Of a stretch of DNA of 64,000 nt, positions 1 to 64,000 are shown piece by piece. Both the position numbers and the translations under genes were made by a program. Every line of letters begins with the position of its first letter. Positions within the stretch are counted from its first letter, which is position 1. Source of the stretch: Eledone cirrhosa (taxonomy: Eukaryota); the NCBI GenBank assembly GCA_964016885.1, contig OZ024747.1, positions 35,960,001-36,024,000 of the forward strand. Direction: 5' to 3'. The notes beneath the pieces are model-generated. The model saw nothing but the letters and a program-made list of their open reading frames with translations, did no database searches and was not told the origin of the DNA.

Positions 1-403
1 TCGTTGTTGTGATAATGGTCAGCATGGATGTGTGTGCGAAGAGCAGCCTGTTGACAGGCTGCTGTTCGCACAAAATCAATTTTTTACATTCACATGACCT
101 CTACCGACCAATCAAAATTGTTTTGACCACAACAATTTTTGCAACACCAAGTAGCGCTGGAGCCACTTTTTAAACATAAAAACAGGTAGAATTCCCAAAA
201 CTAATCAGATCAGAGCAAACAACACAGACGCTCTATCTCAAAGTTATTTTTGAAATGCATTTAGAAATGCGCAACCGGTAAAAACTTAAAAACTTAAAAC
301 CACAACTGAATACTAACCCATACAATTACTAATACTCTTTTATTCCTAATTAAACTATTTTTCAACTGTGAACAATTTGTCAGCATGTTCTATTCCGTTT
401 ACC
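1..403. mobile_element. Right part of a fold-back MITE (same family as 500-1348), cut by the window edge; extra terminal fragment at 421-493
   Basis: 1-403 aligns directly with 937-1348 and ends in TTCCGTTTACCAA followed by (TA)n. Confidence 0.8.
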
Positions 404-499
404 AATATATATATATATATATTACTAATTTTTACTTATTCCTGATTAAACTATTTTTCACTGGGTGTCAGCATTTTCTATTCCGTTTACCAATATATA

Positions 500-1348
500 T
501 GGGTAAACGGAATAGAAAATGCTGACAAATTGTTCCCAGTGAAAAATAGTTTAATTAGCAATAAGTAAAAATTAGTAATAGTATTGGTTAGTATTCAGTT
601 TTGGTTTTAAATTTTACCGGTTGCGCATTTCTAATGCTTTTCAAAATAATTTTGAGATAGAGCGCCCGTGATGTTTGCTCTAATCTGATTAGTTTTGGAA
701 ATTCTACCTGTTTTATGTGAAAAAAGTGGCTCCAAATGTATTAAAATAAGTTTTGCGCCAATTCGTGTTGCAAAAATTCTTGTGGCCAAAACGATTTTGA
801 TCGGTCGGTAGAGGTCATGTGAATGTTAAAAGTTGATTTTGCGCCAAATGTAGGTTTTGTCGGCTGATTGAGAAGTCACTGAAAAATAAGTCTTTCAAAA
901 CAAATATGTGTGTGTTTGTAGTAGTAGTAAAGAGGTTCGTTGTTGTGATAATGGTCAGCAGGGATGTGTGTGCGTACAGCAGTCTGTCAACAGGCTGCTG
1001 TTCGCACAAAATCAATTTTTAACATTCACATGACCTCTACCTAACAATCAAAATTGTTTTAACCACAAGAATTTTTGCAACACGAATTGTCGCGAAACTT
1101 ATTTTAATACATCTGGAGCCACTTTTTTCACATAAAACAGGTAGAACTTCCAAAACTAATCATCAGAGCAAACATCACGGGCGCTCTATCTCAAAATTAT
1201 TTTTGAAAAGCATTAGAAATGCGCAACCGGTAAAACTTAAAACCAAAACTGAATACTAACCAATACTTATTACTAATTTTTACTTATTCCTAATGAAACT
1301 ATTTTTCACTGGGAACAATTTGTCAGCATTTTCTTTTCCGTTTACCAA
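500..1348. mobile_element. Fold-back MITE, about 340-bp terminal inverted repeats, TA-flanked
   Basis: 502-843 (GGTAAACGGAATAGAAAATGCTGAC...) is the reverse complement of about 1005-1347 (...GTCAGCATTTTCTTTTCCGTTTACC). Spacer about 160 bp, no coding capacity. Confidence 0.85.
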
Positions 1349-1380
1349 TATATCATAACTCGTGTGTTACACCTCTATTC

Positions 1381-1385
<5 letters not shown>

Positions 1386-1465
<80 letters not shown>
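1386..1465. repeat. (TA)n microsatellite
   Basis: Direct reading. Confidence 0.98.
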
Positions 1466-1469
<4 letters not shown>

Positions 1470-1494
1470 TTTGTTTTTCGTGTGTGTGTGTGAG

Positions 1495-3330
1495 CTGAAG
1501 GTGTTTCCCAGTCACCAATTGATTGTAAAATACTTGTTTTGGGAGTCTTTCCTCATTATATGCGCACAACACGACTTACCTAATGCATTTGAGAGGATAT
1601 GATGCTAGATTCAATGCTCGTGCAACCGTCATGTATAAGGATTTGCGTATCAGGTTTTTTATCTTGCCATTTGATGTTTAGGATCCGTCTTAAAAACTTT
1701 TGATTAAAGTGCTCAAGCATATTAAGGTGTCAACGATGTACTGTCCACGTTGCTGAAGAGTACAACGGAGCACTCAGAATGCAGGCCTTGTACAGATTAA
1801 TCTTAGTCTTGATATTGATGCCATGATCCGACAAAACTCTCTTTTCAGATTTCCCGAAGGTTACAGACATCTTCTGAATGCGTAGGTATATTTCTGCATT
1901 CATCGAACCATACCGTGATAATGCACTAACTAGGTAAACAAAAGTGTCAACTACACCCAACCTAGTTCCATGTGCCATTATATTTGGCTCAATATATGCC
2001 TCCCCTAGTGATGGGGTGAACATTACTTTGGTCTTTTTTAGATTAATTGTCATGCCAAAGGCATTACAAGAAGCCTCAAAACAATCCATTATCTGTTGCA
2101 TATCATTTTAAGAGTGAACCAGAAAGTCAACATCGTCTGCATACAGGAGTCCTCTAATTAATATTTAGAACACCTTGGGTTTGAAATTGAACCTTCTTAG
2201 GTCAAAGATCCTTCCTGTAGTTCTAACTTGCAATAGGACACTCTTTCCTGGAATGCATGAGTCAGCATCACAGCATATTGAAAACAGTGTGGGGGCCGGA
2301 ATATCTCACTGCTTCACGACATTATGACCTGGGATTTAATTGGACAATTCTCAATTCATGACAACCCGAGCCTTTATATTTCTGTGCAGCCGGACGAACA
2401 TATCAATAAACATTAGTATACACCCTATTTTGCCTAATATTTTCCACAGTGAATGTCTGTTAACCGTATCAAAGGCCATTGTCAAATCAACCTGATACAG
2501 AGGAACCCATTGCTCAATACATTTCTCCTGAATCTGCCTTGCAGAGAACATTATATCAATCTTCCCTCTGTCAGATCTAGAGCCACTTTCTGATTCAGGG
2601 ATTACTGTAGGACAAATGGCCTCCTTCAACCTATTCAACAATAATCTAGCAAGAACTTTGCCCACAAACTCCAGCAAAGTAATTCGACGGTAGTGAACAC
2701 AGATTCCTTTACACCTTTACCTTTAAACAAGGTCACCAAGATACTACCTATCCAAACTTGTGGTATAAGGGCTCAAGCCGAACACTATATGATGAGATGG
2801 AATATGTTTTGTTTTATGTTCTTATTACCAATCTTTAAGAATTTCACGGGGATTCCATCTGATCCAGGTGCCTTACCCATATTTAACGGGTCGATGGCCA
2901 TTTTAACCTGATTATAATCCGGTAATCGATCCATTTTAAAATGTACAACCCATTGGGGTAGGCCATCTAGCGCATCATGATCAACTGATGATAGATTATC
3001 AAATAATCTTCAGGATTTTATCTGATTCCTTGATGATGGCAGTGTCGTCTTTGGACCTTGTGCACCTTATTGGAACAATAGATGAAGTTGGACCAAATAC
3101 TGCACGTAAAAAGACTATAAAACAGTTTTGAATCATTTGTGCTATGAGCACTTAGAATATCTTCGGAGATCTTAAACCACCATATATATTTAAGCTTTCT
3201 CACCTCGCGTTGTAAGGTACCTTCATATTCTTTGTATGTTTTTAATAGCAGTAAAATTCGTAGTGCACTTCCACAGAAGCCTTTCATGAAGAGCATGTTT
3301 TTTTCTTTAATAGTTGGCTGATAACCAGAT
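1495..3330 (-). pseudogene. Degenerate RTE-clade LINE reverse transcriptase remnant
   Basis: Fragmented - strand ORFs with RTE-like motifs: GKVLARLLLNRL, FSARQIQEKCIEQ, VDLTMAFDTVNR, LLYADD (about 2130-2150), FGMTINLKKTKVM, RLPKQVFY. Many stops and frameshifts. Confidence 0.85.
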
Positions 3331-4620
3331 TATTATCATCAGATCAGTCCTTATATTCTTTTTTCGCCTATATTCAATATTTGGAATTGATGTGACAGGC
3401 AATTTTCAATGCACCTTTTCTAGCACCTTCCCAAGAATTTGGGTGAGCAGTGCTCTCCCTGATAGGGCTGATCAGGCACAAGCTTCTCCATCGCATTTAG
3501 CCCCTGGCACAGGAAGACATAACAATGATGTTAAGATAAGATCCCTGCCGCCTATGTGTAGATTTGCAAATACATGCTTCCAACTGGTCCGGTCTACACA
3601 CGTTGCCACTCCTCCATCGCCATTTTTACCAGCTGTAAAAATGACAGATGAGAAAATCATAAAAGAGATATCTGTACCTCATTGAATTATAGTGGCAGAT
3701 GATTGTACTACAGGAACACCACTCTCTAAGTTTCTGTGATTAATGTCTGGTGACAGATGATCAGAAATCACATCAACCGGAGGTTTTATTTCAAAGTTTA
3801 CCTCATTTAGAAACATACTGTAACAACAGCTCGGGGTCCTTCACTCCAAGTGGATTTTCTTTTTACCCATCTGCTGGCCACCAATGAGTTACAATGGTTC
3901 GATGACACTTTCATTAGAAAGAGTCAACAAAAAAATAAATTATGTTTTTAAACTTTTAAAATGGTTTAAAAGTCTTTTAACAAGTTTAAAATATTTTTAA
4001 CAGTGTTTAAAAGCTTTAAAACGTTTTTAAATCTCAAAACATTGTTTTTTTTAACATATATGTATTTGAACACAGACAAACGCGCAATCAATCCTACACA
4101 CACCCACACCCATACAGTATATACATATTTACACCTCTTTGGGGATGGCCGTTGACTCTTATGAGTTCTTCCGACCTTTGGTATGTTGGGTTTTTTGTCC
4201 TGCAGGGTTTCCAAAATCACCTTCCTCACCGAATATACTTGGTGGGTTTGCCGGTTTAGTCGCCGACAATCCGACCATGCGACAGGTTGTACTGAGTTAC
4301 ATGTTACCAGTAGCACTCAAGCGTTACCCGACATAATATACATACATACCTGTATCCATGTGGGTCATGGTTACACTTGAACGGCATCGGTTACATCTAG
4401 ACAACTACGGCTCGTTAGAGGGCCAGGTCATGATGCCGAAACCTGCAACACCTACAAGCCCACTTGTAGACACACAGCGAGATGATTTTAGACACACAGC
4501 GAGATGAAAAATAAAACCTACCAATAGTTAGAGGATCTAAAGAGAGACAACTTTTATCCAATTCTGTGTATATATCGATGTATACTTTGTATATATATAT
4601 AAATGTAATATATTTTTTTT

Positions 4621-5205
4621 CGAATATTAATATATAATATTCGATTCGTTTACAATTATACAAATAAGCCTCTTTTATAAGCCATGTCAGTAGAATGAAA
4701 ACTTCATTCTTGCTCTTGCATTGGCATGTAAACAAAACTGTAGACACTAATATTTCTGGGTGATTACCTTTCATCAGTGCAGTTTACTGTTTACCTGCTA
4801 ACTGTCAGTGCTAGTGAAAATATATGATATTTTCTAAAATATACAATGACGAATCGGCCAGATTTTCATATTAGCAGACTGTCTGATAGTCAGATCTGCA
4901 TATTAGCAGACCCACTGCTCAGCCAGATTTACATATCAGCCAGATTTGCATGCTAGCGATTAATGGCTGGCTTTGCCATATTCAAATAACTAACAAATAG
5001 TCTATCGCTCTACATGACTGAACACAATATATGTCATCTGAGTTATTTCGAATATTAATAATTATATTCGATTTGTTTGCAAACGAACAGCCTCTTTTAT
5101 AAGCCATGTCAGAAGAATAACGCCGTCATTCTTGCTCTTCTATTGGCATATGAACGGAATTGCAGACACTCATGTTTCTGGGGGATTAAACTTTCATCAG
5201 TGCAT
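4621..5205. repeat. Diverged ~160-bp direct repeat pair (4621-4782, 5049-5205)
   Basis: Both copies share CGAATATTAAT, AGCCTCTTTTATAAGCCATGTCAG, TCATTCTTGCTCTT and CTTTCATCAGTGCA. Confidence 0.75.
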
Positions 5206-5264
5206 ATATATATACATTTAAAAGGGAGTAAGGTTATATACAAAACAGGAGTTATAAAGAAAAA

Positions 5265-6086
<822 letters not shown>

Positions 6087-6388
6087 ATATATATATATAT
6101 ATTGAGTATATGTTGGTGGTTTACCGACACCTTAGTATGCAGATTGGACCACTCGACGAAGTACACAGGTTGGTTTGGTGACTCCGAAATAATGTAAAAT
6201 AAAATAATAAAGTTAAATATTTAAAATTTGGCTACGTTTCTTAAAGATGTACTGCTATATATAATTCGGTGACATCCTTCATTGGCTGTGACCTCTTCAG
6301 GCAGTCAGAATTGGTGTGGTAGGGACAGGTACACATGTGGTTGAAGTGTTTTACTCCGTCAATACTCCGATATGTCCAGCTCCTGGTT

Positions 6389-6459
6389 GGGTTGTTATTT
6401 CTCTGAGGAACTGGAATCATATTGGATATGATTCCAGTTCCTCAGAGAAATAACAACCC
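6389..6459. repeat. Perfect 34-bp inverted repeat with 3-nt loop
   Basis: GGGTTGTTATTTCTCTGAGGAACTGGAATCATAT-TGG-ATATGATTCCAGTTCCTCAGAGAAATAACAACCC. Confidence 0.95.
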
Positions 6460-6604
6460 GTCGAAAAGGCTTGAGATCTGCCGTCCAGGTCATACTTGTT
6501 CCTATGTATATATATATATATATACATATATATACATTATATATATATTATGGAATGCTGTTGACTTCTTGCTACAATAACTTCTATACTTTTCATTTAT
6601 GTAC

Positions 6605-6668
<64 letters not shown>

Positions 6669-6959
6669 AAGATGTTCAAGAAATAGCCGCCGAAACGCCT
6701 TGAGCTCTGCCGTCGGGGTCTGAAACGTTTTCCTATTACCCACTCTAATTACCCTATTATTATCATATATGTATGATAATAATACAGTAGATGATGGAGG
6801 GCGTTTAACTGAAACGGAAAAAAAACGTTTTTGTATAATGAGCTATACTTATGCGCGTGCGTATACGTGTGTCTATGTGTGTCATTATACGTGCGTAGGA
6901 ATTAGGCGTGAAAATACAAGCGCGTGTGTGATAACGAACGGGGTATTAAAGAAATCGGG

Positions 6960-7330
6960 GAGGGGATTCGAGTCCATGAGGGAAACAGGACCGAAAGCAG
7001 TAAATCAGACTCTGTTCAGTCCTGGTCCGTAAGACCTGTGATCAGTAATGTAAAAGGACACCCTGGACATAGAAATGTAAGGAAGAGTGACCAGGATAAC
7101 GGAAATGACGGGCGACGGAAGTAGAGAAACCGAGTCGTATGTTCCGCAAATGCTCAGCAAAACGGTCTGCCAAACGGCGTCCCGGTTGTCCGATGTATAA
7201 GGACCGGCAAAGGGAACACCGGAAGGCATAGACGGAGTGGGTGGAGGTGCAGATGAAGGAGTGGTAGATGACTCGTTAGAACCTGTAAGCGTGGTGAGGG
7301 TGGAAAAGGACAAGTATTGCAGCGAAGACG
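6960..7330 (-). pseudogene. Penelope-like element (Neptune-type) GIY-YIG endonuclease remnant
   Basis: Manual - strand translation in a frame not in the ORF track: RCNTCPF...HSFICTSTHSVYAFRCSLCRSLYIGQPGRRLADRFAEHLRN...RHFRYPGHS...RTRTEQSLIYCFRSCFPHGL. Confidence 0.85.
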
Positions 7331-7343
7331 ATATATATATATA

Positions 7344-8968
7344 CTCTAATTCGATATGTGTATTTCCACATTCACTCGAATTGTTTTCGCGGATATAGGG
7401 GTCATCTCCCTTGTCTAATGCCATGTGCGTTTTTCACCGCTAGTTGACTCCTCTGCCGCCAGGAAAAAACTCGTTGATAACGTAAACTCCGTTCCACTTA
7501 TTCTAGTAGGCTTTTATATTTATATGTGAGCTGATAGAGTACAGTCTAAGGATTTACAGAAACCCATGAAGCTAGATTTAACACCTTTCTAGTGGGTCCG
7601 GGTATGATTTTACATTCATTTAAATTATTGACGTATTGTTTTATTGATATTTTTTATCTGTTTGGCCCGAATCTTCCTTTATCGATTTTAAATCGTATGG
7701 TTGATTGTAGACTTGTTCTATATGTGACGGTATTTTAACGATAGTTATAGCTCTGATTCATCTGAATTATTGAGCCCTCTGCCGCTCATATCGAATTTCG
7801 TTTATCGTGAACTCGTGCGCCGATTTTTCGATACTCGATCTTTCTAACATATTTAGCTCTGGACATAGCTATCCACCAGTTAATTTTATTGCTCATTTTT
7901 TGTCGATTCTATTGAGTGATGAATAGCTTTTGTTTTATTTTAACATGTCTATTGAGCACTCTAATTCGATATGTGTATTTCCACATTCACTCGAATTGTT
8001 TTCGCGGATATAGGGGTCATCTCCCTTGTCTAATGCCATGTGCGTTTTTCACCGCTAGTTGACTCCTCTGCCGCCAGGAAAAAACTCGTTGATAACGTAA
8101 ACTCCGTTCCACTTATTCTAGTAGGCTTTTATATTTATATGTGAGCTGATAGAGTACAGTCTAAGGATTTACAGAAACCCATGAAGCTAGATTTAACACC
8201 TTTCTAGTGGGTCCGGGTATGATTTTACATTCATTTAAATTATTGACGTATTGTTTTATTGATATTTTTTATCTGTTTGGCCCGAATCTTCCTTTATCGA
8301 TTTTAAATCGTATGGTTGATTGTAGACTTGTTCTATATGTGACGGTATTTTAACGATAGTTATAGCTCTGATTCATCTGAATTATTGAGCCCTCTGCCGC
8401 TCATATCGAATTTCGTTTATCGTGAACTCGTGCGCCGATTTTTCGATACTCGATCTTTCTAATATATTTAGCTCTGGACATAGCTATCCACCAGTTAATT
8501 TTATTGCTCATTTTTTGTCGATTCTATTGAGTGATGAATAGCTTTTGTTTTATTTTAACATGTCTATTGAGCACTCTAATTCGATATGTGTATTTCCACA
8601 TTCACTCGAATTGTTTTCGCGGATATAGGGGTCATCTCCCTTGTCTAATGCCATGTGCGTTTTTCACCGCTAGTTGACTCCTCTGCCGCCAGGAAAAAAC
8701 TCGTTGATAACGTAAACTCCGTTCCACTTATTCTAGTAGGCTTTTATATTTATATGTGAGCTGATAGAGTACAGTCTAAGGATTTACAGAAACCCATGAA
8801 GCTAGATTTAACACCTTTCTAGTGGGTCCGGGTATGATTTTACATTCATTTAAATTATTGACGTATTGTTTTATTGATATTTTTTATCTGTTTGGCCCGA
8901 ATCTTCCTTTATCGATTTTAAATCGTATGGTTGATTGTAGACTTGTTCTATATGTGACGGTATTTTAA

Positions 8969-8972
<4 letters not shown>
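7344..8972. repeat. Tandem repeat, 615-bp unit, about 2.65 near-identical copies
   Basis: CTCTAATTCGATATGTG recurs at 7344, 7959 and 8574; bounded by (TA)n on both sides. Confidence 0.95.
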
Positions 8973-9053
<81 letters not shown>

Positions 9054-9081
9054 CACACACACATATATATATATATATATA

Positions 9082-11662
9082 TTCGAAGGATTTTAAACCA
9101 ATACTGAACATGGATAAATATCATTTGGATTACTCCATCAAGAATATCCCAACACCTTCTAACACTTCCTACACTATGATAGACAAAGTAGAGAAAGTTG
9201 GTAAAAGAATGAGATGGAAAGATTTGATTTTCGATGGACACTTTAACACGGACTCTACAGAAATATTTTGATATCAAAACTCATAAATACCCGCAAAGAG
9301 TAAAACACTTGACCGCTTTTGAACTAGACTTAGTTAATTTAATCAACAATATCAAATTTCGTAAGTTCTCTAACTCTTTTTAATCTAAACTATGTTTCAA
9401 TATTCAAATCTTCTAAAAATAAGTTCATTTTCTCTAACAAAACTAAAAATGTATACGAAGTTAATAATAATTTACATGACCAACTCTTAACATATAACAT
9501 CACCTCTAAATACCTAATAGCTAATATAAACACGTATAATAATATAAATAAGGAAGCTAAAGAATTAGCTTTTTTTTTTAAAAATAGACAATAGAACAGA
9601 AAAACTTGCTAAACGTAATGCCTCTATCACTCTCAAAGATCACAAACCAGACTTTATTAATCGTCCTAGTTGTAGATTAATCAACCCTGCTAAGACTGCA
9701 ATCGGTCTTGCTAGCAAAACAATATTAAATAATTTAAACACACATATTAGAAGTAAATCTCAATTACTCCAATGGATAAATAGCTCTTCTGTAGTACATT
9801 GGTTTAATAATATTAAAGATAAAAATAGTTCTAGTTTTACCCAATTTGACATTGTAGACTTCTACCCGTCTATTACTCACACTTGTTTTACGAAAGACTT
9901 AAATTTCGCTAGAAAGTTTATCAATATTTCTGATATTGATGAGAATGTCATGTTTACTAATAATGACACTTGCGTAAAAATATCTAAACCAGCGAACTCA
10001 TTCGATGTCTCAATGGGTTATTTTGACAAGTGCTGATGTTTGTGATTTAGTCGGCCTATTCCTCCTATATACACTTAAAGAGAACCATACCTTTGGGCTT
10101 TATCGCGACGATGGTCTAATACTTTGCCATACCACCATAGGCCATAACTTAGATAGAATAAGGAAAGACTTAATAAAAACCTTCACTAGTTTTAATTTTA
10201 AAATTACCATTGACACTAACCTTTCCAATGTTAATTTTCTAGATATAAACCTAGATCTTCCTACTGCTTCTTATAAACCATACCATAAACCTAATGAACA
10301 TTTAAAATATATAAATAAAGGCTCTTGCCATCCTCCTATAATTTTTAAAAACCTTATCCCTAATATTAGCCGAAGGATATCCACCCCTCTTCCTCAGAAG
10401 CAATTTTCAATAAGGCATCCTCCTACTATAATAAAGCCCTTCAAAATAGCGGATTCAGCGAACCGATTAACTCCTTTAAACATAATAATAGGAAAAGAAA
10501 AATAATCTGGTTCACACCCCCCTACTCTTTAGCAGTTAAAACTAATGTAGGCAAAACATTCCTAGAGCTCTTAGATAAACATTTCCCTAGATACTATAAG
10601 ATCTTCAATAGAAACTGTGTCAAAATTAGCTACTCCTGCGGTCCCCTATTAAATCTTATATCGTCAATAAGAAAACACCCAGAGAACATCAAAATTGCTC
10701 CTGTAGATTCAAAAGCCCATTACAAGGTAAATGCAACACCAAAGCCATTGTATATACGGCTAAAGTGACAACCACCAGCAACAACCTACCAGCCACCAGC
10801 GATTGATATGTGGGTATGACACAAGACACATTCAAAACGCGTTATTACTCACATGTCGCATCTTTCCGACATCCTGAAAAAAGATTTACAACAGTTCTGG
10901 CTAGCAGAATATGGGATTTGAAAGACCAAGGTATCCAATATAAATTGTATTGGTCAATTTTGAACCAATCTAAAGAATATGCAAGAGGAACAAGAAGATG
11001 CACACTCTGCATAAGTGAAATATATTGGAGTTTACAGAATCTTAAATCACCAAAAACCTGCCTAAATGCAAAAATAGATATGTTCACCAGTTGCCAACAC
11101 TAAAATCACACTTGCTTTCCAGCTCATATAAACTTAACTCACTTTCAGATACTTATCCTCCATAAACTCTTGTTCTTCACTTCCCTTTAATTATCCTCTT
11201 TACATACTTCTCTTTCTGATTTATTTTTATTTTTATTTTTATTTTTATTTTTATTTTTATTTTTATTTTTATTTTTATTTTTATTTTTACTTAACATCCA
11301 CCAGTGACCTCCCCCCTACTTTTTGATTCACTTACCTAATATCTTTCCAATTCCAGATTTTACTTCCCCATTTTCTTTCACTACCTGTTAATACTGTCAC
11401 TTGCGTTTTCAACTCCAGATATATTCTGTTGCTTCGCAGCCGCTTTTATATTTGTACTCATTTATCAAACGGGTGGTTTATAATTTGTATCTATGCGTGT
11501 GAGTGTGCATGTATGTGTATGCGTTCTGTATGTGTATACGAACGCCTCCGTATGAGTGCGTGTGTGTGTATATATGTGTGTGTATGTGTGTTTTTATATC
11601 TATGTTTTTTACATACTTATATATACGTGTGTGTGTGTATGGGTGAATGTATGTGTATATTC

Positions 11663-11700
<38 letters not shown>

Positions 11701-11709
11701 GTATGTGTG

Positions 11710-11762
<53 letters not shown>

Positions 11763-11794
11763 GCGTACGTACGTGTGATTAGATATACATTTGC

Positions 11795-11833
<39 letters not shown>

Positions 11834-12600
11834 CTTCGTGTGTATGTATGCGCGCCCCTGTATTTATGTACGCATGTATGTGCTTTTGTCTGTACGTATT
11901 TATATATATATATTTATATATATATATGTGTGTACGTACGAACCTATGTTTGTTTTCTTTTTTTTCTAGTGTTAATTTATAATTGTTAACCCTCCCTCTT
12001 ACTTTCTCTTTGATTAAAAAATGTTTTATTCTCTTATATTGTTTCATTTTTATATGTATCGAGGCTCAGACTGACACCCTTTTCGCTGATATACTCCCTT
12101 CCCTCTATACATCACTGGCATATGTGTGATCGCGCGTGTGTGTGTGTTTATACGCGTGCGTTCATACTTGTATTTGTGTATATTTCATTCCTTAATACTT
12201 GTATCTGGATGTACGTTAACTCTATTATCTTATACTTCCTTTTTCAATATATATTATATACGTATTTGTTGTCACACATACACTGATATGCTTGCCCTCA
12301 TATATGTATTTACGCACATATTTTTTCACTATACACATGCATTTGTATATACACACATATGTACATTTGTGAGTGAATATACACACACTTATACACATAC
12401 CCCAACTATATTTCTTTTTTTTTATATATCTCTTGCATTACTTTTATTTATATTTTTTTTCCCGTTAAACTTGTGCCTTTCTTGAGAAGATTTTTCAAAT
12501 ATTTCACTGTTTTAAATTGCCTTATCCGACGAACGAATGAGGACGTTTTTCGTATTCGTCTTATTCGGGAAACCTCTGGTAATGAGGTAATTATATTGTA
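9082..12600 (+). mobile_element. Degenerate Penelope-like element (RT + C-terminal GIY-YIG; motifs typical of the Naiad group), flanked by (TA)n
   Basis: Broken ORF at about 9110-11130 with YSIKNIP, KRMRWK, CRLINPAK, FDIVDFYPSI, GLYRDDGL, NFLDINLDL, SCHPP, RKRKIIWFTPPYS, YVGMTQDTFKTRY and CTLCISE. Microsatellite-rich 3' region ends in a hammerhead-like motif. The 3' extent is inferred. Confidence 0.85.
12521..12593 (+). ncRNA. Candidate type I hammerhead ribozyme (variant core) at the Penelope 3' end
   Basis: CCGACGA, stem II (CGAATGAGGACG/CGTCTTATTCG), GAAA, CCTC-TGGTAAT-GAGG, TA. Stem I is weak and the base of stem II is mismatched. Confidence 0.5.
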
Positions 12601-12613
12601 TTGTTTATTATAC

Positions 12614-12704
<91 letters not shown>

Positions 12705-12705
<1 letters not shown>

Positions 12706-12945
12706 TTCCTTCTCGTCCTATCCTACGACTCCATCTGGCTCTCATCCTTGTTCTCGTTCCCGCTGCAAAACTTGTCCTTTCATTTTCACCCAAACCACTC
12801 TCACAAGCCCTAAAGGTTCATCCGCCATTCCTTTATCTGCACCTGCACCCACGCTGTCCATGCCCTCCAATGTTCCCGAGTCGGGCCATACCGATACAGA
12901 TCGAACCTTGAGCTGATCAGTAGCGAAACGCGCGTCATCAACCAA
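12705..12945 (+). mobile_element. Internally deleted Neptune-type Penelope fragment with degenerate minimal hammerhead
   Basis: PCSRSRCKTCPFI...IRHSFICTCTHAVHALQC, homologous to 7200-7330(-). Followed by CTGATCA-GTAGC-GAAAC-GCGC-GTC at 12913-12936. Confidence 0.7.
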
Positions 12946-13013
12946 TAACCGTAATGAAGGCGTAAATATTCATCCTTATATTATTATTCATATTATTATT
13001 ATTATCCACATAT

Positions 13014-13099
13014 TTGCCTTTCATCCTTACGGGGTCGATAAAATAAAGTACCAGTAATGCAGTGGGATAATTGCTGGCCTTGTGCCAAAAGTAGAAACA
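13014..13099 (+). mobile_element. 5'-truncated SINE with target-site duplication
   Basis: Matches the 3' half of the SINE at 58939-59119. ATTATTATTATCCACATAT is duplicated at 12995-13013 and 13100-13118. Confidence 0.85.
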
Positions 13100-13571
13100 A
13101 TTATTATTATCCACATATATAAGACCCATGTTGTCTGTGCGCGTCTCCTCATTTTTGCAAAGTCTATCAAATCCACATTTCTACTCCGATTGACTTAAAT
13201 CTTGCATTTATATATTCCTTGCGGTCTAAAGATTCCAACTGCAGCTTTTATTTTTAAATTTTCTGTTGTTAAAGGGGTGTTTGGCGCCGGTTATCCATCT
13301 CCGTCGGGCTCTTATATTATCTGTCTGCATGCCTGGCTGTTTGCATTACGACATTCTGACGAATATTGATGCCGTATTATGTTCGCTATTATCCGTTCAT
13401 TGCCAGGGAACATCTTCACGGACCAAAGTATCGTCTTCCTGTTTTCCTTCGGTTGTAACGTTTTTCGAAATATTTACTTCTGCGTTCACAAATTGATGTT
13501 TTTAGTTTCAGAAGATCCCGTTAAGCGTGAAAGCAACGATTCTTTGCTTAACATTTAATTTGTTATTTTAA

Positions 13572-14336
<765 letters not shown>

Positions 14337-14353
14337 TTATTATTATTATTATT

Positions 14354-16168
14354 ACAGTTGGATTTATCTTGCTTTATGTTCATACGAGTTATCACCAAAT
14401 CACAACCAGTGACCTCAAGAGACAAGAAGCTCCGGCATGCTCAAGACAGAACATACATACACACACATGCATCTTTAGTTGTTTAGACCTGTGATGTATT
14501 TATATTAACAGAATCTTCCTTTGTATATGGGCAGTTCCCATTAGTACTATCATTTGTATATCTGCTATACGCAGGTTTCCTGGGATTTGCGATAAGTAAT
14601 CAATAGACCACCTATGTATCATTACTAGAGTTCCTACAACCACTGGTATTGTTTTAGTTCTCAATTACCACATTTTTCCAATTTCTATCTCCAGGTCCTT
14701 ATACTTGCTCAATTTTTCAAATTCTTCTCTATTGGAACGGACATATCAATTAGTAGGCATACCTTCTTTTTAAAGTCCTTCAGTATTATATCAGGTCTAT
14801 TTGCATCTATTTTTCGGTCTGTGTGTATGCTAAAGTTCCACAAGAATGAGATGTGATCTTCGTCAAGTATGGGAGGTGGTTGATGCTCCCACCAATTCTT
14901 TTGATGGGGCAGGTCAAAATGCTTACACATTATCCAATGTATGTATTGTGCAGCTCTGTCATGCCTGTTTAGGTATTCGGTTGGAGCTATAGGACTACAC
15001 ATTGAAATTATATGATCAATGGTCTCTGGTTGTTTTTTACATACACGGCATAATGGGTTGCATCCATTTTTTATTATGTTGGCTTGGTAATTTTTTTGTT
15101 GGCAGACACTGATCTTGTGCCGATATAACCAGTCCTTCAGTCTCCGATTTCAGTTCAGAGGGTGCCAACCACTGATGGGTTAAAGTTTTGTCAACATCAG
15201 GATTGTTAGCTCTTTCTGGGTATTTTCCATACAGTGACTGTCCTTGCCATTTCTTAGCCAGTTTCTGTAGCAGTTCTTTCTTTGCAGTTACTTTTACCTG
15301 CTTTGTTTTTTCTGTGTTTTCGATTTCAGCAGTAAATGGGACTTCTGAAATGTGAAGTCCATTACCTCATCTTTGTGCATCTTTTGTAATGTAGTATGAT
15401 CTTTTGATGCTTTCGTGGTTCAAAACGAGTTTCATCATTCAATCATGTGATTTCCTTAGATATGTAGATAATCCAATTGTTGCAGTTTTCAACGCAATAT
15501 CTAACTGGATTAACTCACGTCCTCCTTCTTTCCTAGGGAGATATATTCTATCTATATCTGCCTTAGGGTGATGCATTCTGTGCATGGTTAAGAATTTTCA
15601 AATTTTTGTATCGAGCCTACGGATCTCTGTGCTTGACCAGTTGATGACATTGTAACTGTAGGTTACTACTGGTATGGCAAGCGGGTTTATGGCATCGATG
15701 GTATTCCTTGCATTCAATTCCGTTCTTAAGATTGCTCTTACTCCGCGGTAACATTCCTTCCTTATCCTTTCCCTCATTGTCGAGTTCTTGATTCCGTACC
15801 CTTCACAAACACCTAGATAATTGTAAGTTTCCTCTTGATCAAATTCTCTTATCACATTCCCCCGATCAAGATTAGTGTCTGAACTTTTCAACAGCTTTCC
15901 TTTGTGAACGTTGCTTTGGCGCATTTATCTTGTCCAAACTCTATTTTAATATCATCACTGAACTGCTCCACAGTGGATAATAACCCTTGCAATTGTTCAA
16001 CATATTTTGCAAATAGTTTAAGGTCATCCATGCAGACCAAGTGATTAATGGTTTTGTCATAGACCTTTTATGCATGTTTTGTTTCATTGAGCATTTTACT
16101 TATGGTATACGTGCGATGCAGAATAAAAGCGGTGATAAAGAGTCACCCTGAAAAATTCCACGATTAAT
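14354..16168 (-). mobile_element. R4/Dong-type element family B, copy B1 (5'-truncated, degenerate)
   Basis: Homologous to 29235-31060; RHD and RPDIILKD RLE motifs; (ATT)n on both sides. Confidence 0.92.
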
Positions 16169-16180
16169 ATTATTATTATT

Positions 16181-16897
16181 ACAGTTGCATTTATATTGCT
16201 TTATGTTCATACGAGTTATCACCAAGTCACGACCAGTGACCTAAAGAGACAACAAGGTCCGCCATGTTCAAGAAAGAACATACATACTCACACATGCATC
16301 TTTAGTGTTTAGACTTGTGATGTACTTATATTGACAGAATCTTCCTTAGTATATGGGCAGTTCCCATTAGTAATATCCTTTGTATTTCTCCTATACGCGA
16401 GTTTCCTGGGATTTGCGATAAGTAATCATTAGACCCCTTAGTTATCATTCCCAGAGCGCCTACAACCACTGGTATTGTTTTAGTTCTCAATTTCTACATT
16501 TTTCCAATTTATATCTCCAATTTTTCAAATGTTTTTATAGATACATTCTTGTCTATTGGAACCGACATATCAATTAGCAGGCATACCCTCTTTTTAAAGT
16601 CCTTCAATATTATATCATGTCTATTTGCATCTTTTTTTCGGTCGGTTTGGATGCTAAAGTTCCACAAGATTGAGATGTGATCTTTTTTGAGTATGGGAGG
16701 TGGTTGATGATCCCACCAATTCTTTTGATGGAGCAGGTCAAACTGCTTACACATTATCCAATGTATGTATTGTGCAGCTCTGTCATGCCTGTTTAGGTAT
16801 TCTGTCGGAGCTATAGGACTGCACATTGAAATTATATGGTCAATGGTCTCTGGTTGTTTTTTGAATACACGGCATAATGGGCTGCATCCATTTTTTA
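16181..16897 (-). mobile_element. R4/Dong-type family B, copy B2 (short 3' fragment)
   Basis: Homologous to 29235-29967; (ATT)n on both sides. Confidence 0.92.
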
Positions 16898-16920
16898 TTA
16901 TTATTATTATTATTATTATT

Positions 16921-19375
16921 GTTGTTATTCCTTGAATCTCAGTCATTGATGTTGGTTAACTGGAAAGTCCGTTGGATTGAATATCAAGCCACTACCTGCA
17001 GCCTCAGATATTCAGGACGTATCGGAGGGTTCTTGCTGTTCCAAGCAAGCATGCCTTTTGAAGCGTTCCAAAAAGCGTGAAGGGGCCGATTTTCTTTAAC
17101 CATCCCTGGAAACTTTTGGAGATAGTCCCCAGTGCGCCTATGACAATCGGGATCACTTTGACTTCATGGCAGTTCCAAATCCTTTTCACCTCCCACTTTA
17201 GGTCCTGGTATCGGTTAATTTTCTCCCTCTCCTTCTCTTGCACTCTCGTATCGAACGGGCAGGCCACATCCACAATCAGACACGATCTTTTTTCTTTGTC
17301 CACAACCACCAGGTCAGGTCTATTGTGTTCCAGTTTTTTGTCCGTCTGTATCGTAAAATCCCACATCACCTTCACCTGATTGTTCTCCATCACCGCCTCT
17401 GGCCTATGCTCATACCATTTCTCAGAATGTGGTAAATTGTTTACTTTGCACAGGTGCCAGTGGATCACCCTGCCCATCACATCGTGTCTCCAGCCCTTAT
17501 AGTGGGTCTGGGCTAGGTGTTTACACTCGGACACAATGTGAGCCACAGTCTCCTCTCTCTCTCCACAGATCCTGCACAGTGGGCTAGCCTCCTCCTTGTA
17601 GATATGGTGCTTCAACCACTTCGTTTTGAGGGCCTGCTCCTGCGCAGCCATTAGCATTCCTTCTGTAGCCTTTTTGAAGTCTCCTCTTCTCAACCAGTTC
17701 CATGTCTGTGGATCTCTAAATTCAGTTTTCTCAAAGAAGGTACTATGAAGGGATTTTCCCTTAAGGCTGCTCTTCCACCTTGATGTTATTTCCTCCTTGG
17801 ACATCCCCTGGCCTACTGTCCCCTCCTTCAGTACAGTTCTGAGCATTGGCTCCTTACTATAGGTCACGTATTTGTATAGGTTGTTTTTCTCCATCTGAAC
17901 ACAGTCCTCTATGCTGATAAGACCTCTTCCACCCTCAGATCTCCTTAGGTAGAGTCTATCGACATCACTCCTCTTGTGGAACATGTTGTAGATAGTCAAT
18001 AGCTTCCTAGTCTTCCTATCCGTTTCTTTTTGTTCAGCAACATTCCATCTCAGAATTCCCGCACTGTACCTAACAATAGACACAGCTCGGTAATTTACTG
18101 CGCTTATGGCATTTCTGCTGTTCAGATGTGACTTCAATACGCTCCTTACTCTCCGAATGTATTCAGTTCTTAACAATTCCTTCATTTTTTTGTTCTTTAT
18201 GCCATCAGCCTCCAGAACGCCCAAATACTTGTACCCTTCCTCAGAGTCAATTTCCTTTATCATCTCACCTGTTGGTATCTGGATCCCGTTATTTCTGCTC
18301 AACCTACCCTTCTTCATCACAATGACTCCACATTTACCAATACCAAACTGCATACATATATCACTGCTGAAAATACGGACAGTGTCAACAAGCACATCCA
18401 ACTCCTTCTCACTTTTCCCGAAGAGCTTAAGATCGTCCATGAAGAGGAGGTGATTGATGGTAAGCTCTCCCCTTCCCAACTTGTATCCTGCTCTCACTTT
18501 TCGCAGCATAATGGTCAAGGGCATCAAGGCAAGGACAAACAACAGAGGGGACAGGCTATCTCCCTGGAAGATACCTCTCTTGATCTTCACGCTTCCCAAG
18601 GATACTCCAGTTGATGTCAACTCTGTCTCCCAGGACCCCATACTCCTGCCTAGCAACTGTCTGATGTTATCTGCCACCCTGAAGATCTCCAGGCTTTTGG
18701 TGATCCAGGAATGAGGCACCATGTCAAATGCCTTTCTGTAGTCTATCCATCCCATGGCAAGATCAGTGTGTCTCCTCCTGCAATTCCCCATTACCATCTT
18801 ATCAATAAGTAACTGGTCCTTTGTACCACGTGACTTCTTTCGGCATCCTTTCTGTTCGTCCGGTAACAAGTTGTTTGTGTGGAGGTGATGGTAGATTTCC
18901 TCAGACACAATGCTCGTCAACAGTTTCCACATTACGGACAGACATGTGATAGGTCTATAGTTGGTAACATCATTACCCTTGATTCGGTCTTTCATTATCA
19001 GAACTGTGGTACCTTTTGTCAACCACTCTGGCACCTCACCCGACACCAAGCAGTCATTGAACATGGCCGTCAGCTTCGGGTGGAGGGATGTTAAATGTTT
19101 AATCCAATACCCCTGCACACCATCTGGGCCTGGTGATTTCCAGTTGGTTAGTTTTTTGGCCTGCCCCTTAAGAGTTTCAACTGTGATACTCAAATCAGTT
19201 TGTTGTTGTGCCTGCTCACCGATCTCCCTCTGTACTGTCTCAATCCACCCTGCCTGGGCATTGTGTCTAACATCCTGCTCCCATATTCCTCTCCAGAATG
19301 TTTTAGTTTGCTCCGCCCCAGGGATCAAGTCGTTGCCTCTTTCTTTCCCCTCAAGCTGTCCAAACAGCATCTTCT

Positions 19376-19376
<1 letters not shown>
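16921..19376 (-). mobile_element. R4/Dong-type family A, copy A1 (5'-truncated; open frame 19370-17004, 788 aa RT+ZnF+RLE)
   Basis: Near-identical to 50574-53031. Motifs QGDSLSP, LFMDD, CRICGEREETVAHIVSEC, RHD and RPDLVVVD...DVACP...KINRY. Confidence 0.95.
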
Positions 19377-19407
<31 letters not shown>

Positions 19408-19692
19408 GGCGACCTACGTAGGAAATCGTATTATCGTGAGCTCCGCAAAGGTTTGTTATTTCCGTTTGTTTAAAAATTGCCATTTATGGAAAATTTTATT
19501 GTAAACTGTTTATAAGCACACATACATTGTTTTCCGAAAAGGACACCCAAAAACATTGGGGCCTTGTGCCCAAAATTTTAACTTTTATTATCCAAAAATT
19601 TCTTTGAAAAAAAATGGCTAATTCCCCTCTGCACGAAGCAGCTGAAAGCCTTCCTCACAAAATAACACCTCACACCGACACCACCATTGTAA

Positions 19693-21577
19693 ATGTTACT
19701 ACGTTTGCCAACACAAAAAAAAAAAAAATATATAAGCAGTAGCAATATTTTAAATTTGTCTCAGGCAGACATTCATTTCCCGCCATTACCAATGACTGCA
19801 GGTGTTAAACCCTCCACCACCACCACCACCGCGACAACCACCACCACCACCACCACCGCGACACCAGAAACAAAAGAAGAAAAAAATAAATTAACTCGTG
19901 ACGTCCAAATGAAATCAAGCAAAATGGACTCTTCCCCACCAAAGACGACTGACGTCACCAACACCACAACTGAAAATAAAATTAATATTAACGATAGCAA
20001 CAACAACAACAATGACATTATAAAACCGACCCTCAGTTTCGCCATCGTAGCAAAACAATTCGAAGCGTTCACGGTAACTCAAGAAGATTTAGAAAATGCC
20101 AAACAAATGGTAAAGAAAGATGGGTACAGGGTCAGCCTCACCCCCCCCCCCCCCCACCTAATAAAATGGAGCATCGGCGCCTGTGCACCGTGTCGTATAG
20201 AACAATAAATGTAAAATCGCGCCGAGTGGAACGGGCATCCGAGTCCCAAATCCAAAAAGCTTTGGGACATGTGTGGGCAAGAAAAACCCACATCAAACGT
20301 GGGCAAAAGTATGGAACCGTGGATGTGTTCTTTGAAACACCAGAGGAGGCTAGAGAACACACCATGGCCCCATTAAAAAGTGACGACCTCACACTCGTCC
20401 CAAGCTATTGTGGCCAGAGACTCGTAAAGATCAAGGTGACCCACGTTCCACCGGCCATCGAAATTCCCTGGCTAATAGCGGCTGTCCTCGCCGGCATCGA
20501 AGCCAACACGAAAATAATAGCAGTAGCAAAAGAAAAGCAGGAAAACTGGTCCGGATCTGGGATGGAGCTCCTGATCCAAGCGGACCAAAAAAGCATTGAG
20601 GAGATCCCAGAGGTAATAGACCTCACTGACGGCAGCCACCTCACGGTAATTGTCGAGGGCAGAAGACCTAGGTGTGTCGTTTGTGGTGAAGGAACCCACC
20701 TAAGGGCTTTCTGCCCTCAGGCTAAAAGGTTGAGGCCACCTCTCCTACCCACCCCAGTGACACAACCATCAACACCACCAGTAGCAGAGATGGCAGCAAC
20801 AACTGTAGCAGCAACAACAGAAGCAACTATAACAGCAACAACCCCAGCAACAGTAGCAAAACCAACACCACTACCACCCAACGCTTCAGAACTAGCACCA
20901 GCGCCTACACCATCCACCACACCGCAACCAAAACTAACGGCTGTGGAGGATTTTCCACTCCCCGGCCTATCACAACTGGAGACAGATTGTGACGACGAGG
21001 AGTGGGAAACGATATCCGGAAAAAAAAAAGAAACCAAAAAAGAAAAAATTCTCTTCCTTCCCCCTCCAAAAACAAAATACGGAGGGAAACAAATAAACTA
21101 AGAAACAAAAAAGTTAGGACAGATATGCCACCATCCACACCAGCATCACCAACCCAAACACCAACACCATCACCATCATTATCCCCAGCACCACCATCAC
21201 CTACACCACAAAAGTCACCAAAATGCGAAACAGAAACAAACCCACAACAAACGCAAACAAAACAAAACAACCAAAACGATACACACTACACAGCATTAAA
21301 ATTGAACTACAAGCAATTATTACACTACATCCAACACAACACCAGCGTCACAGAAAAAGACTACACAACAACCCCAAAATTCACACCACCTCCACACATA
21401 CAAATCACTCGCATCACACAGAAAACGTACATGACACTAAAACAAAAATTCCCCAAAGACATCGGAGACTTCCGACAAGCACTCTCCAGGAGGATTTATA
21501 AGGACATCCTTCCTGAGGAGGCCACAAGCAGTGAAAAGGATGGAAAAGCCGTCCTTCCCCTACGAGAAGTAAGGTAA
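19693..21577 (+). pseudogene. T1 ORF1 (RRM-like region + CX2CX4HX4C zinc knuckle, low complexity), split by two homopolymer frameshifts
   Basis: ORFs 19693-20208, 20166-21101 and 21002-21577; CVVCGEGTHLRAFC; colinear with intact ORF1 34360-36456. True start is uncertain. Confidence 0.85.
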
Positions 21578-24500
21578 GTGGTCTTTCCCATCTTTTCCAC
21601 TCCTTTTCAACATGACCTCACTCAGAGTAGGCAGCATAAATGCGCGTGGCTTGGGGTCGTCATGGAAGCAGGGCCACCTGCTCAACGACCTCAGGTCACT
21701 AAACATAGATGTAGTGGCCATCAGCGAGACCAGAATCTCCGAAGCACAGGCTTTCGCACCGATCTTCGGTGGCTACGATGTGTACGCATCTCCCAGCCGT
21801 CCGGGATCGGGGGGAGGAGTTGCTGTGCTTTTTCGGAGAGGTTTGGATCTTGCCATACGGGCCATCTTCCTGGACCCAGAAGGTAAGTTGGTGGTGCTGG
21901 ACGTGACCAGCGGAGACGGGCAAGCTTTCAGGTTAGTGGCCGTCTATGCCCCGACAGGAGCAGGGCGGCCTGATTTCTTCCGGCGTCTGGAGACCTTTCT
22001 TGGAACGTCCCGCTCTTTAGTGTTAGTGGGCGACTGGAACGGGATCTTAGATGCACGCTGGGATTGTGTGGGATTAGTGGATAGGGAAGGATGGTGCAAG
22101 AGTCTCACCAACCTGCTCAGACGTTTTGAACTGTCTTACAGGTACCGAATGGATTTCCCGAATGTACCAATGTGGACTTGGACAAATCGCATAGGGTCAT
22201 CCAGATCATATCTAGATAGAGTATTTTGTAGGGAAATAGATAGGTCTAGCATAGGCTGTCCACAATTCAAGATAGTCAGCTACACGGACCACAAATTCGT
22301 GATCTGTGTGCTTGACTTAGATAGGCTTCATAGACGAGGACCCGGCTACTGGAAGTTAAACGCGTCCTTACCAGCGCGCAAGGCCTACAGAGACCGGATT
22401 AGCGAACTAGTTAAGCGGGCGTTGACGGGGGCCATCGTCAACAACAAGTGGTGGTTTGCTCTGAAAAGAGCAATTAGAATAGAGTCCATTAGGTTTAGTA
22501 AGACTTTAGCAATAGAGAAAAATAGAGCAGTGGGAGAATTAGTTAGAAAATTAGATGAGGCGCTTAGCAAAGGCATCGCGACCAACGTACTTGCGGCGAA
22601 ATTGGCCCTTGACCAATTCTTCAATGCAAAGCACGAAGGCTGCGTTGTCAGAGCTAGGGTGCGTGCTCTCAGACACGAGGGGACGAAAGCCGTTCAATGG
22701 GCCCGAGTGGCGGAGGCGCGTCGTGGCAACAAAGCGACGATCCGGTCTTTGGTGGACCACGACGGGCGCATGCTACTCGATCCCGGTCAAATGTGTGAAG
22801 CTTTTCAGCGACACTTCGCTCAACTGTTCGGGGGCAGTGGCGGGCCGGATGGAGGGATGGACTTTAGTGTCTACCTCGACGGACTGCCGCGGCTTTCGGC
22901 CACTGAGGCGGAGTGTTGCGAAAAGCCGATAACAACCACTGAAGTACGGGATGCAATGACTAGTTGCACAAGGGGTAAATCGCCTGGTTTGGATGGTCTG
23001 CCCTATGAACTTTACGTACAAAAGCCAAACTTGTTCGGAGGCCTCTTGGCGGACGTCTACTGCAACTGGCAACAGAACGGGAGAATTGCCAGCTCTGTGA
23101 GCCGAGGAGCGGTGGCGCTGCTGAGAAAGGATCCGAACAAGGGGGATAACATAGATAATTTTAGGCCCATAACTCTGCTAAACACAGAGTTCAAGATTTT
23201 GGCCAAGGTGCTAGCAAAGAGGTTGGCGCTTGTCGTAGGTGGTCTGGTGGGAGAGGCACAGACATGCGCCATTCCCGACAGATCCACCCACGACAACCTC
23301 CACCTCATGCGATACATCGTGGAGAGGGTAGCTAGGGAACCTGGCACGGGTGGGTCTTTGATCAATTTAGATCAGTCGAAAGCCTTCGATAGGGTCGACA
23401 ATCGTTACCTAACGGCAGTCCTGAGGGCGGCTGGCTTTGGGCCCGTCTTCAGAGGCTGGATCGCTGCCATGCACAGCGACATCTGCTCTGTAGTGAGAGT
23501 GAACGGTCACCTTTCGGAACCGTTCAACATCATGCGCTCGGTCCGCCAAGGATGTCCCCTCTCGTCCCTATTGTACGTATTGACTCTCGAGCCATTACTG
23601 CACAGACTGGAGACGTTGAGGGGGGTCCCGCGCGAACTAGGATGCGGAAGATCCGTGTCAGCATATGCGGACGATGTCACCGTAGTGGTGTCGAACGCCA
23701 AACACATCGAGGCGATCGGCACTACACTAAGAGAATACGAAGCGGTGACAGGAGCAATGATCAACCAGGAAAAGTCAGTGGGCCCGCAGCTCGGCACCTG
23801 GAGAGGCAGGTCTATGCCGTCCAACAGCGTCGTCGGGCGCTGGACGGACGGACCGGTTAAATTGCTAGGGGTCTGGTTCGGTCCAGACCTCCAGACGGAC
23901 AAAAACTGGGACGAGGTGACGAGCAGGGTGGCTTCTCTCACCTAGAAATGGGCGGAGAGGAAGCTATCCTTGAAAGGTCGAGCGGAGGTGGCGAATGCGT
24001 ACATCGCATCCGTCATCTACTACCGCCTGACCGTCGTACCTTGTCCTAAGCCCCGCCTGACTGCGCTGGAGCGTTAGCTCTTTCGCTTCTTGTGGAAGGA
24101 ACGCGCTCCAATGGTCAGGCGGTCCATCTGCTGTCAACACCCGCTACGTGGAGGGCTGGGCATGCCGTGGCTGATGATGCGCAGACACGCGCTCAGGCTA
24201 CGACATCTCCACCTCTTCCTCGACGGTGATCAGGTGTGGTCGCCGTTTGCAAGACACGTTTTTCCCCAGCTCGTCTCTTTGACGGAGCTGCAGTCCTGGG
24301 TCAAGCGAAGACCGAGAGGGAGCGCTTGGAGACTGGAATGTCTTCAGGCGCTCACAGCCCTCGGCAAATCGGGCAATGTGATCGGTGGAAACTCCACCTT
24401 GGCGTTCTATAGGGGATTAGTGGAGGGGAAGAGCGACGACGTACTTGGAGAAACTCTAGGCGTCGACGAAAATCAACTAGCCAATCTCTTCGGAAGGACT

Positions 24501-25192
24501 TTCGGGCCGGGGCCTATGGACAACTTCCAGAAATCCCTGGCCTGGCAGTGCTACCGAGGAGCTTTGCCAGTTCGGGATAAACTCTACAGGCATGGAGGTG
24601 CCGTCAGCCGGGCATGTCCGAGATGCGCGCAGGGCGACGAAACCGTCCTGCACGCACTCGTCCAGTGTCCGAGCATTGCTGACTTGTGGGTTTATGTCGA
24701 ACACCTGCTGTCACGTGTAGGACGGATCCAGCTATCAGCTGAGTCCATCGTGAGGATTGCCCCGCCCCCTTCCTTTAGCCCGGAAGGGCAGGCAGTTTTT
24801 AATCTGTCTGGTGGCCATGGCGAAAGAGATAGTATGGTGGACACGTTTGAAAGGGCTGAAGACGAGCACTTACCTCTTCGGTGATGCCCTGATTAACTTT
24901 TTAAAATTTCATTTGAAAAGGAAAATCAGGGTAGAGAGGGAAGTGCTCTCTTCCCAGCATTTTGTTGAAAGATGGGTGAGAGAAGCAAGTATGGCCCGAA
25001 TGAATGGGCCTTCTCTGAGTATGTGTCTGTAAATTAAAGGTGGAAAACTGGGAGAGGGCACTTGCCCTGGTGGTCAGGGCCACTGTGGTCTTTTAATGGG
25101 CTTTCTCCACAAATGTCCCTTGGAAGTCTCCCCCCTATTGGGGAATTTTTCTTTGTTATTTTATTTCAACCTCTGTTTTTTTTTACACGCAG
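21574..25192 (+). other. Predicted GT-AG intron spanning all of T1 ORF2
   Basis: Donor AAG|GTAAGT at 21574 overlaps the ORF1 stop. Acceptor CTCTGTTTTTTTTTACACGCAG| ends at 25192. AATAAA at 25266. Prediction only. Confidence 0.55.
21612..25032 (+). pseudogene. T1 ORF2 (APE endonuclease + RT + C-terminal Cys/His motif), disrupted
   Basis: SINARGL, AISET, VYAP, GDWN, YLDRVF, TDHK, KSPGLDG, FRPITLLN, QGCPLS, AYADD, CPRC...ETVLHALVQC. Stops at 23943 and about 24075, frameshift at about 24800. Confidence 0.93.
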
Positions 25193-25279
25193 AAATGCCC
25201 ATTTGTACCGTCCTGCATTGTCCTGCACTGTCCTTAATGTCTACTTTATGTAAACCCTTGTGGTTAATAAAGAAATCAC

Positions 25280-25343
<64 letters not shown>

Positions 25344-25345
<2 letters not shown>

Positions 25346-28300
25346 AGTTGCATTTATCTTGCTTTATGTTCATACGAGTTATCACCAAGTCACAACCAGT
25401 GATGCATTCTGTGCATGGTTAAGAATGTTCAAATGTTTGTATCGAGCCTACGGATCTCTGTGCTTGACCAGTTGATGACATTGTAACTGTAGGTTACTAC
25501 TGGTATGGCAAGCGTGTTTATGGCATCGATCCTATTCCTTGCATTCAATTCCGTTCTTAAGATTGCTCTGACTCTGCGGTAACATTCCTTCCTTATCCTT
25601 TCCCTCATTGTCGAGTGCTTGATTCCGTCTCCTTCACAAACACCTAGATATTTGTAAGTTTTTCCTTGATCAAGTTCTCTTATCACGTTCCCCCTATCAA
25701 GATTAATGTCTGAACTCTTCAGCAGCTTTCCTCTGGTGAACGTTGCTTTGGCGCATTTATCTAGTCCAAACTCCATTTTAATGTAATCACTGAACTGCTC
25801 CACAGTGGATAATAGCGCTTGCAATTGTTCTTCATTTTTTTGCAAATTGTTTCAGGTCATCCATGTAGAACAAGTGATTAATGGTTTTGTCATAGACTTA
25901 TATTCATGTTTTGTTTCATTGAGCATTTTACTTAATGGTATAAGTTCGATGCAGAATAAAAGCGGTGATAAAGAGTCACCCTGAAAAATTCCACAATTAA
26001 TATTAACTTCTCCAGCTTCCAGTGATTTTGTTTCACTATTCAAAAAGAGTGTCGTTTTCCATATCTTCATACTGAATGACAAAAACCTCCTGACAACGGG
26101 GGATATTTTGAAAATCTCTAAACATGTTTCAATCCAACTGTGTGGCAAACTATCGAATGCTTTTTTATAATCTATCCAAGCAATCGATAGATTTTTGTGT
26201 CTATTATGACAATCTTCCAGTATCATTTTGTTAACCAAAAGCTGATCCTTACAGCCATATGAGCCTCGTTTACACCCTTTCTGCTCAATGGGAAATAGGT
26301 CATTTGTTATCAGGTGGTCATATGTGTATTCAGTTAGGACTGATGTTAAAATTTTATACATTGTGGTCAAGCAAGTATCGGTCTGTAATTTTTGGGATTG
26401 TTTGTCTCATCATTCTTCGGAAGCAGGAATGTAATGCCTTTAACTAGCCATGATGGTATCTTTTCTGACTCCTTAACTATTTCATTGTAAAGTTGGGCTA
26501 ATAGCTCATGAGACTCTGTGAAGGCATTTACCCAAAAATTTTGTATTTTGTCTTTTCCTGGGGATTTCCATTTGCTGGTTTTTCTTAGAGCCAAGCGCAA
26601 CTGTTCAACTGTTATATTTTCCCATATTTGTTCCTCAAGGTGAGCTGTATCTTTCATTTGTTTGTCTATCCATGGGGCATGTATGTTATGAACTTTTTCT
26701 TCGGCCCAGATCTTTTCCCAGAATTCTTGCACTTCCTCCTTGGGTGGTATTGATTTAGCAGTTATTGTTGACTTACCAATTTTTCTGTAGAAGTTTCTTT
26801 GGTTGTTTTTGAACATATTATTGTCCTTATAAAATCTAGATCGTTTTTCAAAGCGCCTTATACGAGCAGCTTTGGCCGACACTTTTTGCTTGATTATTTC
26901 TATCAGCATGTCTATGTCACTTGTTGATTTTATACTGTACTTTCTTTTCAATTTTCTAAGTTTTGTTTGTTTAACATGTTCACCTACTTTATAGTTTGTT
27001 AAAATTTCTATGTCAGATCGGAGAAGGTTTATTTGGCGATTGATGTTCTCTTGCCAAGTAGATTTCTTGTGGGAATTCCTTTGTTTTTTCATCTTCACTC
27101 CACATAAGTGAGTGGTGACTTTAGCCGATGCATAAGCATAATAGAGATGATTTAAATCAATAATATTTAGTTTGTTTGTGATGATAATGTTTTTGAGAAT
27201 TATGTTAGTCTTGTGTATTATCTTTTGGTTCTGTTTGGAGTTCTGGATCTTAGGGAGGGTGTCTCGTTGCCCCATGTCAGATTCTTTCATTTTCATCCAT
27301 TCGATCATAATTTCATCCTTCAAGATGGCAAGTTCATTCTCATTCATTTCTTTATCATTTTCGATCTCATTATTTTCATTTGGATTTTCATCTTGAGCAT
27401 GCACTCCCTCGACTTTTTCGATCTTTTCTTTAATTTGTTCTGTTGCCAGTGATTCCGCCCCAACACTGGGATTCGAAGTGTTACAATTTACCTCGTTTTC
27501 ACTGACACATGTTTCATTTTCCCTTCGCTGACTTTGTGCTAATAGCTTGATCTGATCAATTTCTATATCAGTTAGTAACTTTTTTCTTACAATATTTCTT
27601 CGTATATTGGCTAGTTTGTTACTGTCAATATAGCCTCTGTTTTCGGGATGTTTCTTTTTCCTGTTGATATATGTCTGTTCTGTATTCGATGTATTTGATG
27701 GGTAGTACATGGCAGTGTAGAAAGCCTAAAGGACTTCTTTATTATCTTCAAATGATCATTTTTCTCTCTTTTTCTTTGGATTTTTTGGTGGTGAGAATGG
27801 AGGGCCAACAGTAGGAGTATTCCGTTTATGGGAGGTCTCCAGCTCCGAAGTGATGGGAAGCTTTGAACCATTGGCTGATTTTTCGACCCCAGTCTGGTTC
27901 TTCTCTGAGGGACCCGGCCCTTTTTTACCCGGGTGACGGCCGATCCGGTATGAGATTTTATCATTAGACATTTACTTTATTTTGTCACGTTTTATCCTTA
28001 TCCGCCAAGGAGTAATCATTTCTTGTTACCACTTCTAGAACGAGTGTCAACCAAGACTAGAGGGGTCGTTCTCCCCTAGAGACATGACTATTCCCCGCCG
28101 GCCGCCATACCGGTATTTCTTGGTACGGGGTTTTCTTTTTTCTTTTTTTTTTTAAATTGTTATTATCATGAGTGGTTCCATAATGTGAGCATTGCGTGGC
28201 TTAAGAATGAAATTATTAATAATTGTCTCCACTCCAGGGACAAGGCCAGCAATCACCCAGTGCATTACAATAATATAATATAGTTTTTGCTGAAGTTGCC

Positions 28301-29170
28301 TGTTATTGTTGTTGGCTATGTTGGTGGTGGTGCTGGGGCTTTTTATATTGTTGGTGAGGAAGGGGGGAGCCAGCAGTGCCGTAGTTGTTGACGTTTGGCC
28401 GGTGGCCAGGTCACTAAGTCAATCTATTTATATATTTTGCTAGCCTCTCCCTTGTCTAGTGATACCGCCACCTTCCCCTTTCTTGAGTTAACAGGGGAAT
28501 AGTGGTGGTAGCAATGAAGGAGTGGTTGCGGCGGTGATGGGATAGTGGTAGCAATGATGGATGGAGTGGTGGCGGCGGTGGCGTTGTCGTTACTGAGTTT
28601 TGTGATATGTAGTATCTATGAGTTTGTGTCACGTATGTTTAATATATGTGTTAAATAGACTAATTTTGTTTGATATGTAGTATCTATGCGCTTGTGTCGC
28701 GTATGTTGAATATATATTGTGTTGTCATATTCCCGTCAAATTGGAATTAAACAGTTTGTTAAAACTTGAGACAATAATAATAGTAATTATTATAATGATG
28801 CTGGGATTGGTGGTGGTGAATTTGCCGTTATCTGGCTGTTATATTTAGTGTGATGGGGTAGGTGGTGTATCAAGTTTCTGATGTTGGTGAAATTGCTGTT
28901 ATTTGGCAGTTCTACATAGTGTAGACAGAGGGTGTTTTCTTCCATTTATAACCATTTTCTTTTTTGAATACAAAATATATAATACAAAATTGAATATTTG
29001 AGTGATATAACAATATAATATGGATCCGAAAGTTTATGAGACTTGCTTCGGTGGTTTATGCATCATTTGTACTAAGAATGGTTATTTCACAATTGATTTA
29101 AATATGTTAAAAATCAAAATCTTACGGGAGCGATTCCATAACCTTCTACCACCACGTGCGTCTTCTTCCC
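25344..29170 (-). mobile_element. R4/Dong-type family B, copy B3 (complete 5' end, ~1.17-kb deletion of ZnF+RLE region, frameshifts)
   Basis: Colinear with B4 except for the junction CAACCAGTGA|TGCATTC at about 25402. Confidence 0.93.
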
Positions 29171-29234
<64 letters not shown>

Positions 29235-29235
<1 letters not shown>

Positions 29236-32200
29236 TGCATTTATCTTGCTTTATGTTTATACGAGTTATCACCAAGTCACAACCAGTGACCTAAAGAGAC
29301 AACAAGGTCCGCCATGTTCAAGAAAGAACATACATATTCACACATGCATCCTTAGTGTTTAGACTTGTGATGTACTTATATTGACAGGATCTTCCTTAGT
29401 ATATGGGCAGTTCCCATTAGTACTATCTTTTGTATTTCTCCTATACGCGGGTTTCCTGGGATTTGCGATAAGTAGTCGTTAGACCCCTTAGGTATCATTC
29501 CCAGAGCGCCTACAACCACTGGTATTGTTTTAGTTCTCAATTTCCACATTTTTCCAATTTCTATCTCCAGGTCCTTATACTTGCTCAATTTTTCAAATGT
29601 TTTTATAGATACATTCTTGTCTATTGGAACAGACATATCAATTAGCAGGCATACCCTCCTTTGAAACTCCTTCAATATATATCAGGTCTATTTGCATCTA
29701 TTTTTCGGTCTGTTTGGATGCTAAAGTTCCACAAGATTGAGATGTGATCTTTTTCAAGTATGGGAGGTGGTTGATGCTCCCACCAATTCTTTTGATGGGG
29801 CAGGTCAAAATGCTTACACATTATCCAATGTATGTATTGTGCAGCTCTGTCATGCCTGTTTAGGTATTCGGTTGGAGCTATAGGACTGCACGTTGAAATT
29901 ATATGGTCAATGGTCTCTGGTTGTTTTTTGAATACACGGCATAATGGATTGCACCCATTTTTTATTATGTTGGCTTGGTAATTTTTTGTTGGCAGACACT
30001 GATCTTGTGCGGATATAATCAGTCCTTCAGTCTCCGATTTCAGTCCAGAGGATGCCAACCACTGATGGGTTAAAGTTTTGTCAACATCAGGATTGATAGC
30101 TCTTTCTGGGTATTTTCCATACAGAGGCTTTTCTTGCCATTTCTTAGCCAGTTTCTGTAGCAGTTCTTTCTTTGCAGTTACTTTTACCTGCTTTGCTTTT
30201 TCTGTGTTTTCGATTTCAGCAGTAAATGGGACTTCTGAAATTTGTAGTCCATTACTGTATCTTTGTGCATCTTTTGTAATGGAATATGATCTTTTGGTGC
30301 TTTCGTGTTTCAAAACGAGTTTGATCATCCAATCATGTGATTCCCTTAGATATGTGGATAATCCAATTGTTGCAGTTTTCAACGCAATGTCTAACTGGAT
30401 TAACCCACGTCCTCCTTCTTTCCTAGGGAGATATATTCTATCTATGTCTGCCTTAGGGTGATGCATTCTATGCATGGTTAAGAATTTTCGGATTTTTGTA
30501 TCGAGCCTACGGATCTCTGTGCTTGACCAGTTGATGACATTGTAACTGTAGGTTACTACTGGTATGGCAAGCGTGTTTATGGCATCGATCCTATTCCTTG
30601 CATTCAATTCCGTTCTTAAGACTGCTCTGACTCTGCGGTAACATTCCTTCCTTATCCTTTCCCTCATTGTCGAGTGCTTGATTCCGTCTCCTTCACAAAC
30701 ACCTAGATATTTGTAAGTTTGTTCTTGATCAAGCTCTCTTATCACGTTCCCCCGATCAAGATTAATGTCTGAACTCTTCAGCAGCTTTCCTCTGGTGAAC
30801 GTTGCTTTGGCGCATTTATCCAGTCCAAACTCCATTTTAATGTCATCACTGAACTGCTTCACAGTGGATAATAGCCCTTGCAATTGTTCATCATTTTTTG
30901 CAAATAGTTTCAGGTCATCCATGTAGAACAGGTGATTAATGGTTTTGTCATAGACTCTATATCCATGTTTTGTTTCATTGAACATTTTACTTAATGGTAT
31001 ATGTGCGATGCAGAATAAAAGCGGTGATAAAGAGTCACCCTGAAAAATTCCACAATTAATGTTAACTTCTCCAGCTTCCAGTGATTTTGTTTCACTATTC
31101 AAAAGGAGTGTCGTTCTCCATGTCCTCATACTGAATGACAAAAACCTCCTGACAACGGGGGATATTTTGAAAATCTCTAAACATTTTTCAATCCAACTGT
31201 GTGGCAAACTATCGAATGCTTTTTTATAATCTATCCAAGCAATCGATAGATTTTTGTGTCTATTATGACAATCTTCCAGTATCATTTTGTTAACCAGAAG
31301 CTGATCCTTACAGCCATATGAGCCTCGTTTACACCCTTTCTGCTCAATGGGAAATAGGTCATTTGTTATCAGGTGGTCATATGTGTATTCAGTTAGGACT
31401 GATGTTAAAATTTTATACATTGTGGTCAAGCAGGTTATCGGTCTGTAATTTTTGGGATTGTTTGTCTCATCATTCTTCGGTAGCAGGAATGTAATGCCGT
31501 TAACTAGCCATGATGGTATCTTTTCTGGCTCCTTAACTATTTCATTGTAAAGTTGGGCTAACAGCTCATGAGACTCTGTGAAGGCATTTATCCAAAAGTT
31601 TTGTATTTTGTCTTTTCCTGGGGATTTCCATTTGCTGGTTTTTCTTAGAGCCAAGCGCAACTGTTCAACTGTTATATTTTCCCATGTTTGTTCTTCAAGG
31701 TGAGCTGTTGCTTTCATTTGTCTGTCTATCCATGGGGCATGTATGTTATGAACTTTTTCTTCGGCCCAGATCTTTTCCCAGAATTCTTGCACTTCCTCCT
31801 TGGGTGGTATTGATTTAGCAGTTATTGTTGACTTACCAATTTTTCTGTAGAAGTTTCTTTGGTTGTTTTTGAACATATTATTGTCCGTATAGAATCTAGA
31901 TCGTTTTTCAAAGCGCCTTATGCGAGCAGCTTTGGCCGACACTTTTTGCTTGATTGTTTCTATCAGCATGTCTATGTCACATGTTGATCTTATACTGTAC
32001 TTTTTTTTCAATTTTCTAAGTTTAGTTTGTTTAACATGTTCACCTACTTTATAGTTTGTTAACATTTCTATGTCAGATCGGAGAAGGTTTATTTGGCGAT
32101 TGATGTTATCTTGCCAAGTAGATTTCTTGTGGGAATCCCTTTGTTTTTTCATCTTCACTCCACATAAGTGAGTGGTGACTTTAGCCGATGCATAATAGAG

Positions 32201-34121
32201 ATGATTTAAGTCAGTAATGTTTAGTTTGTTTGTGATGATAATGTTTTTGAGAATTATGTTAGTCTTGTGTATTATCTTTTGGTTCTGTTTGGAGTTCTGG
32301 ATCTTAGGGAGGGTGTCTCGTTCCCCCATGTCAGATTCTTTCATTTTCATCCATTCGATCATAATTTCATCCTTCAAGTTGGCAAGTTCATTCTCATTCA
32401 TTTCTTTATCATTTACCATCTCATTATTTTCATTTGGAGTTTCATCCTGAGCATGCACTCCCTCCACTTTTTCGCTCCTTTCTTTAATTTGTTCTGTTGC
32501 CAGTGATTCCGCCCCAACCCTGGGATTCGAAGTGTTACAGTTTACCTCGTTTTCACTGACACATGCTTCATTTTCCCTTCGCTGACTTTGTGCTACTAGC
32601 TTGATCTGATAAATTTCTATATCAGTTAGTAACTTTTTTCTTACAATATTTCTTCGTATATTGGCAAGTTTGTTACTGTCAATATAGCCTCTGTTTTCGG
32701 GATGTTTCTTTTTCCAGTTGATATATGTTTGTTCTGTATTCGATGTATTTGATGGGTAGTACATGGCAGTGTAGAAAGCCTCAAGGACTTCTTTATTATC
32801 TTCCCTTGACCATTTTTCTCTCTTTTTCTTTGGATTTCTTGGTGGTGAGCATGGAGGGCCAACAGTAGGAGTATTCCGGTTATGGGAGGTCTCCAGCTCC
32901 GAAGTGATGGGAAGTTTTGAACCATTAGCTGATTTTTCGACCCCAGTCTGGTTCCTCTCTGAGGGACGCGGCCCTTTTTTACCCGGGTGACGGCCGATCC
33001 GGTATGAGATTTCATCATTAGACATCTACTTTATTTTGTCGCGTTTTATCCTTATCCGCCAAGGGGTAATAATTTCGTGTTACCACTTCTAGAACGAGTG
33101 TCAACCAATACTAGAGGGGTCGTTCTCCCCTAGAGACATGACTATTCCCCGCCGGCCGCCATCCCGTTATTTCTTGGTCACGGGGTTTTCTTTTTGTTGT
33201 TTTTTTTAAATTGTTATTATCATGAGTGGTTCCTTAATGTGAGCATTGCGTGGCTTAAGAATGAAATTATTAATAATTGTCTCCACTCCAGGCCAGCAAT
33301 CACCCAGTGCATTACAATAATATAATATACTTTTTGTTGTAGTTGGCTGTTATTGCTGCTGGCTATGTCGGTGGTGGTGCCGGGGCTTTTTATATTGTTG
33401 GTGAGGAAGGGGTGAGCCAGCAGTCCCATAATTGTTGATGTAGACGTTTGTCCGTGGCAAGGTCACCAAGTCAATCTATTTATATATTTTGCTAGCCTCT
33501 CTCTTGTCTAGTGCTACCGCCACCTTCCCTTTTCTCTCTCAAGTTAACAGGGGAATAGTGTCAGTAGCATTGAATGAGTGGTGGCGGCGATGATGGATGT
33601 GGTGGAGTGATGGCAGCGGTGGTGTTGTGGTTACTGATATAGTATCTATGAGTTTGTGTTCGTATGTTTAATATATATTTTCATTATATTTTGTGTTGAC
33701 ATATTCCCGTAAAATTTGAATTAAACATTTTTTAAAATTTGAGACAATAATAATAGTAATTATTAATATGATGCCGGTGAAGTTGCCGTTATATTTAGTG
33801 TGATGGGATAGGTAGAGTATCAAGTTTCTGGTGTTGGTGAAATTGAAATTGCCGCTGTTCTATATAGTGTAGACAGAGGGTGTTTTGTTCCATTTATAAC
33901 CATTTTCTTTTTTTGAATACAAAATATATAATACAAAATTGAATATTTGAGCGATACAACAATATAATATGGATCCGAAACTTTATGGGACCTCATTCGG
34001 TGCCTTTATGCAACATTTGTGCTAAGAATTGTTCTTTCACAATTGATTTAAATATGTTAAAAATCAAAAAACTTACGGGACCAATTTCGTGACGTTCTAC
34101 CACCTCGTGCGTCTTCTTCCC
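29235..34121 (-). mobile_element. R4/Dong-type family B, copy B4, full length
   Basis: About 1.1-kb 5' UTR shared with B3, single long ORF, short 3' UTR, (ATT)n on both sides. Confidence 0.95.
29376..33025 (-). CDS. Family B polyprotein (Myb-like N-terminus, RT, CCHC-type motif, RLE); one frameshift near 29675
   Basis: 1117-aa ORF plus 99-aa continuation. KWSREDNKEVLEAFY, QGDSLSP, FYMDD, RHD, RPDI, DMSVP, KLSKYKDL. Confidence 0.9.
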
Positions 34122-34359
34122 TTCTTCTTATTATTATTATTATTGAATGCCATGGTTGACGGAGGCTCGGCTCTGTAAGGTATAGTAATTTTTAACCGTT
34201 AAAACAATTGTAAATTGTTTAAAACTTGAACCAAATTGTTGATAAAGACACCCTCCTCCTCGTGAGAGGGGTCTTTCTGTCCGTTATTTGGCCCTTCGGG
34301 GTTAAATAGCCAGTTATTTGGGTTTTGTATCCAAAATTTCATTTTAAACAAAAAACAAC

Positions 34360-36456
34360 ATGGCTACGAAAAAGAAATTTCATACGTCACTCCCACTCAT
34401 TCCGTCTTCTTCTTCCTCAATCACCACTACAGCAGAGAGAAGATTGTCTCTCTCCCTCCCTTCTTTAAATGTGTCTCTCTCCCTCCCTTCTCTTTCGCAA
34501 GCGACGAAAGAAAAGAAAAGTCTCGTGCAAAGCGTGCAAGGTTTCTCCACGACGACGACGACAGCGACGAAACAGGTGTGCGGGAAATACGAAAACCCAG
34601 TTCATTCGTCTGACGTCAGGAATAATAGCAGTAGCAGCCGTAATAACAACAGCAACAGTGACAATGAAAACAACAGTAGCAGCCGCAACAGCATCACCAG
34701 CAGCATAAACAACAACAGCATTAGCAGCAGCAACACCAACAACAACCACAGCAACAGCGGCGGAGGCAGTAGTCGTAGTACCTGCAGCAACAACAAAAGT
34801 ACCAGCAGCTCTGACGACAACAACAACAGCAGAGAAAAACCAATCTCATTTGCAGGTATTGCGAAAAACTTGGAAACAATCCTCATAACAAATGAGGAAT
34901 TAGAGGAAGCGAAGAAGATGGTGACAAAGAAAGGACACCGAGCAATCTGCAAGGCAGCGAAAAATTTTTTCGAAACCCAAGAGCACTGTACGGTCACGTA
35001 CCGTACAGTAAGTACAAAATCCCGTAGGGTGGAAAGAGCCACAGAGGCCCAAATACAAAAAGCCTTGGGGTCTGTGTGGCAGCGGAAAACGCACATCACC
35101 CGAGGCAAAAAATATGCCACCGTAGACGTACTTTTTGCCACACCCCAGAAGGCAAAGGCCCAATCAGTAGTGACCCTAAGGAGCGAGGAAATAGTGTTGG
35201 TGCCCTCCTACTGTGGGCAAAAAATTGTGAGGGTCAAACTGACCCACGTCCCCCCCGGAATGACCCCTTCTTGGCTGGCCGCGTCTGTCCTCGTCGGAAT
35301 CGAGGACAAAACAACTGTACTGCAAGTACAGAAAAAAGTAAGAGAAGATTGGGTCGGCTCCTCCATTGAGATGCTAATCCAAACCAACCAGGAGTGCATC
35401 GAAGCTATCCCGGATGTGATAGACTTCGATAACGGCACTCAACTGCCCATAAGTGTTGAGGGCAAACGCCCGAAATGCTTTCGCTGTGGATCGAAGACTC
35501 ACCTCAGGGCCTTCTGCAACGAGAAGACCCTGAGAAAGGAGAAAACCCCCCTCCTTCCGAATCCGGCTCCACGGCTACCAGCAACAGGACAAGCGGCAAC
35601 CAGGAACGATAGGCCCGTGGCACCCATACCCACTCCACGGAAATCAAAAACAGCAGCAGCAGTGGAAATACTAACAACAACAACAGCAATACCAAATGCA
35701 GCTGCAACAGAGACTCCAGTGCAAACATCACCAACAACAACAAGTGAAAGAGTGGAGTTGGTACCCCTCCCCGACCTCACAGAATCAGACATGGAGTGTG
35801 AGGTGGGAGAGAAATGGCAAAAGATCGTAAGAAGGCACAAACGCAGAAGCAGCGCATCGTCGCCTTTGAAAAGGGAGGAAAGAAATGAGAAAAGGGTAAA
35901 GTCTACTGCAAAGAGACCCACAGCAGCAACAACACCAACACCATCACCACCCACACTAGCGCCACCATCACCACCGGCGACAACCCCACCGCCAACAACA
36001 CCTTCAACACCACCACCACAAGCACCAACATCGCAAACACAACAACAAAACACACACACCCAGCAACAACGACAAGAAAATAGCAGAACCACACCCCACC
36101 CCCAGAAAAACAAATGCACGGCAATAAATACACACAACAAGAAACTAATGACTTACATAATTGAACACACAGACATTTCACAACAGGACTACATAATACC
36201 AGCACCAATCAAAACGCCAACTAACATAAGACTGCTAAAAATAGCACAGAAACAATACACAAATATTAAAACGAAATTCCCCAACGCAGTTGGTGATTTC
36301 AGGGACCTAGGAGGAACCATCAATCGAAGAGTATACTCAGACATTCTCTTAGAAGAGCCGACGACCAGCCGAAGGGACGATTCAACGGTCCCTTCACCAG
36401 ACGATCAAGTGAAAAGGGATGTAAAAACCATCCCTCCTCTACCAAAAGTACGGTAA
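34360..36456 (+). CDS. T2 ORF1 protein, intact 698 aa (Asn/Ser-rich, RRM-like, CCHC knuckle, Thr/Pro-rich)
   Basis: Uninterrupted ORF with RGKKYATVDVLFATP and CFRCGSKTHLRAFC. Confidence 0.9.
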   Translation: MATKKKFHTSLPLIPSSSSSITTTAERRLSLSLPSLNVSLSLPSLSQATKEKKSLVQSVQGFSTTTTTATKQVCGKYENPVHSSDVRNNSSSSRNNNSNSDNENNSSSRNSITSSINNNSISSSNTNNNHSNSGGGSSRSTCSNNKSTSSSDDNNNSREKPISFAGIAKNLETILITNEELEEAKKMVTKKGHRAICKAAKNFFETQEHCTVTYRTVSTKSRRVERATEAQIQKALGSVWQRKTHITRGKKYATVDVLFATPQKAKAQSVVTLRSEEIVLVPSYCGQKIVRVKLTHVPPGMTPSWLAASVLVGIEDKTTVLQVQKKVREDWVGSSIEMLIQTNQECIEAIPDVIDFDNGTQLPISVEGKRPKCFRCGSKTHLRAFCNEKTLRKEKTPLLPNPAPRLPATGQAATRNDRPVAPIPTPRKSKTAAAVEILTTTTAIPNAAATETPVQTSPTTTSERVELVPLPDLTESDMECEVGEKWQKIVRRHKRRSSASSPLKREERNEKRVKSTAKRPTAATTPTPSPPTLAPPSPPATTPPPTTPSTPPPQAPTSQTQQQNTHTQQQRQENSRTTPHPQKNKCTAINTHNKKLMTYIIEHTDISQQDYIIPAPIKTPTNIRLLKIAQKQYTNIKTKFPNAVGDFRDLGGTINRRVYSDILLEEPTTSRRDDSTVPSPDDQVKRDVKTIPPLPKVR

Positions 36457-36490
36457 GTGGTCTTTCCCATCTTTTACACTCTATTTTAAA

Positions 36491-38942
36491 CGACCGACGT
36501 GCTTGCGGCGAAATTGGCCCTTGACCAATTCTTCAATGCAAAGCACGAAGGCTGCGTTGTCAGAGCAAGGGTGCGTGCTCTCAGACACGAGGGGACGAAA
36601 GCCGTTCAATGGGCCCGAGTGGCGGAGGCGCGTCGTGGCAACAAAGCCACGATCCGGTCTTTGGTGGACCACGACGGGCGCATGCTACTCGATCCCGGGC
36701 AAATGTGTGAAGCTTTTCAGCGACACTTCGCTCAGCTGTTCGGGGGCAGCAGTGGGCCGGGTAGAGGGATGGACTTTAGTGTCTACCTCGACGGACTGCC
36801 GCGGCTCTCGGCCACTGAGGCGAAGTGTTGCGAAAAGCCGATAACAGCCGCTGAAATAAGGGAGGCAATGACTGGCTGCACAAGGGGTAAATCGCCTGGT
36901 TTGGATGGTCTGCCCTATGAACTTTACGTACAGATGCCAGACTTGTTCGGAGGCCTCTTGGCGGACGTCTACTGCAACTGGCAACAGAACGGGAGAATTC
37001 CCAGTTCTGTGAGCCGAGGAGCGGTGGCACTGCTGAGAAAGGATCCGAACAAGGGGGATAACATAGACAATTTCCGGCCCATAACTCTGCTAAACACAGA
37101 GTTTAAGATTTTGGCCAAGGTGCTAGCAAAGAGGTTGGCGCTTGTCGTTGGTGGTCTGGTGGGAGAGGCGCAGACATGCGCCATTCCCGACAGATCCATC
37201 CACGACAACCTCCACCTCATGCGATACATCGTAGAGAGGGTAGCTAGGGAACCTGGCACGGGTGGGTCCTTGATCAATTTAGATCAGTCGAAAGCTTTCG
37301 ATAGGGTCGACCATCGTTACCTAGCGGCAGTCCTGAGGGCGGCTGGCTTTGGGCCCGTCTTCAGAGGCTGGATCGCTGCCATGCACAGCGACATCTGCTC
37401 TGTGGTGAGAGTGAACGGTCACCTGTCGGAACCGTTCAACATCATGCGCTCGGTCCGCCAAGGATGTCCCCTCTCGTCCCTCTTGTACGTATTGACTCTC
37501 GAGCCATTACTGCACAAACTGGAGACGTTGAGGGGGGTCCCGCGCGAACTAGGATGCGGAAGATCCGTATCAGCATATGCGGACGATGTCACCGTAGTGG
37601 TGTCGAACGCCAAACACATCGAGGCGATCGGCACTACACTAAGAGAATACGAAGCGGTGACAGGAGCAATGATCAACCAGGAAAAGTCAGTGGGCCTGCA
37701 GCTCGGCACCTGGAGAGGCAGGTCCATGCCGTCCAACAGCGTCGTCGGACGCTGGACAGACGGACCGGTTAAATTGCTAGGGGTCTGGTTCGGTCCGGAC
37801 CTCCAGACGGACAAAAACTGGGACGAGGTGACGAGCAGGGTGGCTTCTCTCACCCAGAAATGGGCGGAGAGGAAGCTATCCCTGAAAGGTCGAGCGGAGG
37901 TGGCTAACGCGTACATCGCGTCTGTCATCTGCTACCGCCTAACCGTTGTACCTTGTCCTAAGCCTCGCCTGACTGCGCTGGAGCGTTTGCTCTTTCGCTT
38001 TTTGTGGAAGGGACGTGCTCCGATGGTCAGGCGGTCCATCTGTTGTCAACACCCGCTACGTGGAGGGCTGGGCATGCCGTGGCTGATGATGCGCAGGCAC
38101 GCGCTCAGGCTACGACATCTCCACCTCTTCCTCGACGGTGATCAGGTGTGGTCGCCGTTTGCTAGACGCGTTTTTCCCCAGCTCGTTTCCTTGACGGAGC
38201 TGCAGTCCTGGGTCAAGCGAAGACCGAGAGGGAGCGCCTGGAGACTGGAATGTCTTCAGGCGCTCACAGCCCTCGACCAATCGGGCAATGTGATCGGTGG
38301 AAACTCCACCTCGGCGTTCTATAGAGGATTAGTGGAGGGGAAGAGCGACGACGTACTTGGGGAAACTCTAGGCGTCGACGAAAATCAACTAGCCAATCTC
38401 TTCGGAAGAACTTTCGGGCCGGGCCTATGGACAACTTCCAGAAATCTCTGGCCTGGCAGTGCTACCGAGGAGCCTTGCCAGTTCGGGATAAACTCTACAG
38501 GCATGGAGGTGCCGTCAGCCGGGCATGTCCGAGATGCGCGCAGGGCGACGAAACCGTCCTGCACGCACTCGTCCAGTGTCCGAAAATTGCTGACTTGTGG
38601 GTTTATGTCGAACACCTGCTGTCGCGTTTAGGACGGATCCGGCTATCATCTGAGTCCATCGTGAGGATTGCCCCGCCCTCCTCCTTTAGCCGGGAAGGGC
38701 AGGCAGTTTTTATCTGCCTGGTGGCCATGGCGAAAGAGATAGTATGGTGGACACGTTTGAAAGGGCTGAAGACGAGCACTTACCTCTTCGGTGATGCTCT
38801 GATTGACTTTTTCAAATTTCATTTGAAAAGGAAAATCAGAGTAGAGAGGGAAGTGCTCTCTTCCCAGCATTTTGTTGAAAGATGGGTGAGAGAAGCAAGA
38901 ATGGCCCGAGTGAATGGGCCTACTCTGAGCATATATCTGTAA
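36491..38942 (+). pseudogene. T2 ORF2 remainder (RT and C-terminus, no APE; one frameshift near 38420)
   Basis: ORFs 36499-38631 and 38427-38942; AYADD and CPRC motifs. Confidence 0.92.
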
Positions 38943-39201
38943 ATTAAAGGTGGAAAACTGGGAGAGGGCACTTGCCTTGGTGGTCAGGGTCATTGTGGCT
39001 TTTTACTGGGCTTTCTCCACAAATGTCCCTCCGAAGTCTCCCCCCTATTGGGGAATTTTTCATTGTTATTTTCATTGTTATTTTTGTTACATCCTCTGTT
39101 TTTGTTTTTTACACGCAGAAATGCCCATTTGTACCGTCCTGCATTGTCCTGCACTGTCCTTAATGTCTACTTTATGTAAACCCTTGTGGTTAATAAAGAA
39201 A

Positions 39202-39251
<50 letters not shown>

Positions 39252-42200
39252 GGTCTAAGCGGACGTATTTTGCTCGCCCACAGTAAGTCGCTTTATTTGC
39301 CTGTTTAAATTATTTGTTGTTAAATAATTCTTGTTGTGTAAGGGATATAAGCCCTTAGACTTTGCCCCGTGAATGGGAAAGTATAATAATTGGGCATTTT
39401 GGCCCAAATATTTGAACTTTTTTTTACATGTTAAATAATTTACGAAGAAAAAAAAAATAACAAATACAACAACAATATCAACACCACTAAAATGAAAACA
39501 AATAGCGACAACACCAACAGCAAGAATACCAACTGCACCGAGAACAACGGTGGCAACAAAGACAACAATGATAACAGCGACAGTGCTAACAACAACACCA
39601 ACAAGAACAACGTCAACAACACCCCCAACGGAAACAAGACCACTTTCGCTGCGGCAGCAGCAAAAAAGAGGCCATGCTTCAACATGGACCTCTCAAACAA
39701 ATATGAAAAGTTGGCCCAGGCATGGAAACTCATCAAGCAAGTGCAAACTTGGGCCTACTTAACTGTCCCGGTAGAAGCTATTGAGGCAGTGGAGCGCAAA
39801 ACGGTGCATTATAGATGCATCTGACCACAAACCAAAAGGGCAGCGTTAATCCCACAAGAAGATGTCGATGTCGCGCTGAGGTGCCTCAGAGAAGACACCC
39901 AGTACATAGAGAGGGGCAGAGAGTACGGCACCATTTCGGTGTTGTACAAGTCAGAGGCCCTCGCTATGAAACACGCTATGGCTCCTTACAAAACCAGCAA
40001 GGTCATAATGTACCCCTCCCACATGGGAAAAAGAGCGGCCCGTCTCCGCATTCCCAGAATCCCACCAGGACTTGACATGTGGTGGCTTCTGGGATGAGTG
40101 ATTGTGGAGGGGACAGATACAGTCCCTATAGAAGTGACCAGAACGGCCAGAAAGGACTGGTCCGGGGTTGACCTGGAGATCCTTCTCCAGATCAGGCCCG
40201 AGAATGTGAACACAATCCCAGACCTCATCCGCTGTCATGGGACTGTCATTCACATTATGACGGAAGGCAAAAGGCCGCAGTGTTTTGTTTGTGGGGAAAA
40301 AACCCATTTGCGAGCCTTCTGCCCTCAACTGCTGAATGAGGCAAGGGGTCGAAAGGCTCCACTGCTGCCGACGCTGGGGCGAGGACCACAACCAACACCT
40401 GCACTGGCAAAACCACCAACAACAACACCAATAGAAAGACCACCAGCAACATTGACCACCCAGGGGGGAAACGAGGAAAGCTGTCAAATTCCCCCTCCCC
40501 CAAAAAATACACACACCAATAAAACCTTAAACATACATACAGACACACTTACAGACACAGACCCCTCATCTACCAGTAGTGAAGATGAGGGAAATCCCAA
40601 ATCCCCCAAAATACAAAAAAGGAAACACAAAAAGAGAAAAAAAACACAACAAAGCATAAAAGCAGACAATAAAAAACGCAGACGCCACCCACACAAACAT
40701 CTCTCCAATAACACCAACATCAACACCACCATCACCATCACCAGAATACCCCAAACGCAAACAACCGAAACAGACGCAAGAACAAATATACACACAAACA
40801 TCTGAAACCACAGACACTGCACTCACGACAAACACAGATACAACCGAAACAACGCCACCAAAACATTCACCACCACGGCCACGCAAACAAATAAAATCAC
40901 ACCAACAAAATATACAAAACTCCGTGCTCGTCAGGGGAGGGGCCAACAAGGAACTGATGGCCCTCGAAAGGACGAAGTGAAAATATTCAAAAAGTGGGGA
41001 AATTTTTAAATCGAGCACATTTCGCGTGCCGGAAGATTTGGTTCTGGTGCGAATGTCGCTCGACATATTCAAAGAAATACGAGACAGATTTCCTCGGGAC
41101 GTGGGAACCACGAACGTAAAACCCACTTCACGACTTTTAAAGGGGTTCCCAAAAGAAACACCACTAACTATGGAGGTCGAACAACCCGACCTTCACAAGA
41201 GCCCGGAAGGTAAGTAAACCTTCCTCTCTCTCTGTTTAACCTGCCAACATGGCCGTATTAAGAGTAGGATGTTTAAAAGTTCGAGGCCTGGGATCGTCCT
41301 GAAAGCAGGGTCAGCTGCTCAACGACCTCAGGTCTATAGAAATGGATGTAATTGCAGTCAGCGAGACAAGGATTTCTGACATGCGCGCACTAGCCCCCAT
41401 TTTCGACGACTATCAGATCTTTTTATCTGTTAGCTGGCCGGGAATGCGAGGCGGGGTGGCAGTGCTGTTTAGGAAAGGCCTGGATCTCGAGGTAAGGTCG
41501 ATCTTCCGGGACCCAGACGGGAAGTTGGTGGTCCTGGACGTGAAAAATAATGGTGGTGCCTTTAGACTGGTGGCCGACTATGCTCCTACTGGGGCAGGAC
41601 GGCCGGACTTCTTTAGACGCCTGGAAGCCTTTCTGGGTACGTCTCGCCCTTTATTGTTAGCGGGGGACTGGAACGGCATCTTAGACGCACGCTGGGACTG
41701 TGTGGGAGTATCCGATAGGAGCGGGGGGTGCAAAAGCCTCAAGAACCTGATCAGCCAGTTCCAACTGTCTGACAGGTACCGACTAGATTTCCCTAATGCG
41801 CCAGTGTGGACCTGGGCTAACCGGAAAGGGTCATCTAGATCGTATATAGACAGGATATTCATTAGGAAAATAGACAGAAATAGTGTAAGCTGTCCACGTT
41901 TTGAAACGGTCGCATATTCAGATCAATTAGTTTGTGATCTGTATGGTCGACCTAGATAAGACGCGTAGGTTAGGACCTGGTTACTGGAAGCTAAACATGT
42001 CATTTCCGGCACGTAATGCTTACAGGGACCAGGTCAACAATTTAGTTAAGAAAAAGTTGACAAGGGGTGTCGTCAACAATAGATGGGGGGGGGGGGCTCT
42101 CAAAAGACAGATTAGAGTAATGTCGAATGAGTTTAGCAAAGAAGTAGGATTAGAGAAAAATAGAAAGGAGGGGGAGTTGGTAGATAAGTTAGACGAGGCT

Positions 42201-44661
42201 ATTGGTAGTGGCATTGCAACTGACGTGCTAGCTGCGAGAAGTGGCGGGTCAGAGATGGTGGCGGACTTCAGTCCCTACCTCGATGGCTTGCCGCAACTCT
42301 CGACGGCTGACACTGGGCGCTGCGAAAGGCCAATTACTTCAGCCGAGATTCACGATGCCCTTGCAGGCTGCATGAGGCGCAAGTCACCCGATTTAGATGG
42401 TCTGCCCTACGAGCTTTACGTAAATATGCCAGGTTTGTACTCCAAACTTCTCGAATCCCTCTACTGCAACTGGCACAAAACGGGAATATTCCCAGTTCTG
42501 TGAGCGTAGTGACGCTGATAAGGAAAGACGAGAACAAGAGGACACATTAGACAATTTCAGGCCCATAACTCTGCTCAACACAGAGTTTAAGATTGTTGCC
42601 AGGGTGTTAGCGAAGAGTTTGGAGCTTGTCGTCGAGCATTTGGTCGGGGAGGCGCAAACTTGCGCAATCCCAACAAGGTCCATACACGACAACCTCCACC
42701 TAATGCGATACATCATAAAGAGGGTAGGGTGTAAACCTGGCTTCGGTGGGGCTCTGATCAATTTAGATCAATCGAAAGCATTCGATAGGGTCAACCATCG
42801 GTACCTGGAGGCTGTCCTCAAGGCGGCTGGCTTCGGCCCCGTCTTCAGAAGCTGGATCGCTGCAATGCACAGCGGCACCTGCTCTATGGTCAAAATTAAT
42901 GGCCACCTCTCGGAACCGTTTCAGGTCTCCCGATTGGTCCGTCAAGGGTGCCCTCTCTCCTCCCTTCTGTACGTATTGACTCTCGAGCCTTTACTGCGGA
43001 AGCTGGAGCTGCTGCAGGGCATCCCGCTCGAACCGGGACGCGGAAAGGCTGTGTCAGCTTATGCGGACGACATCACCGTGATGGTGTCGGACACCTCAGA
43101 AATCGAGGTGGTCGGCAACTTATTGGAGGAATAAGAAAGGTTGACGGGAGCAAAACTTAACCCGGAATAGTCAGTAGGCTTGCAACTCGGTACCTGGAGA
43201 CGCAAGTCCATGCCGTCCAACAGGGTCGTTAAGCGCTGGACGGACGGACTGGTAAAGTTGCTAGGGATTTGGTTCGGGCCAGACCTCCAGCTGGATAAGA
43301 ATTGGGACGAGATGACGGGAAGGGTATTCAGTCTCACCCAGAAATGGGCTGGGATGAAGCTATAACAGAAAGGTCGGGCGAAGGTGGCGAACGCGTCCGT
43401 CATCTACTACCGTCTGACTGTCGTCCCTTGCCCCCGTTCGCGCCTTGCCATCTTCGAGCGGCTCCTCTTCAAATTATTGTGGAGGGGTCACGTTCCGCTG
43501 GTGAGGCGGTCCATCTGCTGCCAGCACCCTCTACGTGGAAGGCTGGGCATGCCGTGGCTAATGATGCGCAGGAACGCGCTGAGGCTGCGGCATCTCCAGA
43601 TATTCTGCCTAAACGGTGAACAGGTGTGGTCGCCGTTTGTCAGACGGGCCTTTCCGCAGCTCGTTTCTTCGACTGAGTTGCAGCCTGGGTCAAAAAGAGA
43701 CCGAAACTGGGTGACTGGCATCTGGAATGTTGCCAGGCACTCACTGCCCTCTGCCAGGCGGGCAATATGGTCAGTGGAACTTCCACTCTCGAGTTCTATA
43801 GAGGATTAGTGGTGGGCAAGTGCGACAACGCACTCGGAGAGGCTCTGGGAGTCAACGAAGTCGAACTAACCAGTCTGTACCGGAGGACTTTCGAGCCGGG
43901 AACGATGGATAATTTCCAAAAATCCCTCGCTTGGCAGTGCTACCGGGGGGTACTGCCGGTTCGAGATAAACTCTACAGGCACGGAAGTGCTGTCAGACGA
44001 ACTTGCCCGACATGCTCGCAGAGCGACGAAACGGTTCTGCACGCACTCGTTCAGTGTCCGTGCACTACTGACTTGTGGAGTTATGTTGAACAGCTGTTGT
44101 CGCGTGTAGAACGGATCCGGCTATCGGCCGAGTCCATAGTGAAGATCGACCCGCCGCCTTCTTGTGGCCAGGAAGGGCAGACAATTTTCCTCTGACTGGT
44201 GGCAGTAGCGAAAGAGGTTGTATGGTGGACGAGGTTGAAAGGACTGAAGACAGACACTTTTCTCTTCGGCCAATCCCTCATCAACTTTTTCAAGTTTCAC
44301 TTGGAAAGGAAGGTGAGGGTGGAGAGAGAAGTGCTGCCCTCCAGTACATTTGCTGAAAGGTGGGTGAATGTGGCGAGAATGGCCCGTGTGAGTGGGCCTA
44401 CTCTGGGTAGGTAAATTTGTATAGGATAGGGTGCTCTTCCAGGGTGCTCTCGAAGCGTCGGGTCGTTCAGGACTGGTGGGGTACCTGAGCGAACCCTATT
44501 GGCGAATTTTTTCTTGTTGTAATGCTCTTGTTACTTTATTGTTGCTTTGTTATTGTTAATATGTCTATTCATATTGTTTACTCGATTTTTCTGTAAAACC
44601 CCACTGTCCAAGTCTTTTGTATTGTCCACTATATGTCGGCCCTTGTGGCCAATAAATGAAA

Positions 44662-44663
<2 letters not shown>
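39252..44663 (+). mobile_element. Tx1/L1-type LINE copy T3 (divergent family, ORF1 type 3), degenerate
   Basis: CFVCGEKTHLRAFC; ORF2 from ATG 41249 to about 44414 with APE/RT motifs, many stops and an internal deletion near 42240. Ends AATAAATGAAATC before (ATT)n. Confidence 0.92.
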
Positions 44664-44717
<54 letters not shown>

Positions 44718-47700
44718 GGCGACCTACGTAGTAAATCGTATCTTCGTGAGCTCCGCAAAGGTTTGTTATTTTCAATTGTTCAAAATTGCCATTCATGGAA
44801 AACGTTATTGCTAACTGTATATAAGTGCACATACATTGTTATCTGAAAAGGACACCCAAAAAGATTGGCGCCTTGATCCCAAAATTTAAACTTTTGTAAT
44901 TATCAAACAAAAATATTTCTTTGAAACATCATGGCTGACTCAGAGTCACTCCTTTCTCACAAACTAACACCTCACACCGACACCACCATTGTAAATATTA
45001 ATACGTTTGCCAACACAAAAGAAATTTAAGCAGTAGCAATATTTTAAATTTGTCTCAGGCAGACATTCATTTCCCGCCATTACCAATGACTGCAGGTGTT
45101 AAAGCCGCCACCACCACCACCCCCGCGACAACCCCCTCCCCCCAACCACCAGCACGACAACCCCCTCCCCCCAACCACCACCACCGCGACAACAGAAACA
45201 AAATAAAAAAAAATAAATTAACTCGTGATATCGAAATGAATTCAACCAAAATTAACTCTTCCACACTGAACACCACTGACGCCACCACCACCACAACTGA
45301 AACTAAAATTAATAACGATAACAACAACAGCAACAATGACATTAAGAAAACCAGCCTGAGTTTTGCAAGAGTAGCAAAACAGTGCGAAGCATTTCACGTA
45401 ACACATGAGGAATTAGAAGAAGCGAAAAAAATGGTAAAGAAAGATGGGAACAGGGTCAGCCTCCCCCCCCCCCCCCACTTAATAAAATGGAGCATCGGCG
45501 CCTATGCACCGTGTTTTATCGAACAATTAATATAAAATCGCGCCGAGTGGAACGGGCATCCAAGTCCCAAATCCAAAAGCTTTGGGACATGTGTGGGCAA
45601 ATAAAAACAAACATCAGACGTGGGCAGAAGTATGGAACCGTGGAGGTGTTCTTTGAAACACCACAGGAGGCTAGAGAACACTCCATGGCCCCATTAAGAA
45701 GTGACGACTTCACACTCGTCCCAAACTATTGTGGCCAGAGACTGGTAAACATCAGGGCCACCCACGTTCCACCGGCCATCGAAATTCCCTGGCTAATAGC
45801 TGCCGTCCTCGCCGGCATCGAAGCCAACACCAAGATAATCGAAATAGCGAAAGAAAAGCAGGAGAACTGCTCCGGATCTGGGATGGAGCTCCTGATCCAA
45901 GCGGACCAAAAAAGCATTGAGGAGATCCCAGAGGTAATAGACCTCACTGACGGCAGCCACCTCACCGTAATTGTCGAGGGTAGAAGACCTAGGTGTGTCG
46001 TTTGTGGTGAAGGAACCCACCTAAGGGCTTTCTGCCCTCAGGCTAAAAGGTTGTGGCCACCTCTCCTACCCACCCCAGTGACTCAACCATCAACACCACC
46101 AGCAGCAGAGATAGCAGCAACAAATGTAGCAGCAACAACAAAAGCAACTGTAACAGCAACAACCCCAGCAACAGTAGCAAAACCAACACCACCACCACCC
46201 AACGCGCCAGAACTAGCACCAGCCCATACATCATCCACCACGCCACAAACAAAACTAACGCCTATGGAGGATTTTCCAATCCCCGGCCTATCACAACTGG
46301 AGACAGATTGTGACGACGAGGAGTGGGAAACGGTATCAGGAAAAAAAGAAAAAAAGAAACCAAAAAAGAAAAAAATTCTCTTCCTTCCCACTCCAAAAAC
46401 AAAATACAGAGGGAAACACATAAACTATCAAACAAAAAAGTTAGGACAGATATGCCACCATTCACACCAGCATCACCAACCCCATCACCCCAAACACCAA
46501 AACCATCAGCATCATTAACCCCAACACCACCATCACCTACACCACAGAAGTCACCAAAAAGCGAAACAGAAACAAACCCACAACAAACACAAACAAAACA
46601 AAACAACCAAAACGATACACACTACACAGCATTAAATTTGAACAACAACCAATTATTACACTACATCTAACACAACACCAGCATCACAGAAACAGACTAC
46701 ACAACAACCCAAAAGTTCACACCTTCTCCACACATACAAATCACTCGCATCACACAGAAAACGTACATGACACTAAAACAAACATTCCCCAAAGACATCG
46801 GAGACTTCCGACAAGCACTCTCTAGGAGGATTTATAAGGAAATCCTTCCGGAGGAGGCCACAGGCAGTGAAAAGGATGAAGAAACCATCCTTCCTCTACG
46901 AGAAGTAAGGTAAGTGGTCTTTCCCATCTTTTCCACTCCATTTCAACATGACCTCACTCAGAATAAGCAGCATAAATGCGCGTGGCTTGGGGTCGTCATG
47001 GAAGCAGGGCCACCTGCTCAACGACCCCAGGTCACTAAAGATAGATGTAGTGGCCATCAGCGAGATCAGAATCTCCGAAGGACGGGCCTTAGCACCGATC
47101 TTCGGCGCCTACAATGTGCACGCTTTTCCCAGCTGTCCTGGATCGGCTGTGCTTTTTAGGAGAGGTTTGGATCTCGCCATACGTACCATCTTCTTGGACC
47201 CATAAGGTAAGTTGGTGGTGCTGGACATCCAGCGGTGACGGGCAAGCTTTCACGCTAGTGGCCGTGTATGCCCCGACAGGAGCAGCAGGGGGGGCCTGTA
47301 TTTCTTCCGGCGTCTGGAGACCTTTCTTGGAACGTCCCGCTCTTTAGTGTTAGTGAGCGACTGGAACGGGATCTTAGATGCCCGCTGGGACTGTGTGGGA
47401 TTAGCGGAGAGGGGAGGAGGGTGCAAGAGCCTCACCAACCTGCTCAGGCGTTTTGAACTGTCTGACAGGTATCGATTAGATTTCCCGAATGTGCCAATGT
47501 GGACTTGGACAAATCGCATAGAGTAATAGATAGGTCTAGCATAGGCTGTACACAATTCGTCATCTGTGTGCTTGACTTAGATAGGCTTCATAGACGCGGA
47601 CCCGTCTACTGGAAGCTAAACGCATCCTTACCAGTGCGCAAGGCCGACAGGGACCGGATTAGCGAACTAGTTAAGCGGGTCTTGACGGGGGACATCGTCA

Positions 47701-50537
47701 ACAACAAGTGGTGGTTTGCTCTGAAAAGAGCGATTAGAATAGAGTCCATTAGATTTAGTAAGGCTTTAGCAATAGAGAACAATAGAGCAGAGGGAGAATT
47801 AGTTAGAAAATTAGACGAGGCGCTTTGCAAAGGCATCGCGACCAATGTACTTGCGGCGAAATTGGCCCTTGACCAATTCTTCAATGCAAAGCACGAAGGC
47901 TGCGTTGTCAGAGTGAGGTTGAGTGCTCTCAGACACGAGGGGACGAAAGCCGTTCAATGGGGCCGAGTGGCGGAGGCGCGTCGTGGAAACAAAGCCACGA
48001 TCCGGTCTTTGGTGGACCACGACGGGCGAATGCTACTCGATCCCGGGCAAATGTGTGAAGCTTTCCAGCGACACTTCGCCCAGATGTTCGGCGGCAGCGG
48101 CGGGCCGGATCGAGGGATGGACTTTAATGTCTACCTCGACGGACTGCCGCGGCTCTCAGCCACTGAGGCGGAGTGTTGCGAAAATTAATAACAGCCGCTG
48201 AAGTACAGGAGACAATGACTGGCTGCACAAGGGGTAAGTCCCCTGGTTTGGATGGTCTGCTCTATGAACTTTACGTACATATTCCAGACGTGTTCGGAGG
48301 CCTCTTGGAGGACGTCTACTGCAACTGGCAACAGAACGGGAGAATTCCCAGCTCTGTGAGCCGAGGAACTGTGGCGCTGCTGAGAAAGGATCCAAACAAG
48401 GGGGATGACATAGATAAGTTTAGACCCATAACTCTGCTAAACACAGAGTTCAAGATTTTGGCCAAGTTGCTAGCAAAGAGGTTGGCGCATGTCGTTGGTG
48501 GTCTGGTGGGAGAGGCGCAGACGTGCGCCATTCCGGACAGATCCATCCACGACATCCTCTACCTCATGCGATACATCGTAGAGAGGGTAATTAGGGAACC
48601 TGGCACGGGTGGGTCCTTGATCAATTTAGATCAGTCGAAAGCTTTCGATAGGGTCGACCATCGTTACCTAGCGGCAGTCCTGAGGGCGGCTGGCTTTGGG
48701 CCCGTCTTCAGAGGCTGGATCGCTGTCATGCACAGCGACATCTGTTCTGTGGTGAGAGTGAACGGTCACCTTTCGGAACCGTTCAACATCATGCGCTCGG
48801 TCCACCAAGGATGTCCCCTCTCGTCCCTTTTGTACGTATTGACTCTCGAGCACTAACTGCACAAACTGGAGACGTTGAGGGGGTCCCTGGCGAACTACGA
48901 TGCGGAAGATCCGTGTCAGCATATGCGGACGATGTCACCGTAGTGGTGTCGAACGCCAATCACACCGAGGCGATCGGCACTACACTAAGAGAATACGAAG
49001 CGGTGACAGGAACAATGAGCAACCAGGAAAAGTCATTGGGCCTGCAGCTCGGCACCTGGGGAGTCAGGTCCATGCCGTCCAACAGCGTCGTCGGGCGCTG
49101 GACGGACGTACCGGTTAAATTGCAAGGGGTCTGGTTCGGTCCGGACCACCAGACGGACAAAAACTGGGGCGAGGTGACGTGCAGGGTGGCTTCTCTCACC
49201 TAGAAATGGGCGGAGTGGAAGCTATCCCTGAAAGGTCGAGCGAAGGTGGCTACCGCGTACATTGCGTCCGTCATCTACTACCGCCTGACCGTCGTACCTT
49301 GTCTTAAGCCCCGCCTAACTGCGCTGGAGCGTTTGCTCTTTCGCTTTTTGTGGAAGGGACGCGCTCCGATGGTCAGGCGGTCCATCTGCTGCCAACACCC
49401 GCTACGTGGAGGGCTGGGCTTGCCGTGGCTGATGATGCGCAGACACGCGCTCAGGCTATGGCATCTCCACCTCTTCCTCGATGGTGATCAGGTGTGGTCG
49501 CTGTTTGCTAGACGCGTCTTTCCCAGCTCGTCTCCTTGACGGAGCTGCAGTCCTGAGTCAAGCAAAGACCGAGAGGGAGCGCTTGGAGATTGGAATATCT
49601 TCAGGCGCTCACAGCCCTCGACCAATCGGGCAATGTGATCGGTGGAAACTCCACCTTGACGTTCTATAGAGGATTAGTGGAGGGGAAGGGCGATGACGTA
49701 CTTGGAGAAACTCTAGCCGTCGACGAAAATCAACTAGCCAAACTCTTCGGAAGAACTTTCGGGCCGGGTCCTATGGATACATTCCAGAAATTCCCGGGCT
49801 GGAAGTGCTACGGAGGAGCTTTGCCAGTTCGGGATAAACTTTACAGGCATGGAGGTGCCGTCAGCCGGGCATGTCCGAGATTCGCGCAGGGCGACGAAAC
49901 CGTCCTGCCCACACTCGTCCAGTGTCTGAGCATTGCTGACTTGTGGGTTTATGTCGAACACCTGCTGTCGCGTGTAGGACGGATCCAGCTATCAGCTGAG
50001 TCCATCATGAGGATTGCCCCGCCCTCTTCCTTTAGCCGGGAAGGGCAGGCAGTTTTTATCTGTCTGGTGGCCATGGCGAAAGGGATAGTATGGTGGACAC
50101 GTTTGAAAGGGCTGAAGACGTGCACTTCCCTCTTCGGTGATGCCCTGATTAACTTTTTCAAATTCATTTAAAAAAGGAAAATCAGGGTAGAAAGGGAAGT
50201 GCTCTCTTCCCAACATTCTGTTGAAAGATGGGTGAGAGAGGCAATAATAACCCGAGTGAATGGGTCTACTCTGAGTATGTGTCTGTAAATTAAAGGTGGA
50301 AAACTGGGAGAGGGCACATGCCCTGTTGACAGGGTCACTGCGGCTTTTTAATGGGCTTTCTCCACGAATATCCGTCGGAAGTCACCCCCCTATTGGGGAA
50401 TTTTTTCATTGTTCTATTTTTAAATCCTCTGTTTCTTATTTTTTACACGCAGAAATGCCCATTTTTACCGCCCTGCATTGTCCTGTACTGTCCTTAATGT
50501 CTACTTTATGTAAACCCTTGTGGTTAATTAAGAAAGC
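44718..50537 (+). mobile_element. Tx1/L1-type LINE copy T4, full length, degenerate (same family as T1)
   Basis: Same 5' end GGCGACCTACGTAG as T1 and colinear throughout, with several small deletions and stops. Confidence 0.93.
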
Positions 50538-50573
50538 ATTATTATTATGATTATTATTATTACTATTATTATT

Positions 50574-53500
50574 GTTATTGTTATTCCTTGAATCTCAGTC
50601 ATTGATGTTGGTTAACTGGAAAGTCCGTTGGATTGAATATCAAGCCACTACCTGCAGCCTCAGATATTCAGGACGTATCGGAGGGTTCTTGCCGTTCCAA
50701 GCAAGCATGCCTTTTGAAGCGTTCCAAAAAGCGTGAAGGGGCCGATTTTCTTTAACCATCCCTGGAAACCTTTGGAGATAGTCCCCAGTGCGCCTATGAC
50801 AATCGGGATCACTTTGACTTCATGGCAGTTCCAAATCCTTTTCACCTCCCACTTTAGGTCCTGGTATCGGTTAATTTTCTCCCTCTCCTTCTCTTGCACT
50901 CTCGTGTCGAACGGGCAGGCCACATCCACAATCAGGCACGGTCTTTTTTCTTTGTCCACAACCACCAGGTCAGGTCTATTGTGTTCCAGTTTTTTGTCCG
51001 TCTGTATCCTAAAATCCCACAGCACCTTCACCTGACTGTTCTCCATCACCGCCTCTGGCCTATGCTCATACCATTTCTCAGAATGTGGTAGATTGTTTAC
51101 TTTGCACAGGTGCCAGTGGATCACCCTGCCCATCACATGGTGTCTCCAGCCCTTATAGTGGGTCTGGGCTAGGTGTTTACACTCGGACACAATGTGAGCC
51201 ACAGTCTCCTCTCTCTCTCCACAGATCCTGCACAGTGGGCTAGCCTCCTCCTTGTAGATATGGTGCTTCAACCACTTCGTTTTGAGGGCCTGCTCCTGCG
51301 CAGCCATTAGCATTCCTTCTGTAGCCTTTTTGAGGTCTCCTCTTCTCAACCAGTTCCATGTCTGTGGATCTCTAAATTCAGTTTTCTCAAAGAAGGTACT
51401 ATGAAGGGATTTTCCCTTAAGGATGCTCTTCCTCCTTGATGTTATTTCCTCCTTGGATATCCCCTGGCCTACTGTCCCCTCCTTCAGTACAGCTCTGAGC
51501 ATTGGCTCCTTACTATAGGTCACGTATTTGTATAGGTTGTTTTTCTCCATCTGAACACAGTCCTCTATGCTGATAAGACCTCTTCCACCGTCAGATCTCC
51601 TTAGGTAGAGTCTATCGACATCACTCCTCTTGTGGAACATGTTGTAGATAGTCAATAGCTTCCTAGTCTTTCTATCCATTTCTTTTTGTTCAGCAACATT
51701 CCATCTCAGAATTCCCGCACTGTACCTAATAATAGACACAGCTCGGGAATTTACTGCGCTTATGGCATTTCTGCTGTTCAGATGTGACTTCAATACGCTC
51801 CTTACTCTCCGAATGTATTCAGTTCTTAACAATTCCTTCATTTTTTTGTTCTTTATGCCATCAGCCTCCAGAACGCCCAAATACTTGTATCCTTCCTCAG
51901 AGTCAATTTCCTTTATCATCTCACCTGTTGGTATCTGGATCCCGTTACTTCTGCTCAACCTACCCCTCTTCATCACAATGACTCCACATTTACCAATACC
52001 AAACTGCATACATATATCACTGCTGAAAATACGGACAGTGTCAACAAGCACATCCAACTCCTTCTCACTTTTCCCGAAGAGCTTAAGATCGTCCATGAAG
52101 AGGAGGTGATTGATGGTAAGCTCTCCCCTTCCCAACTTGTATCCTGCTCTCACTTTTCGCAGCATAATGGTCAAGGGCATCAGGGCAAGGACAAACAACA
52201 GAGGGGACAGGCTATCTCCCTGGAAGATACCTCTCTTGATCTTCACGCTTCCCAAGGATACTCCAGTTGATGTCAACTCTGTCTCCCAGGACCCCATACT
52301 CCTGCCCAGCAACTGTCTGATGTTATCTGCCACCCTGAAGATCTCCAGGCTTTTGGTGATCCAGGAATGAGGCACCATGTCAAATGCCTTTCTGTAGTCT
52401 ATCCATCCCATGGCAAGATCAGTGTGTCTCCTCCTGCAATTCCCCATTACCATCTTATCAATAAGCAACTGGTCCTTTGTACCACGTGACTTCTTTCGGC
52501 ATCCTTTCTGTTCGTCCGGTAACAAGTTGTTTGTGTGGAGGTGATGGTAGATTTCCTCAGACACAATGCTCGTCAACAGTTTCCACATTACGGGCAGACA
52601 TGTGATAGGTCTATAGTTGGTAACATCATTACCCTTGATTCGGTCTTTCATTATCAGAACTGTAGTACCTTTTGTCAACCACTCTGGCACCTCACCCGAC
52701 ACCAAGCAGTCATTGAACATGGCCGTCAGCTTCGGGTGGAGGGATGTTAAATGTTTAATCCAATACCCCTGCACACCATCTGGGCCTGGTGATTTCCAGT
52801 TGGTTAGTTTTTTGGCTTGCCCCTTAAGAGTTTCAACTGTGATACTCAAATCAGTCTGTTGTTGTGCCTGCTCACCGATCTCCCTCTGTACTGTCTCAAT
52901 CCACCCTGCCTGGGCATTGTGTCTAACATCCTGCTCCCATATTCCTCTCCAGAATGTTTTAGCTTGTTCCGCCCCAGGGATCAAGTCGTTGCCTCTTTCT
53001 TTCCCCTCAAGCTGTCCAAACAGCATCTTCTGGTTGTTGTCGAACATGCGGTTCTGTTTATACTGACTGACTCTGTTCTCGTATCGCCTGATTTTGGCAC
53101 TCTTTGCTACAATGCGATGCTTCAATTCCTCTATGATAATATTTAGCTTTTTACTCCTAGTTTTGTATTTTATTTCCAGTCTATTTTTAGTGCCTATGTT
53201 TTTTAGTGTCCCATTCAGTAGTGACTCAAGCTTTCCTATGTCATTTCTCATTTCCCCGATTTGCCCACTCAGTCGCTTCTTCCACCACGGCTCTGCTCTT
53301 TCTTGTCTGTTGTTTCCTCTCGCTTTTATACCAAGTAGTTTCCTCACCGTATTTGCTGTTGCTTTGAGGATATTGTTGCACTGGTGAAGACTCCTCGCCT
53401 CAAGGTATGGGATGACTTTGTTTACCTTAGCTGTTGTTTCTTTTAACTTTTTCCTGTCTACAAATCTTAGGTTCATAGGTCTCCCACTATCATTGTTCAA

Positions 53501-54284
53501 CTCATCTACCACTAAATTTAGGATATCAACCGAATCTTGTCCTAGCCCGTCAGCATTCATCTCCTCAGTGGCCGTATCTCTGTTCCAGGTATTATTTATC
53601 TCAGTATTCAGATCATTGTCTGCTTCGGGTGGTTCCTCCGTTCTCAGGACCTCCTCACCTTCATTTCCCGCCGGCTCGCTTGTCTGGCATACTACACCCG
53701 CCATCTCCAAGCCATTCTCTCTGCTCAGTTCCTCCAGTTCCAGCTCGCTTATCCACCCATTAGTTCTTATTACCCGAGCCTGCCCGGCCAATTTTTGTTC
53801 ATCTAATTTAAATAAACCAATCTCGTTCCAGATGTTATGCATCCGTCTCCTGTAGCCCCTCTCCTTGGGGTTACTTTTCAGGTAGCATTGCATAACAGTT
53901 CTATTCAATTCTTTCGTCCAGTTGGTTCTGGCCCCTTTCCTTCTTCTTCTTCCTCCAACATCAGCAGTATTTGGTTGACAGTCAGGTTCCTGCTGCTGAG
54001 CCAGGGGGCACCTGTTGGGTGAGAGTCTGTCACATGACGTTCTAGTCTCCATTTCACCGTTATTCGAACTGTTTATGTTCGATATTTAAACACTCTTATC
54101 GAGGATTGGCGAATGTATGTTTACATAGCCATCTGTGGATCCGCCATCCCACTTGGCCCTTGTGTGGCATTATCACCACGCTGTATACGGACACACATAA
54201 ACAAACAAACACACGGGCAGAAAGGGCCCCAAAAATGAATAAGCATAAGTTTCATTGTAATGTAGTATTCGAATGTCTGAATTA
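50574..54284 (-). mobile_element. R4/Dong-type family A, copy A2, apparently full length
   Basis: About 230-bp 5' UTR, intact ORF, about 80-bp 3' UTR, (ATT)n-like tracts on both sides. Confidence 0.95.
50660..54052 (-). CDS. Family A polyprotein, intact 1130 aa (Myb-like, RT, CCHC, restriction-like endonuclease)
   Basis: NWTKELNRTVMQCY, EPWWKKRL, NYRPITCL, IDYRKAFD, LFMDD, CRICGEREETVAHIVSEC, RPDLVVVD. Confidence 0.95.
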   Translation of the reverse strand: METRTSCDRLSPNRCPLAQQQEPDCQPNTADVGGRRRRKGARTNWTKELNRTVMQCYLKSNPKERGYRRRMHNIWNEIGLFKLDEQKLAGQARVIRTNGWISELELEELSRENGLEMAGVVCQTSEPAGNEGEEVLRTEEPPEADNDLNTEINNTWNRDTATEEMNADGLGQDSVDILNLVVDELNNDSGRPMNLRFVDRKKLKETTAKVNKVIPYLEARSLHQCNNILKATANTVRKLLGIKARGNNRQERAEPWWKKRLSGQIGEMRNDIGKLESLLNGTLKNIGTKNRLEIKYKTRSKKLNIIIEELKHRIVAKSAKIRRYENRVSQYKQNRMFDNNQKMLFGQLEGKERGNDLIPGAEQAKTFWRGIWEQDVRHNAQAGWIETVQREIGEQAQQQTDLSITVETLKGQAKKLTNWKSPGPDGVQGYWIKHLTSLHPKLTAMFNDCLVSGEVPEWLTKGTTVLIMKDRIKGNDVTNYRPITCLPVMWKLLTSIVSEEIYHHLHTNNLLPDEQKGCRKKSRGTKDQLLIDKMVMGNCRRRHTDLAMGWIDYRKAFDMVPHSWITKSLEIFRVADNIRQLLGRSMGSWETELTSTGVSLGSVKIKRGIFQGDSLSPLLFVLALMPLTIMLRKVRAGYKLGRGELTINHLLFMDDLKLFGKSEKELDVLVDTVRIFSSDICMQFGIGKCGVIVMKRGRLSRSNGIQIPTGEMIKEIDSEEGYKYLGVLEADGIKNKKMKELLRTEYIRRVRSVLKSHLNSRNAISAVNSRAVSIIRYSAGILRWNVAEQKEMDRKTRKLLTIYNMFHKRSDVDRLYLRRSDGGRGLISIEDCVQMEKNNLYKYVTYSKEPMLRAVLKEGTVGQGISKEEITSRRKSILKGKSLHSTFFEKTEFRDPQTWNWLRRGDLKKATEGMLMAAQEQALKTKWLKHHIYKEEASPLCRICGEREETVAHIVSECKHLAQTHYKGWRHHVMGRVIHWHLCKVNNLPHSEKWYEHRPEAVMENSQVKVLWDFRIQTDKKLEHNRPDLVVVDKEKRPCLIVDVACPFDTRVQEKEREKINRYQDLKWEVKRIWNCHEVKVIPIVIGALGTISKGFQGWLKKIGPFTLFGTLQKACLLGTARTLRYVLNI

Positions 54285-54307
54285 CTATTATTATTATTAT
54301 TATTATT

Positions 54308-54664
54308 GTTATTCCTTGAATCTCAGTCATTGATGTTGGTTAACTGGAAAGTCCGTTGGATTGAATATCAAGCCACTACCTGCAGCCTCAGATATTCAGG
54401 ACGTATCGGAGGGTTCTTGCCGTTCCAAGCAAGCATGCCTTTTGAAGCGTTCCAAAAAGCGTGAAGGGGCCGATTTTCTTTAACCATCCCTGGAAACCTT
54501 TGGAGATAGTCCCCAGTGCGCCTATGACAATCGGGATCACTTTGACTTCATGGCAGTTCCAAATCCTTTTCACCTCCCACTTTAGGTCCTGGTATCGGTT
54601 AATTTTCTCCCTCTCCTTCTCTTGCACTCTCGTGTCGAACGGGCAGGCCACATCCACAATCAGG

Positions 54665-54666
<2 letters not shown>
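54308..54666 (-). mobile_element. R4/Dong-type family A, copy A3 (360-bp 3' fragment)
   Basis: Appears identical to 50580-50938; (ATT)n on both sides. Confidence 0.95.
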
Positions 54667-54728
<62 letters not shown>

Positions 54729-54734
54729 TATAAT

Positions 54735-55369
54735 ACATGAGAAGAAAGAATACTGCGTGGTTGCACATGGGTTACATATGATAAAAATAGTCCTTCGTCA
54801 GTGATTTTCCAACCTCCATTGGTATTTCATCGCTTTAAAAATCATATACCTCTGGTTGGTGCTAGCAATAGCTAAATATGGCTATTGGGACAAGTAAATC
54901 GCGTAAAGCGAGCGAGACAGTAAACAACAAGAAAGGATAGCAACGCAAAGATAGTAAAAAACATGCAGCATGGGGATCCGGTCAGTTTAAGCTGTGTGGA
55001 TTTCATGAGCGAGGGAAATACAGACCTTGGACGTGAGTGAGATGATAGCAAGAAGAGAACCCACTACAGGCCAAACGGGAGGAAGTGAGAAGGGGAGAAA
55101 CAGAGAGTGAGTGAGTGGAAGTGCGAGGAAGAGGCCAGTCGAGAGAAAGTGTAACTGATAGAGGGGACGAAAGAAGGTGAGAGAAACAGAGAGAGCGGGG
55201 AAGCAGTAAGAGAGAAACAGACAAACGCAGCTGAGGAAAATATATATAAAAAACATGAGAAGAAAGAATACTGCGAGGTTGCACATGGGTTACATATGAT
55301 AAAAATAGTCCTTCGTCAGTGATTTTCCAACCTTCATTGGTATTTTATCGCTTTAAAAATCATATACCT
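54735..55369. repeat. ~115-bp direct repeat pair 518 bp apart (third partial copy at about 55387-55410)
   Basis: ACATGAGAAGAAAGAATACTGCG...AAATCATATACCT at 54735 and 55253. Confidence 0.85.
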
Positions 55370-56689
55370 ATGAGTAAAATCATATACATATGATAAAAAT
55401 AGTCCTTCGTATAGTTTGAATCATCACAGTAAGGCGTGCTGCAGTTTTATTGTATAGCAATAAGTCCTTGACAGGTTTAAAATCACATATACGAATCAGG
55501 TTAATGCTATCACCGAAATGGAGATGAAGCCATCATCTATGTGTGTGCAGGAAAGTTTGTATGAATGAGTGTTATAATATAAATGTATAAATGTACATAT
55601 TTAATTTAAAACTGATATATTTATAGATAATTGTTTCCATGTTTTTTATGTACATTTTCTAACGGATTTCTTTCTAGAATCTTCGTACTTGTATTCTCTA
55701 AGCATGTACAATTGCGTTGATTGATAGATATTTATTCGGTTTCTGCAGCTGATAGATGAATTTAAGAGCACGTAATTTGATATCAAAATTCATGCCTATA
55801 AACTATATGATTTATTTCCTGTAGCTCGTTATACTACATTAATTTGCGTGGTACGGGCTTCGAAAATGTTTGTGATTGCGATATATTTATCTGAAGGAAA
55901 TTATGAAACTTTTTGAATCATCAAACTAAAGCTCGCTGCAGTTTTATTTTGAAGCAATAATTACGTATATATGTTATATATAAATTATATTCTTTGAAGC
56001 TGTTTCAACAAAATGATAATTAAAATACTGAATGTTTCATATTTGACTTATATATAAAACATATGTGCTTTTCTTTAAATGCTATTTCCTGAATATTTAT
56101 TGTCGGTGCATATGTATTACTAAATGCCGGCCAGTACTATACCATATACTTAGTATTTTGCCGAGTCATATTCCATATTCTATATTCTCTGAAAGAAAAA
56201 TTGCCATAGGTTTAAAATTATATCTCAATTTAATTTCTAGATTTAATACACACAATATTTAATACATATATTTCTTTCATGTGAAAGATTTCAAAATGTT
56301 CTTTCAGAATGAGAAATATATATTGATTAGCGTAGTAACCGATGGGTTATTTATTTGTTAATTGTCAAATCTCTATCGTCACATACCCTGTAATCGTTTC
56401 GATGACTATTTTTACTCTTTTCTAACTTCTCTTTGTCCTTATCCTTTTTTATCAACACCATGGATTAGATTGAGCATAATCAGCACTATGGATTAGTTCC
56501 TAACTTAATAGTAAACTCAAATACATATATTTCCATCATTACTTTGTGACACTTAAGATTTATTTCAAAAAGGAACATTAGAGTATTATTAAATTTCTCT
56601 TTTTGCGGGATCGGTTAAAAATGTCATTTTACTACGTTCTGACGAATTAAATAACAGAATTTATAGCAATAAAATCGGGATTTTGTAGA

Positions 56690-56736
56690 TAGTGGTGGTG
56701 GTTGTGGTGGTGGTGGTGGGAGTGGTGGTGGTGGTG

Positions 56737-56793
<57 letters not shown>
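56690..56793. repeat. Compound (TGG)n/(TAG)n microsatellite
   Basis: Direct reading. Confidence 0.97.
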
Positions 56794-57363
56794 ACATGTG
56801 CTTATAATATTTGTGTATATTATTGATCACTCTTATACAGTATATGGGCCGTTAAGGATTTGTATGTGCTAGGGCTTAGATATTTCAAACGAGTACTGGT
56901 TCATCAAGTCGGAATTTGATCACAAGGTGCTGTAAAAAAATGTAAACAATCTCTAACGACACCTTACGCACAACAGAATATAATATTTCTTTGTTTATTG
57001 TCCACTAAATAAAATAATTCAAGTATGACATCGGCGTTATATTATCTCGGAGGGCGGAGAAGCTGAATATTGTTAAGCGGAACAGGAAAGGTTAACTGCA
57101 GTGTTTGAAAAACCCCAACTGTAAAACTATGAAAGGTGGAAAAATGAGTGTCAACGTATAAAGGAAAGGAACCTCTTGAAGGTTTTTCCAAACAAGGAAA
57201 ACAGGTTAGCGATATGTAGAGCTCGAATATTCGAAAGATATAAGAGTTTATTTACTCGTACATATATCTGCTAAATAAATGGGAGATGAATATGATACAG
57301 ATAGCAAAAGTGATTCGTAGGTTATACGTACAAATAATAAACATGATTTTAAACAGAAATAAT

Positions 57364-57418
57364 TGTTTCTATTTTAGGCACAAGGCCAGCAATTTCCCAG
57401 TGCATTACTGGTACTTTA
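57364..57418 (-). mobile_element. Short SINE 3' fragment with probable TSD
   Basis: TTTAGGCACAAGGCCAGCAATTTCCCAGTGCATTACTGGTAC, flanked by TTTTAAA(C/T)AGAAATAAT on both sides. Confidence 0.75.
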
Positions 57419-58938
57419 TTTTAAATAGAAATAATAAGAACCTATTAAATACGTTTGCGTAATCAGCATAAAAGCAGCAAAAGTCTTATAAAACATACAC
57501 AAACATTCAAATAAAACTGAATACTAAATCTATTAACGGCGATAATACGCATGTAACATGGAAGCCAAATTAATTTCAAAGCACAGCATGCCTACTGAAT
57601 GTTCACTAAAGTTCAATGAAAATAATAGAAATAATGTAACGGGTTGTATAGGATGAATGGTTTCAAGGAAATGGTTCTGAGGTGGAAATGTTCTATATAA
57701 CAATAATCTGAGTATCGAAATATCTGAATATCTGAAATATCTGAAACAGTCCATGGAAATACACTTCTAACAATACACATGTACCAGGAACAATAACATG
57801 ATTTGTAAACGGGTGTATAATTGCGATGATTGATACAGTAATAAAGATAGATAAATTATATTGTAATATATTCAAACAACATCACGTATAGCATTTCCAG
57901 ACAACGTTTCCAGTATAACGTTTCTTTTCGTGGAGAACTATGGATCACCCCATACGAGAAAAGTAGCTACACAAAACAGGACGAAAATCACGAAGCATTC
58001 TAAGAATAAGACTCACAGGTCTAAAGTAAGAGTTATAAATGTCAAATGAAATTAAAAATCGGGATTCAAAAGTTTTAGATGAATTTAGTTTCTGAATATA
58101 GAAACAATATTTATTTATCGTCAGGAATAGGAAGATATGTCAGCCATAAGTGGCATGAACCCAAGATATATGCACGAAAAAAAATGGAGTTTAGAAAATC
58201 TGAAAACAAATGCTATGAGTATAATATTTTATTGAAAGCATGATGATTTATATTTTATATAGAGAATAATTAGATATTAAATATACTTCCTTATCACTTA
58301 GCATTGTGTGAATCATTTATTTGTCTTTAAAATATGATGTGTATGGCTTTATGTTTTTTATATATTTTAATGACGAAAAGACGAGTTAGTAACAACGACC
58401 CTAGTATATACTTCAGTTTGAATTAATTCCGATTTATATTTGTTGAAATCAAATGTAAATTTTGATATTGAAGCATTCATAATTGAACCAGAAGCACAGT
58501 AGTTTAGGATAAATTATGAAGAGTGTCACACAAAACGCGCCTTGTATAGAGAACCGTGGAAGCATTGATTAGCATATTCAGCAATGCACTAAACATCCAC
58601 GAAAAATGATGAATAGCAATTCTACACATAATAGACAATTCAGGCTATGTAGAAATATTTACTCATTGTTAGATTGCTGGTAATACAACGGCAATGAAAT
58701 AGAATAATAGCAGACCTTTACATTGAACAAAAAAAATCAAAAATAGAAAATATACTTGCAACAACAATTTTGGGGGAGAGGAAAGTCGATTAAAATCAAC
58801 CCCAGTTCATTATTGGCGCTTTATATTCTCGATCCCATAAGGATGACAGGCAAAGATAACTACGGTGGGATTTGAACTCATATTGTAAAAAACCGTAATT
58901 GTATGTCACTATGCATGTTCTCCGATAATAATAATAAT

Positions 58939-59119
58939 TGTTTCTACTTTAGGCACAAGGCCAGCAATTATCCAGTGCATTACTGGTACTTTATTTTATC
59001 GACCTCGTAAGGATGAAAGGGAAAATCAACCTAGGCGGGATTTGAACTCAGATCGTAAAGGGACGTAACTATGCTGGAAAGCATGGCGTCCGACCCTCTA
59101 CCGATACTGCCAATCCACC
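58939..59119 (-). mobile_element. Full-length tRNA-derived SINE with (ATT)n tail and 18-bp TSD; older SINE copies adjacent (about 58765-58925 and 59138-59340)
   Basis: - strand A-box-like TGGCAGTATCGG and B-box GAGTTCAAATCC. TCCGATAATAATAATAAT at 58921-58938 and 59120-59137. Confidence 0.88.
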
Positions 59120-59390
59120 TCCGATAATAATAATAATGGTTTCTGGTTTAGGCACAAGGCCAACAATATTGTGGAAAGGAAAATCTATTAATTCGGCCCC
59201 AGAACGTGATTTTTATTTCATTTTATCAACAACGAAATGAAGGAAGGCAAAGCTGATCCCGGTGGAATTCGATGGTAAAACGTAAATAGTCGCAAAACAT
59301 GTTGTCCGACTCTCTAACGATGCTGTCAAAGCACGGCCTTTACAATTAACAATAATGGTGATATCGTTATACACAGATGTGTATGTATTA

Positions 59391-59427
<37 letters not shown>

Positions 59428-59490
59428 CAAAGGAACCAAATGGATCATAACGCACCAGAGTACTCAATACTTAGGTTAGTAGAGTGGGAA

Positions 59491-59778
<288 letters not shown>

Positions 59779-59837
59779 GTGTAGTAGTGAAAGAGTGAAG
59801 AATAACATGGTCGGCTGTACAAAAAAGGTTTTATTTA

Positions 59838-59951
59838 CAGTATTAACAATCGTTTCATTGATCTGGTGTGCTAAAGGCCGCTAGTCACTCGAAGTTCTGC
59901 CACTCGACCTTAAATACAGTGTGTGTCTTTGATCAAATCATCGGAATACTG
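59838..59951 (-). ncRNA. Candidate minimal type I hammerhead (variant core)
   Basis: - strand CAGTATT-CCGATGA-TTTGATC...GATCAAT-GAAAC-GATT-GTT-AATACTG. Confidence 0.55.
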
Positions 59952-60158
59952 GAGGGTGTAACACATGACATTGGTATTTATAGATACTTGGGAGAATCAA
60001 GTGAATGAAAACAATAACATCAATAACAAAAGATAATAAAATATAATAATAAAGAAGATAGAATGAAAATGATAAAGATGTAAAAAAATAAGCAGAAAAT
60101 AAGTACAGAATACGATTGCTCATAATAGTAGTAGTGGTGGTGGTAGTTGAAGTTATAA

Positions 60159-60318
60159 GTGTTTCTACTTTAGGCACAAGGCCAGCAATTACCCAGTGTA
60201 TTACTGGTACTTTATTTTATCGACCCCCGTAAGGACGAAAGGAAAGTTAACCTTGGCCGTAACTCTATGCGTCAAAGCATGGCGTCCGACCCTCTACCGA
60301 TACTGCCAATCCACCGCC
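60159..60318 (-). mobile_element. tRNA-derived SINE (internal deletion) with 8-bp TSD
   Basis: AGTTATAA at 60151-60158 and 60319-60326. The empty site is present in the inverted paralogue at about 62020-62040. Confidence 0.88.
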
Positions 60319-60389
60319 AGTTATAATGGTGAGTAAGTGATGACGGTAAAGATAACAATAACATGAAAAGAAATACGAAATACATGATA

Positions 60390-61337
60390 TCTATATATAT
60401 AAAACTGTGGTTGTCTGTCTGTCTATCGATTTTTGGCACACATCTCCTCTTAGAATCTCTCACGGAATTGCACCGAAATTGCTATACTTGTACATTGAGC
60501 CCTAGCGAAGACATCGGAAAAAAAATATTTCAAATTGACCCACCCTATGTGACGAAATCGAATATAATGTATCGATTTTTGAGCGTAAGTTATCAGTTAT
60601 TTCCCTTTGTTCTGTTTACATTGAGCGTCTTACGTAAAAAATTACGCTGGCTTTCTCAGCGTTTAAAATGACATTAACACAATACACGAACAGTTGTCGA
60701 GCCAGCAAAATATTGACCTGCAAAATTCATCAGTTCGAACACTAAGCTTCTGTTTTGCTTCATTTCCATTTAAAAGCATTTTAAAACAATATTTTTACTT
60801 GAAAACAAGTCTATTTAAAGACTACGTAAAACAAGCAAATATTTCGTCGTTAGGCGTGCAGACAGACAGTCGTGCAGACAGACAGTCGTGCAGAGAGGTG
60901 ATATACGCGTGCAGACAGACAGTCGTGCAGAGAGGTGATATAGGCGTGCAGACAGACAGTCGTGCAGAGAGGTGATATAGGCGTGCAGACAGACAGTCGT
61001 GCAGAGAGGTGATATAGGCGTGCAGACAGACATAACTGATAATTTGGTCACGCTAATGTTTTTCTCTGCGTTGCAGTGTTTACATTTTCGATCTTTGTTA
61101 ATAAATAACCAGTGCAGTTTCTATCCCCAGCATCCTCTTTTGTTATAACATTCGGGTTATCGTTATGTTTTCTTAACTTCATAAGGCATATTGTTGGTTG
61201 AGGGAATATTAATCAAAAACACCACATGCAAGTCTGCACAGTAGACACTACAGTTTTTAAGCCAAGAAAGAAACTTAACATTGTAACTTTAACACAGCTA
61301 CTGAGCGACCCCGAGCAACGCTGGGCTTTACTGCTAC
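60390..61337 (+). mobile_element. Non-autonomous Helitron inserted at A|T without TSD
   Basis: 5' TCTATATATATAAAACTG; 3' CCCGAGCAACGCTGGG hairpin then CTAC (CTAG variant). The paralogous empty site CATGATA|TGTAGTATAAA is seen as a reverse complement at about 61935-61952. Confidence 0.85.
60852..61032. repeat. 37-bp minisatellite inside the Helitron
   Basis: AGGCGTGCAGACAGACAGTCGTGCAGAGAGGTGATAT units at 60905, 60942, 60979 and 61016, plus a variant at 60852. Confidence 0.95.
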
Positions 61338-62229
61338 TGTAGTATAAATGCAAGAGGTACAATCAAATCTCAGAGGATTAAAATGAAAAATAAAAAATAA
61401 AAATAGAAAATAAATATTAAAATATAAGTAAGAGATAAGGGACAGAATAGAAAGTTCAATTTTCTGTAGGCACAAAACATCTACTATGTTCTGTAACTTC
61501 AAACCGGCATGATTCGATCCAGCAATCTCAGAATTCAAGCAGAACCACCCGGGTTTTAATCTATTAGCTCCACACCACACCACTGTTATTAGCTGTCAAC
61601 TGACCAACTGGTCATTAAATCAACATCATAAATCTTCCAACATTTCTTCCTCTCTCTCTCTATAACCGCACCGACTCCATTAAGATGAAACAATCAGTCT
61701 GCCAGACCCTGAACACCCATATATCATCACTTTTTATTCTCTATCTATATATCTACTCCTTCCCCGTCCCTAGCCTTACCCCTTATATCTTATCCTCGAA
61801 ACCCTATCCTCACTCTCTCTCTCTCCTGTCCCTTATCTCTTCCTCTCTTACTTATTTTTTTATTATTTATTCGTTATTTTTTATTTTATACTTTTTTTAT
61901 TTTAATCCAATGAGATTTGATTGTACCTCATGTATTTATACTACATATCATGTATTTCGTATTTCTTTTCGTGTTATTGTTATCTTTACCGTCATCAATA
62001 TTTTACACATCCACTTACTCACCATTGTAACTCAACTACCACCACCACTACTATTATTATCAGCAATCATATTCTGTACTTATTTTCTGCTTATTTGTTT
62101 CCATCTTTATCATTTTCATTCATTTTCATTATTATTATATTTTATTATCTTTTGTTATTGATGTTATTGTCTTCATTCACTTGATTCTCCGAAGTATCTA
62201 TAAATACCAATGCCATGTGTTACACCCTC

Positions 62230-62340
62230 CAGTATTCCGATGATTTGATCAAATACAACACTGTATTTAAGGTCGAGTGACGCAACTTCGTCATTAGCGG
62301 CCATTAGCTCACCTGATCAATGAAACAATTGTTAATACTG
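62230..62340 (+). ncRNA. Candidate minimal type I hammerhead (variant core, branched stem II)
   Basis: Stem I CAGTATT/AATACTG (7 bp), CCGATGA, TTGATCA/TGATCAA, GAAAC, palindromic AATT, GTT. Confidence 0.6.
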
Positions 62341-62644
62341 TAAATAAAACCCTTTTTGTACGACCGAGCACGTTATTATTCACACTTTCACTACTATTAC
62401 TCCAAGAATAACCTGCATGGGAATTCTTGCAAACTCGCTACCTAACTAACGGAATCTCTTGCTGAATCAAACAACGCCGCACGTTAAAAATACCCACAGT
62501 ACAGAGTACTCACAACCTCTAACTGGATTACCCAAAATGATAACTTATTATCCTATATATATATATATATATTTTTTTTTTTTAAATAATGGAGAGAACA
62601 ATAATATTTATGAATACATATATATTTAATGGCTGACAAGTTGT

Positions 62645-64000
62645 TTCAAATACTCCACAGTAAGAATGGACATAGATGCTGAGATATCGAATATAAAGCG
62701 ACAGATGTACATAAAAAATGAACAAATATGTGTGTCAGTATTATCATTAGAGCCTAAAATCTGTTTACAAATATTAACTCATAAATCAGAACATATCACC
62801 GAAATGAAAAACCTTTAAATGTGTAATGTTGATGTTAAACGGTTGGAAATGAAAATACGTTATAGCAGCTATTTCGTTTTGGTTTGAAATTGAAGAAGTA
62901 AATAACATTTAAAGGGAGATCATTAATGAAAAAAGGAGATAATTAAGTCAAAACAAGTGAATGATTCGAAAAAAGAGAAAAGGAAGGAGATGAATAAAAG
63001 GTTGAGCCGATTTTAAGGACACATTTAAAATAAAGAATGATAAGTTTAGTGAAGAGGAATAGAAACTATACCCAGTTATTAATAGGGAGATGTAAGACAG
63101 TTCTTTAGGAAAGGGTAAAACAGTTGAAACATCGAAACAAAGTAATAATAAATTTAGTAGGGGTTAGAGTGTATTAGACCAATTGAAATACTAAAAGATA
63201 ATTACATTACATAGGGGATATATGTTCGAAGGTTTATGTAGGTTATAAAGTGTAATGTAATAAGAGGTTTTATTATAAATGAAAATTAAAAAATAGTAAA
63301 TAACGGAATGTAAAATAGATAGTTAAAATATTATTTTAAAGGGGATACGTTAAAAGAAGAAAAGTGATCAAAAATATAGTATAGGATAGGAAAAAGTAAA
63401 ATCAGGAAAGAATGAGGTTTAAAAAGGATAGGAGAGGGACCGACATTTAGTAAAGAGGTGTAGGTAAAGTGCATAAATGTAAAATTAATAAAAGCAGAGT
63501 AGAGGATTTAGAAATAAAAGATCTTACACATTCCTATAAATAACTGGGTATAGTTTCTATTCCTCTTCACTAAACGTATCATTCTTTATTTTTAAATGTG
63601 TCCTTAAAATCTTCTCAACATGTTATTCATCTCCTTCCTTTTCTCTCTTTTAGAATCATTCACTTTATGTTTGACTAAACAGCAATTCTTAATTATCTCC
63701 ACATTTCATTAATGATCACCCTTTGAATGTTATTTACTTCTTCAATTTCAATGCAACACCAAATGGCTGCTATAACGTTTTTTTCATTTCCAACCTTTTA
63801 ACATCAACATTTCACATTTAAAGTAGGTTTTTCACTTGGGTGATATGTTCTGATTTATGAGTTAATATGTTATAAATACTTTTTTTCCGGCTTTGATCAT
63901 AATTTCTGACACACATATTTGTTCATTTTTAATGTACTTCTATCGTTTTATATTCGATATCTCAACATCTATGTCCATTCTTACTGTGCAGTATTTGAAA
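62645..64000. mobile_element. Fold-back element with >440-bp diverged inverted arms, cut by the window edge
   Basis: 62645-63090 vs 63530-64000, e.g. AGTGAAGAGGAATAGAAACTATACCCAGTTATT / AATAACTGGGTATAGTTTCTATTCCTCTTCACT. Confidence 0.85.

Follow-up and report, generated by a model that had tools for sequence, protein, structure and literature searches.

How do retrotransposons of two unrelated clades come to lie end to end at one microsatellite, with each clade kept in a single orientation? This question is raised by a 40-kb array of 11 non-LTR retrotransposons in the genome of Eledone cirrhosa, which lies in a window of 64,000 nucleotides, the whole stretch of DNA that was analysed. The best explanation, to which we assign a probability of about 0.68, is that two unrelated non-LTR lineages target one ATT/AAT duplex from opposite priming strands, and that the tracts are regenerated and reused.

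Organization of the array

The features of the array and its flanks are listed in Table 1. The array is delimited by 12 (ATT)n tracts on the plus strand, which start at positions 14339, 16169, 16897, 19378, 25281, 29173, 34130, 39204, 44664, 50538 (imperfect), 54287 and 54666. The elements are arranged along this strand in the order B1, B2, A1, T1, B3, B4, T2, T3, T4, A2 and A3. The order of the elements and the tract at every junction thus agree with a preliminary description of the locus. Tracts of at least four units number 12 for ATT and 0 for AAT in the array (40.4 kb), and 1 and 2, respectively, in the flanks (23.6 kb). The tracts at three junctions (A1-T1, B4-T2 and A3-host) cannot be the 3' tail of any element. 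B3 and B4 are alike right up to the tracts, as are T1 and T4, and the unique 5' ends of T2, T3 and A2 are located ~200-250 nt upstream of the ORF starts. Therefore, no host DNA is apparent between the elements, as had been proposed. The further proposal that no element is inserted inside another holds for the bodies of the array, but not for the 5' UTR of B3 and B4, which contains an inherited SINE-like fragment. Because B3 and B4 share this fragment, it represents one nested relic that dates to their source lineage.

The RT is encoded on the minus strand in A1-A3 and B1-B4 and on the plus strand in T1-T4; the seven R4/Dong-type copies (RLE lineage) are on the minus strand and the four Tx1-type copies (APE lineage) on the plus strand. 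The probability that this polarity arises by chance is 0.001 when the 11 copies are regarded as independent, 0.06 when five families are counted and 0.5 when two clades are counted. The array by itself is therefore weaker evidence than it appears, and outside data are needed. Strong microhomology is found in only one of the four truncated 5' junctions, which counts against our explanation.

Table 1. Retrotransposon copies, selected (ATT)n tracts and SINE-like copies in the window
Feature	Position	Strand	Description
SINE-like copy	13014..13099	+	19-bp target duplication starting ATTAT
(ATT)n tract	14339..14354	+	Left edge of array
B1	14355..16168	-	R4/Dong-type, 5'-truncated, ~5% private change (old)
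B2	16182..16896	-	5'-truncated; 5' junction with 7-nt microhomology to repeat
A1	16930..19377	-	R4/Dong-type family A, 5'-truncated, young
(ATT)10 tract	19378..19407	+	A1-T1 head-to-head junction, neither element's 3' tail
T1	19408..25279	+	Tx1-type, ORF1 and ORF2 (APE, RT, zinc finger), frameshifted
B3	25345..29172	-	Complete 5' end; ~1160 bp internal deletion takes zinc finger and RLE
B4	29236..34129	-	Full length; 1117-aa frame, broken at RLE motif
(ATT)5 tract	34130..34144	+	B4-T2 head-to-head junction
T2	34145..39203	+	Tx1-type; 5' UTR and ORF1 distinct (45-50% aa to T1), 3' half 95% to T1, APE deleted
T3	39252..44663	+	Divergent Tx1-type family (~76% to T1), APE present
T4	44718..50537	+	T1 family, 4.7% private change, N/S at neutral ratio (old insertion)
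A2	50586..54286	-	Full length; intact 1141-aa frame with RT, CCHC, PD..D RLE
A3	54314..54665	-	352-bp 3' fragment, identical to A2
(ATT)18 tract	54666..54721	+	Right edge of array, adjoins (AT)n of the host; lies 5' to A3
SINE-like copy	57365..57425	-	Truncated; 18-bp duplication (1 mismatch) starting ATTAT
SINE-like copy	58939..59118	-	A/B-box-like head (by eye), 19-bp duplication, in another copy's ATT tail
SINE-like copy	60161..60318	-	~9-bp duplication; ATTAT starts upstream copy

Two lineages of retrotransposons

The R4/Dong architecture, a single ORF with a central RT and a C-terminal CCHC and PD..D RLE, is intact in A2, whose frame contains RT, CCHC and RPD..D motifs, and is split by the frame break in B4. 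A and B share 35% of amino acids and represent two deep lineages. Among their solved relatives, R2 proteins rank best (E 7e-60). The best solved relative of T is L1 ORF2p (E 4e-108), and the Tx1 architecture (ORF1 with a zinc knuckle; ORF2 with APE, RT and CCHC) is recognized in T1 and T3 by Pfam and in T4 by tblastn. In a quick RT tree of 41 rows, with T4 left out and L081 and L090 dropped beforehand, A and B cluster with unnamed proteins of moths and beetles (SH-aLRT 96), the tree containing no named Dong, and T groups with a coral protein annotated automatically as Transposon TX1 (SH-aLRT 86, 31% identity). The solved relatives and the tree support the assignment to two unrelated clades, R4/Dong-type and Tx1-type. 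The orientation ascribed to the seven RLE and four APE elements is correct, but their domains are not all present: the RLE region is kept in six of the seven A/B copies (B3 is the exception) and APE in three of the four T copies, T2 having lost it by a ~970 bp deletion.

An HDV-like self-cleaving ribozyme has been demonstrated at the 5' end of Bombyx Dong. Two home-made descriptors, used without a known-ribozyme control, match none of the three 5' ends of A/B, nor is an HDV-like ribozyme found at any of the seven full 5' ends. Rfam gives no match at gathering score in the window, nor in three G005 stretches; matches by E-value are at chance level only.

Repeats at the ends of the elements and their relatives

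TAA repeats in the element sense flank both ends of all seven A/B copies. In 26 loci of Dong relatives, the tracts read in the element sense are of the TAA type in 24 cases and of the TTA type in none. When the ends are counted separately, with some rows being overlapping loci and the boundaries set by tblastn, TAA is found at 15 and TTA at 1 of 52 5' ends, and at 22 and 2 of 43 3' ends, respectively. Two observations count against our explanation: a TAA tract is absent at 37 of the 52 5' ends within the interval searched, and two fragments in L177 adjoin a tract of the wrong polarity. Dong relatives of other animals are arranged in same-direction trains. The Dong half of our explanation is already known and general. 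The Tx1 half looks new, in that the repeat known as the Dong target is used here from its other strand.

The closest relatives of T on long contigs, a sister Tx1 lineage, form tandem arrays, and the absence of an ATT/AAT tract from these arrays in all four stretches examined counts against targeting by T. No Tx1-type neighbour of the Dong trains is found in seven G001/G005 stretches, which were picked for several Dong matches. A metagenome scan with T1 gives no match, and a scan with an alignment gives 80 distant loci (22-38% identity), with (ATT)4 in one and (AAT)4 in two. A viral scan gives no match for T and one Dong-type locus, for whose element name a literature search returned nothing relevant. 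Words of family A are present in runs labelled with many organisms. Horizontal transfer of this family is not claimed, because all three families occur together in runs X4 and X6 and the depth in X4 is ~3, which fits carry-over.

SINE-like copies in the flanks

The upstream target duplication starts with ATTAT in all four SINE-like copies that have such a duplication, and is 18-19 bp long in three of them. A terminal stem-loop of ~30 nt, with compensated pairs and about the same spacing of 16-17 nt to ATT, is common to the SINE and T, their 3' ends having been folded as an alignment; the Pol III boxes of the SINE were noticed by eye only. Judging from this shared end and the duplications, the SINE is a likely candidate for the partner element of T. 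The polarity of T is thereby supported indirectly but independently, and the SINE duplications account for renewal of the target. Two of the four SINE sites consist of ATTAT without a repeat, so the target preference may be loose; this and the shortness of the shared stem-loop count against our explanation.

Selection of the priming strand

The orientation of an element tells which strand primes in target-primed reverse transcription (TPRT). Dong-type A/B would be primed on the T-rich strand, giving TAA flanks in their own sense, and the Tx1-type T lineage on the A-rich strand, giving ATT flanks. The opposite orientation fixes the priming strand of reverse transcription and nothing more. We infer that each endonuclease favours its own strand of the duplex. 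Pairing of the RNA tail probably aids this choice, and pairing with the primer alone could select the strand.

The main alternative, which is the least improbable of those considered but still unlikely, is that the T endonuclease is loosely AT-specific and cuts either strand, and that pairing of an (AUU)n tail with the primer, together with a habit of forming tandem arrays, determines both the orientation and the apparent targeting. The convergence would then be in RNA tails and not in enzymes. The SINE sites without a repeat and the tandem arrays of the sister lineage agree with this alternative, as does the 3' end of T, which has no poly(A) and passes directly into ATT. The 3' end of B4 lacks 5 nt, as expected if pairing primes, and annealing of RNA to the target raises the accuracy of SART1, according to the portion of the source available (PMC7265360). 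However, the same portion gives the endonuclease as the main determinant in TRAS/SART (PMC7265360), and the 5' junctions of all four T copies are in a single register, ATT followed by G, with C or CACT followed by ATT at all four 3' junctions. Targeting of one duplex by both clades is supported, and the strict polarity and the three junctions whose tracts are no element's 3' tail speak for our explanation. Against it, the T sample consists of four copies of one array, and a neighbour's tail could explain two of their 5' tracts.

Growth of the array

If both clades target the duplex, staggered cuts would produce a target duplication of ~18-19 bp, which is seen for the SINE with a T-like end and is presumed for T. 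This duplication would leave a usable tract on either side of each insertion, and slippage would then lengthen it. Later elements of both kinds would enter the junction tracts rather than the bodies of the elements, so that growth of the array would be spread over a long period. The ages of the copies are consistent with this sequence of events. Private change ranges from 0 in A2 and A3, over 350 bp, to ~5%; T4 has 65 N to 25 S changes (omega ~1), and younger copies are situated between the old B1 and T4. These differing ages, with young copies amid old ones, indicate that the junction tracts have been reused over a long time. The earlier idea of a self-amplifying sink is therefore sound as regards reuse. 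It is doubtful as regards amplification by regeneration alone: a simple branching model run on assumed inputs suggests that regeneration is too weak to yield 11 elements unless the genome load was very high or the site was favoured. A local bias, such as long tracts or tolerant chromatin, probably favoured this site.

It is improbable that local duplication, template jumping or read-through transcripts, rather than independent insertions, produced part of the array. The candidate pair is A3-A2, which shows no difference over 352 bp, whereas A1 differs at 3/350, and an identical interrupted tract motif flanks A2 on both sides, which fits a marked target duplication equally well. However, the remaining copies are 1-25% apart, each with its own truncation or deletion points, and tandem duplication cannot yield mixed clades and polarities.

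In support of our explanation, two of the 12 matches listed for contigs of sequencing run X1, given without strand, contain junctions that are absent from the window. In one of them TATTATT connects a truncated B with a truncated T, and in the other a truncated B is backed onto ATT plus a B end. The raw-read run X24 contributed 29 reads. The left flank is a high-copy repeat in run X1 and is therefore unusable as a single-copy anchor. Misassembly, by which smaller real arrays were chained through near-identical elements or tracts, is very unlikely: no contig or read bridging an array junction is found among the matches listed and the A copies are 98.7-100% alike, but the copies are mostly 5-10% apart, the tracts are 64 bp or less, the window contains no N, similar junction types occur in the independent run X1, Dong trains occur in other hosts, and each junction type would stay real even in a chimera.

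Possible significance

A broader proposal, rather doubtful as a whole, is that an octopod Tx1 lineage specific for the antisense of the Dong target drives an abundant SINE and seeds the niche of Dong, and that mixed trains are mutual-silencing loci. If it is true, each SINE or T insertion would duplicate an ATT-led sequence of ~19 bp and thereby replenish the microsatellite niche of Dong, and the fixed opposite polarity would make read-through transcripts of one clade antisense to the other. By a conjectural further step, mixed trains would self-assemble into mutual-silencing, dual-strand small-RNA loci. The locus offers a Tx1 target that is a candidate for being new, a LINE that may be the partner of an octopus SINE, and a proposed mechanism for octopod TE hot spots and ATT abundance. 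It also provides a natural side-by-side test of whether endonuclease strand choice or RNA-primer pairing causes polarity, with two unrelated enzymes acting on one duplex.

Comparison with known systems

In the available parts of the literature, Dong (R4 clade) is specific for TAA repeats and has a single ORF with RT, CCHC and RLE, and Dong-R4 is abundant in Octopus vulgaris, with five families and 1129 recent insertions (PMC3812793, PMC3774820, PMC13282606). A and B resemble Dong in this ORF and in the TAA at both ends in the element sense, but differ in that a home-made descriptor finds no 5' HDV-like ribozyme; the array, unlike known Dong, combines two deep lineages with a Tx1 lineage. Because there is precedent for each single principle (TRAS/SART; Keno/Utopia), the surprise is limited; the preliminary description names neither of these close parallels. 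TRAS and SART, at (TTAGG)n of Bombyx, are likewise several families that occupy a common repeat with opposite orientations and build arrays in it (PMC7265360, PMC10088271, as far as excerpted). However, both are telomeric APE elements of the R1 clade, whereas the trinucleotide repeat here is interstitial and is shared by an RLE clade with an APE clade of the Tx1 type. Keno (Tx1, APE) and Utopia (RLE) show parallel evolution toward one target, the U2 snRNA genes; their 3' flanks are identical and their polarity is therefore the same, whereas the polarity is opposite here and the target is a microsatellite rather than a gene (PMC4640811, in the sections available). Tx1 families specific for microsatellites, Kibi, Koshi and crocodilian families that target (TC)n, (TTC)n, (TTCC)n and (TTTC)n, resemble T, but ATT/AAT is not among the targets named in the part of that source available (PMC4494074). 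The same part describes a Tx1 family that moves a SINE, SINEU/Tx1-Mar, linked by a target common to both (PMC4494074); here, the link consists of a common 3' stem-loop and the ATTAT target.

Structure of the array

The array is divided into 11 segments by twelve (ATT)n tracts of the plus strand. When tracts of at least 4 units are counted, the array contains 12 ATT and 0 AAT tracts, and the 23.6 kb of flanks contain 1 ATT and 2 AAT tracts. Each of these three short flank tracts is associated with a SINE (a short repeat copy), without any LINE. The R4/Dong-type copies of families A and B (minus strand) and the Tx1-type copies T1-T4 (plus strand) lie in the order B1, B2, A1, T1, B3, B4, T2, T3, T4, A2, A3; both this order and the separation of the elements by plus-strand (ATT)n agree with the preliminary description, and the array observation is real. 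Similarity is 98.7-100% among the A copies, 89-93% among the B copies, 90% between T1 and T4 and ~76% between T3 and T1, and T2 resembles T1 in its 3' half only (95%). It is unlikely that the array is a misassembly: none of its junctions is bridged among the sequenced pieces listed, and raw-read run X24 gave 29 reads, but the copies are distinct from each other, the tracts are short and the array sequence contains no N.

Between neighbours of the same direction, the tail of one element is the 5' flank of the next. Three tracts lie beyond this ambiguity, namely those between A1 and T1, between B4 and T2, and between A3 and the host. The probability of strict polarity by chance is 0.001 when copies are counted, but only 0.5 when clades are counted, and evidence was therefore sought beyond the array.

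Positions of the array and of neighbouring or related features (window positions unless stated)
Position	Feature
14339-54721	Array
13770-14338	Left flank; high-copy repeat, internal units of ~145-155 bp
54722-54854 and 55240-55372	133-bp direct repeat (95.5%); start coincides exactly with right edge of array
7343-8979	Near-perfect tandem duplication (period ~615 bp)
65-847	Long palindromic element
60855-61032	37-bp minisatellite
28214-28268 (B3) and 33290-33315 (B4)	SINE-like 3' fragment in 5' UTR, element sense
34145-36456	5' UTR and ORF1 of T2
~19570-19590	Hairpin in T1 5' UTR, just upstream of ORF1; loop CTTGT as in 3' stem-loop; variants in T2-T4
50556-50585 and 54281-54313	Identical interrupted tract motif flanking A2
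2399-6400 of a 30.6-kb IMG/VR viral contig	Dong-type element between 17 and ~97 TAA units

Identity of the elements

The A2 protein is intact (1141 aa) and carries RT, CCHC and an RPD..D endonuclease motif. B4 is laid out alike, except that its frame is broken at this motif. The solved proteins closest to both are R2 proteins. In the T elements, a zinc knuckle is encoded by ORF1, and APE, RT and a zinc finger by ORF2; the solved protein closest to them is L1 ORF2p. A quick RT tree places A and B as separate lineages in one clade that includes insect proteins; T1-T3 cluster with a protein of Argonauta (SH-aLRT 100), and a coral protein with the annotation TX1 lies nearby. An octopod host is probable. 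The accessible text on O. vulgaris gives 5 Dong-R4 and 13 L1-Tx1 recent families (PMC13282606). The earlier assignment of seven RLE and four APE elements is supported as to clade, but B3 and T2 have lost their own RLE and APE, respectively, by internal deletions with 4-nt microhomology at each. The 5' UTR and ORF1 of T2 differ from those of T1 and stand on a T1-like 3' half, an arrangement of sequence that suggests ORF1 exchange between families. A splice-donor-like GTAAG is located ~35-45 nt from the 5' end of B3, B4, T2 and T3, with a variant in T1 and T4; this motif, common to both clades, is also present in an element from the bacterial genome bin G005.

History of insertions

Private differences amount to ~5% in B1, 4.7% in T4, 2.6% in B2, ~2% in T1 and T2, 1.5-1.7% in B3 and B4, 0.9% in A1, and 0 over 350 bp in A2 and A3. 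The private changes of T4 (65 N, 25 S, 3 stops) have a neutral N/S ratio, indicating that they arose after insertion, whereas the private changes in T1, T2 and B4, being mostly synonymous, reflect source lineages. At the rate given for O. bimaculoides in the accessible text (0.0036 per million years; PMC13282606), which may not be that of the host, T4 would be ~13 million years old. Younger copies sit between B1 and T4, so that internal tracts have been used again, as expected from the proposal that insertion leaves a reusable target. Of the four truncated 5' junctions, one, that of B2, matches the repeat by a 7-nt microhomology, which is expected at 0.13% of positions. The motif flanking A2 may represent a marked target duplication or may belong to an A3/A2 duplication.

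Target of Dong relatives outside the array

Dong relatives with flanks were taken from animal DNA in bacterial bins; long animal stretches with LINEs are present inside many GTDB bins (L082-L106). Across 26 loci, 24 tracts are TAA-type and 0 are TTA-type in the element sense. At 56 loci, some overlapping, with ends derived from tblastn, TAA is found at 15/52 5' ends and 22/43 3' ends, and TTA at 1/52 and 2/43. TAA-joined same-direction trains occur in bins G001 and G005 in stretches picked for multiple matches, one of which (L177) has two contacts with a tract of wrong polarity. The Dong side is general and already known, in agreement with the published target, TAA repeats, in the accessible parts of PMC3812793 and PMC3774820.

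Target of the Tx1-type elements

Metagenome and viral scans yielded no close T relatives with flanks. In G005, a sister lineage (~42% aa) is arranged in long head-to-tail arrays, and ATT/AAT tracts are absent in 4/4 stretches read; ATT use is therefore not ancestral to the wider group. More than 50 near-full-length, mostly intact Tx1-type elements lie on G005 contigs C3-C19 (L137, L138, L139, L144), animal DNA in a bacterial bin, purely head-to-tail with a period of 6.4-6.8 kb and up to ~7 consecutive units. Neither microsatellite nor Rfam RNA is found at their junctions, and 5'-truncated units abut the 3' end of the preceding unit directly; these elements are possibly self-targeting.

Two observations, on a flank SINE and on a B-T junction elsewhere, support ATT use by T. 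The flank SINE and T end in the same stem-loop, which has the loop CTTGT and compensated stems and lies 16-17 nt before ATT. The target duplications of four SINE copies are 19, 19, 18 and ~9 bp, the upstream duplication copy starts with ATTAT in all four, and one SINE copy is inserted in the ATT tail of another. The ~30 nt of shared 3' end point to T as a candidate mobilizer of the SINE. In one of the 12 matches listed (191 further; rows without strand) for contigs of sequencing run X1, a truncated B is joined via TATTATT to a truncated T, and this junction is not in the window; another listed match has TATTAT, with ambiguous reading.

Mechanism and comparison with known systems

Established TPRT (target-primed reverse transcription) logic puts the priming of Dong on the T-rich strand and that of T on the A-rich one. 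Array anatomy, element polarity, copy ages, the SINE duplications and Dong polarity elsewhere are direct observations; a strand preference of the enzymes, the length of the T duplication and the pairing of T with the SINE are inferred. If T moves the SINE, T would likewise prime on the A-rich strand and duplicate ~six repeat units. A branching model with rough inputs (one tract gained per insertion, 350,000 tracts assumed) gives <1 expected 11-element locus unless the genome carries well over 120,000 such elements, which suggests a local bias on top of tract regeneration.

A literature search, with Repbase, subscription journals and supplements outside its scope, found neither an ATT-specific Tx1 family nor mixed Dong/Tx1 arrays described, and the accessible parts of PMC9115989, PMC4758252 and PMC3747384 name no such case; a prior description is possible. 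According to the accessible texts, Tx1 families with specificity for the microsatellites TC, TTC, TTCC and TTTC are known, and a Tx1 family moves SINEU (PMC4494074). TRAS and SART share a single telomeric repeat, into which they insert with opposite orientations (PMC7265360, PMC10088271), and one U2 site is reached convergently by Keno (APE) and Utopia (RLE) (PMC4640811).

Follow-up and report, generated by a model that had tools for sequence, protein, structure and literature searches.

The whole of ORF2 may act as a spliceosomal intron in a group of L1/Tx1-type LINEs represented by four copies (T1 to T4) in the 64,000-nucleotide stretch of Eledone cirrhosa DNA analysed here (the window). Such splicing is plausible because a near-perfect donor ends ORF1 and a candidate acceptor just follows ORF2. 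Judged from the sequence, the proposal that ORF2 is removed with an acceptor shifted between lineages, so that a short mRNA for ORF1 alone would accompany the unspliced RNA with both genes, stands evenly poised between acceptance and doubt. Joining the donor at the end of ORF1 to an acceptor past ORF2 would remove all of ORF2. The older acceptor would have been the AG of the ORF2 stop codon TAG, and a stop one or two codons past this AG would nearly rebuild the native ORF1 end (GK* becoming GR*, G*, V* or D*). In the T1/T2/T4 lineage, TAG would have changed to TAA and the CAG at 25192 would have become the acceptor, adding 19 seemingly incidental residues. The spliced message, with its short 3' UTR, may serve to supply ORF1 protein in excess; ORF2 protein would come from the unspliced RNA alone, and only that RNA would be copied into DNA.

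Table 1. Positions, within the window, of the LINE copies T1 to T4 and their parts
Feature	Position	Strand	Remarks
T1, full-length two-ORF L1/Tx1-type LINE, lineage A	19408..25279	+	other full-length copies likewise start after (ATT)n
(ATT)n tracts bordering T1	19377-19407 and 25280-25344		
T1 ORF1	19614..21577	+	three broken frames in this copy; end ...LPLREVR*
T1 5' splice-site motif AAG|GTAAGT	21571..21579	+	GT at 21574; ORF1 stop TAA 21575-21577 inside; phase 2
T1 pyrimidine-rich spacer upstream of ORF2 ATG	21580..21611	+	
T1 ORF2 (endonuclease, reverse transcriptase, zinc-binding C-terminal part)	21612..25032	+	stop TAA 25030-25032
T1 site of presumed older acceptor	25030..25037	+	TAA in T1, TAG in sister lineages
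CCCC-loop-GGGG inverted repeat in 3' UTR	25130..25143	+	kept in most lineages (alignments)
T1 U-rich tract and candidate acceptor CAG (25190-25192)	25146..25192	+	A/G/H clade only
T1 predicted last exon	25193..25279	+	AATAAA at 25266-25271
T2, hybrid family copy	34145..39203	+	ORF1 34360-36456 intact; donor 36453; candidate acceptor 39118
T2 seam to A-type module; deletion of ORF2 5' part	after 36409; after 36490	+	
T3, lineage B copy	39252..44663	+	donor 41210 (phase 1); ORF2 ATG 41249
T4, older lineage A copy	44718..50537	+	donor 46910; ORF2 stop TAA 50286-50288; candidate acceptor 50452

The preliminary description had reported G|GTAAGT at the ORF1 end of all four copies, in differing phase, and both points were confirmed at the GT positions of Table 1, T1, T2 and T4 reading AG|G TAA and T3 reading G|GT AAG TAA. 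The claimed independence of the motif over three ORF1 types did not hold: the T2 ORF1 meets a T1-type module 43 nt before the donor, and since a single ORF1-end/ORF2 module is common to T1, T2 and T4, the four copies amount to two independent cases. A third donor lineage (C) comes from elsewhere in the genome. Across lineages A, B and C, AAG|GTAAGT is identical in 9/9 columns versus 22/87 flank columns, the level of comparison being 102 of 219 ORF2 third positions identical across the three, and the donor is conserved beyond chance. As in Copia-type splicing, a conserved 5' splice site lies at the end of the structural gene. It occurs in two different codon phases, either immediately ahead of the ORF1 stop or within it, and the exact donor and spacer are retained in 4595 genomic copies. 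Among distant relatives (23–31% identity), a GTRAG motif occurs between 300 nt upstream and 30 nt downstream of the ORF2 start at 6 of 17 loci, and at the ORF1 stop in only one of the 17.

On the 3' side, the U-rich tract with ACACGCAG was found where it had been reported, ending at 25192, 39118 and 50452, with the AATAAA signal 74 nt past 25192. This acceptor is limited to the T1 clade. The supposedly decayed AG of T3 proved to be the normal state of its family, with TGTAAA in 29 of 30 copies and TGAAAA in one, and the first AG after the U tract of T3 (44612) is not favoured as an acceptor because it is missing in the sister B' type. The lineage B candidate is instead the TAG of the ORF2 stop, which T3 itself lost through a 14-nt deletion after 44405. 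ORF2 ends in TAG in 41/43 B-cluster, 6/7 B' and 7/7 D ends, in the single E, E2, F and G copies and likewise in H and J, and in TAA in 82 of the 86 A-cluster ends. The distal CAG is present in the one lineage without TAG; G and H carry both, and D has CAC there. No single 3' splice site is common to all lineages; the two sites are in complementary distribution, and every family-level 3' type examined has an AG at one or other of them. A tree of ORF2 ends, in which false long branches arose from two short rows and the T1 row is displaced by 2 nt, groups A/G/H/J, D/E and the B types; it is unrooted, and the order of gain and loss is therefore inferred.

A stop in the frame given by a phase-1 donor follows the ORF2 stop at codon 1–2 in 10 of 11 3' types, as compared with 0/11 and 1/11 in the other frames, although the 11 types share ancestry and the counts therefore overstate independence. 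This stop takes the forms TAA, TAG and TGA, occupies 25035–25037 in T1 and is absent from type F. Among 218 UTR columns, a level of at least 8/11 is reached only at this site and at the AATAAA signal. A long overlapping frame was ruled out as its cause, 22 codons being open. In whole elements, phase-1 donors go with TAG ends (B/B, B/B', C/D), and one whole copy (L159) combines a phase-2 donor with a D end and has no stop within 60 codons. The candidate acceptor at the ORF2 stop has a weak pyrimidine tract.

Splicing to 25192 would append the predicted peptide NAHLYRPALSCTVLNVYFM*, and T1 and T4 differ in this mini-exon at three sites, all third positions and two of them synonymous, as had been described. 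The coding constraint read from these differences was not borne out, since 76 same-length copies hold 8 synonymous and 21 non-synonymous distinct variants, which equals the neutral 28%. Variants present in more than one copy include a common Ala/Val change, and the length and frame of the mini-exon are altered in older subfamilies. A conserved second ORF1 C-terminus is unsupported; splicing in the other lineages would come close to restoring the native end. What stands of the original reading, a whole-ORF2 intron giving an ORF1-only mRNA, is favoured by the AG kept in all 3' types examined and by the ORF1-frame stop after the ORF2-stop AG; the T3 acceptor falls away as misplaced, the conserved second C-terminus lacks support, and 0 of 7002 3' ends were spliced.

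In the T2 family, of 2341 copies, the seam coincides exactly with the C-type donor and follows an AG in A-type ORF1, and this one event fits what would be expected of a splice between tandem neighbours. A wider history can be proposed for a clade of animal LINEs whose whole reverse transcriptase gene would be a spliceosomal intron, with the ORF2-stop AG as acceptor and a stop behind it that rebuilds ORF1, with an acceptor moved 160 nt downstream in the most successful lineage and with ORF1 types swapped by tandem-neighbour splicing; we hold it tentatively, as falling slightly short of an even chance.

The main rival to whole-ORF2 splicing is an unpaired U1 snRNP site that would shield the long RNA against premature cleavage and polyadenylation or adjust its yield, while splicing would be slight and the 3' AGs incidental. 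This is rather unlikely, though it accounts for the conserved donor, the variable acceptor and the absent spliced copies. Further donor-like motifs lie 30–45 nt from the 5' end in A, T2 and B (lineage A having no YAG before ORF1) and directly after the ORF2 stop in B, B2 and F. U1 binding stops premature termination in the Arabidopsis Copia element EVD, as given in the accessible part of PMC5580714, but there U1 protection and splicing coexist. A U1 site alone leaves unexplained the ORF2-stop TAG where no donor follows (B', D, E, G, H), the single-frame stop after TAG and the distal CAG in the TAG-losing lineage. It is improbable that the motif serves some other end, such as termination-reinitiation between the two ORFs or an RNA structure, its likeness to a splice site being fortuitous. 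It does overlap the ORF1 stop and lies within a hairpin in lineages B and C, and a similar 7-mer is expected by chance about once per few elements, a second copy occurring within T1 ORF2 at 21883; however, the B and C hairpins pair different bases, lineage A has no stable hairpin, and the invariant stretch, fixed while the stop shifts phase, is exactly the 9-nt U1 complement. A conserved hairpin over the donor was rejected as not common to the lineages. Nearly excluded is a mini-intron of 52–57 nt, running from the donor over the pyrimidine-rich spacer (found in all three lineages) to an AG just inside ORF2 and fusing ORF1 to ORF2 in frame, for which AGs at ORF2 +14 and +19 permit the join in either phase, but whose RNA would code for the reverse transcriptase and would be expected to undergo copying in cis, whereas the 4595 copies keep donor and spacer, the spacer is missing in 0/30, 0/16, 0/11 and 0/12 of the donor-side candidates read, and the spacer end is a start codon context kept in all lineages.

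Retrotransposition of the spliced RNA had also been suggested. The first 23 nt of the predicted last exon of T1 have 7002 exact genomic copies, among which 0 of 28 candidates were spliced at the 25192 site. The donor-side search gave none among the 30 candidates read (of 47) and 0/16, 0/11 and 0/12 in the other sets; none of the 17 unread matches adjoins a match of the acceptor-side search. Its patterns do not cover A/T2 donor joins to AAG at 25039, C donors joined to D/E ends, or the G|C join at ORF2 +19 for the subfamily of T1 itself. At the B-lineage ORF2-stop site, 0 of 8 candidates were spliced copies, as judged from five upstream letters. Three exact-looking junctions (L065, L088, L230) were rejected, having no GT or AG and showing 1–3 nt of microhomology. 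Amplified ORF2-defective copies, a sign of mobilisation in trans, were not found among 51 deletion rows in 286 sequences, where each repeat was a single genomic place represented twice; since such copies have not multiplied, the missing retrocopies count only moderately against splicing. Four runs of unrecorded kind supplied contigs that were compared with T1, and the 21573-to-25193 joint was absent among the 15 joints listed, with 297 others; for X4, none of the 6 loose ends listed, out of 21, was at 25193.

The usual explanation for the excess of ORF1 over ORF2 protein in two-gene LINEs is that the second ORF of a single unspliced RNA is translated inefficiently. ORF1-only genomic elements are known as HAL1 (half-L1), which the predicted message resembles as an ORF1-only product of an L1-type element; unlike for HAL1, no ORF1-only genomic copy was found, and any ORF1-only form would therefore be RNA only. 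If whole-ORF2 splicing is real, a LINE would have reached the Copia solution independently, as a second route to ORF1 excess, and the host spliceosome would control transposition. Drosophila copia makes a spliced Gag mRNA with an intron of about 3 kb, and plant Ty1/Copia elements make the shGAG RNA (accessible parts of PMC5580714 and bioRxiv 10.1101/2023.12.20.572708). Like these, the LINE is predicted to use a spliced subgenomic RNA for its structural RNA-binding protein and the unspliced RNA for enzymes and genome. They are LTR elements with one Gag-Pol frame, in which splicing creates the stop, whereas here splicing is predicted in a two-ORF LINE whose ORF1 has its own stop. Human L1, of the same broad group, also carries splice signals within its RNA, and these are functional; the SpIREs, spliced in the 5' UTR or 5' UTR/ORF1, retain ORF2, are described as dead ends and make up about 2% of full-length copies (accessible part of PMC5860796). 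Unlike SpIREs, the candidate intron here is ORF2 itself, and spliced copies number 0. A literature search, without Repbase Reports, most subscription papers and supplements, found no paper describing a whole-ORF2 intron in a LINE.

ORF2 contains the Pfam domains Exo_endo_phos, RVT_1 and zf-RVT, and its best PDB match is L1 ORF2p (E 5e-52 over residues 5–854), R2 scoring far lower. The N-terminal APE endonuclease and a reverse transcriptase closest to that of L1 place the elements in the L1 group (L1/Tx1). One copy (L251) has an ORF1 of 697 aa, an ORF2 of 1139 aa and a 3' AATAAA followed by (ATT)n, the two-ORF organization with a simple-repeat tail. The ORF2 of T1 is damaged by stops and a frameshift (intact relatives have 1139 aa), and the T2 copy in the window lacks the endonuclease part. 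(ATT)n directly precedes the 5' end in 16/16 A- and T2-type copies with the 5' end listed, and all 30 of the 3' ends examined continue into (ATT)n. The elements have a target-sequence preference, as expected of the Tx1 clade, to which they are putatively assigned. Homologues of 39–44% identity bear uninformative names, and no named Tx1 element was among the matches. The Tx1-clade elements Kibi, in (TC)n, and Koshi, in (TTC)n, are similarly two-ORF APE-type LINEs in microsatellites, as (ATT)n borders both sides here; their targets differ, and splicing of element RNA is not mentioned for them in the accessible part of PMC4494074. The family of T1-type LINEs is large and young, and its thousands of near-full-length copies, together with exact predicted junctions, make the reading simple to test. 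Head-to-tail arrays of the elements also occur.

The window (G000:C7:35960001-36024000) is part of an animal genome of 3.0 Gb. Each of its four two-ORF LINE copies, T1 to T4, has (ATT)n on either side. Their ORF2 comprises an endonuclease, a reverse transcriptase and a zinc-binding part, and its nearest solved structure is L1 ORF2p. The elements likely belong to the Tx1 clade, members of which are described as often targeting repeats (PMC4494074). Intact relatives have an ORF1 of 697 aa and an ORF2 of 1139 aa. The family is large and young: the first 23 nt after 25192 are matched exactly at 7002 places in the genome and a 24-mer of donor plus spacer at 4595, with identity mostly 96-99% among the best matches. 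Copies reaching the ORF1/ORF2 junction thus number about two thirds of the 3' ends, which is a large proportion of long copies by LINE standards.

Positions of features, counted from the window start unless an L handle (sequence outside the window) is given
Feature	Position
T1; donor; distal CAG	19408-25279; 21574; 25192
T2; donor; distal CAG	34145-39203; 36453; 39118
T3; donor; distal CAG	39252-44663; 41210;
T4; donor; distal CAG	44718-50537; 46910; 50452
Donor-like motifs near 5' ends	19451, 34180, 39283
T2 family seam	36409-36453; L196-L225
Minus-strand single-ORF LINEs	14337-19376, 25326-34144, 50551-54666
Depth peak, part of ORF1	20792-21379
Depth peak, 3' end	25175-25278
CCCC-loop-GGGG hairpin	25130-25143
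CCCTTGTGGYYAATAAA end motif	25255-25271
Tandem duplication	7343-8979
ORF1 end of distant LINE	L268:1374-1397
Diverged relative, type F	L162:8941-9200

All four donor motifs of the preliminary description were found at the ORF1 ends, but they are not four independent cases. T1 and T4 (lineage A) form a single family and T2 is a hybrid, whose ORF1 is 64-70% like lineage C as far as 36409 and T1-like beyond, so that the window holds only two; lineage C, elsewhere in the genome, is a third. In one copy each of A, B (the T3 lineage) and C, AAGGTAAGT is identical in 9/9 columns against 22/87 in its flanks; endonuclease-region third positions are identical at 102/219. The ORF1 stop falls inside the motif or just after it, in two different phases. 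The proposal that the donor is conserved as nucleotides rather than codons holds. T2-type copies carry ACG|GTAAGT. Distant metagenomic relatives mostly have no donor at the ORF1 stop, so it is apparently confined to this subgroup. A distant LINE (L268, 27% ORF2 identity, ORF2 stop TGA) ends ORF1 with GG|G TAA GC, a donor-like layout as in lineage A.

We give an even chance to the reading that transcripts of these LINEs lose ORF2 by splicing, in a minority or a majority of cases. The predicted ORF1 message would have its stop in the last exon and a short 3' UTR, while unspliced RNA would be the source of ORF2 protein and the only template copied. The acceptor first proposed, the distal CAG, is present in 30/30 best 3' matches chosen by likeness to T1, but is missing from sister lineages: D has CAC there, AG is absent from E, and 29/30 copies of the T3 family have TGTAAA. 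Nor was coding constraint on the mini-exon borne out: distinct variants in 76 copies comprise 8 synonymous and 21 non-synonymous changes (28% synonymous expected), and the mini-exon varies neutrally. Its common stop change, TAA to TGA in 19 copies, keeps a stop. The additional peptide predicted for lineage A seems to be a side effect of the shift in acceptor.

A second candidate acceptor lies at the ORF2 stop, which is TAG in every non-A type found and TAA in A. Beyond it, in the frame of a phase-1 donor, codon 1 or codon 2 is itself a stop in 10/11 3' types, using all three stop codons, against 0/11 and 1/11 in the other frames; among 218 UTR columns only this site and the poly(A) signal show such a pattern. 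Phase-1 donors (B, B', C) occur in elements with TAG ends and phase-2 donors (A, T2) in those with TAA plus the distal CAG; the G and H ends carry both AGs, and the window T3 copy has lost TAG through a 14-nt deletion. The evidence of selection for an acceptor is moderate and not proof, because the 3' types share ancestry, several are represented by one copy, and F, J and L159 are exceptions. The preliminary observation is borne out in part, and its reading of ORF2 as an intron is upheld in part, with the picture of the acceptor corrected.

Possibly, though with lower probability, the donor is an unpaired U1 site, which donor-like motifs near the 5' ends favor. Three different 5' UTR types carry such a motif 30-45 nt from the end; lineage B has a GT-AG stretch of ~76 nt, and lineage A has no YAG before ORF1. 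Some other constraint on the motif appears improbable. Spliced genomic copies were not found: 0/28 candidates joined the donor to 25192, 0/8 joined the B donor to the ORF2-stop site, and donor-side candidates spliced to anything were 0/30 read (of 47), 0/16, 0/11 and 0/12. A mini-intron fusing ORF1 to ORF2 is therefore nearly excluded, since the fused RNA would copy itself. These absences weigh less against an ORF1-only RNA, because such an RNA would encode no enzyme. Among 286 sequences no ORF2 deletion recurs at two places, which fits strong cis preference.

In the T2 family (2341 pattern matches; 99/100 T2-type among the matches listed) the seam coincides exactly with the C-type donor and directly follows an AG of A-type ORF1. 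This single event hints at donor use, as read-through RNA spliced across tandem neighbours would give such a seam; template switching at the 2-nt homology would make the join too. T2 is the largest family, and its copies are arranged head to tail in arrays whose period is close to 6.05 kb.

Subgenomic Gag splicing has been reported for Copia (PMC5580714; bioRxiv 10.1101/2023.12.20.572708), and the proposed ORF2 splicing would work like it, although the element here is a LINE. Human SpIREs demonstrate that L1 RNA can be spliced, but at other places and with ORF2 retained, as described in PMC5860796, and TART has introns in antisense RNA according to PMC1636488. L1-Tx1 and Dong-R4 are reported active in Octopus vulgaris, and neither splicing nor intron is matched anywhere in the main text of that source (PMC13282606). 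Our literature search turned up no account of a LINE whose entire ORF2 is an intron.

The minus-strand single-ORF LINEs encode reverse transcriptase and also target (ATT)n, which means that a single microsatellite array holds stacked copies of two unrelated LINE groups. Their C-terminal motif is presumably a restriction-like endonuclease of Dong/R4 type. In run X4 (kind not on record) the summed contig depth was 12,000-87,000 in part of ORF1 and ~9,000 across the final 170 nt, but 100-800 within ORF2. The peaks may reflect a highly expressed transcript with an ORF1 fragment; run X1 had none of this kind. The hairpin and end motif are kept in most lineages while the sequence between them varies, and may be what marks the 3' end for recognition. 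In type F the terminal repeat is of CTAT type, not (ATT)n, which suggests a changed target. The tandem duplication, with a 615-nt period and 99.5% identity, is possibly recent or an assembly artefact.
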